Source: Candidatus Methanophagaceae archaeon
Lineage (GTDB): Archaea > Halobacteriota > Syntropharchaeia > Alkanophagales > Methanospirareceae
Length of the DNA: 32,000 nt
Direction of reading: 5' to 3'
NCBI GenBank assembly: GCA_003194425.1
Contig: PQXB01000001.1
Span: 580,444 to 612,443 of the forward strand
Within the stretch, counting starts at the first letter, position 1. Every line of letters begins with the position of its first letter. The translations under genes and the position numbers were made by a program. The notes below the pieces were generated by a model. The model was given only the letters and a program-made list of their open reading frames with translations, was not told where the DNA came from and did no database searches. This document shows, piece by piece, positions 1-32,000 of this stretch.

Positions 1-316
1 GCATCTCCACAGAGGGCTTAACGAGGTTGCGAAGCCAGTCTGGCGAGAATTCCGCCAAATAAATCGCTGCAGGGATGCCTACGGCTGCTGCGAGCACCAA
101 CGCACCGATTCCCACCACGAAAGTGCTCACAACAATCGGGAAAATGCCGAACTGGTCGTGAGAAGGGTGCCAGGTCATTCCAAAGAAAAACTCCCGCCAG
201 CCCAGCGTTAACGCAGGAAAGCCCTCTTTCAGCAGGAATGCGAGGATAAAAAAAACGATAAAAATGGACGAGAGGGCAGAGACGAACAACGCCCACTCTA
301 CTATTTTTTCTCCCAC
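1..316 (-). CDS. pstC: Phosphate ABC transporter permease PstC, N-terminal part (gene runs off the left edge)
   Basis: Absent from the ORF track because it is edge-truncated. My minus-strand translation in the frame that stays open to position 1 gives GEKIVEWALFVSALSSIFIVFFILAFLLKEGFPALTLGWREFFFGMTWHPSHDQFGIFPIVVSTFVVGIGALVLAAAVGIPAAIYLAEFSPDWLRNLVKPSVEM. This fits the PstC pattern (W.P...FGI.P...T, then YL.EF.P.WLR). A candidate GTG start at 316 overlaps the end of the upstream gene. The listed 18..296 ORF is a different, non-protein-like frame. Confidence 0.75.
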   Translation of the reverse strand, partial: MGEKIVEWALFVSALSSIFIVFFILAFLLKEGFPALTLGWREFFFGMTWHPSHDQFGIFPIVVSTFVVGIGALVLAAAVGIPAAIYLAEFSPDWLRNLVKPSVEM

Positions 317-1119
317 ACTAACTCCTGCCCCCCTTTTGAATACATTCTAAATATTTTCATCCCCCATTCTTCTTTTCCTGCTTCTCTTCCTGCTTCTTTT
401 CCTGCTTCTTTTCCTGCTTCTCTTCCTGCTTCTCTTCTTCCCTCGTCCCCCTCGCCCGCCTCGCAGATTTCAATCAGGTTGAACGACGGCGGAATGTTCC
501 ACTTCACCTTGCTACTGCACGCCGTCCCCGCGTTCACTACTGCCGTCCCGTTCAAGTTCCAGACCCACGGCACGTGTTTGTGTCCACAGAGCACGAGGTC
601 GGTCCCGCACCGAAGAAGCAGTTCAAGAACATCTCCTGCGTCTGTCAGAATGTTCCGCTCTCGCCCTGTCTTTGGAACCGAAATTAAATGGTGGTGGAGA
701 GCGACGACCTTAAAACTGTCCGTCCAGTCAGTCGTAAGGCAGCGCTCAATCCACTCATATTTCTCTCTCCCCACGTGCCCCTCGTCCAGGTCAGGCTGTG
801 TAGAATCCACGCCGACAACTGTCACTCCCTTGTGCTGCAGAATCTTCGACCTCGCTCCGAAAATCTCCTCAAAGCAAAGGTCGCCCACGTTCCTCGCGTC
901 GTGATTTCCCGGAACCACCACCTTCACCTCACACTCGATTCTCTCGATGTAACTCTTCGCTCGCACAAACTCTGAATAACTGCCCTCGTTGGTTAAATCG
1001 CCTGTAACTACCACAATCTCTGGCTTTACCTCGTTTATCCTTTTTATCACTTTCTCTGCCAACTCTGGCAGGAAATGCGATTTCCCTGTGTGAATATCCG
1101 AAATGTGCACGATTTTCAT
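301..1119 (-). CDS. Calcineurin-like metallophosphoesterase (no signal peptide), sitting between pstS and pstC
   Basis: 272 aa. Motifs in canonical order are HISDIHTG, VVVTGDLTNEG, PGNHD, ALHHH and CGHKH. ATG at 1119. The C-terminal part carries an EAG[KR] x5 repeat. Confidence 0.85.
   Translation of the reverse strand: MKIVHISDIHTGKSHFLPELAEKVIKRINEVKPEIVVVTGDLTNEGSYSEFVRAKSYIERIECEVKVVVPGNHDARNVGDLCFEEIFGARSKILQHKGVTVVGVDSTQPDLDEGHVGREKYEWIERCLTTDWTDSFKVVALHHHLISVPKTGRERNILTDAGDVLELLLRCGTDLVLCGHKHVPWVWNLNGTAVVNAGTACSSKVKWNIPPSFNLIEICEAGEGDEGRREAGREAGKEAGKEAGREAGKEEWGMKIFRMYSKGGQELVWEKK
377..436. repeat. 12-nt tandem repeat x5 (cctgcttct[c/t]tt) inside the metallophosphoesterase CDS
   Basis: Copies at 377-388, 389-400, 401-412, 413-424 and 425-436. 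They encode REAGREAGKEAGKEAGREAGKE on the minus strand. The unit is a multiple of 3. Confidence 0.95.
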
Positions 1120-1143
1120 TTCCTTTTCCTCTTTTCTTCCTCT

Positions 1144-2256
1144 TCACTTCCTCCTTTTCTCCCTCCCTCTGCGCACCGCGCAGGCTACTCCCGCTACCGC
1201 CAACAAACCTGCAACTCCAAATACCGCGTCAAATCCAGGTTGCGTTGGTGTCGTCGTTGGTGTTTCCGTTGCAGTTGGTCTCGGCGTCGTCTTGGGAGTC
1301 AGTTCAGGTGTTAGCGTCTCCTCAAGCGTCTCCTCAAGCGTCTCCTCAAGCGTCTCCTCAACAGGCAGTTTTATGTAGCCCATTTCGTCCACCACTTCCT
1401 GCCCCTCCTCGCTCAGCACGAAGTCAATGAACGCCGCCTCAAGTTCGCTCGGCGCCCCGTTCGTCACGAGGTACAAGTTCCGCGAGATTGGGTAAGCCCC
1501 AGAGAGCACGTTCTCCTCGGTCGCTGCCACGCCGTCTATTTTGACCGCTTTTACGGACGCGTCAAGGTAGCCGAGAGAGAGGTAGCCAATGCTCCTCTCG
1601 TCGCTACTGACCGTTGCTCTCACTTCGCCGTTCGAGGATTTTACCGCCGCGTTGGCAGCGATTTCCTTCCCAAACGGTTTCAGTACCGCCGTCTCAAAGC
1701 AGTCCCTCGTTCCAGACCCTTCTTCGCGCGTTACTACCCGAATCGCCTCGTCTCGTCCGCCCAGTTCCTTCCAGTTCGTTATTTCGCCTGCGAAGATTTT
1801 CGCTGCCTCTTCCAACTCCAGCCCTTGCCCTTGTCCCTGCCCCTGTTCGCTCACTGGATTGCTCGGATGCAGAACAATCGCCACGCTGTCCTTCCCTACG
1901 ACCACTGGCTTCAAGTTCGGAAACGCCTCCAGCTCTTTCACTTTTACATCCCGCGAGGCTGCGCCGATGTCAATTTCGCCTGCGCCCACTGCTTTTACGC
2001 CGTGTCCCGACCCGCCGCCAGAGACCGATATTCTCAGCTCGGGGTTCTGTTTCATCAGAAGCCTCGCACATTCCTGATTTATCGGTAGCACGGTCGTAGA
2101 ACCCGCGATTGTCAGCTCGCCCGAGAGTCCCGCTGCTTGCGCTGCTTGCGCTGCTCCTGTTGCCGCTGTCGCCACTGCTCCTGTTGCCGCTGTCGCCACT
2201 GCTACTACTGCCGCTGCTACTACTTTCCAAATCCATTTCGCCTTTATTTTCTCCAT
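1144..2256 (-). CDS. pstS: Phosphate-binding protein PstS with N-terminal signal peptide and C-terminal PGF-CTERM-type anchor
   Basis: 370 aa. PBP-like core: GSTTVLPINQ..., SVSGGGSGHGVKAV..GEIDIGAASR, EGSGTR. The N-terminus is hydrophobic. A Thr/Pro-rich linker is followed by PGFDAVFGVAGLLAVAGVACAVRRGREKRRK. Confidence 0.85.
   Translation of the reverse strand: MEKIKAKWIWKVVAAAVVAVATAATGAVATAATGAAQAAQAAGLSGELTIAGSTTVLPINQECARLLMKQNPELRISVSGGGSGHGVKAVGAGEIDIGAASRDVKVKELEAFPNLKPVVVGKDSVAIVLHPSNPVSEQGQGQGQGLELEEAAKIFAGEITNWKELGGRDEAIRVVTREEGSGTRDCFETAVLKPFGKEIAANAAVKSSNGEVRATVSSDERSIGYLSLGYLDASVKAVKIDGVAATEENVLSGAYPISRNLYLVTNGAPSELEAAFIDFVLSEEGQEVVDEMGYIKLPVEETLEETLEETLEETLTPELTPKTTPRPTATETPTTTPTQPGFDAVFGVAGLLAVAGVACAVRRGREKRRK
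1313..1360. repeat. 12-nt tandem repeat x4 (agcgtctcctca) in pstS
   Basis: Perfect copies at 1313, 1325, 1337 and 1349. They encode EETLEETLEETLEETL just before the Thr/Pro linker. Confidence 0.95.
2132..2200. repeat. 9-nt x2 (gctgcttgc) and 24-nt x2 (gctcctgttgccgctgtcgccact) tandem repeats in the pstS signal-peptide region
   Basis: 9-mers at 2132-2149 and 24-mers at 2153-2176 and 2177-2200. They encode AVATAATG AVATAATG AAQ AAQ. Confidence 0.9.
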
Positions 2257-2287
2257 TTTTTCACCTTAATAATGTAGTAAATAAAGG

Positions 2288-2308
2288 AATTATATAAAGT
2301 TTTCTAAA
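2288..2308 (-). promoter_or_regulatory. Candidate archaeal BRE/TATA promoter for the pstS operon
   Basis: The minus strand reads tttagaaaacTTTATATAatt. The TATA box lies about 34 nt upstream of the pstS ATG (2256), preceded by a purine-rich BRE-like agaaaac. An aggtga SD-like element sits 7 nt before the ATG. Confidence 0.45.
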
Positions 2309-2374
2309 TTTATCTAAAAAACAAAGAAAATATATAAAACACGAAAAATACAGAAATAAATTACAGGAAGAAAA

Positions 2375-3199
2375 TTACCGAAAGAGGTCGTCCTCGCGGT
2401 TGAACAAGACCTCTTTTATGCCCTCGCCTTCCTCTTCCTTACCCTCCTCTTCCTTACCCTCCTCCTCCTTCTCACCCCTCTTACACTTAAACCTCAGCCC
2501 CCGCACGATTGCAATCGGAACGCTCTCCTTAAATTCGCCCATCACGAGATTCGCAGCCGCACAGACCTCGTCTGCCACCGCTTCTTTTGTAATTCTCGCG
2601 ATTCTGCCAAACCTGTCCTCCTCCCCCCTCCTGTCCAGCAGAGCGGGAACGCCAGACCCAGAGACGCCCACGCAGACCCCGGTTACGCCGCTTCTAAACG
2701 CCCTGCCAAAAGAGTCGGAAATTAGAACCGAAATCTCCTTCCCTGTCCTCGCTTCAATTTCCCTCTTAAGCCGCTCTGCACTCCGCTGCGGGTCTTTGGG
2801 CAGCAGAACCGCCCTGCCCTCCTCGACATTTGACTCGTCCACACCCGCGTTTGCACAGACGAACCCGTGCCGTGTCTCCACGATTAGGTTGTTGTTTCTC
2901 ACTCGCACCACCTCTTTTGTGTCGTTGAGGACGAGTTGAACGAGCCGCGGGTCCTTCTCGGTCTCTTCCGCAATCCGCACCGCCTCTGGGGTCGGCTTTA
3001 CGCTTGAAAGGAGAACGACCCGCCCCTCGCTCTTCGCTACTATTTTTGAAGTAACTACTACTGCGTCTCCGTCCTCCAAACTCTCTTTCCTCGCTGCCAA
3101 AGCCGTAAAAAATAAATCTGTCAAGTCGTCGCCCTCTTTTACCTCTGGAAGCCCCTCTACGCCGATTATTTCCAAGCGGTCAAACATTTTCTTCTTCAC
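2375..3199 (-). CDS. cofE: Coenzyme F420:L-glutamate ligase (F420-0:gamma-glutamyl ligase) CofE
   Basis: 274 aa. CofE-like sequence throughout: GLPEVKEGDDL..., DGDAVVVTSKIVAKSEGR, GFVCANAGVDESN, VLISDSFGRAFR.G..GV.VG. The start could be M1 or M5. The C-terminal tail is GEKEEEGKEEEGKEEEGEG. Confidence 0.85.
   Translation of the reverse strand: MKKKMFDRLEIIGVEGLPEVKEGDDLTDLFFTALAARKESLEDGDAVVVTSKIVAKSEGRVVLLSSVKPTPEAVRIAEETEKDPRLVQLVLNDTKEVVRVRNNNLIVETRHGFVCANAGVDESNVEEGRAVLLPKDPQRSAERLKREIEARTGKEISVLISDSFGRAFRSGVTGVCVGVSGSGVPALLDRRGEEDRFGRIARITKEAVADEVCAAANLVMGEFKESVPIAIVRGLRFKCKRGEKEEEGKEEEGKEEEGEGIKEVLFNREDDLFR
2431..2460. repeat. 15-nt tandem repeat x2 (cctcttccttaccct) plus degenerate flanks in the cofE 3' end
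   Basis: Perfect copies at 2431-2445 and 2446-2460. They encode (GKEEE)n. Confidence 0.9.
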
Positions 3200-3234
3200 T
3201 CTTGCTTTTTCTTAAAGAAGGTATTTTTTTAATT

Positions 3235-3417
3235 ATGAAAAAAGAACTGATGGAAATACTCGCCTGCCCGGTCTGCAAGGGCGATTTGGAACTGACCCTG
3301 CAAAAAGAGGACGAGCGGGGGGAAGTGGTGGTCGGGAGTTTGCATTGCCGAAAGTGCGACCAGCGGTACCCGATTGAGGACGGAATTCCCAACCTACTGC
3401 CACCTGAGCTGAGATAA
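3235..3417 (+). CDS. Trm112-family small zinc-ribbon protein
   Basis: MKKELMEILACPVCKGDLEL...LHCRKCDQRYPIEDGIPNLLP matches the Trm112/UPF0434 pattern (CPxC...CxxC..YPI.DGIP.LL). I prefer the ATG at 3235 over the TTG at 3202 given in the ORF track. Confidence 0.8.
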   Translation: MKKELMEILACPVCKGDLELTLQKEDERGEVVVGSLHCRKCDQRYPIEDGIPNLLPPELR

Positions 3418-3424
3418 CGGGTGC

Positions 3425-3568
3425 CTACCCTACCTCTCCCTACCCTTCCCTACCTCTCCCCTACCCTTCCCCTCCTCTTCCTACCCTTCCCCTCCTCTTC
3501 CTACCCTTCCCCTCCTCTTCCTACCCTTCCCCTCCTCTCCTCTCCTCTCCTCTCCCTTCCCCTCTCTA
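3425..3568. repeat. Intergenic polypyrimidine minisatellite; core 20-nt unit ctacccttcccctcctcttc x4
   Basis: Units at 3461-3480, 3481-3500 and 3501-3520 are perfect, and 3521-3540 has one change. Degenerate C/T-only flanks span 3425-3460 and 3541-3568. The plus strand is almost pure pyrimidine. The unit is not a multiple of 3. Confidence 0.95.
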
Positions 3569-3725
3569 ACCCTAAGCCCGTTTAATTTGCGGGTAAAACA
3601 GGACTGCCCGAGGGGGAAGGAGTATTAGTGGACGTTCCTCTGCAACAGCCTCGCTGCGACTGTTTCGCTTCTCCCCTCTTTCCCCCGCCACGATAAAAGC
3701 ATCGTCATTATTTTACCCAAATAAG

Positions 3726-3887
3726 ATGAAATTGAAGATAGCGGGATTTGTAGAGAATGTCAGACCCTACGATGTCAGAATAGTCGCCGAGGGCGAAGGG
3801 GCGAGCGTAGACCTGTTCGTTGAGAGGGCGAGGATAAAGAAGAGTGAGGATAAAGAAGAGGACGAGGATAAAGAAGTTTCCGATTGA
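3726..3887 (+). pseudogene. Short ORF resembling the central part of an acylphosphatase-like domain (possible gene remnant)
   Basis: My translation is MKLKIAGFVENVRPYDVRIVAEGEGASVDLFVERARIKKSEDKEEDEDKEVSD. The segment G[FW]V.N....V.IVAEGE...V..F.E.A resembles acylphosphatase. The N-terminal V.G.VQGV.FR phosphate loop is absent, although the frame is open upstream to about 3597. The 3' end carries a gaggataaagaag x3 repeat. Confidence 0.3.
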
Positions 3888-3983
3888 GCTAGAGAGCCGA
3901 GCGGATAGAGAATGAAATATAGGGGATAAAAATTAAAATCGGTGTATTTTGAAATACGAATTTGCTAAAAGGAAAGGGAAAAG

Positions 3984-4811
3984 ATGGGAAAAGTATTTTT
4001 AGTGGGTGCTGGACCGGGGGACCCCGAGTTGTTAAGTTTGAAGGCGAGTAGGCTCATAAAAGAGGCGGATGTGATTTTGACTGACAACTTGGTCTTTGGA
4101 GTGAAGAAGCAAATTCCAGAGGGCAAGAAAATCGTTGACGTCGGGAAGACCGCAGAGAGGCACAAACTCTCGCAGGACGAAATAAACAGGCTCTTGGTTG
4201 AACTCGCGGTCTCGGGGAAGTACGAGAAGGTAGTGCGGTTGAAGGGCGGAGACCCTTTCATTTTCGGCAGAGGCAGCGAAGAGGCGCTGTTTCTAAAAGA
4301 ACACGGCGTTGATTTTGAGGTGGTGCCGGGAATAAGTTCTGCAGTCGCGGTTCCCGCGGATTTCGGCATTCCGCTTACGCACCGCGGCGTCTCCTCCTCG
4401 GTTACCGTTGTTACGGGGCACGAGCAAGAGAAGGAAGAGAAAGAGGAAGGAGAAGAAGGGAAAGGAGAAGAAGGGAAAGGAGAAGGAGGCGGGCTTGACT
4501 GGGAGGCGGTTGCGAATTTGAGAGGCACGCTCGTAATTTTGATGGGGGCGGGCAACCTTGCCAGGAATGTTGGCAGGCTCTTGAAGCACGGAATGCCTGC
4601 CGAGACGCCTGTTGCGGTGCTTGAGCGAGGCTTCACTTCAGACGCCAGAATTGTAGTCGGCGAACTCGGAAACATCGTGAAATTGGCAAGGCAAGCGAGA
4701 GTGAAACCTCCTGCGGTGGTCGTAGTCGGAGAGGTGGTGAAGGTGAGGGAGAAATTACAAAAATCAAAATCACAAAATCTTGTCGGCTCGCAGAACCTCC
4801 AGGAACCGTAG
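3984..4811 (+). CDS. cobA: Uroporphyrinogen-III C-methyltransferase (SUMT)
   Basis: 275 aa. Matching segments: VFLVGAGPGDPELLSLKA, VVRLKGGDPFIFGRGSEE, FEVVPGISSAVAVPA..GIPLTHRG, SSVTVVTGHE, GTLVILMG. An insertion QEKEEKEEGEEGKGEEGKGEGGG is present. The 3' end overlaps the convergent gene by 42 nt. Confidence 0.9.
   Translation: MGKVFLVGAGPGDPELLSLKASRLIKEADVILTDNLVFGVKKQIPEGKKIVDVGKTAERHKLSQDEINRLLVELAVSGKYEKVVRLKGGDPFIFGRGSEEALFLKEHGVDFEVVPGISSAVAVPADFGIPLTHRGVSSSVTVVTGHEQEKEEKEEGEEGKGEEGKGEGGGLDWEAVANLRGTLVILMGAGNLARNVGRLLKHGMPAETPVAVLERGFTSDARIVVGELGNIVKLARQARVKPPAVVVVGEVVKVREKLQKSKSQNLVGSQNLQEP
4449..4489. repeat. 15-nt tandem repeat (ggagaagaagggaaa) x2 plus a partial third copy in cobA
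   Basis: Perfect copies at 4449-4463 and 4464-4478, and a partial copy at 4479-4489. They encode GEEGK GEEGK GEGG inside a purine-only tract (about 4425-4492). Confidence 0.9.
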
Positions 4812-6164
4812 AACTGAGTAAGCGGCTCTGCTAATTCCCGCGCTCCTCTTCTCCGCGTCGGTTCCCACGGTGTAGAGATTTTTCACGGGCGTCCTCACAT
4901 CGCCGAACCCTGCGTTAATCGCCCAGCACGCCTTCTCTGGCACCAACTCCTGACAGTGCACCATTTCTACCGCCCGCTCAATCCCGGGGACAGTTTTTAG
5001 AATCGCGTCAAACGCCTTTCGCCTCTCTCTTCTCCTCTCTCTTTCGGCGTTGGCTTTGGCGTTGGCTTTGGCGTTGGCTTTGTAGCCCTCGCTCTCGGGC
5101 AGTGAGAAAGTGAAGCCCACGAGTTGCCGACCGTGCGGTGCTAACTTCGGGTCGTAGTTCGAGGTCGGGACGACCCACGCGTAAGGGTCAGAGTCAACCC
5201 ACATTTCCGAGCCGCGGTTCTTAAAAATCTTCCTCGTCAGACCGAGCCAAATCGTCAGTGAATTAACCGCCCGAATTGACCGCAAATTCTCAACGTACTC
5301 CCCCGGCAACTCGCCTCCTTCAATCTCAACCAAGTCTGGCAGACTCGAGGCAGGTCCAGAATAAACCACCGCCTCGCAACTGTAACTGCCCGCCCTCGTA
5401 ACCACTTCCGCAACCTCTCTTTCAGAATTTATTTTTACCACTTCCTCGCCGGTCTTGACTTCTACCCGGTTTTTGGGAAAGGATTTCAGGAGAGAGCCGA
5501 GGAGAGACTGAAGACCGCCTTCGGGGTAGCCCTGGTCTCGGGCGCCTTCCGAGATGAGCAGGTTGTAGATTTTTCCGATGTAGGGGATTGAGTTGGGTTT
5601 GTGGTTTTTGTTGTCGATGAACCGCGAGACGGGGGCGTTCTCAGCAGAGGTGCCGAGCATAAAGTACGAGAGCCAGTCCAAAAATCTTCTGCCCTTTGCT
5701 GAGAGTTTAGCAGGGAGAATTGCACTTATCGGGACTGCCGACAAGTCCTTACCAACGCTCGAGAGGTACAGCACATTGAAGAGCGACTTCATCAGCAGCA
5801 GCCGGTCTTTTGTGGGCAGCAGGTCAAACATCAGCCAGTCCTTAACGCTCCACGGAAACGGCTTGGTTCGCCCGCCAATCCGAACGTAGTAAGTCCCGAA
5901 CGGAACGAACCTCGGAAGAACCGCTGGATCAAAATACCGATTCATCAACTCCCGCAACGGTCCCCGCTCCAGCCTCGTTAGCGCGTGCACGCCAGTGTCA
6001 ACCCAGTAGCCTGGGTAGCCCTCAACCTCGTAAGACCGACAGACGCCCCCGAGAAAATTCTCTTTCTCCAGAACCAAAACCCGCTTTCCTTCCTTCGACA
6101 ACGCTAAAGCGGACAGCAGCCCGCTAATTCCCGCACCTACTACAACGACCCCGTAATCCGTCAT
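4770..6164 (-). CDS. FAD-dependent oxidoreductase, phytoene-desaturase (CrtI/COG1233)-like
   Basis: N-terminal Rossmann motif VVVVGAGISGLLSALALSKEGKRVLVLEK..FLGG, with a length and C-terminal region typical of the family. I prefer the ATG at 6164 (MTDYG...); the ORF track extends to a GTG at 6179. Substrate cannot be assigned. Confidence 0.7.
   Translation of the reverse strand: MTDYGVVVVGAGISGLLSALALSKEGKRVLVLEKENFLGGVCRSYEVEGYPGYWVDTGVHALTRLERGPLRELMNRYFDPAVLPRFVPFGTYYVRIGGRTKPFPWSVKDWLMFDLLPTKDRLLLMKSLFNVLYLSSVGKDLSAVPISAILPAKLSAKGRRFLDWLSYFMLGTSAENAPVSRFIDNKNHKPNSIPYIGKIYNLLISEGARDQGYPEGGLQSLLGSLLKSFPKNRVEVKTGEEVVKINSEREVAEVVTRAGSYSCEAVVYSGPASSLPDLVEIEGGELPGEYVENLRSIRAVNSLTIWLGLTRKIFKNRGSEMWVDSDPYAWVVPTSNYDPKLAPHGRQLVGFTFSLPESEGYKANAKANAKANAERERRRERRKAFDAILKTVPGIERAVEMVHCQELVPEKACWAINAGFGDVRTPVKNLYTVGTDAEKRSAGISRAAYSVLRFLEVLRADKIL
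5046..5081. repeat. 12-nt tandem repeat x3 (ggcgttggcttt) in the oxidoreductase CDS
   Basis: Copies at 5046, 5058 and 5070. They encode KANAKANAKANA. Confidence 0.95.
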
Positions 6165-6221
6165 TTTTACGCTTTGCACCTTTACACTAACTAAAAATCT
6201 TCTTTAATTAGAAATTAGAAC

Positions 6222-7169
6222 TTACAGCCAAATGAAAAAGAGGTAGCTGACATAAACAGCAGCCAGCACGCCCGCCTCTCTCCTTCCCAACACCCTCCTC
6301 CTAAACGCACTCACGCCCAAAAAGATCAAGACCGAGAGCAGAAGGTAGAACGCGGAGAGTCCAATGCTTCCGTGAATTTGGGTTGCAGCAACGAAACTGA
6401 ACGGCAGTCCGACGCCAGCCAGAATATCGAAAATATTGCTTCCGAGTGCGTTAGAGACCGCCAGGCTACCCATTCCGTTCCGCGCCGCCTGCACCGAGAC
6501 GAAGAGGTCTGGAATTGAGGTCGCCACCGCCACGACGACGAGGCTAAAGACCGATTCCGAGAGCCCTAACGCCTCCGTAACATAAACTACTGACCGCACC
6601 ATCACATCTGCACTCAACGCGATGCCCACGACTCCAAGACCGCAGTAAAGAACCGCTCTCTTCATCGAGAGATATTTGTACTCTTCTCTGTGAACGAACC
6701 GCCCGTTTACCGCGTCCCTGAAGAGCCAGGCGAAGTAGACGATGTAAAGCAAGAACCAAGCCAGTGCCTCCCAGCGCGTCAGAACCCCGTCCAAAATCCC
6801 AAGAATCGTAACCAGCACAACGAGCAGGTAGAACGCACCGTCCCGCTTGAGCACCTTCTCGTCGAGAACGCATTTCCGCACCCAGACCGAGAAGGCGACG
6901 AGGAGCGAGATATTAAAAATCGCCGAGCCCACGATTGTGCCAATTCCGATGTCGGGGTGCCCTTTCAGAACCGAGAAGCACGAGGCACTCATCTCCGGCG
7001 CACTGCTCGCCATCGCAGCCACCGAAGCGCCCGCAACCGATTCCGGCACATTGAAACGCTTGGCAAGAGTCCCCAAACCGCTGACAAAAACATTCGTTAA
7101 GTAGAAGAACGACACAAAACAGCCCACCAGCGCAAGAACCGCAACCCCTAACTCCCACTCGTAACTCAA
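6222..7169 (-). CDS. Na+/Ca2+ exchanger family (CaCA, YrbG-like) membrane protein
   Basis: 315 aa and polytopic. Two alpha-repeat signatures are present: GASVAAMASSAPEMS...GTIVGSAIFN and VVAVATSIPDLFVS...SNALGSNIFDI. TTG start at 7169. Confidence 0.85.
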   Translation of the reverse strand: MSYEWELGVAVLALVGCFVSFFYLTNVFVSGLGTLAKRFNVPESVAGASVAAMASSAPEMSASCFSVLKGHPDIGIGTIVGSAIFNISLLVAFSVWVRKCVLDEKVLKRDGAFYLLVVLVTILGILDGVLTRWEALAWFLLYIVYFAWLFRDAVNGRFVHREEYKYLSMKRAVLYCGLGVVGIALSADVMVRSVVYVTEALGLSESVFSLVVVAVATSIPDLFVSVQAARNGMGSLAVSNALGSNIFDILAGVGLPFSFVAATQIHGSIGLSAFYLLLSVLIFLGVSAFRRRVLGRREAGVLAAVYVSYLFFIWL

Positions 7170-7229
7170 CCAATCCTCTCCCCTTTATTTTTCATCCCTG
7201 CTTAAACTTTTATGTAATTATAAAATATT

Positions 7230-7287
7230 AGCCGTGCCGAGCTTAGCCGTGCCGAGCTTAGCCGTGCCGAGCTTAGCCGTGCCGAGC
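7230..7287. repeat. Intergenic 15-nt tandem repeat x3.9 (agccgtgccgagctt)
   Basis: Perfect copies at 7230, 7245 and 7260, and a partial copy at 7275-7287. The array ends 13 nt before the ATPase ATG (7301) and lies downstream of the A/T-rich tatgtaattataaaatatt. Confidence 0.95.
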
Positions 7288-7300
7288 GGGACGAGAAACT

Positions 7301-9054
7301 ATGCAAAAATTCCTTACCAAAGTCGCGAACCTGAGGCAGCGTCGTCTTTTTAGTAGAAAGGAGAAGTTGGCTGCGCTTGAGCGTAGTTTTGAGCGACGGG
7401 CGGAGAGGGAGCGGGAAGAGGAGGCAGAGCAAGAGGACGCAGCAGTCGAGGATGTGGATTTATTTTTGACAGAGAAGGCGGACGCACCGATCGAGACAAT
7501 TGATGTTACCTACCCTGTTCGCCCGCCCTTTCAGTTTGCGAAGATAAAATACGACGCGGATTTAATGGAACTCGTTTACACGCCGATTGACGTAACACTG
7601 ACCGAGCAGGAGAAAGAAAACCTGAACGCAATTTCCCTGCTGCTTGACAACATTCGCCTCGACCCCGCGATTTTATTGAAGGGCAAGGAGGAGCATCTTC
7701 GCGAGAAGGTGGTGGAGATTATCGAGAAGTACGGCATTGAGTTGAAGCGATTTCAGCGTGAGAAGGTTCTTTACTGCCTGCTGAAAGATTTCACGGGCTA
7801 CGGCCCGATTGAAGTCCCGATGAACGACCGCTACATTGAGGACATTAATTGCGACGGACCCGGCGTTCCGCTCTACATTTACCACCGCATCTTTGAATCG
7901 GTTCGCACCACGGTCTGCATTGACGAGTTAGAGTTGAACCGGTTCGTGCTGCGGCTCGCACAGCTCTGCGGGAAATATATTTCAATAAGCCAGCCGATCA
8001 CGGACGCCTCGCTGCCCGACGGCTCTCGAATAAACCTGACGCTTGCTAAAGAGGTAACAAGAAAGGGCTCGACATTCTCGATTCGGAGGTTCAAGCAGGT
8101 GCCGATTTCACCGGTTGAACTCTTGAAATACGGCTCGGTGAGTGCGGAGCAGCTCGCTTTCTTCTGGCTGCTACTTCACAGTACAACAAGTCAATCCTCG
8201 TCTCTGGCAGCACGGCAGCCGGGAAGACAACGCTTCTCAACGCCCTCTGTATGTTTTTAAAGAACTCGGCGAAGGTCGTCTCGATTGAGGACACGCCCGA
8301 GATAAATATTTACCACAGCAACTGGATTCAGGCGGTAACGCGGGTCGGGTTCGGTCGAGTAGCAGGCGTAGGGAGTGCGTCGTCAGGGTTAGAATCAGGT
8401 CTCTCTGGATTTTTCGGCATCCTGAAACGACCAGGCGACATCGTTCTTTACGACCTGCTCGTAGCGGCTTTGAGGCAACGCCCTGACTACATTCTCGTCG
8501 GTGAAGTGCGGGGCGAGGAGGCTTACACAATGTTTCAGGCAATTTCGATCGGGCACCCCTCACTCGGCACGATTCATTCAGGCTCGCTGCTAGAACTGCT
8601 GGCACGCGTAGAATCACGGCCGATGAGCGTGCCGAGACCGTTGCTTGCTTCTTTAGATTGCGTGGCTTTTACCGCAATCGTCTCCAGCGATTCGGAGTCA
8701 GATTCAGAGTCTCGGCGGAAGGTAAGAAAGGCGAGAGAAGTGGTAGAAATCCTCGACCTCAACCTAAAGACCAACGAACTGCGGACAAATGTGGTCTTCT
8801 CGTGGGACTCGCAGACCGACAGATTTATATTTAAGAAAAGTTTCTTGTTTGACTCGATCGAGCGAGATTTTGGCGTAAAAACAGGGCTTCTCAGGGAAGA
8901 GATGCAGCGACGGGCTGCTTTGCTCGACCGCCTCTGCAGGCTCGGAATCACCGACTACAAAGAAGTTACACGAGCCATTCAATCCTACTACCTCCGTCCA
9001 GACGAGACCTACGAAAAATTTTTGAAAAAGAGCGATGAAGCGAGAGTTGTGTGA
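7301..9054 (+). pseudogene. Type II/IV secretion (FlaI/ArlI/VirB11-like) ATPase interrupted by a 1-nt frameshift near 8179
   Basis: ORFs 7301..8260 and 8251..9054 are two halves of one gene. The first frame reads ...AEQLAFFWLLLH and then nonsense. The second frame is open from 8119 and reads QYNKSILVSGSTAAGKTTLLNALCMFLKNSAKVVSIEDTPEINI. Walker A (GSTAAGKTT, 8206-8232) lies upstream of the first ATG (8251) of the second frame. The downstream part has RPDYILVGEVRGEEA and the GHPSLGTIH box. Confidence 0.85.
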
Positions 9055-9130
9055 GGGGTGCTTAAGGTTCTGCTACCGGCTCGGGAAGAGGTTGGCTGCG
9101 GAAAAGCAGAGAAGAGCGTTGCAGAAGAAA

Positions 9131-9175
9131 GGGAGCGGAAAATGTGGGAGCGGAAAATGTGGGAGCGGAAAAGTG
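9131..9175. repeat. 15-nt tandem repeat x3 (gggagcggaaaatgt) spanning the start region of the FlaJ-like gene
   Basis: Units at 9131, 9146 and 9161; the third is gggagcggaaaagtg. Units 1 and 2 each supply a ggag SD-like element and an in-frame GTG (9144, 9159). Confidence 0.95.
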
Positions 9176-10019
9176 GGCGAAGAAATACTTGGACCACCTT
9201 CTCGTCTCTGCGTTTTTAATCGCTGTTCTTCCGTATTCAGTTGATTCGTTCCTCGAGCGAAGGCGGCGGCGGAAGTACGAGGAAGAGTTCAGCGAGTTTC
9301 TCTTTGAGGTCTCGGAACTGCTCAGGAGCGGAATTGACCCGCTGAAGACGCTGGTAGAGATTTCAAAGTCAGCGGAGTCGGCAGAGTCGGCAGAGTCGGG
9401 GGGAGGTGAGGCGGCGGCGAAGAGAGGCGTCTTGAAGCTTCCGAAGGCGGAGTTGAAGGCGCTCGCACCGCTGATAAAAAACGCAGCGGGAAGCCTTACC
9501 GTAGGCAGGTCGTTCGAGAGCGTGATGAAGCGTGTGGCGAAGGAGACAAAGAGCAAGTTGATTGAGAGGTATGCCTTCTTGGTGGTGACGGCGACCTACA
9601 TCGGCGGAGAAGTGTCTCACCTCATTTTTACAACCTCGCGAGATATGAAGACGCATTTGAAAATACAGCGGGAAAAGGAGAGCGAGCTGCGGCAATACTC
9701 AATCATTTTTTATATTGCCCACGCGATCCTTGTTGCGATGCTGTTCCTGATAAGTGACCAGCTCCTGCCGCTCATTAGCGGTCTTGGAATTGGTGGCTCG
9801 ACCTGTTTGACTGGCCCGGTTGTGCTTGGCGGGGGTTTGGAGGGTCTTGAACTGGAGCGTTACTTCTACCATTTGGCGATGATTGACGCGTTGATTGTTG
9901 GGCTGGTGATTGGGAAAATCCTGCACGGGTCGGTCAAATACGGCCTGCTTCACTCCTCGGTCCTGATGATTGCGAGCTGGGTGGCCTGCGTGCTGCTAAT
10001 TCTTCCGAGCGGGTTTTGA
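9144..10019 (+). CDS. Type II secretion system F-domain membrane protein (FlaJ/TadC-like platform protein, single-domain)
   Basis: 291 aa. It has an N-terminal TM segment and a cytoplasmic helical domain (FSEFLFEVSELLRSGIDPLKTL...GRSFESVMKRVAKET...) as in T2SSF/FlaJ families, followed by 3-4 C-terminal TM segments. It lies directly downstream of the ATPase. The start is uncertain (GTG 9144 or 9159). Confidence 0.6.
   Translation: MGAENVGAEKWAKKYLDHLLVSAFLIAVLPYSVDSFLERRRRRKYEEEFSEFLFEVSELLRSGIDPLKTLVEISKSAESAESAESGGGEAAAKRGVLKLPKAELKALAPLIKNAAGSLTVGRSFESVMKRVAKETKSKLIERYAFLVVTATYIGGEVSHLIFTTSRDMKTHLKIQREKESELRQYSIIFYIAHAILVAMLFLISDQLLPLISGLGIGGSTCLTGPVVLGGGLEGLELERYFYHLAMIDALIVGLVIGKILHGSVKYGLLHSSVLMIASWVACVLLILPSGF
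9372..9398. repeat. 9-nt tandem repeat x3 (gc[g/a]gagtcg) in the FlaJ-like CDS
   Basis: Copies at 9372, 9381 and 9390. They encode AESAESAES. Confidence 0.9.
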
Positions 10020-10045
10020 GGTAAAAAACAACTACTAAACAACTA

Positions 10046-11626
10046 CTACCTAAGTCGCCACTGCCACCTCTTCCGCTTCTTCCCCACCAACTTGCTTATT
10101 TCGTCGCTCGTTACCATTCCGAGAACACGCCTGTCCGCGTCCACGACCGGCAGAGCGGAGATGTTGTGTCGCTCCAATTTCCGAATCACCAACTCCAGAC
10201 ACTGCTCCAAATCCGTGGTCACCACCTTCCGCGTCATTATTTCTGCCAAGCCCTCCTCTCGCTTCGCCACCGCGGTTGAAATGTCCCAGGCGGTCACGAT
10301 TCCCACGAGTTTTTCATTTGCCGAGACAACGGGAATGTGCGTAGTTTGAGACTCGGTAATCAATTTCGCAGCGTCTGCAATGCTCGCTCGCTCGCTTATC
10401 GTCGGCGTCTCCCTCAGCATCACATCCTTGACCAACGGCAGCTCCTCCGTCTGTTTCATCGGCTTGAAGACGCTCTCCGCAGGCGTCGGCAGCCGCTCAA
10501 CCGGTACCGACAGCAAGAACTCCCCTGCCTCAATTCTGCTTTTCAACTCCTCTGCAACCCGCTTCGCCATAAAAAAACTTGAAAGCGGCGAGGTCTTCAC
10601 CTCCTTTTCCGTGCCTCCCTTGCTCCCCTTGCTCCCCTTGCTCCCACGCCCAATTCCAATCTCAATCGCTCCCGACTTCAACTCCTCGTAACTAACCCTG
10701 CGCAGCACCGGCCGCTCCCGCCTGCCGACGCCAAAATCCACCACTTCTGTCTCGATTTCCGCGTCGCTCACTCCCGCCTTCCTCGCCACCTCCGCATTCA
10801 GCACAGGAATCGGAACTCCAAGCCCTACGTACAAACTCACACCGTAGCCGTAGAAAGTAGCACCTCTTAAGAATTCCGTGCTCATTTCCTTCAGGTTTCC
10901 AGAGACTGCCAAAGTACCAAAACGGTTAGCAGGGTCGTGCTGCGTCCCGGCTCCGACCACGTAGCCAGTAGCACCGCAGAGGAAAATCCGCGTGCCGACG
11001 CCAACGGTCTCAAAATCCGGGTCGTTGCAGAGCGGCGAGAGCGAACCCGCCCCGCAGTAGTTCGCATTTCGGTAGTTCGGGAGCAGCGTTCCCATATAAG
11101 TGTAGAGCGTTCGGTCAGTGGAGTTCGTCCCGACCTCGTGCCTCTGAAACGCGTTTCTCGGGTTCAACATCACCGCCTGATTCAGGTCTTCGAGTGTGAT
11201 TGTTGTTTCTACTTCTTTGCGAGGGTAGCAGTCCGTGCCGTAGCCGACCGCCTTCACCTCCACCGCCCTGCCCGCCACTAAATCCTCTACCACGCAGCCA
11301 CCGCCGTACTCCGCACCCCGCTCTTCAGAGAGCTGCGTCGCACCCAAGTAAGCGTCCACCGCTGCGACCCCAGTGTACGCTTCGACATCGTTGAGCCAGA
11401 CCCGCTGCATTTTTATCGGCGGGTCGGCGTGCCCGAAGTTGAGGAAGACGCCCGAGGAGCACATTGGACCGAAAGTTCCCGTAGTTACGACATCCACTTC
11501 CCTCGCCGCCTCTTCTGCGCCCAACTCGCGCACGATTTCGGTCATTCTGTCCGCGGTCACCACGCGAACACTGCCGTCCCCGATTTTTTCGTTTATCTCG
11601 CCGACGCTTTTGGTTTTTGCTCCCAT
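10046..11626 (-). CDS. COG1900 (DUF39) domain protein with C-terminal CBS pair; homocysteine-biosynthesis (aspartate-semialdehyde sulfurtransferase) type
   Basis: 526 aa. N-terminal KSVGEINEKI..G.VRVVTA...VDVVTTGTFGPMCSSGVFLNFGH..PPIKM..VWLN.V.AY.G.AAVDAYLGAT is typical of COG1900. The C-terminal tandem CBS motifs give the same architecture I recall for MJ0100/MA1821. An insertion GRGSKGSKGSKGG sits between the domains. Confidence 0.8.
   Translation of the reverse strand: MGAKTKSVGEINEKIGDGSVRVVTADRMTEIVRELGAEEAAREVDVVTTGTFGPMCSSGVFLNFGHADPPIKMQRVWLNDVEAYTGVAAVDAYLGATQLSEERGAEYGGGCVVEDLVAGRAVEVKAVGYGTDCYPRKEVETTITLEDLNQAVMLNPRNAFQRHEVGTNSTDRTLYTYMGTLLPNYRNANYCGAGSLSPLCNDPDFETVGVGTRIFLCGATGYVVGAGTQHDPANRFGTLAVSGNLKEMSTEFLRGATFYGYGVSLYVGLGVPIPVLNAEVARKAGVSDAEIETEVVDFGVGRRERPVLRRVSYEELKSGAIEIGIGRGSKGSKGSKGGTEKEVKTSPLSSFFMAKRVAEELKSRIEAGEFLLSVPVERLPTPAESVFKPMKQTEELPLVKDVMLRETPTISERASIADAAKLITESQTTHIPVVSANEKLVGIVTAWDISTAVAKREEGLAEIMTRKVVTTDLEQCLELVIRKLERHNISALPVVDADRRVLGMVTSDEISKLVGKKRKRWQWRLR
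10617..10643. repeat. 9-nt tandem repeat x3 (cccttgctc) in the COG1900-CBS gene
   Basis: Copies at 10617, 10626 and 10635. They encode GSKGSKGSKG. Confidence 0.95.
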
Positions 11627-11800
11627 CTTCTTTCTTTATTTTGTTGTGTTATCTTTTGTGATTATTGCTGATTATAAATTCTCCAGTGAAAAAGCCTTCT
11701 CAATTTTGGAGCTTCGGAAAAATTCTGCTCTGTTGAATCTGTTTTGAGGAGAGGGAGGAAACGGGAAAAAGAGTAAAAAGCAGATTACAAACACCCCTCG

Positions 11801-11834
11801 CCACCTTTCACAAAGCCCCACCTTTCACAAAGCC
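11801..11834. repeat. 17-nt perfect tandem duplication (ccacctttcacaaagcc x2) straddling the protease stop codon
   Basis: Copies at 11801-11817 and 11818-11834. The stop (11808-11810) lies in the distal copy. See findings. Confidence 0.95.
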
Positions 11835-14183
11835 AAGCAACTTCGCCGCATCTCCAACATCCACACGCCCGTTTTCGTTGAAGTCCGCTCTCGCTCTTAA
11901 ACCCCCGCCCCAGTCAACCGTTCCCACGACCATTCCCGCAACCAAATGCAGATCGCTCATCGTCGCAGAACCGTCGCCGTCTAGATCTCCTTTAACCCAC
12001 ACTGTCAGCAAAATTGCTGTTGCGCTCTTCGCCCCGTCGTTGTCGGTTACCGTTAAATTCACAAGGTACTGCCCGGCGGAAGAGTAACGGTGCGTTGCCC
12101 AGTTTTCTGTCGTGCTCGTCGTCGTGCCCTCGCCGTCGCCAAAATCCCACTCGTAACGCACGATAAAACCATCTCCGTCTGTTGAGTTAGAGCCGTCGAA
12201 GGTTACCGTTTCGTTCACCACCGCTGCGTTTAACGGCGAGTAGGTAAATGCTGCGACTGGCGGTCTGTTGGGAACGCACTTGCAGGCAGGGCTGCATTTG
12301 TAGCCAGCCCCCGCACCGCCGCCGCACGCGTCGCCCGGCTTTTTACCGTCGCACCCCAAATCCGCACCGCAGTAGGTCGTGTCGCAGACCCCTGTGTCTA
12401 AACAGACGCCTGCAAGGCATTTCTCCAGCGTGCTGTTTGCGGTGCAACCGCAGACGGTACCGTCGGGCTTGTTTACGGTCCGCGTTCTTCCGGTCTCTAC
12501 CCTTTTCGTCTCGGTGACTTTAAAGGAGCATTCTCCGGCGGTGCAGAAGAAGTCGCGGAATTCCTGCTCCTTCTCCTCCTTCTGCTCTGTCCGGCAGTCG
12601 TACTCTTTCGTCGTCACCCACTGAGTCTTGCCTGTGTCCTGCCAGCAGTCGTAGTCGCTGCAGTTCTCGACCAACTGGTCGTCCGTCCAACTCCCGTGGG
12701 CAGTGCATTTTCCTTCTTCGCAGTAGTAGTCGTGAAACCGCCTGTGCCTCCAAACCTCGTCCCCCTTGCACCCCTTGCAGTACGAGACCCAGTTTTCGTA
12801 GTAGTCCGTGTGCTTGTTTGTGGTGGTGTGCTTACACTTTCCGCCCTTACAGAAGTAGTCCCGCTCCTCGCACCCGCTTCCGTAGCGGTAGCAGCCGTCG
12901 TGGTCGTCGCAGTTCTCCAGACGGACTTTGAAATGGTCTGCAGGACCCCAGTTGCCCAAATTGTTCCTCGCCCTCACGTGGAAGAACCAAACGCCGTAAC
13001 TCAAGCCGGCGTAGGATTTGCTGTTTCCCGTTGTGTCGCAGGTTTTGTCTGGCGGTGCCGTTGAAGAGTGGTCGAGTGCGAGGCTGTAGCAAGAGATTCC
13101 CGAAGCCGAAGGGTCCGAGGGCGTCGTCCAAGAGAAACTTGGATTTCTGTTGCAGTACCACACACGCTCGTCTGGGTGTGTGGGTGAAGAAATGAGTGGT
13201 GCAGGAGGAGGAGTTGGAGACGGTGTTGGAGTAGGGGACGGCGTAGGCTCTGTCGTGTCGTCAACCACGAGTGCGTAGTCGTACTGCTCCAAATCGCCGT
13301 ACCTAACTTTGCCGTAACCTCCCTCCCCCCAACCCGTCCCCCAACTGTTCTTGACGACCCAGTAGCCCCCTGCGTCGTTGTAGCCGACGAGCACGACCGC
13401 GTGGTTCGGCTCCTTCCCCCAACCTTCGGACGACAGCACGGGTTCGAATATTCCACCGGTGTAGTAGAAGAACTCGTCAGGCGCGTGCAAGACAACGACC
13501 AGCGGACCGTAGGTTTCAAGCCCCGACTTGTAAGCAGCCGTCGTGCTTGGCGAAATCCAGAAATAATTCCCGACCGTCCACGCTCTGTCCTGCCAGTCCG
13601 AACAGGGCGTGCAGGAGCCGTTGGAGGCTCGGTACGGGAAACAGCCCTCGTCAGGAACGCCGTTGGTTGAGAGGTAAGCCAAAGCCAGTTCCGGATCTCC
13701 ACCACCACAATTTCCACACTGCACGCAGCAGTCCGAGACCAAGTGCTGCTCGGACAAGTCCTTGTCGATTTCGGGGCTGTCTCTTTCAATATTAATCACG
13801 GCTTCGAGAGCGCCCAAAACTGCAAACGCCCAGCAACTCCCGCAACTACCCTGCGACTTAACCGAAGTCAGCCAGTTCTCTCCGTCCTTGTTCCGCCAGT
13901 CGAAAGTTCCACGCGTGGCAGGGGAGGTGGCATTTGTGAGCGGGATTTTTGCTCGTGTTGTGTTGCCGAGCTTAAAACCACAGAGTGCCTTCTTCTCCTC
14001 CGCAGAGAGACCAGAGACCGATGTTTTGCCCGCGGTCCAGTTAGCTCCCTTCTCTTGAATCGCCCTTTGTATTTCTACCAATTCCGCAGCCTCTGCCGCC
14101 GCGGTGGCAGCAGCAGTAGCGACCGCTGCAAAACAGAGAAGAAGAACGCAGAGTCCTTCAGAGACGAGAGTTTTGTAGTTCAT
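11808..14183 (-). CDS. Secreted papain-family (C1) cysteine protease with Pro/Thr linker, Ig-like module, Cys-rich repeats, PKD domain and C-terminal dockerin
   Basis: The catalytic motifs are [20 protein letters not shown] and [15 protein letters not shown]. The linker is [19 protein letters not shown]. The PKD domain reads FTYSP...[21 protein letters not shown]...H.Y..AG.Y.V.LTVTD.DG. The dockerin-like pair is [14 protein letters not shown] and [15 protein letters not shown] prefer the ATG at 14183 ([22 protein letters not shown], a signal peptide), which overlaps the argG stop as ATGA; the ORF track extends to 14240. Confidence 0.85.
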
Positions 14184-15421
14184 TTGCTCTGCTGCTGCCT
14201 GGACTGAAACCCGTGAAACAATGAGAACCCCTCCGCCCACTTCTGCTCCTGCTTCACATCAAACGAAACCTCCTCCGAGTACAACGCGTTCGGCGACGCT
14301 CTGCCCACCACTCTCGCAACACCCTTGCACAGCCGCACCCAGACAGTGCCGTTCACTCGCTCCTGCGTCTTGTCCACAAAAGCGTTGAGCGACTCGTAGA
14401 GCGGGTCTTTCACCAGCCCCTTGTAGACCAACTCGCTCCACGCCCGCTCAACAGACGCTTTAAACCGCAGTTCGTTCCTCGTCAAAACAAGTTGCTCGAG
14501 GTCGCGGTGCGCGGTCAGCAAAATCGTAGCAGCAGGGTGCTCGTAGTTCTCGCGTGCCTTAAACCCGAGAACGCGGTCTTCGATTATGTCGGTTCTGCCG
14601 ACGCCGTGCCTGCCTCCTGTCTTGTTCAGCCACCGCAGCAGTGAAACGCCCCCTTTCTTCTGCCCGTTCAGCGAAACCGGAACGCCCTGCTCAAACCCGA
14701 TTTCAACAACCTCCGCCTCCGCAGGTGCGTTCTCCTGCGAGACCGTCCACTGAAAAATCTCTTCAGGCGGGAAGAAAGAAGGCTCTTCCAACTCGCTGCC
14801 CTCCACGCTCCTGCTCCAAATGTTCTCGTCCACGCTCCACCTCTTGCTCTCCTCCTCTACCTCTGCCTCTGCTTCTGCCTCTGCTTCTGCCTCTGTCTCT
14901 GCCTCTGCTTCTGCCTCTGTCTCTACGGTCTCAAAAAAAATGCCGTGCTCCGCCGCGTACTGCTTCTCTTCCACCCGCGTCAAACTCAGCTCCCGCACTG
15001 GTGCGACTAAGACCAAGTCAGCAGCGGCACGGAAGACGGCGTCGAACCTGAGTTGGTCGTTCCCCTTCCCGGTGCAGCCGTGAGCCACTGCCTCCGCTCC
15101 CACCTCTCTCGCAACCTCCACTACCTTCTCCGCAATCAGCGGTCTCGCGATCGCGGTCCCGAGCACGTAGCCCTCGTAGTCGCCGTTCGCTTTTATCAGC
15201 GGGAAAATGCAGTCCTGCACGAACTCCGCTTTCGCGTCCACCTCCCTGTAAGCGTCGCTCAGCTTCTCGCCCCTCGCCCTTGCCTCTTTCAAGTCCGCCT
15301 CGGGCTGCCCCACGTCCACAGTCACCGCAACCACCTCCTCGTAGCCGTAACGCTCCCTCAACAAAGGAATGCAGACCGAGGTGTCCAAACCACCCGAATA
15401 CGCAAGCACTACTTTTTTCAT
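14180..15421 (-). CDS. argG: Argininosuccinate synthase
   Basis: 413 aa. Matching segments: [47 protein letters not shown]. An insertion [25 protein letters not shown] is present. Confidence 0.95.
14861..14926. repeat. Hexanucleotide tandem array x11 ([c/t]tctg[c/t]) in argG
   Basis: Eleven consecutive hexamers from 14861 to 14926. They encode the (AE)n/(TE) insertion. Confidence 0.9.
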
Positions 15422-15569
15422 CGTTTACAACTTTCTACGAAAAAGACCTGTGCTAAGAAAGAATACTTTAAAAAAACACAAAAAATAAAAAAAGCAGGGT
15501 TAAATTAATAACCCCTCTACCTCCTCTTACCTCTACTCTTCTTCTCTTTTCTATTTCTTCTTCTCTTCT

Positions 15570-18500
15570 CTATTTTACCTCTACCTCCTCTACTTCCCCC
15601 AACTCTCTCTTTATCTTTTCCTCTATCCCAGCACCGAATGTTTCTGATATTATTTCCTCTATTTCTACTTCTCCTGCTTCTCCTGTTTCTCCTGCTTCTC
15701 CTGTTTCTCCTGCTTCTCCTGTTTCTCCTGTTTTTCCTGCTCCTACCTCTCCCGCCTCATAATTCCACTCTGCAGTGTCGCTGTCTACGACCTCGTGTGT
15801 CACTGGGTTGAGCAGTTCTACAGACCAAGTGGCAGTGAAATCGGTCGTCCCCCAGCCGTCTACAAGCATCCCAACTTGGATGGAATAGTCGGCACCCGCT
15901 GGTAAGAGCACAGGAAAAGGTTCTACGATTGTCGTCTGATTGCCTTCGCCAGATATTTCCAAGTACCACGCAACCAGCAGCAGTTGAGCAGTAGGCGTCG
16001 GATTTTCCAAGTCCAGCGTAATCTGCATCGTCTCGCCGGGCTGGTAGGTCGCCTTGTCGGTTGCGATTCCGACCGTCGGTTTCAGTTCCACCGAAACAGC
16101 CTCAAAAACGCTCTCCATCGAGAGATACAAAAACTTATCCTCCAAGACCTCCTTAAACTCCTTGAACGCCTTCTTCTCCTCGGGCGTCGCTGTTTTGGTC
16201 TTGCACTTCGTCCGCAGTTCAAAAAGCCGCTCTGGGAACACCGTTTCCTTCACCGCCACCTCTACCGCTCTGCCGACTGACTTCCGAACAAAAAGGTAGT
16301 CGTAGTTCTCTGCGCTGAGGTTCGCAGCGTCTGTCCCTGGAGGCAGTTCAATCTCCAAATCTTCCGCCGACTCCGAGCCCAGAATGTACTCAAAGGTCTC
16401 TTCGTGCCCGTCAGAAGGGTGCGCACAGACAATTTTCACATCGCCGCGCTGCGGAAAGCCGGGAAAGCCTTCCCACAAATCTTCTTCCGAGAACGCCCGC
16501 AGCGTTGACCTAAACGCAACTGCAACGCAGGGGCAGACGTGTCCGTGAGGCGTGCTCGCCTCTTCCAGCGAAATCTCAAGCAATTCTCCGCTCTCGCCCT
16601 CGTCTTCGTCCCCGCGGTCGTAAATCAGAACCGCAGGGTAGGAGAGTTCCTTCGCCGCCGTGACTTCCAGCCACTCCGTCGCTGTCGGGTGCGGTGTCAG
16701 CGCCCGCTGCCCTTTCTCGGGGTAGCCGTAGTTCAGACCCGCGAGCAGCATCTTCGGAATGTACCTCCCTGTGAAGAAGCCCTCGCTCGTCATTCGCGGA
16801 ACCACAATCGGATACGAACTCGCCGAAACCTCCTCCACGACCGTGCGAACCGTGAGGTCGGTCGGGTAGTCTTCGGGCTGGTAGACGAACGAGAACCGCA
16901 CATCCTCGATGTTTATGCCCTTACTGTGACGCAGAATCAATTTCACCTTCTCGGCGAGCGACTCTGAACTGTTCACCCAAGCCCTGAAGTATTTCTCTGC
17001 AAACTCGCCGTGACTGACAATTACGACCGTCTCGCTCTCAGGATTTTCGCACACGCCCGCTGCTCGGTCCGCTAAAATCTCTGCAACCGCCCAGTGGTCG
17101 TCAGTCGCGTCGGTAAGCACGATTTCCGCAGTGGTCTCGACTGGAACGAGCTCTTCTTCTTCGCCGCCGTGCCTTGCACTTGCACCCGCACCTAACGGTG
17201 TGTAAGAAACGAAGTACCGACCGTCTCTGGATTCAATAACTGACCGTTCCATTTCCACGCCTTCTACGAATGCCCGCGTTCTCGCCGCCAAAGCAGATTC
17301 AGGCAGTTCCTCCCGCAACCCGAGCACGTACTCAATCTCTTCAATGTGCCCGCTGTCCGAAGAAATGAACAACGGCACTGCGACAATCTTCGTTACGCCC
17401 TGCTCGTCGAGTTTCTCAACCGCCTCGTGAATGAGATTGTAGCCCTCCAGTTCGCCAACGAACTCCAAGTAGCCCACTTCTGTCGGGTAGCCCAGGCTCA
17501 TATTTTCCACCGTTTCTCTGATCGGCTTGCACCAGCTCTCGCTTGGACTCCCGTGTGCCAGCACTAAAATCCCAATTTGCTCGTAGTTCTCGCTCGGCTC
17601 AACCAGCGGGTAGCGGTCTGGGTTGTCACCGCCGCTGCCTGCGATTTCGTACGCCGTCTCGCCAATTCCGTCTCTGTTCGCGTCGCCGTCTTTGTCCGCG
17701 TCGCTTCCCGCGTAGTCGCTCCAGTAGTTGCCCAAGTAGTTCGTGTAGTCTCTGCCGTCGTAGGTGTAGTCGATTTCTACCAGCGAGTTCCAGTTGTTCG
17801 TCGAGCCATTCCCTACCGCGTTCTGCGTGTTGTTCACGAAGTCGTTGAGGTAGACGGTGCTGTCCGAAGTATTTAGGAGTTTTATTCCGCACTCGTAGTC
17901 AGAGACGACGTTTCGGGTAACCGTTGCAGTCACTTCGCCTGCCGGGTACAAGAAAGGATGGTGTGTATTATCTCCTATGATAATACCTGTACCCGAACCA
18001 CCAGTGAACTGATTGTTGTCTATGGTAGCTGTGATGTAGCCCTCACCGATATAGTAAGGCGGACTCCTTGCGTAGGTGCCGAGAACGATACCACTTGGCT
18101 CCACCCCAGAAAGCCCTGCTGCGTTCACCGCATTATCCTCGATAAAGACAGAACACTGACCCACTCCTTCCATCCCTGCAACGATCCAGAAACCTGCCTG
18201 GTTGTCGGTAAGTGTATTGCCCTGTGCCGAACCGTTTGATTCAAAAAATCCGATTGCGGAGGCATACCACCACTCGTCGGTATAAATGTGACCACTAATA
18301 GTATTGTCGTTCACAGTAGCTGTGGCACCCATTATCAAGATTCCACACTGGTCTGGAAAGTCTTTTGAACTCAAACCGATAACAGTGTTTTCAGTAACCA
18401 CAGCTTTGGGATTCGCAAAAATGCCTACACCCCAATTTGTATAGTCGTGGATATCGTTCTCGTTGATGGTTATATTAGAGTCAGAAAACACCGCTATGCC

Positions 18501-19568
18501 TGCACCATTGAGCCACACCTTTTCCTCCTCAATAAACTCTCCCCAGATGTTTTTGATCTCGTTCCCCTCGATAATTCCGTCGGCGTTGTAGTACACGATG
18601 CCATCTATATCAACGCTTGCGGAACTGCCATCGATAACAAAACCGGTGATGTCTACGCTGATGTTACCAGAACTTCCGTTTACCATTACTACCGGCGTGG
18701 CAGACATTGACATCATTTTAGTTTCAATGAAATACTCTTCAAGCACTTCTGCAGGTGCCCGAATTTCCGGTCTCTCGCTCTCCCTCTCGCCGCCTTCGCT
18801 TTCCGCAGCCCTCAAATCCAGACTCTTCGCAATGTACAACTGCTCCTCGTAAATCCCCTCGTGCACCACTACCGTGTCCCCCTCGTCGGCGTTGTCAATC
18901 GCGTCCTGAATCGAAATCCCTTCGACCACGTGCCACTCGTCAGTCCGCGTGAACGTGCCTTCCCACTCCGCCACTACGACGCCTGTTTCATTTCTCGCTA
19001 CCCAACTGTGCACCAACGTGTCCTCGCCCACAAAAATCTCAATCTCCTGGCAGGAGAGATTCTCGGTGATGCCAAACTCAGGAAGACCACCCTCTAATTC
19101 GTAGGAGGCACCGTAGCCGTTTGCCAGCAAATCGAAATACCTCGGCTCCTCGTCGCCCTCTGCAATTACAAGCTTCCCCTTATCCGCGTCCCACCACGTT
19201 TCGCCTGTCTCTGCCTCCTCCTCGCCTTCCATTATTGCAACAAAATCAGCAGCAGTCGGTCCAGTCAGAACAACCGTTCTCGTGCCGATGAAGGGAATTT
19301 CCTGCTCCCCCATCGTAAAACTGCCATTCATATCCCAGGCGCCTGAAAGACGCTCGAAAAGCACTTCAGGTGCAATCGCTCGCACTTCAGCTCGCACTTC
19401 AGGTGGCGGGTCGTCTACCTGCTCGCCCACTCCTTCTCCTCCTCTTTCTGCACCCACAATTCCCACAATTCCCAACGCAAGCACTCCTAACAACAAAATC
19501 CCCGTCGTCACTACTCCAATTCTTACTACTCCAATTCCTATCCCTCTTCTTTTTGGTTTTGCCTTCAT
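15570..19568 (-). CDS. Large membrane-anchored multidomain protein: N-terminal signal-anchor, right-handed beta-helix (NosD/pectin-lyase-like), two-lobed CbiX/SirB-like class II chelatase region, FmdE-like region, Ig-like domain, acidic repeat tail
   Basis: 1332 aa. The N-terminus is KPKRR plus a hydrophobic stretch (aa 1-40). Beta-helix turns span aa ~212-655 (ITINENDI, NTISGH, IEDNAV, IDNNQF, ...DYAGSDADKDGDANRDGIGETAYEI...DRYPL). The CbiX-like lobes are ILVLAHGSP...KIVAVPLFISSDSGHIEEI (aa ~665-750) and VVIVSHGE...YPIVVPRMTSEGFF (aa ~848-935). The FmdE-like motif is TPHGHVCPCVAVAFR (aa ~1006). No further TM segment is seen. Domain calls come from motif recognition only. Confidence 0.8.
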   Translation of the reverse strand: MKAKPKRRGIGIGVVRIGVVTTGILLLGVLALGIVGIVGAERGGEGVGEQVDDPPPEVRAEVRAIAPEVLFERLSGAWDMNGSFTMGEQEIPFIGTRTVVLTGPTAADFVAIMEGEEEAETGETWWDADKGKLVIAEGDEEPRYFDLLANGYGASYELEGGLPEFGITENLSCQEIEIFVGEDTLVHSWVARNETGVVVAEWEGTFTRTDEWHVVEGISIQDAIDNADEGDTVVVHEGIYEEQLYIAKSLDLRAAESEGGERESERPEIRAPAEVLEEYFIETKMMSMSATPVVMVNGSSGNISVDITGFVIDGSSASVDIDGIVYYNADGIIEGNEIKNIWGEFIEEEKVWLNGAGIAVFSDSNITINENDIHDYTNWGVGIFANPKAVVTENTVIGLSSKDFPDQCGILIMGATATVNDNTISGHIYTDEWWYASAIGFFESNGSAQGNTLTDNQAGFWIVAGMEGVGQCSVFIEDNAVNAAGLSGVEPSGIVLGTYARSPPYYIGEGYITATIDNNQFTGGSGTGIIIGDNTHHPFLYPAGEVTATVTRNVVSDYECGIKLLNTSDSTVYLNDFVNNTQNAVGNGSTNNWNSLVEIDYTYDGRDYTNYLGNYWSDYAGSDADKDGDANRDGIGETAYEIAGSGGDNPDRYPLVEPSENYEQIGILVLAHGSPSESWCKPIRETVENMSLGYPTEVGYLEFVGELEGYNLIHEAVEKLDEQGVTKIVAVPLFISSDSGHIEEIEYVLGLREELPESALAARTRAFVEGVEMERSVIESRDGRYFVSYTPLGAGASARHGGEEEELVPVETTAEIVLTDATDDHWAVAEILADRAAGVCENPESETVVIVSHGEFAEKYFRAWVNSSESLAEKVKLILRHSKGINIEDVRFSFVYQPEDYPTDLTVRTVVEEVSASSYPIVVPRMTSEGFFTGRYIPKMLLAGLNYGYPEKGQRALTPHPTATEWLEVTAAKELSYPAVLIYDRGDEDEGESGELLEISLEEASTPHGHVCPCVAVAFRSTLRAFSEEDLWEGFPGFPQRGDVKIVCAHPSDGHEETFEYILGSESAEDLEIELPPGTDAANLSAENYDYLFVRKSVGRAVEVAVKETVFPERLFELRTKCKTKTATPEEKKAFKEFKEVLEDKFLYLSMESVFEAVSVELKPTVGIATDKATYQPGETMQITLDLENPTPTAQLLLVAWYLEISGEGNQTTIVEPFPVLLPAGADYSIQVGMLVDGWGTTDFTATWSVELLNPVTHEVVDSDTAEWNYEAGEVGAGKTGETGEAGETGEAGETGEAGEVEIEEIISETFGAGIEEKIKRELGEVEEVEVK
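15669..15740. repeat. 9/18-nt tandem array (ttctcctg[c/t]) x8 in the 3' end of the large protein gene
   Basis: Eight 9-mers from 15669 to 15740. They encode GKTGETGEAGETGEAGETGEAGE. Confidence 0.9.
19379..19402. repeat. 12-nt tandem duplication (ctcgcacttcag x2) near the 5' end of the large protein gene
   Basis: Copies at 19379-19390 and 19391-19402, encoding EVRAEVRA. Nearby is a 9-nt x2 repeat cccacaatt (19453-19470, GIVGIVG) inside the membrane anchor. Confidence 0.9.
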
Positions 19569-19780
19569 TTTTCTTGTTTTCCCCTAATTTTTCACTTTCT
19601 TTCTGAATTTCAGAAGAAAAAGAGTGTTGTTAGGTGCATAAAAATTAACCCCTAAAAAGTCTTGGTTTCAAGAACCAAGCCTTAAGAATGTTAGGAAAGA
19701 AGAGACAAAACCGAAACAAGCTCTAAAATTTGTGCCGCACCTAAAGGGGTAAGGGCGCGATGAAAAAGTCTAACAAAGTT

Positions 19781-20242
19781 TTATTCGCCGTCTTCTTTCT
19801 GCTCTTCCAGCCCGTCCAAAACCAATACCTGCAGCGTGGGAAGAGCAGGCAGACGAGCGTCATTGGTCAGGAAGAAAGAAGCACCCTCGTGAATCGCCGT
19901 CGCCATTTGAATGGCATCTGGCGTCCGAATGTTATGTTCTGCACGCAACCGAGCAGCCTCTTCCGCGATCTCGTGTGAAAGTAGCAGAGTAGTGAGGTTC
20001 TCTGCATTGAGCAGGATTTCACGATATTCTTGAGCCAGCGCGGTGTCTCCGTATCTGAAGGGGTGAACCAGCACCTCCAGCAAAGTCACGACAGAAGTAA
20101 CCACCCTGAACTCGCCTCGATCCATCGCGACAAAGAATGGGCGAATTTTTTCCAAATAGGTCGGGTCTTCCTCAATAAAATAGATAAGAGGCGAGGTGTC
20201 CAAGCCCACTATCTTTCCTCGCAGATTTTCTATCCATCCCAC
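19781..20242 (-). CDS. vapC: PIN-domain ribonuclease toxin (VapC family)
   Basis: 153 aa. The four conserved acidic positions sit in the usual context: GLDTSPLIYF, TLLEVLV, TPDAIQMATA, FLTNDARL. The GTG start at 20242 overlaps the upstream antitoxin by 13 nt. Confidence 0.8.
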   Translation of the reverse strand: MGWIENLRGKIVGLDTSPLIYFIEEDPTYLEKIRPFFVAMDRGEFRVVTSVVTLLEVLVHPFRYGDTALAQEYREILLNAENLTTLLLSHEIAEEAARLRAEHNIRTPDAIQMATAIHEGASFFLTNDARLPALPTLQVLVLDGLEEQKEDGE

Positions 20243-20451
20243 GATGCACGCTCCCTGTCTATGAATTCTTGAGCGTCAAGACCCTGCCAGATTTTCTTAC
20301 CCAGCCCCTGCAACTCCAAAATGCTGCGACGAGATCGAGAAGCAGTCCGAGACCGAACTAAAGCCGCTAATTCTTCTAAGAGGCGAAACTGCTCAACAGG
20401 GTCGAGCTGCTGTATTCGAACCAGCAATTCTTTGTACTTCAGCGTTTGCAT
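20230..20451 (-). CDS. Putative type II antitoxin partner of VapC
   Basis: 73 aa, immediately upstream of the PIN gene and overlapping it. The sequence is helical and charged, with C-terminal ILELQGLGKKIWQGLDAQEFIDRERASW. The assignment is mainly by position. Confidence 0.6.
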   Translation of the reverse strand: MQTLKYKELLVRIQQLDPVEQFRLLEELAALVRSRTASRSRRSILELQGLGKKIWQGLDAQEFIDRERASWDG

Positions 20452-20577
20452 TGTGATATTCTTCCTTACTTTCTTTTATTATTTTACAGACCATTAAAGC
20501 TTCACCTCCCTTCCAAATATTCCGCCCCTTGTAGACCTCTTCAATCTTGTCTGCGAGCTCCTCTGGAAAATCGGTTA

Positions 20578-20593
20578 ATTCTACGATTCTACG
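20578..20593. repeat. 8-nt perfect tandem duplication (attctacg x2)
   Basis: Copies at 20578-20585 and 20586-20593. The unit is not a multiple of 3 and lies inside the small antitoxin-like ORF. Confidence 0.9.
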
Positions 20594-20718
20594 AACTCCG
20601 CTAAATCCAATCTCTTTGTTAACCTCTCTGTCACTTCATTAATGCTCTCTCCCTCGCCCTTTAACTTCGACAGGGATTTGTAGGCATTTTCGGAAATTGT
20701 CAGTGTCGTGTGTTCCAT
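20581..20718 (-). pseudogene. Truncated COG1753/VapB-like antitoxin ORF disrupted by an 8-bp tandem duplication
   Basis: My translation is MEHTTLTISENAYKSLSKLKGEGESINEVTERLTKRLDLAEFVES*. The N-terminus fits the pattern M..I.I.d..Y..L...K...ES.s.vi..L of small archaeal antitoxins. The frame breaks exactly at the duplicated attctacg (20578-20593). Confidence 0.5.
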
Positions 20719-20763
20719 AATAAAATTTTAGATCTAATTGTATTTAAGGTTTAGTTAGCTACT

Positions 20764-20791
20764 CTACTCGTACCGCTCTACTCGTACCGCA
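20764..20791. repeat. 14-nt tandem duplication (ctactcgtaccgc[t/a] x2) straddling the stop codon of permease 1
   Basis: Copies at 20764-20777 and 20778-20791. The copy inside the CDS contains the stop (20778-20780) and the last codons (AVRYE*). The second copy lies in the 3' flank. Confidence 0.9.
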
Positions 20792-21968
20792 CCGCTTCAA
20801 CGGGGCTCATTTTTGACGCCTTCCTCGCGGGGTAAAACCCAGAGAGAACGCCGACGACCAAAGCGACCGCCACGCCGGCGAGTAGAACCTCGGGCTTCAC
20901 AATCGCCGCAATTTCCACGCCAAATCTCGCACCGATTCCGAAACTTATTCCCTTCGCAGCGGCGACGCCGAGCAGACAGCCCGCCACCCCGCCTACCACG
21001 CTCACCAGCCCCGCCTCGGTCAGAAAGAGGAAGAGAATATTCCTGTTCTTCGCTCCGATCGCTTTCATTACGCCAATCTCGTGCGTCCGCTCCATCACAG
21101 CCATCAGCGTTGTGTTCATTATGCCCATCGAGGCGACGACGAGCGAGATCGAACCGATGGCGAGCAGGAAAACCTGAAGAATTCCTAAAACATCTTCTAA
21201 CGCTTTTATCGCACTGCCCATCGTCATTGCCGATGTAAAATCGTCCAATTTGTGGTTCTCGTCGATTCGCTCCTCTATTTCGTCCGCAATCCGCTCCGCG
21301 TCCTCAATGTCCCACAGCCGCACGAAGATTTTTGAAATATCTCGAGTCTGAAAAATATCTACCGCGTCCTGTTTCGTTACATATATTTCTGAATCAACAT
21401 TTGACCTGAACCCACCCTGCTCTTCCAGCACGCCAACGACCCTGAATTTACTGCCGTTTATCGTCAGCCGGTCGTTCTGCCCAATCTCGTCGTCAAAATA
21501 ATCCCACGCGACGCGGTGCCCGATTTCACAGGTTCTGTGGTCGTTCTCTTTTAACCACCGCCCCTCCTCCAATTTCACCACCTCGCCAAATACCGTGCTC
21601 ATTTCTCTCGGCTCTGTCCCCACGATATTTATCATAATTTTATCGCCGCGGTACTCCACCTCCTGCATCCCGCCAAGCATTCCCGCCGCCTCTTTCACCC
21701 CGCTTATCCGTTCTACATCTCTCAAATCACGCTCGTCAAAACTGCCAAGTTCAAGGTAGCCTGTCTCAAGACTCATCCTGCCCGGCATCACAATTATCAC
21801 ATCCGCCATCTCGCTCAACTGCCCGGTTATTGATTCCTGCATTCCGTAGCCGAGCGAGGTCAGCGCGATTACGGCGCCGATGCCGATCGCAATGCCGAGC
21901 CCCGTCAGTGCAGCACGAGCCTTCCGCTCTTTTAGATTCCGATAGACCAGCAGAAACGCGTCCTTCAT
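20778..21968 (-). CDS. ABC transporter permease, MacB/FtsX type (paralog 1)
   Basis: The layout is an N-terminal TM, a large extracytoplasmic MacB-PCD-like domain and a C-terminal FtsX 3-TM region (MAVMERTHEIGVMKAIGAK..., SGFYPARKASKMSPVEAVRYE). I prefer the ATG at 21968 (ggaggtttgaaaATG, MKDAFLLVYRNLKERK). The ORF-track extension to 22025 merely translates an intergenic repeat. Confidence 0.85.
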   Translation of the reverse strand: MKDAFLLVYRNLKERKARAALTGLGIAIGIGAVIALTSLGYGMQESITGQLSEMADVIIVMPGRMSLETGYLELGSFDERDLRDVERISGVKEAAGMLGGMQEVEYRGDKIMINIVGTEPREMSTVFGEVVKLEEGRWLKENDHRTCEIGHRVAWDYFDDEIGQNDRLTINGSKFRVVGVLEEQGGFRSNVDSEIYVTKQDAVDIFQTRDISKIFVRLWDIEDAERIADEIEERIDENHKLDDFTSAMTMGSAIKALEDVLGILQVFLLAIGSISLVVASMGIMNTTLMAVMERTHEIGVMKAIGAKNRNILFLFLTEAGLVSVVGGVAGCLLGVAAAKGISFGIGARFGVEIAAIVKPEVLLAGVAVALVVGVLSGFYPARKASKMSPVEAVRYE

Positions 21969-21986
21969 TTTCAAACCTCCCTTCTT

Positions 21987-22031
21987 CCCCGCTACCCCAC
22001 TCCCCGCTACCCCACTCCCCGTCACCCCACT
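21987..22031. repeat. Intergenic 15-nt tandem repeat x3 (ccccg[c/t][t/c]accccact) between the two permease genes
   Basis: Copies at 21987, 22002 and 22017. Confidence 0.9.
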
Positions 22032-22034
22032 ACC

Positions 22035-23222
22035 CTACCCGTACCGCACGGCTTCGACGGGGCTCATTTTTGACGCCTTCCTCGCGGGGTAGAAGCCCGA
22101 GAGAACTCCGACGACCAAAGCGACCGCCACGCCGGCGAGCAGAACCTCGGGCTTCACAACCGCTGCGATTTCTATTCCAAAGCCCGTGCCTGCTCCGATG
22201 CTTATGATCTTTGCGAGAACGACACCCAGCCCGCAGCCCGCTACACCGCCAACAAGACTAACCAAGCCGGATTCGAGCAGGAAAAGAGAGAGGACATCGT
22301 GGCTTTTTGCTCCGATCGCTTTCATCACGCCGATTTCGTGCGTCCGCTCCATCACAGCCATCAGCATCGTGTTCATTATTCCAATCGAGGCGACGACGAG
22401 CGAAATCGCCCCGATTCCGACGAGAACGCCCCGAATAATATTGAAAATATCCCCAATCTGCTCTATCATGCTGCCCATCGTCATTGCGTTCGCGAAATCG
22501 TCGAGCCCGTGGTTGTCGTTTATCACGTCCTCAATCTCCGCTGCAATCTCCTCCGCCTCCGCCACTTCGTAGACCCGAACCATTATGTAGCTAACATCGT
22601 CGGTCTTCAGCACCTCCTTTACGGCACGGTGCGTAAGAAAAATATAGGAGTCAATCTCCGCCGTCATCATTGTCCCCTTCCCAAACACCCCGACCACCAC
22701 GAATTTATCCCCGTTTATCAGCAATTTGTCGTTCACACGCACGACCTCGTCGAAGTAGTCGTTGGCGATGCGGTCTCCGATGACGCAGGCTTTGTAGTCG
22801 TTTTCCTTGAGCCACTTCCCCTCTTTCAGCCCCACGGACTCTAGATATATTTCGCCCAGCTCTTTGGTGTCGCCGCCGATGACATAAAGCGGCACTTTCT
22901 TGTTTCTGTATTCAACTTCCGCAGGGTCGTAGGTCATTGCTGCGACGGTTTTTATGCCGCCAATTCGGTTTATGTCTTTTACATCGCGGTCTGTGAAACT
23001 GCCCTTCTCAACATATTTCCCACCCCGTATTTCGCCGGGCAGCACCGCGATTATGTCCGCCATCTTCGTCAGTTCGCCTGTTATCGCCTGCTCCATTCCG
23101 AATCCGACGCTCATCAAAGCCACAATCGCAGCGATGCCAACTGCAATTCCCAGCACTGTAAGTAGCGAGCGAGCCTTCCGCTCCTTTATGCTCCTGAACG
23201 CCAGAAGAACTGCGTCTTTCAT
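22035..23222 (-). CDS. ABC transporter permease, MacB/FtsX type (paralog 2)
   Basis: 395 aa with the same architecture as paralog 1. The C-terminal 40 aa are nearly identical to paralog 1 (VKPEVLLAGVAVALVVGVLSGFYPARKASKMSPVEAVRY[GE]). Confidence 0.85.
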   Translation of the reverse strand: MKDAVLLAFRSIKERKARSLLTVLGIAVGIAAIVALMSVGFGMEQAITGELTKMADIIAVLPGEIRGGKYVEKGSFTDRDVKDINRIGGIKTVAAMTYDPAEVEYRNKKVPLYVIGGDTKELGEIYLESVGLKEGKWLKENDYKACVIGDRIANDYFDEVVRVNDKLLINGDKFVVVGVFGKGTMMTAEIDSYIFLTHRAVKEVLKTDDVSYIMVRVYEVAEAEEIAAEIEDVINDNHGLDDFANAMTMGSMIEQIGDIFNIIRGVLVGIGAISLVVASIGIMNTMLMAVMERTHEIGVMKAIGAKSHDVLSLFLLESGLVSLVGGVAGCGLGVVLAKIISIGAGTGFGIEIAAVVKPEVLLAGVAVALVVGVLSGFYPARKASKMSPVEAVRYG

Positions 23223-23255
23223 TTTTAAATAAAGTTATTAAATTTAAAGAGAATA

Positions 23256-23318
23256 TTTAGGGAAAGGGAAGAGAAATGGAAAAGAAGTTTAGGGAAGGGA
23301 AGAGAAATGGAAAAGAAG
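23256..23318. repeat. 32/31-nt tandem duplication of the ribosome-binding/start region of the downstream gene
   Basis: The copies are tttagggaaagggaagagaaATGgaaaagaag (23256-23287) and tttagggaagggaagagaaATGgaaaagaag (23288-23318). The ATGs at 23276 and 23307 are 31 nt apart, so they are out of frame. Confidence 0.95.
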
Positions 23319-23786
23319 AGAGGAATTGTTGGATTTACAGGGACATTTAGAGAGTGTGTGGCGGATGTGAGCGAGGGGTCAAAGGTGGTCTTTACGGGCT
23401 CGGTGGCGGTCTGCACGCCGTTTATTGAGTTGCTGGCTTACACGGTGCGGGACAGGGGTTTTGAGATGTTGTACGTGCCGCGGGCGGACGCGACGGAGGC
23501 GAGGAAGATAAAGGAAATCGCGAATGTCGGCTACAGCGTTGTAGACGAGAAGGGCGACCCAAAGGGGGCAGACGCGGTTGTCGTGCTCGGCGGGTTGGCG
23601 ATGCCGAAGTTTGGGTGCGAGCCAGAGAAGGTTGTTCGTCTGATTGAGGAACTGTCAGGCGAGAAAGAGCAGAAACCGAAAATCGTCGGCGTCGGATTTA
23701 TGAACATCTTTGAGAACGCGGGCTGGGTCAGGAAAATACACTTTAATACGCTGATGGACACGACGATGGAGAGCGAGGTTAAATAA
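23307..23786 (+). CDS. Hypothetical protein (conserved-looking alpha/beta protein, function unknown)
   Basis: 159 aa with non-repetitive, balanced composition (GIVGFTGTFRECV..., CTPFIELLAYTVRDRGF, ADAVVVLGGLAMPKFG). I do not recognise the family with confidence. Confidence 0.6.
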   Translation: MEKKRGIVGFTGTFRECVADVSEGSKVVFTGSVAVCTPFIELLAYTVRDRGFEMLYVPRADATEARKIKEIANVGYSVVDEKGDPKGADAVVVLGGLAMPKFGCEPEKVVRLIEELSGEKEQKPKIVGVGFMNIFENAGWVRKIHFNTLMDTTMESEVK

Positions 23787-23798
23787 GTTAGCCGAGAA

Positions 23799-23871
23799 TG
23801 CGCCGGCCGGGATTTGAACCCGGGTTAGGGGCTTGGCAAGCCTCTGTGATACCAGGCTACACTACCGGCGC
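23799..23871 (-). tRNA. tRNA-Gly (anticodon GCC)
   Basis: The minus strand reads GCGCCGG-TA-GTGTAGCCTGGTATCAC-A-GAGGC-TTGCCAA-GCCCC-TAAC-CCGGG-TTCAAAT-CCCGG-CCGGCGC-A. The acceptor stem (7 bp) and T stem (5 bp) pair perfectly, and the T-loop is TTCAAAT. The anticodon loop is TT-GCC-AA. There is one A-C mismatch in the anticodon stem. No CCA is encoded. Confidence 0.85.
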
Positions 23872-24042
23872 ATATTTTTATTTATTGTCTCTTGAAATTT
23901 TGCTCCAATAAAGAAAGACTCACCCTTCGTCCTTATTTCAAAACGTGGCAGGAGTGAAGACTGATCAATTATCGACTCTACAAGAGGTAAAGGCTTCTCT
24001 TTCAGGTTTTTTCTATTCATTTATGCCTCCTTTCCTCCCCCT

Positions 24043-25437
24043 TTACACTATCTCAAAATCCTCCCCTAGCTTCGGTGCTACCGCCTCGCACCCGCAGTTC
24101 TCCCGCGCCCACGCCGCGAACTCCTCAGTCCGCTCGCCGTGAACCATAAAAACAACCTCCGTCCCGTTCCTGCAGAACCGCGAGACGAGCTCCTTTAGCT
24201 CCGAGTCGCCTGCGTGAGCCGAGAAGTCGTACTGCTCCACCTGCGAACGCACTTTCAGCACCTCGCCGTCCGCGTCCACGCAGCTCTCCTCAACCAGCCT
24301 CCGCCCGTTCGTGCCTTCAATCTGGTAGCCAGTAAGCAGGATTTTGCTCTTCGGGTCGTCGTACGTCCGCTTCAAATAGTACAGCACAGGACCGCCGTTG
24401 AGCATTCCTGCAGTGGTAACAATTACCGACGGCTTGGCGAGGGATTTCTTACGCTTCCGCGAATTCACGAACTCCGAGTCGCCGAACGCCGCGTTCAACG
24501 CCTTCGCATTCTTTAAGAACGACGGGTGGTTCTTGAACAGCCCAAAAACAGCCAGCCCCATTCCGTCAACAAAAGGCGTCAGCCCGTGCGAGTGCAGAAT
24601 CATTACGATCTCCTGCGTCCTTCCCACCGCAAAGCACGGCACAATCGCAGTGCCACCCGCGTTGAGTGTCTCTTTAACAGAATCTACGAACTCCTTTTCT
24701 AATTCCCGCCTGTCCCTGTGGTCTTTGCCGTAGTAAGTACTCTCGATGAGCAGAATGTCAGCGGCAGGGAAATCGTCTGGCGACGCACTCTTCATCAGCC
24801 GAGACGGGCCCGTTTTCGTGTCGCCCGTGTAAAACAGGCTTATTTCCTCGTCCTTTGCCTCTTTCTTCAAATGAATTCCCGAACTGCCCGGAATGTGTCC
24901 CGCGTTGTGCAACTCAAGATCGTAGTCCCCGCTGCCGTTCAACGCGACCCGCTCCCCGTAAGCAAGCGTCTGCGTCTTCTCGCCCAGCCACTTTACTTCT
25001 TCTTCGCCGAAGAGAGAAAAGCCCTGGTCTTTTCCAACTTTTATCGTGTCCCTGCTCAAGAGCTGTGCCAAGTCGCTCGTCACCGAAGTCATAAAAACCT
25101 CCGGCCCTGCTCCTCCAGACACTCCAGACACTCCAGACCCTCGCCCGCTCCCGCTTCCTGCCTTTCCGCTTCTACTCCTTCTTTTCCTTCGCTCTCCCTT
25201 TCCTGCTCCCGTTCCTGCTCTAACAGCCGAAGCCATCAAACTCGGAACCATTCCTGAGTGGTCAAGGTGTGCGTGTGAGATGACGACCGACTCTGGCGAA
25301 AATGTCCCCCCTCCGTTCGTCAGCGGAACCTCTGGCGGGTCCGACGGCCTGAGCCCGTAGTCCAAAACTATTTTCTCGTCTACCAAAATCGCAGACCGAC
25401 CTACCTCGTTGCAACCTCCAAGAAATTTTAACTTCAT
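24043..25437 (-). CDS. Metallo-beta-lactamase / beta-CASP family ribonuclease (aCPSF2-like, no KH domains)
   Basis: 464 aa. Matching segments: MKLKFLGGCNEVGRSAILV, VVISHAHLDHSGMVP, beta-CASP and C-terminal motifs (FSAHAG, MVHGE). A basic/Gly-Ser insertion reads GTGAGKGERRKRRSRSGKAGSGSGRGSGVSGVSGGAG. Confidence 0.8.
   Translation of the reverse strand: MKLKFLGGCNEVGRSAILVDEKIVLDYGLRPSDPPEVPLTNGGGTFSPESVVISHAHLDHSGMVPSLMASAVRAGTGAGKGERRKRRSRSGKAGSGSGRGSGVSGVSGGAGPEVFMTSVTSDLAQLLSRDTIKVGKDQGFSLFGEEEVKWLGEKTQTLAYGERVALNGSGDYDLELHNAGHIPGSSGIHLKKEAKDEEISLFYTGDTKTGPSRLMKSASPDDFPAADILLIESTYYGKDHRDRRELEKEFVDSVKETLNAGGTAIVPCFAVGRTQEIVMILHSHGLTPFVDGMGLAVFGLFKNHPSFLKNAKALNAAFGDSEFVNSRKRKKSLAKPSVIVTTAGMLNGGPVLYYLKRTYDDPKSKILLTGYQIEGTNGRRLVEESCVDADGEVLKVRSQVEQYDFSAHAGDSELKELVSRFCRNGTEVVFMVHGERTEEFAAWARENCGCEAVAPKLGEDFEIV
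25113..25139. repeat. 9-nt tandem repeat x3 (ctccagac[a/c]) in the beta-CASP gene
   Basis: Copies at 25113, 25122 and 25131. They encode GSGVSGVSG within a C/T-rich tract (about 25140-25215). Confidence 0.9.
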
Positions 25438-25478
25438 CTTTTTTTCACTTCTCTTTTTATTTAGTCTTTTTTTACTTC

Positions 25479-26048
25479 TTATTTAACTTCCGTCTTCGTA
25501 ATTTCCACCCTTCGCAGCGGGTAAACCTTCTTCGCAGCCTTGTAAATCTCGGACGACAACTTACCAAGAATTATTTCCTGCACAAGTTTGCCGAGTTCCA
25601 GGCTGCTCGCCCGCTTTGCAATTGTCTCCTGCATAATTTTTCGGATTAATTTTTTCTGCGTCCCGCTTGCTTTTCGCAGCGTGAAAGAAGACGACTTCAC
25701 GGACAACTCCTGCCCGTCTTTCGTCAGGACCTCAACCTTTGAATCCACCTTTGAAATCCCCTTCCTCGCTAAACTCCGCAAGTAACCGTTGTCCATTTTA
25801 TGCCCCTCAAATTTTGTGTAAGCGGTGTTCTGCCCTACTTCTTTCACTACTAACAGCAGTTTCAAGTTGGAACCCCGTATCAGTTTGCCTGTAACCTCGT
25901 CCAGTCCCAACTCAATTCTCCGTCCGATTAAGTTAGCGGGGTCGTCTGTCACGGTCTCCCCCGCGTTTACTTCGCCAAACATCTTCGGCGCTAACACCTT
26001 GTACCACTCTTTCGCTTTCCACTTATCTTTTAGTCTTCTCTTTACCAC
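25479..26048 (-). CDS. rps3ae: 30S ribosomal protein S3Ae (eS1)
   Basis: 189 aa. KDKWKAKEWYKVLAPKMFGE...ETV.DDP..LIGRRIE..L..VTG is characteristic of archaeal S3Ae. GTG start. Confidence 0.9.
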   Translation of the reverse strand: MVKRRLKDKWKAKEWYKVLAPKMFGEVNAGETVTDDPANLIGRRIELGLDEVTGKLIRGSNLKLLLVVKEVGQNTAYTKFEGHKMDNGYLRSLARKGISKVDSKVEVLTKDGQELSVKSSSFTLRKASGTQKKLIRKIMQETIAKRASSLELGKLVQEIILGKLSSEIYKAAKKVYPLRRVEITKTEVK

Positions 26049-26099
26049 TACTCTCGCTCCTTTCCTTATTTTACTGTTTTTTATAAATAAACCTTTGAC

Positions 26100-27068
26100 T
26101 TAAAAGTCTTTTAGAAAGTACTGCAAGACCGACTCAAAAATCAGTCTCCCGTCTCCGTTCTCCTTCCTCCCTTCCCTTTCCTTTTCCCCTTTTCTTTCCC
26201 CTTCCCTTTCCCGCCTTTCCCCTTCCCTTCCCCGCCTTTCCCCTTCCCTTCCCCGCGCTCTCGTCCACTCAGAGTCGGTAAAAGCGAAAAACGCCCGCTC
26301 AGGGTGTGGCATTAGCCCAAAAATGTTGCCCTCGGGGTTGCAGATTCCCGCGATGTTAGAGAGCGAGCCGTTGGGGTTCCAGGGGTAGCCCGCGTAATTT
26401 CCTACGGGGTCAACGTAGCGGAAAACAATCTGGTCGTTCTCCTCCAGACGCCGCAGGTACTCCTCCCGCTCCCTCTCCCGCTCCCTCTCCCTTCCCCCTC
26501 CTTCTCTGCCCGCCACAACAAACTTCCCCTCCGCGTGAGCGCACGGCATTTTCAGGACGCTCCCTCTCTCTACCGCTCGCGTGAAAACGCAGTTCCCTCT
26601 GCTCTCGTGCTTCAGAAGCGTTGGACGGCACTCAAACCGAGCGGAATCGTTCGTCGTCAGTGCCGCCTGCTGCTGCGTTGCACCTTCAAAACCAGGAAGC
26701 AGCCCCAGCTCCACCAAGACCTGAAAGCCGTTGCAAATTCCCAAGACAGGCTTTCCACTCTCTGTAAATCCCTCAATTTCGCGACCCAGCGCGCCTTTCA
26801 GCCTCGCAGCGAGAATCGCCCCCGCCCGCACGTAGTCTCCAGCAGAGAAACCGCCGGGAATCACCAACAGGTCGTAATCTTCCAAACTCCGCCGCTCTCG
26901 CTCTTTCACCCGCCCTGCCCGCTCTTTCACCCGCCCTGCCCCAGCCCTCTCCAACTGCTTAAGGTGCACGATTTCTACCGACGCACCCAGCCGCTTAAAA
27001 GCTAAGGCTGTCTCGAGTTCGCAGTTTGTTCCTTCAATCCGCAGGACGCAGATTTTCGGTGCTTTCAT
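26100..27068 (-). CDS. purQ: Phosphoribosylformylglycinamidine synthase, glutamine amidotransferase subunit PurQ
   Basis: Matching segments: KICVLRIEGTNCE, LVIPGGFSAGDY.RAGAI, PVLGICNGFQVL.E.GLLPG, AHAEG.F, YP.NPNGS...IAGI.N..GN.FGLMPHPER. At 322 aa it carries three separate low-complexity repeat insertions. Confidence 0.9.
   Translation of the reverse strand: MKAPKICVLRIEGTNCELETALAFKRLGASVEIVHLKQLERAGAGRVKERAGRVKERERRSLEDYDLLVIPGGFSAGDYVRAGAILAARLKGALGREIEGFTESGKPVLGICNGFQVLVELGLLPGFEGATQQQAALTTNDSARFECRPTLLKHESRGNCVFTRAVERGSVLKMPCAHAEGKFVVAGREGGGREREREREREEYLRRLEENDQIVFRYVDPVGNYAGYPWNPNGSLSNIAGICNPEGNIFGLMPHPERAFFAFTDSEWTRARGREGERRGREGERREREGERKGEKEREGRKENGDGRLIFESVLQYFLKDF
26212..26253. 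repeat. 21-nt tandem repeat x2 (cgcctttccccttcccttccc) in the purQ 3' region
   Basis: Perfect copies at 26212-26232 and 26233-26253 inside a longer C/T tract (about 26160-26265). The region encodes RGREGERRGREGERREREGERKGEKEREGRK. Confidence 0.95.
26463..26486. repeat. 12-nt tandem repeat x2 (ctcccgctccct) in purQ
   Basis: Copies at 26463-26474 and 26475-26486. They encode part of GGREREREREREE. Confidence 0.9.
26901..26942. repeat. 21-nt tandem repeat x2 (ctctttcacccgccctgccc[g/c]) in the purQ 5' region
   Basis: Copies at 26901-26921 and 26922-26942. They encode AGRVKER AGRVKER. Confidence 0.95.
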
Positions 27069-27085
27069 CTTTTCTTAGGTTTAAT

Positions 27086-27952
27086 TTATATCGGTATCGG
27101 CAGTTTAATTCCCAATCCGTTCCTTATCATCACCCAACCCATATAGAGCATCACAGCGATGAACACATATCGCAACTGTTTCGCAGGCAATCTATGCGCA
27201 GCTCTGACGCCTACCTGTGCCATCGGCACGCTCGTTGCTGCGAGCAGAATCCACGATTCGAGGTTCATGTATCCCAGCATGTGAAGATTGTGGAACACGA
27301 AGGGTATGCCCGCTTTCAAGCCGTTGTAGATGTAGCCAATGAGTCCACCGATGGCGGTGAATATCATCAGTGCGGTGGAAGTGCCAACTGCGCGGTGTAT
27401 TCCGAATGACAGCGCAACCACCATTACCGGTATCATAAGCACGCCACCGCCTATGCCGATGATGCCAGTAACGATGCCGAGCGGAATGCCCCAAAGAATC
27501 CATAACAGCGGATTGTCCACGGGCTTCTTTCCGGTAACCTCAGGCGGTTTCGCCGTGAGCATTCTGAGCGCACCGGCAATGATCGCGGAGCCGAAGGCTA
27601 TACTCAGAATCCAGCCCAATTCCTTTTCCACGAGCGTCGCTGCGATGGTCGCACCAATGACCGCTCCTGCTGCGCCAGATACGCCGAGAAAAATCGCCGC
27701 TTTCCACCATACCGCGTCCTTCTTCGTATGCCCATAAGCGCCACTCGCTGCTGTCGGAAGCACCACGAACAGGTTTGTGCCGAAGGCAATTGCCACTGCG
27801 GTATTGAATGGTATTCCCAGAGCTGTATATGCCCAGACCTGAACGGGAATCATAATGAAACAACCGCCGACACCGAGTAGTCCACTTGCAAATCCCACGC
27901 CGAGTCCGGTAATTAGCAGCACGATTGCCGCTATAAAAAAAGATACAGGCAT
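27086..27952 (-). CDS. TauE/SafE (TSUP) family anion-exporter-like membrane protein
   Basis: 288 aa with about 8 TM segments. The duplicated signature GLLGVGGCFIMIPV / GIIGIGGGVLMIPV is typical of TSUP proteins. Confidence 0.8.
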   Translation of the reverse strand: MPVSFFIAAIVLLITGLGVGFASGLLGVGGCFIMIPVQVWAYTALGIPFNTAVAIAFGTNLFVVLPTAASGAYGHTKKDAVWWKAAIFLGVSGAAGAVIGATIAATLVEKELGWILSIAFGSAIIAGALRMLTAKPPEVTGKKPVDNPLLWILWGIPLGIVTGIIGIGGGVLMIPVMVVALSFGIHRAVGTSTALMIFTAIGGLIGYIYNGLKAGIPFVFHNLHMLGYMNLESWILLAATSVPMAQVGVRAAHRLPAKQLRYVFIAVMLYMGWVMIRNGLGIKLPIPI

Positions 27953-28198
27953 TATGCCTCTCCTCCTTTTATTGACTCCCTCAACGCTTCTCGCAAATCT
28001 TCCTTCCGCTGCCCAAAGAGTTCAAATGTCATTGATCTCTTTATCTCTCCTTTTTTTTCCATGCTCTCTCCTCTTTCGCTCATTTTACTATTTTCAGAAT
28101 CTCCTCTACTCTATATTCCTGTTTACTATTCTGTAATATACACTTTTTCCATCTCTTCTGGAACTGACAAAAAAGAGACACGAAAAAGGAGGCGGAGC

Positions 28199-28224
28199 GG
28201 AGGTTGTGTTTGGAGGTTGTGTTT
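28199..28224. repeat. 13-nt tandem duplication (ggaggttgtgttt x2)
   Basis: Copies at 28199-28211 and 28212-28224. The unit is not a multiple of 3. It lies in the poorly coding region between the TauE and flavodoxin genes. Confidence 0.9.
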
Positions 28225-28577
28225 AAGAAGTGATTTTTTTCTCTTTAGGTACCGCTCGCACTGCTTCACCCGGTCGTAGCCGAGCATCGTGCCGAGAATA
28301 AAATCCTCCTCGTCGGTCAAGTTTGACAACGACAAAGTTCATCGCCTTGACGACCTCAATGCAGACGGGTTGCCGAAGAAGACATTTATCCTGGTCTCGT
28401 TGACCTTTTGAATAAAATATTCTACAGACTCTTTTCTCAACCTCCGCTCAACTGCAGCCCTCTTCTCGGCTTTTGTCGTGTGAAGGACGAATAAAAAATA
28501 AAATAAAAAGTGGTTAAAGGAAGAGAAAGGGACAAAGGAAATCGGAGTTAAACCGCTTTAGCGACCTTTTACCCCCA

Positions 28578-29042
28578 CTACTCGGCGTCCTCGAACGCAG
28601 GCTCGAGCTCTCCGTCAACCTTGAACCCCTCGGCAACGACCTCAGCACAGCACTTCTTTAGCACCTCCTTAAGAGAGTCCACTGCCACGCAGAACGAGTC
28701 CGGGTACTCCTCGCTGTCGCCCGGACCAAAGACCGCTACCTTCTTTCCCGCGAGCGAAATTCCACTCCCGTCTCCGCTCCCGTCTCCGCTCCCTTCCCCA
28801 GTCCCTTTCCCTTTCAACGCTTCGTAGAAGTTCACGAAGTCATCCTGCAGGTCGCCCTCACCCCAGGTGGAGCAGCCAAAGACAACCGCGTCGTAACCCG
28901 CGAGTTCGTCAACGCTCGTCTCTGCCACGTTCTTCACCGTAACGCTCGCCATTCCGCGCTCGAGCCCCGCTGCCACGTGCTCGGAGAGCATTTCCGTGTT
29001 CCCTGTCGTCGAGCCAAAAACCAAAATTACCTTCTTCGCCAT
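28578..29042 (-). CDS. Flavodoxin (short-chain type)
   Basis: 154 aa. Matching segments: KKVILVFGSTTGNTE (FMN phosphate loop), YDAVVFGCSTWGEGDLQDDF, KKVAVFGPGDSE.YPD.FC.AVD. An insertion GKGTGEGSGDGSGDGSG is present. Confidence 0.9.
   Translation of the reverse strand: MAKKVILVFGSTTGNTEMLSEHVAAGLERGMASVTVKNVAETSVDELAGYDAVVFGCSTWGEGDLQDDFVNFYEALKGKGTGEGSGDGSGDGSGISLAGKKVAVFGPGDSEEYPDSFCVAVDSLKEVLKKCCAEVVAEGFKVDGELEPAFEDAE
28764..28787. repeat. 12-nt tandem repeat x2 plus a partial copy (ctcccgtctccg) in the flavodoxin gene
   Basis: Copies at 28764-28775 and 28776-28787. They encode GSGDGSGDGSG. Confidence 0.9.
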
Positions 29043-29091
29043 TTTTCTTTCCTCCTTCTTCTTTTTCTCTAAATTTTCGTTGAGTTCTTTA

Positions 29092-29121
29092 GGCTTTAGG
29101 CGAAAGGGCTTTAGGCGAAAG
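29092..29121. repeat. Intergenic 15-nt tandem duplication (ggctttaggcgaaag x2) upstream of the flavodoxin gene
   Basis: Copies at 29092-29106 and 29107-29121, 50-80 nt upstream of the flavodoxin ATG (29042). Confidence 0.9.
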
Positions 29122-29420
29122 TACGGCAGTTAGGGGCATAAATAATGAGTCCTTTCAAGATTAGAGAAAGTAGAGTCAGCCAAAACAAATTAGATTTTTT
29201 GACGAAACCGAAACCCTCTGACCCTTTTTGACCCTTTTAACTCCTTTTTCGGGCTCGTTGCGGCTCTCGCACTCTGCGTGGTCACCGACTTTGCAGCCGC
29301 GTTCGGGCAGGTGTGGAGACGCTTGTAATCGCTTTGTTCGTGCTTCTCGGCGTTAAGGTCGCTTCAATCGTTTCGGGCTGGGTGTGTTTAAAAAGAGTCA
29401 AAACAAAACATAAAAAAATT

Positions 29421-29609
29421 ATGCGTCAAAAGATACTTTTGACGGCGGCTCTTCTCTTCGCCGTTGCAGCGGCGGTGGCAGCAGGAGGAGTCGCACCAGC
29501 GACCGCAGCCGCGAACGCAAACATCGTAGTAACCAAGGTCGCACCAACCGACCTTTCACCAGGCGAGACGAAAGAGGTAACGCTGACCGTGAAGAAACAG
29601 GTCTTTTAG
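29421..29609 (+). CDS. Short ORF: signal peptide plus the first strand(s) of an S-layer/CARDB-like domain (probable truncated surface-protein gene)
   Basis: MRQKILLTAALLFAVAAAVAAGGVAPATAAANANIVVTKVAPTDLSPGETKEVTLTVKKQVF*. This is a clear Sec-type signal followed by the usual opening of CARDB/COG1361-type domains (P..L.PGE...V.L.V.N), which stops after 62 aa. I prefer the ATG at 29421 over the GTG at 29313. Confidence 0.4.
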   Translation: MRQKILLTAALLFAVAAAVAAGGVAPATAAANANIVVTKVAPTDLSPGETKEVTLTVKKQVF

Positions 29610-29634
29610 GATTTTGTAAAAGGAAAAAGTGCGA

Positions 29635-32000
29635 CTAATCTTTTCTCACTCTTAAGAGAGCCGCTGCAAGCACCACGCTCAACACCCCAACCAACCCGAG
29701 CAAGCCGAAGAGGTTGAACTCCGGCACCGGTAGTGGTGGGCTACCCGGACCTCCCGGATCTACGATTACCCCGTTTGCTGTGCCGTCGCTGTCTCCCAAC
29801 CCGCCGTCTACGAGCCTTATCTTTATCTCATCGTCGCCGTCGTCGCCGCTTCCGTCTACCACCGGTATTTGAACCCACCCGCCCTCTGCAGCGTGGTATT
29901 TCCAGTACTGCGTCCCTACGGGAGCGTCGCTCGGCAGTGTAATCGTAACCGCTACTGTTTGACCCGGTGTGAGCCCGGTTACGTTGAGCGAGAAGAATCC
30001 GTGCTTGAAGTCAAGGTTTGGCTTGCCTTCTTCCGGTAACTGCGCCTCTTCTACCGCTTCTAAATCCTCTATTCTACCGTCGGCAACCTCGAAATATGCC
30101 GTGCCAGAGCCTGTGGCTGTTTCCACTGCCTCCTCTCGCGGCACCGTACTCACTCTCGCTGCACCCTCCGCAAAGACGGACTCCCCGCAGAACTCACCAC
30201 TAACATTCGCAGTGTTTCTGTCCTCGCCTTCTTCTACTACTGTCGCGTTAAACTCGATGCTCAGGTTCTCGCAGTATTTTAGCTCAAGCGGCGGGAACGA
30301 CCACCTACATTCTTTCCCCACCACGGTTGGCTCCACCGCTGCTACTGTTCCGTTTGGATACCGAACCGTTGCGTCGCCTGCCTCGTAGGTCAGGCTCTCC
30401 GAGAGAATGTCCTTTACCAGAATATTGGAGAGGTTGCAGGTCTCGTTCTCGTAGCGGTTGTGCAGCCAAATTCTGAACCGCACGGTCTCGTTGACACGAA
30501 CAGTGCTCTCGCTCGCCCATTCCACGCTCGTCTCGTTGAAGACTGTTTTGGTTACTTCTATTCTTGGCTTTGTCGGCGGCGGTCCCGGGGCGTCTATTCT
30601 TAAATTCGTGCTGTCTGTCCCCGTTAATCCGTCGTTGTCCATTACTTTAAGAGAGACAACGCCGGAATACGCAGCGTCCCAAGTCTTCGACGGCTTCGCA
30701 CCAACAGCGTCGTCAAACTCGCCGTCGTCGTCAAAGTCCCATTTATAACTTTCTATCCTCCCGTCCGCGTCGTAAGAACCCGTGCCGTCAAAAACTACTG
30801 GAACTCCGACAACACCTGTGTAGGGTCCGTTTGCGTCTGCTACTGGCGGCTCCCCCGAGCCGGCCTCAGCGTCAAAATACTCCGCTCCCGAGACAAGCGC
30901 CGTCAAACCGCTCCCGTTTAAATCCGCGTAAAACCCGTAAACCACCGCGTGCACTCCGCTCGTGCCGGTCAAAAGCGTCCTGCTCACTTCTATTTCTGTC
31001 TCGCCTGCTCGCAGCGACTCGTTCTGCTCAAATTCGTCCAGTAACTCGTCCTCAGCGTTGTAAATCTCTGTCCTCAACCGCCCGCCGCTGCCCCCTGAAA
31101 CATTCCGGTTTGACTCTATTTTCAACTTCAGCTCCAAATCCTCCCCTGAAATATATTCTTCCTTATCCAAACTCACTTCCAAAATCCGCGCAGAAAAGCC
31201 GACGACGTCAAAGGGGTGCGCAGAAGAGTAGTTCCCGAACGCGTAGTCAACATAGTAAGTCCCGGACCGCAGTTCGGCGGGCAGCGTGAATTCCAGCGTC
31301 CTCGGACCGTTAACGGTGTCGTTGAAGGTGTAGCCCGGCGCCGTCAGGTTCAACTCGTCTGTCCTCGTAACATCCACTATTTCTATCTTCACATTCTCGC
31401 CCATTTTGTAAACATCCTTCTCCGTGTACAACCGCAACGGAACCCCCGCCTTCTTCTCGTAGACATAAATTGAGTTGAGGTAAAGCGCCCTGCCAGAGTC
31501 GGTGTAGACGGAGTAGAGCATTTTATTGTCGCCCGTGAAGTTAGCAGGCACATTAAAAGTCAGCGTTTTAGACGCAAAACCGGTTAGGTTGAACCCAGTC
31601 GTGTTCTCGTACTCCCCGAACTTCACCCTCGAATACAAACTCAAATCCATATTCCTGTTGTTCTTCACATCCAGTCTCAGCACCGCCACCTCGCCTTCTT
31701 CGTACAACTTCTTGTCCAGCGACGCGTTAACCGAAATGTTCGCACCCTGCACCAAGTAAACGAACTCTCCTCGCTCTCCTCCGCCGTCCAACAACTCGTA
31801 AATCCCCTTGTACCGCTTCTCCTCCAAGTCGTCGGGAATTGTAAAGTTGAAGCTGACATTCTCCTCCGCGCCCGCTCTCACCCAAGTCCTGTTCGTCTCC
31901 TCAAAGTCCGCGACCGAGAGTTTTAACTCCGCCTCGCCTTCCGAACCGCCCTCGTTCTTTACGCAGAAGACGAGTGTAACATTCTCGCCGAGAGTGAAAT
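29635..32000 (-). CDS. Large cell-surface protein (CARDB/Ig-like repeats, PKD domain, DUF11-like domain) with C-terminal PEF-CTERM-type anchor; 5' end beyond the right edge
   Basis: The frame is open to position 32000 (my translation upstream of 31881 is FTLGENVTLVFCVKNEGGSEGEAELKLSVADFEETNRTWV...), so the M at 31881 is not the start. The PKD domain reads ANGPYTG..GVPVVFDGTGSYDADG.IESYKWDFDDDG. The DUF11-like region reads IEVTKTV...VRFRIWLHN...ILVKDILSESLTYEAGDA. Many N-x-S/T sequons are present. The C-terminus is DPGGPGSPPLPVPEFNLFGLLGLVGVLSVVLAAALLRVRKD. Confidence 0.85.
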   Translation of the reverse strand, partial: FTLGENVTLVFCVKNEGGSEGEAELKLSVADFEETNRTWVRAGAEENVSFNFTIPDDLEEKRYKGIYELLDGGGERGEFVYLVQGANISVNASLDKKLYEEGEVAVLRLDVKNNRNMDLSLYSRVKFGEYENTTGFNLTGFASKTLTFNVPANFTGDNKMLYSVYTDSGRALYLNSIYVYEKKAGVPLRLYTEKDVYKMGENVKIEIVDVTRTDELNLTAPGYTFNDTVNGPRTLEFTLPAELRSGTYYVDYAFGNYSSAHPFDVVGFSARILEVSLDKEEYISGEDLELKLKIESNRNVSGGSGGRLRTEIYNAEDELLDEFEQNESLRAGETEIEVSRTLLTGTSGVHAVVYGFYADLNGSGLTALVSGAEYFDAEAGSGEPPVADANGPYTGVVGVPVVFDGTGSYDADGRIESYKWDFDDDGEFDDAVGAKPSKTWDAAYSGVVSLKVMDNDGLTGTDSTNLRIDAPGPPPTKPRIEVTKTVFNETSVEWASESTVRVNETVRFRIWLHNRYENETCNLSNILVKDILSESLTYEAGDATVRYPNGTVAAVEPTVVGKECRWSFPPLELKYCENLSIEFNATVVEEGEDRNTANVSGEFCGESVFAEGAARVSTVPREEAVETATGSGTAYFEVADGRIEDLEAVEEAQLPEEGKPNLDFKHGFFSLNVTGLTPGQTVAVTITLPSDAPVGTQYWKYHAAEGGWVQIPVVDGSGDDGDDEIKIRLVDGGLGDSDGTANGVIVDPGGPGSPPLPVPEFNLFGLLGLVGVLSVVLAAALLRVRKD

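Follow-up and report, generated by a model that had tools for sequence, protein, structure and literature searches.

The tandem repeats of Borgs, giant elements of other methane-oxidising archaea, are the closest known case to the arrays described here; a similar repeat pattern was highlighted in them earlier, and its authors argued for function (PMC9879509). Unlike those, the present repeats lie on a cellular chromosome and in housekeeping genes, and no report of such repeats was found in the literature for ANME-1. ANME-1 are uncultured archaea that oxidise methane, and the window (the whole 32,000-nucleotide stretch analysed) is an ordinary part of the chromosome of a single ANME-1 species (Methanophagaceae, Guaymas 'ex4572_4'-like MAG). 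Pfam domains mark genes for a metallophosphoesterase, a PstS-like PBP with PGF-CTERM, CofE, CobA/SUMT, an amine oxidoreductase, CaCA, T2SSE/T2SSF, COG1900 HcyBio+CBS, papain+PKD, ArgG, a 1332-aa NosD/CbiX/FmdE protein, PIN, two FtsX/MacB, DUF2124, beta-CASP, S3Ae, PurQ, TauE, flavodoxin and a PKD protein, in agreement with the gene assignments of an earlier, sequence-only reading of this DNA.

Tandem arrays in the window and their reading frame

TRF returned 98 rows for the window, and a perfect-repeat finder (period 4–60; minimum 2 copies and 16 nt) identified 36 perfect tandem arrays in the 32 kb. Arrays were present in 15 of 24 CDSs (Table 1), close to the earlier estimate of at least 14 of about 25. 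Within CDSs the units measured 9, 12, 15, 18, 21 and 24 nt; arrays at stop codons or beyond the CDSs had units of 5, 8, 10, 11, 13, 14, 17, 20 and 31 nt. The perfect-repeat finder detected no arrays in the window's CaCA, TauE, S3Ae, FtsX2, DUF2124 and PIN genes; the lack of repeats read earlier for CaCA, TauE and S3Ae holds likewise for FtsX2. The unit was divisible by 3 in 25/25 arrays wholly within ORFs and in 3/11 of those that lay beyond ORFs or at their edges (Fisher p = 5e-6), the absence of other units from ORFs being partly circular because a frameshifting repeat terminates the ORF; strain comparisons support the frame filter independently of ORF calls. This is the pattern that the sequence-only reading had described, with multiples of 3 in CDSs (the unit sizes match its list) and other units confined to intergenic DNA, stop codons, sites upstream of starts or ORFs that look broken. 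The fraction outside ORFs (27%) agrees with the neutral one-third.

When codons were shuffled within genes, 0.45 in-ORF arrays were expected (maximum 3 over 200 shuffles), compared with the 25 observed. The expectation was 2.0 in 20-codon-block shuffles (maximum 6 over 200) and 3.3 in 10-codon-block shuffles (maximum 9 over 200). Outside ORFs, 11 arrays were observed and ~0.4 expected. These counts confirm that the repeat excess in the window is real and well above chance. Arrays were about three times denser outside ORFs (2.7/kb) than inside (0.9/kb), and one third of the outside density predicts ~25 in-ORF arrays, the number observed. The hypervariable array next to FtsX1 probably lies upstream of the true FtsX1 start, since relatives call a 396-aa protein, not one of 415 aa.

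Table 1. Tandem arrays of the window, with alleles in other strains (both: TRF and perfect-repeat finder; Borg: counted under the Borg criterion)
Position	Strand	Array	Location (peptide)	Alleles and remarks	Detection
369..437	-	12-nt x5.8	metallophosphoesterase (EAGK/REAG)	-12 nt in same-species strains	both
1313..1361	-	12-nt x4.1, perfect	PstS-like protein (EETL)	+36, -12, -24 nt	both
2131..2224	-	9-nt (AAQ) + 24-nt (AVATAATG)	PstS-like protein, N-terminal end	+24, +33 nt	both
2430..2470	-	15-nt x2.7	CofE, C-terminal tail (KEEEG)	5-aa unit gained in cluster member P0047	both
3424..3560	.	20-nt x5.4 + 5-nt pyrimidine-rich	intergenic, CofE/CobA	-5 nt; 79 nt perfect; Borg	both
3823..3876	.	16-18-nt x3, imperfect	intergenic, upstream of CobA	-34, +10 nt	TRF
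4447..4489	+	15-nt x2.9	CobA/SUMT (GEEGK)	270 vs 275 aa	both
5041..5082	-	12-nt x3.4	amine oxidoreductase (KANA)	+12, +24 nt	both
7228..7287	.	15-nt x4.0, perfect	intergenic, upstream of T2SSE	-15, -30 nt	both
9131..9177	+	15-nt x3.2	~940-nt deletion junction, in T2SSF gene truncated in this strain	within the second T2SSF gene in relatives (protein of 341, 346 or 351 aa there)	TRF
9367..9399	+	9-nt x3.7	FlaJ/T2SSF-like gene (ESA)		both
10022..10049	.	11-nt x2.1	between convergent stop codons		both
10617..10645	-	9-nt x3.2, perfect	HcyBio/COG1900 (GSK)		both
11801..11834	.	17-nt x2.0, perfect	across papain-PKD stop codon	-17 nt	both
12762..12779	-	9-nt x2	papain-PKD protein (CKG)		both
14854..14924	-	6/12/24-nt	ArgG, between N- and C-terminal domains ((AE/TE)n)	409, 413, 417 aa	both
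15668..15741	-	9/18-nt	1332-aa protein (GETGEA)	+/-9, -18 nt; Borg	both
19378..19402	-	12-nt x2.1	1332-aa protein (EVRA)	-12 nt in 2/4 strains	both
19453..19474	-	9-nt x2.4	1332-aa protein, N-terminal anchor (GIV)		both
20578..20594	.	8-nt x2.1	intergenic	-8 nt	both
20762..20790	.	14-nt x2.1	across FtsX1 stop codon	+14 nt in 3/4 strains	both
21986..22035	.	15-nt x3.3, hypervariable	FtsX2 stop to probable FtsX1 start	+1 to +45 nt	both
23256..23318	.	31-nt x2.0, purine-rich	intergenic, upstream of DUF2124	-32 nt	TRF
25113..25142	-	9-nt x3.3	beta-CASP, in ~27-aa insert (SGV)	-9 nt in 2/10 strains	both
26194..26256	-	21-nt x3.0	PurQ (RRGREGE)	-21, -42 nt in 9/10 strains; pLDDT 42-55	both
26463..26506	-	6/12-nt	PurQ ((RE)n)	-12 nt in 7/9 strains	both
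26899..26941	-	21-nt x2.0, perfect	PurQ (AGRVKER)	single copy, duplication missing, in 8/9 strains	both
28199..28224	.	13-nt x2.0, perfect	intergenic	-13 nt	both
28761..28793	-	12-nt x2.8	flavodoxin (GSGD)		both
29087..29238	.	15-nt x2.0 + 10-nt x2.0, perfect	intergenic		both
29831..29848	-	9-nt x2	PKD protein (GDD)		both

Variation among strains and occurrence in other lineages

Among 2–10 strains that are 97–99% identical and come from independent assemblies, 22 of 29 arrays differed by whole units, as judged from the consensus of short-read assemblies rather than from the reads themselves; the same-species strains compared differed at 404 of 28,597 sites. The copy-number polymorphism that had been thought probable from the sequence is therefore observed. 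Within protein clusters built at 90% identity, all internal indels of ArgG, PurQ, CobA and CofE fall on repeats, and these indels are whole units except for a one-residue gap seen in two members of the CofE cluster; the sole full-length flavodoxin relative (P0043) has one extra 4-aa unit. Other strains also carry new duplications, perfect or nearly so (+9, +12, +13, +21, +22 and +27 nt) at sites that are single-copy in the window.

The PurQ repeat segments were missing from 47 orthologues, and the beta-CASP repeat insert from 50 orthologues, of other ANME-1 species, so that, with the absence of the PurQ, ArgG, CobA and flavodoxin repeats from solved homologues (see below), the repeats are lineage-specific insertions, as had been supposed. 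For perfect arrays that reach 24 nt or more, the density was 0.875/kb in the window, 0.69/kb in same-species loci (233 kb), but 0.028/kb in 51 loci of other ANME-1 species (675 kb) and 0.04/kb in Methanoperedens and others (425 kb); 80 orthologous loci (other ANME-1 plus Methanoperedens) had 25–30 times fewer of them. An unlinked contig, L099, holds 8 such arrays in 11.3 kb and is probably of the same species, because it shares its sample with L085, GC is 53.8% and tetranucleotide r = 0.95–0.96. The flanking regions and this one contig suggest a genome-wide trait, the species being sampled over ~60 kb (window, flanks and the unlinked contig). Coverage under the Borg criterion was 0.63% in the window and 0.14% in pooled same-species loci; the window was picked for its repeat-rich look, and its density may therefore lie somewhat above the genome mean.

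Placement and composition of the repeats

In PurQ, ArgG, CobA and flavodoxin the repeats lie within insertions relative to solved homologues (ArgG, 28 aa vs 4 in 1j1z; CobA, in a 16-aa insertion relative to 2ybq; flavodoxin, 19 aa vs 3 in 3f6r), and the CofE repeat sits in the C-terminal tail, mostly past the aligned region (C-terminal end of the 2phn alignment). In the AF2 model of PurQ the inserts have pLDDT 42–57 and well-folded core parts >90. Mapping onto structures, which the sequence-only reading had proposed as a check, thus places the repeats of these five proteins in insertions, linkers or tails, and the repeats occupy low-confidence loops, linkers or tails. PurQ loops of other lineages contain independent repeat inserts (TTTSTG... 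in L021, EAETEAET... in P0268/P0269).

In-CDS repeat nucleotides are A 34, G 46.5, C 14 and T 5% (81% purine; the coding strand is 58% purine) and encode E 25, G 21 and A 19%; P, H, F, Y, W and M are not encoded by any in-CDS repeat of the window arrays. The peptides read earlier were all recovered (EAGK, EETL, KEEEG, GEEGK, KANA, GSK, (AE/TE)n, GETGEA, GSGD), as were AVATAATG, at the N-terminal end of the PstS-like protein, and GIV in the regions taken for signal peptide or anchor. Intergenic units have mixed composition and are not uniformly purine-rich. Because intergenic arrays are denser, 27% multiples of 3 and mixed in composition, and in-CDS arrays are compositionally biased, the data support mutation of any unit length plus a filter, not mutation biased towards multiples of 3.

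Mutation and selection as explanations

We consider it likely that highly active tandem duplication or slippage everywhere in the DNA is combined with selection that preserves the frame and retains small or charged residues, and infer that an elevated mutation rate, not selection in favour of the inserts, drives the pattern. Segments of 5–31 nt would duplicate head-to-tail, then change copy number, exceptionally often along the whole DNA, probably through slippage during replication, template switching or faulty processing of lagging-strand flaps. Inside genes, purifying selection would purge duplications that shift the frame, that introduce hydrophobic or bulky residues, or that lie within a folded or a membrane core; the survivors there would be in-frame, E/G/A/K/R-rich, purine-rich low-complexity inserts in surface loops, linkers and tails, and outside genes any unit length would persist. 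Ordinary enzymes would thereby bear variable low-complexity loops. The excess, the modulo-3 split, the lineage specificity, the polymorphism, the new duplications of other strains and the loop placement support the same process as proposed from the sequence, in which active duplication is filtered by frame and structural tolerance.

Alternatively, selection might favour charged disordered loops and intergenic regulatory repeats, for benefits such as solubility, thermal or pressure adaptation, or condensate/interaction functions, with a possibly normal mutation rate. The strongly non-random in-CDS composition (E/G/A/K/R-rich, T-depleted), the independent inserts that other lineages have at the same loops of PurQ and the function argued on similar grounds by the Borg authors (PMC9879509) fit this explanation, which we nevertheless regard as unlikely. 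Arrays are three times denser outside ORFs, where unit lengths are arbitrary and composition mixed; most are polymorphic between near-identical strains, with single-copy alleles common (e.g. PurQ AGRVKER); and the housekeeping enzymes affected are unrelated and share no function. Moreover, tolerance filtering alone already predicts the composition bias, including T depletion, because codons with T in second position encode hydrophobic residues.

An artefact of assembly or binning in short-read metagenomes is a very improbable source of the repeats or of the differences in their copy number. Mis-assembly of tandem repeats is known (PMC9879509, PMC6868369) and N-run scaffold gaps occur at repeat sites in L097 and L098, but identical arrays and sites recur in >15 assemblies made independently of one another (SPAdes, MEGAHIT, Logan, NCBI MAGs) on different samples, array length (16–80 nt) is below read length, the whole-unit differences are clean amid near-identical sequence, and other ANME-1 MAGs, built by the same methods, are without these arrays. 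We give hardly any credence to chance production of such repeats by a purine-loaded, low-complexity-rich archaeal genome: the purine content of the coding strand and the ~7-fold rise in expectation with local low complexity (from whole-gene to 10-codon-block shuffles) point that way, but even the most local shuffle falls far short of the 25 arrays observed, orthologous loci of other species have few arrays, and the copy-number polymorphism marks the arrays as dynamic, so this reading is not supported.

As to how duplication under a raised mutation rate might proceed, two clean, resolvable new duplications have 0–1 nt of flanking microhomology, and simple microhomology-primed slippage therefore cannot account for every event. 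In favour of active duplication, 13 of 29 two-copy arrays are flanked by a partial copy that is 5 nt or longer, where chance would give 2%.

Reading frame and composition of the window repeats

TRF returned 98 tandem-repeat entries in the window. With a stricter finder of our own (perfect periodicity only, period 4–60, at least 2 copies, at least 16 nt), 36 perfect head-to-tail arrays were found, which cover 3.8% of the window bases; 15 of the 24 CDSs carry at least one. The unit sizes and encoded peptides listed by the sequence-only reading agree with the list from this finder. That reading had claimed that units inside intact genes are multiples of three (3n), and this held for all 25 arrays lying fully in ORFs, versus 3 of the 11 outside ORFs or across ORF ends (25:0 vs. 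3:8, Fisher's exact test, p = 5e-6); the latter share fits the neutral one-third. Two 15-nt arrays are real but are placed differently from that reading: one probably precedes the true start of FtsX1 rather than lying in the gene, since relatives call a protein of 396 aa and not 415 aa, and the T2SSF gene holding the other is truncated in this strain.

The number of arrays in the window exceeds the chance expectation. Codon shuffling (200 shuffles in each case) gave 0.45 expected in-ORF arrays (maximum 3) when done within each gene, 2.0 (maximum 6) in 20-codon blocks and 3.3 (maximum 9) in 10-codon blocks, and the chance expectation outside ORFs is ~0.4 arrays. Array density is 0.90/kb within ORFs versus 2.7/kb outside. 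One third of the outside-ORF rate predicts ~25 in-ORF arrays, equal to the number observed, which, small as these numbers are, is consistent with most in-frame events at tolerant positions being nearly neutral.

On the coding strand, in-gene repeats are 81% purine and 5% T, compared with 58% and 21% in all CDSs, and both A (34% vs. 24%) and G (46.5% vs. 33%) are enriched; intergenic repeat units are of mixed composition. The in-gene repeats encode E, G, A, R, K, T and S, with P, H, F, Y, W and M absent, and the arrays avoid polytopic membrane cores and S3Ae, as the sequence-only reading had also noted. Purine-rich, T-poor, hydrophilic repeats lying outside membrane cores and S3Ae are what filtering by tolerance predicts. 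The initial observation was thus confirmed, and its interpretation as an active duplication process filtered for reading frame and structural tolerance is supported.

Insertions in conserved enzymes and variation among strains

Comparison loci (80) were collected by an S3Ae profile scan of GTDB species representatives, which did not return the window's own species (best match 75% identical). In other ANME-1 species, the PurQ repeat segments were found in none of 47 PurQ sequences and the beta-CASP repeat segment in none of 50 beta-CASP sequences; the PurQ repeats were also absent from homologues in a database search. The repeats are therefore lineage-specific insertions, as proposed. Alignment to solved structures placed them in loops or tails, where inserts replace 2–5-residue loops of the solved homologues. 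Against Thermotoga PurQ (3d54), PurQ aligned in three blocks, and its three repeat regions fell in query-only segments (residues ~24–59, 184–218 and 261–303). The (AE/TE)n tract between the two ArgG domains has 28 residues versus 4 in Thermus ArgG (1j1z), CobA has 16 residues more than 2ybq at GEEGK, the flavodoxin repeat loop has 19 residues versus 3 in 3f6r, and the repeat of CofE occupies the C-terminal tail, where it meets and passes the end of the 2phn alignment. In an AlphaFold2 model of PurQ, pLDDT is 42–57 for the three inserts and >90 for well-folded parts of the core.

The same PurQ loops carry different repeats in other lineages: TTTSTGTTTSTGTGTG in locus L021, and EAETEAETETKTEAET in protein records P0268/P0269. 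These inserts (TTTSTG... and EAETEAET...) are the lineages' own and unrelated, as is GTGIGTGTG in the GatE records P0396 and P0400 of other ANME-1 lineages, so a weaker tendency to form repeats is present in other members of the order.

Within 90%-identity protein clusters, internal length differences coincide with repeats: 4 or 8 aa in ArgG; 7, 4 and 7 aa at three sites in PurQ; 5 aa in CobA; 5 aa in CofE; and 4 aa in flavodoxin, in its one full-length relative. All are whole units except a single-residue gap inside the CofE repeat of two members. At the nucleotide level, we compared 16 syntenic same-species contigs from independent assemblies, 97–99% identical, with 404 variable sites over 28,597 covered positions. 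Length varied in 22 of the 29 arrays spanned by 2–10 strains, nearly always by exact unit multiples, so the expected copy-number polymorphism is present among these closely related strains. Strain-to-strain indels in intact genes are nearly all multiples of three. The exceptions are a +1 in the gene of the 1332-aa protein, a few offsetting short indels in PstS and the amine oxidoreductase, where divergent stretches align ambiguously, and further indels at gene ends, in the frameshifted T2SSE gene and at 21995–22035, probably upstream of the true FtsX1 start. Other strains carry perfect or near-perfect duplications at sites that are single-copy in the window (+21 nt in PIN, and +12, +27, +22, +9 and +13 nt); the process therefore makes new repeats besides resizing old ones.

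Distribution among lineages and relation to known repeat systems

Densities obtained with the same perfect-repeat finder are listed below. In the same species beyond the window, 10–14 arrays per 8.5 kb were found. Among GatE records, length outliers are mostly N-terminal annotation extensions, and P0400 alone has internal inserts; it led to L099, an unlinked contig from the same sample as locus L085, with a GC content of 53.8% and a tetranucleotide correlation of 0.95–0.96 with same-species loci. In its 11.3 kb, L099 holds 8 arrays that reach 24 nt or more; of the 9 arrays within its genes, 8 are 3n. G60ANME1 (L009) and AOM70-1 (L051), which we take to be thermophilic ANME-1, have 0.58–0.68 arrays/kb, nearly all <24 nt; with only this mild elevation, thermophily was dropped as an explanation. 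We conclude that the trait is a property of this species-level lineage and no general ANME-1 feature; from the flanking same-species regions and L099, it appears to reach beyond the window.

Density of perfect tandem arrays in the window and in comparison loci
Sequence set	All perfect arrays (per kb)	Arrays of at least 24 nt (per kb)
Window (32 kb)	1.125	0.875
Same-species loci (233 kb, partly redundant)	0.99	0.69
51 other ANME-1 species loci (675 kb)	0.18	0.028
29 Methanoperedens and other loci (425 kb)	0.11	0.04

The window is chromosomal DNA and no mobile element. Its proteins match exactly accessions PXF51382–PXF51403 of a MAG labelled 'Candidatus Methanophagaceae/Methanophagales archaeon', and among the closest relatives is the Guaymas Basin 'ANME-1 cluster archaeon ex4572_4'. 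Pfam gave the ORFs the same identities as the sequence-only reading. S3Ae, ArgG, PurQ, CofE, CobA and a tRNA-Gly are all encoded in the window, synteny with other ANME-1 genomes extends around S3Ae, PurQ and beta-CASP, and the window sits on a MAG contig of 1.19 Mb (1,187,124 bp); gene content, synteny and contig alike are those of a cellular chromosome rather than of a Borg or another extrachromosomal element.

Among described systems, the closest is the tandem repeats of the Methanoperedens extrachromosomal elements known as Borgs (Schoelmerich et al., 2023; PMC9879509). Both show pervasive perfect head-to-tail repeats in genes and intergenic DNA, with every in-ORF unit 3n and an intergenic 3n share of 14–38% in Borgs and 27% here; in both, unit number varies within populations or between close relatives, and homologues lack the repeats. 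Borg repeats encode disordered regions rich in disorder-promoting residues, and the window repeats, judging from the PurQ model, are predicted to do likewise. By the criterion of the Borg study (perfect arrays of 50 nt or more with 3 or more units), coverage of ~0.3–1% typifies Borg repeats (mean 0.62%), against at most 0.01% in Methanoperedens hosts (PMC9879509); the window has 3 such arrays and 0.63% coverage, same-species loci pooled have 0.14%, the 51 other ANME-1 loci 0%, and Methanoperedens and others 0.04%. There are also differences. Such repeats are virtually absent from host chromosomes (PMC9879509), whereas the window is cellular chromosome with core genes, so one defining Borg feature is lacking. 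The window arrays are shorter (mostly 2–4 copies, 16–80 nt). On the coding strand, Borg repeats are depleted in T and enriched mainly in A; those of the window are low in T, yet enriched in G as well as A, and intergenic units are mixed. E/G/A-rich peptides are encoded here, in contrast to Borg amino-acid repeats, in which CCA (Pro) and ACA (Thr) are the most frequent codons (PMC9879509). Cytoplasmic housekeeping enzymes are affected as readily as extracellular proteins. The window repeats thus work like Borg repeats, yet are no Borg feature.

Other systems resemble the window in part. The chromosome of Ehrlichia ruminantium reportedly carries unusually many short, 'actively variable' tandem repeats with strain-dependent copy number, produced by an active duplication and deletion process; this organism is a bacterial obligate intracellular pathogen, and its repeats are said to be mostly intergenic with larger units. 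To our knowledge, it is not noted for in-frame inserts in most housekeeping enzymes. Housekeeping proteins of Plasmodium falciparum carry low-complexity insertions, in a eukaryote and with an AT-driven Asn/Lys bias. Low-complexity regions of prokaryotes grow by proliferation of short repeats (Persi et al., 2023; PMC10120016). Like these two, the window inserts are lineage-specific, hydrophilic, fast-evolving surface-loop additions to conserved enzymes, probably products of slippage that are tolerated, not needed; the prokaryotic survey, which is without ANME-1, describes a general trend and no extreme single-lineage outlier (PMC10120016).

Full-text literature searches found no earlier description of such repeats in ANME-1, and a 2026 paper on ANME-1 structural variation discarded variants of at most 50 bp. 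The Borg study treated tandem repeats that are pervasive, fast-evolving and frame-filtered as a Borg hallmark and left the choice between host and element enzymes as their makers undecided (PMC9879509). What is new here is a Borg-like repeat regime on the chromosome of a cellular methane-oxidising archaeon, core enzymes included. Dozens of related ANME-1 species without the regime provide a natural comparison for the replication or repair determinant of archaeal tandem duplication, and ArgG, PurQ, SUMT, CofE and flavodoxin a natural experiment in tolerance of low-complexity insertions. The repeats also inflate apparent protein diversity, as many 90%-identity cluster variants differ in unit number alone, and may be usable to mark strains within this uncultured lineage. 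They break assemblies: loci L097 and L098, from two NCBI MAGs of this species, have scaffold gaps (runs of N) at 8933, 11906, 13900 and other tandem-repeat sites, which suggests that repeat polymorphism interrupts short-read assembly.

Origin of the repeats and strain-variable loci

We favour mutation as the primary cause and selection as a filter on its products, because arrays outside genes are denser, arbitrary in unit length and mixed in composition, because turnover is quick and single-copy alleles are frequent, and because functionally unrelated enzymes are affected. The purine richness of in-gene repeats might itself be taken for a mutational signature; this was rejected since the intergenic arrays are compositionally mixed. 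Partial extra copies of 5 nt or more, a feature described for Borg repeats, flank 13 of 29 two-copy arrays (2% by chance), but two clean new duplications have 0–1 nt of microhomology, and slippage primed strictly by microhomology was dropped as sole mechanism. Contingency loci, with non-3n repeats in the 5' coding region or promoter of specific surface or restriction genes that turn expression on and off, do not describe in-ORF units that are 3n and spread across housekeeping enzymes; among the arrays, only that before FtsX1 acts like a hypervariable tract of non-coding DNA. The arrays are not CRISPRs either, being head-to-tail without spacers, and Rfam returned only a tRNA.

Loss of mismatch repair causes instability mainly in 1–4-nt units. 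A few 1–2-nt slips occur here (e.g., +2, CA, at 8177), but the dominant units are 9–24 nt, and judged by this spectrum mismatch-repair loss does not fit. The spectrum resembles instead, by analogy, that of template-switch slippage or of duplications in flap-endonuclease deficiency. Yeast lacking rad27/FEN1 reportedly accumulates tandem duplications of ~5–100 bp, often with short direct repeats at their edges. Their size class is that of the window arrays and distinct from 1–4-nt microsatellite instability; the likeness is a mechanistic analogy, and some new duplications in the window's species lack microhomology. It is conceivable, though we think it unlikely, that a change in the replication or lagging-strand processing machinery of this ANME-1 lineage (e.g., PolD/PolB, FEN1, PCNA or ligase) has put it into a heritable 'tandem-duplication mutator' state. 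Borg-style repeat formation would then stem from enzymes of the archaeal host rather than from the elements, and comparing sister ANME-1 genomes rich and poor in tandem repeats could reveal the responsible gene.

Several loci differ among the same-species strains in other ways (see the table below). The T2SSE frameshift together with the ~940-nt deletion makes the pilus- or archaellum-like locus look degraded in this strain. The 15-nt tract upstream of FtsX1 showed the greatest length variation seen (+1 to +45 nt among 7 strains) and may alter expression of the downstream permease. The region with the PIN and 1332-aa protein genes looks like a strain-variable island; in relatives, a VapB antitoxin gene adjoins PIN.

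Coordinates of window features, with observations on other strains (L0xx, same-species comparison loci)
Feature	Position	Strand	Observation
T2SSE/FlaI-like ATPase gene	7301–9054	+	Extra CA at ~8177 leaves 319-aa and 267-aa ORFs; intact 583-aa gene in 4 same-species strains
Deletion junction	9130/9131		~940 nt of relatives (L093:3245–4185) missing, covering a T2SSF gene plus the beginning of the one after; adjoins 15-nt repeat
15-nt array in T2SSF gene	9131–9177		
PIN gene and 1332-aa NosD/beta-helix/CbiX/FmdE protein gene	15570–20242		Missing in L084 and L085; large protein 1247 aa in L083
FtsX1 start	21968		Probable; not 22025
15-nt array at FtsX1	21986–22035		
tRNA-Gly(GCC)	23798–23872	-	Sole Rfam or ARAGORN match within the window
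S3Ae	25479–26048	-	Start called at 189 aa or 201 aa across records; gene otherwise identical
Site between TauE and PurQ	27068–27086		Usp gene and PF04060 FeS-domain gene, present in most strains (L084:2013–3054), absent here and in L090
Flavodoxin	28578–29042	-	Intact here; residues ~59–119, GSGD repeat loop included, missing in several same-species strains (L083:6357–6537, L086:3402–3624, L087:3010–3232), whose annotation splits it into fragments of 61 aa and 34–40 aa

Follow-up and report, generated by a model that had tools for sequence, protein, structure and literature searches.

The window analysed here, a 32-kb stretch of DNA from an ANME-1 (Methanophagales) archaeon, contains a gene at 15570–19568 on the reverse strand (as are all features given below) that encodes a protein of 1332 amino acids; an open reading frame check reproduced its length, strand and ends exactly as they were initially annotated. 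Reading from the N-terminus, a hydrophobic signal and a conserved domain lead into a β-helix of the NosD type; the two lobes of a chelatase region come next, followed by an FmdE-like domain, what is probably a β-sandwich, and a tail of (GETGEA)n. This is the order listed in the initial annotation, with the addition of the conserved domain at residues ~45-215, which had been missed. Neighbouring genes encode other surface proteins, namely a protease with PKD and dockerin domains and a PKD/DUF11 protein. A hairpin followed by a T-run at 15487..15515, ~55 nt past the stop codon, was picked up in a scan for terminator-like sites. The transcript may end there, leaving the gene monocistronic, but this is only weakly indicated, since such sites are no commoner than in shuffled sequence.

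The N-terminal signal (residues 1-43; 19440..19568) consists of KPKRR followed by a hydrophobic stretch of ~30 residues. In a hydropathy scan, residues 9-43 form the sole hydrophobic segment of the protein and no TM-like hydropathy is seen after residue 60 (maximum 1.31), in agreement with the single N-terminal segment described before. The signal is conserved in more than 20 homologs of this continuous ORF, and in most homologs the N-terminus looks like a Sec signal that can be cleaved, at sites resembling ..ASA|E or ..VTA|E. Residues 1-43 may therefore be either a cleavable signal or a signal-anchor, and while the signal itself stands, the membrane anchoring that had been deduced from it is not established, because the N-termini of the homologs look cleavable. 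We infer that the chelatase and FmdE modules are displayed outside the cell, as had been predicted. This placement draws on features of the protein family rather than on a dedicated topology predictor: the lone signal with positive charges ahead of it, the exclusively extracytoplasmic nature of the flanking domain types (the β-helix, and ZinT in paralogs), and the signal peptides, SLH domains, PEF/PGF-CTERM-like tails or dockerins attached to the same module in other lineages, all of which argue against a cytoplasmic location.

The conserved N-terminal domain (residues ~45-215; 18924..19436) is 58-71% identical to the matching region in 10 homologs and has no Pfam or PDB profile match. In three paralogs (P0005, P0008 and P0016) its position is taken by ZinT, a periplasmic metal-recruitment domain, which lends some support to a metal-related role. 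It is followed by a right-handed parallel β-helix (residues ~216-655; 17604..18923), correctly recognized as NosD-like (Pfam NosD 61.5 bits, Beta_helix 50.4 bits), which closes in a D-rich cap (DADKDGDANRDG...DRYPL), is present twice in homologs P0001 and P0019, and is probably a stalk or spacer. The helix is of the same periplasmic type as that of NosD in NosDFY copper delivery, but the protein is not a true NosD, as its TIGR04247 score is 61 against a cutoff of 300 bits; nosF, nosY and nosZ are also absent. Surface proteins associated with ANME often carry such non-canonical NosD-like helices (PMC13452462). Towards the C-terminus, residues ~1166-1275 (15744..16073) probably fold as a β-sandwich. 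The earlier label of “Ig-like” finds no Pfam or other profile match here, and the domain has no counterpart in 22 close homologs; only P0027 has a similar domain after the module. The acidic low-complexity tail, (GETGEA)4 (15573..15743), is as previously described; it is encoded by an 18-nt tandem repeat (15669-15739; 3.9 copies, 96% matches), and its sole Pfam match is sub-threshold and collagen-like.

The central part of the protein was initially annotated as a two-lobed class II chelatase region, and this is borne out by both profile and structure searches. Lobe 1 (residues ~660-850; 17019..17591) is of the CbiX type (Pfam CbiX 33.4 bits versus a cutoff of 22), and lobe 2 (residues ~851-974; 16647..17018) is supported by the two-lobe match to SirB, CbiK and HemH. 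With AlphaFold and Foldseek, the two-lobed fold was recovered over residues ~665-975, with matches to SirB (5zt9, E=1.8e-6, TM 0.66-0.71), periplasmic CbiK (2xvz), CbiK (1qgo), FetB (9b86) and CfbA (TM 0.74-0.77 per lobe), all at a sequence identity to solved structures of 12-30%. In a PDB profile search, lobe 1 matched 6m25 (E=5e-5), with His672 aligned to His9 of CfbA and His741 falling one residue from its His75.

Lobe 1 carries His672 (in HGS) and His741 (in PLFISSDSGH), and lobe 2 carries His853 (in SHGE), the motif VVPRMTSEG and His960, but lacks the second His of the dyad, as do the one-active-site SirB/CbiX-L enzymes. The chelatase motifs quoted previously are all present: across 21 copies of the module, HG(S) and PLFISS.SGH of lobe 1 and HG and VVP..SEG of lobe 2 show little or no variation, and H853, P924, S928, T933 and H960 do not vary at all. 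In the wider family, H672 is found in 145/151, H741 in 113/151 and H853 in 118/122 sequences. The His672/His741 dyad and His853, together with Cys1012-x-Cys1014 of the FmdE-like domain, are thus conserved putative ligands. Lobe 1 is interrupted by a β-hairpin of ~55 residues (~755-812) at the site of the His-rich loop in M. jannaschii CfbA, although the ANME-1 insert is not His-rich. In its two α/β lobes, its HG(S) and P-L-F-x(4-5)-G-H motifs, and its pairing of one lobe that has a complete dyad with a degenerate one, the region resembles SirB, CbiX-L and CfbA (CbiX-S). These are, however, cytoplasmic proteins, whereas the 1332-residue protein has a signal peptide, no biosynthetic operon, the large lobe-1 insert, and NCBIfam scores far under the equivalog cutoffs.

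The FmdE-like domain (residues ~975-1161; 16086..16646) contains the motif His1008-x3-Cys1012-Pro-Cys1014. Its Pfam FmdE match is marginal (23.0 bits versus a cutoff of 22.9), with scores of 42-49 bits in homologs P0002, P0004, P0005 and P0008. The model of residues ~975-1160 (pLDDT 95, pTM 0.91) has 2glz, 2gvi and 3d00 as its only significant Foldseek matches, so that over residues ~665-1150, where it had been considered that the searches might fail, both proposed folds are recovered. The HGH.CPG-like motif of the initial annotation needs partial revision: H-G-x-x-C-P does align to HGHTCP of FmdE-like 2GLZ, but His1010 of PHGHVCPC is not conserved, and the constant feature is the C-x-C pair (C1012 and C1014, each in 79/84 domains of the wider family). 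His1008 is invariant in the ANME-1 set and present in 51/84 of the wider family. Compared with FmdE/FwdE-like proteins (PF02663), the fold is the same, with a TM of only 0.46-0.67, but other residues stand in place of the canonical second His and of the C..D..Q region downstream, a second Cys creates the C-x-C pair, there is no C-terminal zinc ribbon and the domain is predicted to be extracytoplasmic; formylmethanofuran dehydrogenase genes are also absent near the gene.

CbiX–CbiX–FmdE is a mobile module that moves independently of the β-helix and is now and then duplicated in tandem. Some 55 protein clusters carry the fusion; they come from ANME-1, Methanosarcinales and Bacillota (Syntrophomonas among them), and almost all have signal peptides or surface anchors; nearly all complete representatives have a signal-like N-terminus, and some end in SLH, PEF/PGF-CTERM-like or dockerin parts. 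As the initial annotation had suspected, no description of the combination of β-helix, chelatase and FmdE domains was found in the literature searched.

A conserved predicted promoter/operator cassette of ~75 nt (19625..19701) ends ~60 nt upstream of the ATG. Its layout, from a consensus of 148 copies, is CCTAAC-N6-(T)AGG, then TTnGGnTT-N8-AAnCCnAA, then TTTAGGG-N15-CCTAAC with a TATA-like box in the N15 spacer. The window has a single match, directly upstream of the gene, where none is expected by chance, and in loci L002, L003, L004/5 and L006 the cassette precedes the orthologous gene or a short ORF just ahead of it. Scanning genomes with a pattern derived from the ANME-1 copies gave at least 118 loci, nearly all in Methanophagales, ANME-2, Methanosarcinales, Methanothrix, Syntrophoarchaeum or Methanolliviera. 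Among the loci listed, which are a sample, the first downstream ORF encodes FeoA in at least 28, the chelatase–FmdE family in at least 15, DUF2325 in at least 13, Peripla_BP_2 and DUF3793 in at least 7 each, and an AAA or a β-helix/CARDB protein in at least 6 each; 65/112 of these ORFs begin no more than 50 nt from where the cassette ends. Of the loci listed, 29/124 contain a DtxR-like gene (64-97% identical), which usually stops ~25 nt ahead of a cassette, while FmdE-like C-x-C ORFs occur in 25/117 and chelatase-like ORFs in 20/117. One locus, L002, brings together ZinT, DtxR, the chelatase–FmdE gene, four feoA genes, feoB and an FmdE-like gene. In the 32-kb window itself, no DtxR, feo or transporter gene adjoins the gene, and the contexts of distant relatives (Syntrophomonas, a stand-alone secreted CbiX protein and P0038) give no iron signal. 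The link between repressor and cassette is predicted from gene adjacency and from the half-sites, which we take to resemble the DtxR/IdeR box. The DtxR family includes Mn sensors too. Methanogens have been proposed to sense and take up Fe(II) through DtxR/FeoAB (PMC8516115).

The new element in this analysis is the cassette common to the chelatase–FmdE family and ferrous-iron uptake genes, which makes iron scavenging, and not cofactor biosynthesis, the likeliest role. Our favoured, though still tentative, hypothesis is that the protein is a secreted or surface-held, DtxR-controlled iron-acquisition protein. With Fe(II) plentiful, a DtxR-type repressor bound to the TTAGG/CCTAA inverted repeats flanking the TATA box would silence the gene; when iron runs short, the protein would be made and exported. 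The β-helix would hold the module away from the membrane, where the His sites of the chelatase fold and the Cys pair of the FmdE-like domain could bind ferrous iron in their sulfidic and reducing surroundings, whether as free Fe2+ or out of dissolved FeS species, and hand it to the FeoB transporter. The initial annotation had favoured outward-facing capture or handling of metals or tetrapyrroles over biosynthesis, and this is strengthened by the sharing of the cassette with feoA, Peripla_BP_2 and DtxR-adjacent genes.

Ferrous iron is not the only candidate ligand: tetrapyrroles are what the chelatase fold is built to bind, and both characterised extracytoplasmic homologs bind haem or porphyrin, making a tetrapyrrole the natural alternative. 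It is conceivable, if rather unlikely, that the cleft takes an iron tetrapyrrole (haem or sirohaem-like) from the environment or partner cells, either to deliver it as a hemophore to an ABC importer or to remove or exchange its metal, still within the iron regulon. Extracellular multihaem cytochromes abound in ANME consortia, both His residues of a working chelatase's dyad are present, and the cassette also precedes Peripla_BP_2, the class to which binding proteins for haem, siderophores and B12 belong. Two proteins for which such a role has been either proposed or demonstrated, the periplasmic CbiK of Desulfovibrio vulgaris (CbiK-P, 2xvx/2xvz) and FetB/IhtB of Porphyromonas gingivalis (9b86), are likewise exported class II chelatase folds; they are among the top fold matches (E 1.6e-5 to 6.4e-5, TM 0.62-0.65) and are linked to the acquisition of iron or haem, not to biosynthesis. 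FetB, a haem-binding CbiK homolog at the cell surface, has measured chelatase activity: it binds porphyrins and inserts Co or Mn into them but shows no reverse chelatase activity on haemin (PMC13065792). CbiK-P and FetB are, however, bacterial single-domain proteins of the CbiK type (PF06180), whereas the archaeal protein belongs by sequence to the CbiX type (PF01903), carries its dyad in lobe 1, always continues into the FmdE-like domain, sits on a β-helix and is encoded behind the DtxR-associated cassette shared with feoAB. The haem model gives the fused FmdE domain no role, and the main cassette target among the loci listed is feoA/feoB, a route for ferrous ions and not for haem. Moreover, the module is also found in Methanothrix and Syntrophomonas, neither of which is known to pirate haem, and secreted stand-alone CbiX relatives (P0089) carry His/Met-rich loops typical of ion capture.

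That the same His and Cys sites scavenge another divalent metal (Ni, Co or Zn) seems improbable. These archaea have a high demand for all three (in F430, corrinoids and Zn enzymes), the CfbA nickel-chelatases are the closest sequence relatives of lobe 1, and crystals of SirB and CfbA have Ni2+ and Co2+ at the dyad (PDB titles). The ZinT domains of the paralogs and the ZinT gene of L002 point the same way, as does the position of the lobe-1 insert, though in ANME-1 this insert is not His-rich. ZinT/ZnuA-type systems offer a functional analogy, in that they use His residues outside the cytoplasm to catch a scarce divalent metal for a dedicated importer; ZinT is fused to the module in paralogs but absent from the protein itself, whose module has no sequence homology to ZnuA/TroA proteins. 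Against Ni, Co or Zn as the ligand, Nik, CbiMNQO or Znu transporters were not found among the cassette targets listed, and the regulator family and feo targets indicate iron.

We consider it quite unlikely that the protein is structural or adhesive, with the chelatase and FmdE folds as mere scaffolds or interaction modules. The β-sandwich, the repeat tail and the surface proteins encoded nearby would suit such a role, and NosD-like β-helix proteins in ANME systems have been read as adhesion-related (PMC13452462), but the strict conservation of the exact catalytic and ligand residues across distant lineages, the predicted co-regulation with feo and the independent movement of the module argue otherwise. 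Finally, an ordinary cytoplasmic chelatase of sirohaem, B12 or F430 biosynthesis, mis-annotated through gene fusion or a wrong start, as homologs' database names (“sirohydrochlorin ferrochelatase”, “CbiX/SirB N-terminal domain-containing protein”) might suggest, is effectively refuted by the architecture of the protein, with its unbroken ORF and conserved signal, its fusion to extracytoplasmic domain types, its weak NCBIfam CfbA match (33-35 versus a cutoff of 120 over residues 666-837) and the absence of tetrapyrrole-pathway neighbours around this gene.

If the protein does capture ferrous iron for FeoB, it may have a cytoplasmic counterpart in the FmdE-like C-x-C proteins without signal peptide that are encoded directly after feoB in related genomes.

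The gene under study (window positions 15570–19568, minus strand) encodes a 1332-aa protein that, judged from its sequence, is predicted to be exported and to carry a class II chelatase fold behind its export signal. The initial annotation had the reading frame exactly right, and its description of a single N-terminal hydrophobic signal with no later transmembrane segment holds in a Kyte-Doolittle scan: the only hydrophobic segment spans aa 9–43, preceded by KPKRR, and the hydropathy maximum past residue 60 is 1.31. The protein is strongly acidic and has 14 N-x-S/T sequons. The domain that follows the signal (aa 45–215) has no Pfam match in the query or in 10 homologs, and no PDB profile match; it might be a divergent domain of the ZinT or lipocalin type. 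The probable β-sandwich near the C-terminus (aa ~1166–1275) has no profile match; a similar domain is found in the homolog P0027. The last 167 aa of the query find no match among its 22 close homologs. Elsewhere in the window, a PBP_like_2 solute-binding protein (1144–2256, minus strand) bears a PGF-CTERM sorting signal, and thus archaeosortase-type anchoring is used by this organism; the studied protein lacks the signal.

The β-helix is borne out by Pfam matches to NosD (61.5 bits) and Beta_helix (50.4 bits). Orthology to NosD, which delivers copper to N2O reductase, was rejected, as the query scores 61.3 bits against TIGR04247 versus a cutoff of 300, and no nos genes occur in the window. The helix is a generic one of NosD type. 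Adhesion has been discussed as the role of comparable non-canonical helices from ANME-associated proteins (PMC13452462). Two MacB_PCD/FtsX permease genes in tandem (20778–23222, minus strand), for which the nearby ORFs scanned gave no identified ATPase gene, were considered as a NosFY-like partner and dropped, because they are separated from the query by a PIN/antitoxin pair and by a promoter cassette of its own.

The two-lobed region that had been likened to CbiX and SirB is recovered by both profile and structure. Pfam places CbiX at aa 672–751 (33.4 bits, cutoff 22), and NCBIfam gives weak matches to CfbA/sirohydrochlorin nickelochelatase at aa 666–837. A profile from an alignment of 21 copies of the CbiX-CbiX-FmdE unit (A1; mean column identity 68%) matches CfbA of M. 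jannaschii in the PDB (6m25, E=5e-5). In this ungapped HMM alignment, His672 falls on CfbA His9 and His741 one residue off His75, with CfbA residues counted from the aligned PDB sequence, and the query's lobe-1 insert coincides with the position of the His-rich loop of CfbA. In an AlphaFold2 model of aa 655–1165, made with 21 sequences, the chelatase half has a pLDDT of 70–90. Foldseek matches it in the PDB to SirB 5zt9 (E=1.8e-6, TM 0.66–0.71) and, likewise with probability 1.00, to ferrochelatase 1doz, periplasmic CbiK 2xvz, CbiK 1qgo, DR2241, FetB of P. gingivalis (9b86) and CfbA (TM 0.74–0.77). This half of the model consists of two Rossmann-like α/β lobes related by a pseudo-twofold, over ~325–385 columns of which SirB, HemH, CbiK, FetB and CbiX are matched.

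The candidate catalytic and metal-binding residues are well kept. His672, His741, His825, His853, His960, His1008, Cys1012 and Cys1014 are invariant across the 21 copies in A1, in which His1010 and His1055 are not conserved. Across the wider family, the histidines at positions 672, 741 and 853 are retained in 145/151, 113/151 and 118/122 cases respectively, Cys1012 and Cys1014 in 79/84 each, and His1008 in 51/84. Profile, fold and His dyad together place the query in the CbiX/SirB superfamily (PF01903). Assignment as a CfbA/SirB equivalog failed, with scores of 33 bits (NF033198) and 35.5 bits (NF002090) against cutoffs of 120; neither the window nor any of six homolog loci has cfb, sir or cbi neighbours.

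The FmdE-like domain proposed in the initial annotation is borderline for the query sequence alone (Pfam FmdE, aa 1008–1155, 23.0 bits versus a cutoff of 22.9); its homologs score 41.9–49.2 bits over profile positions 2–132 of 133. Single-sequence PDB searches with this region gave no match, the family profile reached 2glz only at a non-significant E=0.39, and the FmdE half of the first model had a pLDDT of about 40–60. Re-modelled alone with 48 diverse sequences (alignment A3), the domain reached a pLDDT of 95 and a pTM of 0.91, and in the PDB only the FmdE-like structures 2glz, 2gvi and 3d00 match it significantly (E 1e-5 to 1.5e-3; next match E=0.47). It was this structure model that decided the fold. 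Both folds of the module, chelatase and FmdE, were thus recovered, and neither of the two conditions that the initial annotation gave for its own refutation was borne out. What we take to be the canonical FmdE motif is HGHxCPG with a downstream Cys/Asp motif. The ANME-1 set retains H-G-x-x-C-P, the second His is variable, and a Gly/Asp to Cys change gives C-x-C; the region aligned with C..DA.Q of 2glz reads G(H)..F.Y in the module. By profile and predicted fold, the query belongs to the FmdE superfamily (PF02663), with a variant motif.

Formylmethanofuran dehydrogenase genes are absent from the window and from the homolog loci, in which feo genes are associated instead. In the homolog locus L002, an FmdE-like protein of 205 aa (19611–20228, plus strand) is encoded right after feoB/MJ0565; it has the C-x-C, no signal-like N-terminus, and 31–40% identity to the module's FmdE domain, both belonging to one C-x-C subfamily. 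The same arrangement recurs in the cassette locus L099 (1395–2012, minus strand). Such a signal-less protein may be the cytoplasmic partner of the exported FmdE domain.

When 5.8 billion proteins were searched, 22 proved to be close homologs (48–61% identity), the named ones from ANME-1 or "Methanomicrobia" bins; homologs with two modules score 80–95 bits against Pfam CbiX. Segment-wise BLAST reveals a modular build: a signal, then a query-type domain, ZinT or repeats, followed by one or two β-helices, one or two CbiX-CbiX-FmdE units and a variable C-terminus. ZinT, a periplasmic zinc-recruitment domain, opens three paralogs, and the lobe-1 insert of 50–70 aa is absent from second unit copies. 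One ortholog, P0020 in locus L006, is spread over two adjacent ORFs (10001–12946 and 12957–15413), the first with the β-helix and the start of lobe 1, the second with the remainder including CbiX and FmdE. The split is due to a frameshift, to decay into a pseudogene or to faulty assembly.

The module extends well beyond this set. An exhaustive HMMER search of 1.84 billion representative proteins with A1 gave 1101 matches at E≤1e-3 and 122 at E≤1e-30. Among the best 150 matches, re-annotated with sub-profiles, ~55 cluster representatives have FmdE behind the chelatase lobes, in some of them as tandem copies, and a signal-like hydrophobic segment is present in nearly all of those with a complete N-terminus. 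The module is carried by the S-layer-homology (SLH) protein WP_276623843.1 of Syntrophomonas wolfei, by SLH proteins of other Bacillota, by proteins of Methanosarcinales MAGs, and by proteins that end in a PEF/PGF-CTERM-like tail or a dockerin. Its predicted location is extracytoplasmic in nearly all cases, beyond ANME-1 as well. FmdE-like domains and two-lobe CbiX regions also occur on their own as secreted proteins. Among the two-lobe CbiX proteins of this kind, the bacterial P0089 (locus L126, 2904–3905) has an insert rich in His/Met (MDHSQMNHGMMDHS...HMNDSHNSMGHMNM) where lobe 1 takes its insertion; the insert looks like an ion-capture loop, and the second dyad His of P0089 is replaced by Ile/Val.

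The neighbours of the gene in the window (argG, a C1 protease with PKD and dockerin domains, a homocysteine-synthesis enzyme, a PIN toxin with a small upstream ORF and the two MacB/FtsX permeases), largely housekeeping and surface-protein genes, are unrelated to it, and no operon partners were found among them. The homolog loci are more informative. L002 has a row of ZinT, a DtxR-family repressor (9209–9685), the query homolog, four feoA genes, feoB, MJ0565 and the FmdE-like gene; L001 and L004/5 have the same type of repressor and DUF2325 a few kb upstream of the gene; and L006 has feoB and a Peripla_BP_2 protein. Comparison of upstream regions among these loci revealed a common block. Its core, TTTAGGG-N15-CCTAAC, is invariably 28 nt long, with a further 45 conserved nt upstream in the homolog loci, where it precedes feoA (twice) and the genes of Peripla_BP_2, an HTH protein, DUF2325, an AAA protein and a flavoprotein. 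The core occurs once in the 32-kb window, at 19629–19656 (minus strand), where zero would be expected, within a cassette of ~75 nt at 19625–19701 (minus strand), ~60 nt before the ATG of the query. Further copies lie in L002 (868, 3200, 5586, 9804, 15032 and 20359), L006 (1619, 6376 and 8516), L001 (4894), L003 (6060), L004 (9577) and the additional loci L007–L124.

One genome per GTDB species was scanned with a 40-nt version of the pattern, which is biased in that it was derived from ANME-1 copies. At least 118 stretches contain the cassette, and almost every one of them comes from Methanophagales, ANME-2, other Methanosarcinales, Methanothrix, Syntrophoarchaeum or Methanolliviera. Among the matches listed, 112 of 142 copies are followed by an ORF (≥70 aa, start within 300 nt), which in 65 of the 112 starts no more than 50 nt from the cassette end. 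This first ORF encodes FeoA in at least 28 cases, the β-helix/CbiX/FmdE family in at least 15, DUF2325 in at least 13, Peripla_BP_2 and DUF3793 in at least seven each, and AAA and β-helix/CARDB proteins in at least six each; the rest are singletons and pairs. Within 117 loci (756 kb) chosen solely for containing a cassette, 25 have FmdE-like C-x-C ORFs and 20 chelatase-like ORFs, which ties the FmdE-like subfamily, beyond the fusion, to the cassette regulon. A DtxR-like gene, 64–97% identical between loci, accompanies the cassette in 29 of the 124 loci and typically ends ~25 nt before the cassette; the window has none.

The consensus of 148 distinct copies contains features not forced by the search pattern, among them a TATA-like TaTTT.tat between the arms, and an upstream TTnGGnTT...AAnCCnAA inverted repeat. 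The stem positions of the latter are almost invariant, one central pair is not kept and there is almost no covariation, so that a structural hairpin, whether of RNA or of DNA, gains no support over a palindrome bound by protein. A known RNA element upstream of the query was sought, and no Rfam family passed gathering thresholds. We read the cassette as a putative promoter, its TATA box bracketed by candidate operator half-sites. The TTAGG/CCTAA arms, inverted repeats on either side of the TATA-like box, resemble what we take to be the DtxR/IdeR iron box, which is a lead. The cassette probably serves these archaea as the operator of their iron regulon. A genetic link to iron or haem uptake is given by the cassette held in common with feoA and Peripla_BP_2, and by the DtxR, ZinT and Feo cluster in L002.

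A tentative hypothesis, which we consider possible rather than probable, is that CbiX-CbiX-FmdE is the extracellular arm of an unrecognised Fe(II) acquisition system in strict anaerobes (ANME, Methanosarcinales, Methanothrix and syntrophic Bacillota). The chelatase fold would have been turned into a receptor for Fe(II) or into an extractor of iron from FeS(aq), mineral or iron tetrapyrrole; C-x-C FmdE domains would be iron chaperones on both membrane sides around FeoB; and the cassette would mark a DtxR iron regulon over several archaeal orders. In our preferred reading of the query itself, the gene would be derepressed in an iron-responsive manner under DtxR-type control, ferrous iron would be bound outside the cell at the His and Cys sites of the module, with the β-helix as a stalk, and the captured iron would be handed over to FeoB. 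The setting fits such a model: iron-sulfide precipitates occur in ANME consortia (PMC5947290), and DtxR/FeoAB has been put forward as the means by which methanogens sense and take up Fe(II) (PMC8516115), their capture of FeS-bound iron being still open (PMC8516115, PMC8351635).

The strongest competing explanation is that the protein handles haem or metalloporphyrin, as in periplasmic CbiK and FetB. FetB, a surface CbiK homolog, binds porphyrin and inserts Co and Mn; it showed neither Fe or Ni insertion nor the reverse reaction (PMC13065792). We rate this role lower than iron capture because the regulon is dominated by feo, the module is found in organisms without an obvious haem source, and relatives bear His/Met loops of ion-capture type. 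Scavenging of Ni, Co or Zn seems less likely than a haem role, and a purely structural role less likely again. A cytoplasmic biosynthetic role is the least likely of all.

In its working principle the query resembles the exported chelatase homologs CbiK-P and FetB and metal recruiters of the ZinT/ZnuA type. It matches PF01903 (CbiX) and has no match to PF06180 (CbiK), and is an analogous recruitment rather than a member of the same lineage as CbiK-P/FetB. The exported chelatase homologs, a small class that had comprised two CbiK proteins of bacteria, are thereby joined by a broad family of CbiX type in archaea and Bacillota. The CbiX-FmdE fusion, its extracytoplasmic spread in archaea and Bacillota and the cassette appear to be new. 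The domain combination had been thought uncharacterised, and the literature searched holds no description of it, nor anything relevant on FmdE together with FeoB or in ANME papers naming CbiX, chelatase or FmdE; papers of the Boyd group on methanogen iron have only FeoAB and DtxR as candidates (PMC8516115, PMC8351635). The iron supply of methanogens and methane-oxidising archaea in sulfidic sediments, where iron is locked as FeS and pyrite, is an acknowledged gap, for which the finding supplies a concrete, testable extracellular component of anaerobe iron acquisition. The cassette marks putative co-regulated partners (feoAB, Peripla_BP_2, DUF2325, DUF3793, the AAA protein and β-helix/CARDB proteins), and the functionally orphan FmdE fold gains a functional lead through its link to metal uptake; if the extracellular Fe(II) arm is real, this would be the first concrete function for that fold. 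Experiments need not await a pure culture of ANME-1, because homologs are present in Methanothrix-type and Syntrophomonas genomes.

Some loci stand apart. Around the distant relatives P0057 (Syntrophomonas), P0089 and P0038 (Methanosarcinales-type), the gene contexts show neither a clear metal signal nor the cassette in its strict form. Upstream of P0038, at ~7930–7960 of its locus L127, is a looser TTAGG-N14-CCTAA inverted repeat that may be a diverged operator. A cassette copy on a contig binned as thaumarchaeal (Nitrosotalea sp. MAG, DYFG01000096.1; L021, 4722–4761, minus strand), with FeoB-like and FmdE-like ORFs, is the only non-Halobacteriota match among the 80 records listed, and could reflect mis-binning or horizontal transfer.

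Within the window, the VapBC-like pair of a 153-aa PIN-domain toxin and an overlapping 73-aa upstream ORF (19781–20451, minus strand) lies immediately upstream of the cassette, and a PIN gene is also found near the homolog in L003. A tRNA gene occupies 23799–23871 (minus strand), and a TP_methylase gene of the tetrapyrrole/diphthine methylase family (3984–4811, plus strand) lies ~11 kb from the studied gene, with no evident link. An 810-aa secreted or surface protein (11808–14240, minus strand) combines a C1 (papain-family) cysteine protease with PKD domains and a type I dockerin and, as called from its first start codon, runs ~60 nt into the 3' end of argG. The argininosuccinate synthase gene argG itself (14180–15421, minus strand) contains an in-frame 6-nt tandem repeat of 11.8 copies (14854–14924) between its two Pfam domains, encoding an acidic (E/T-A)n insert that is unusual for this enzyme.
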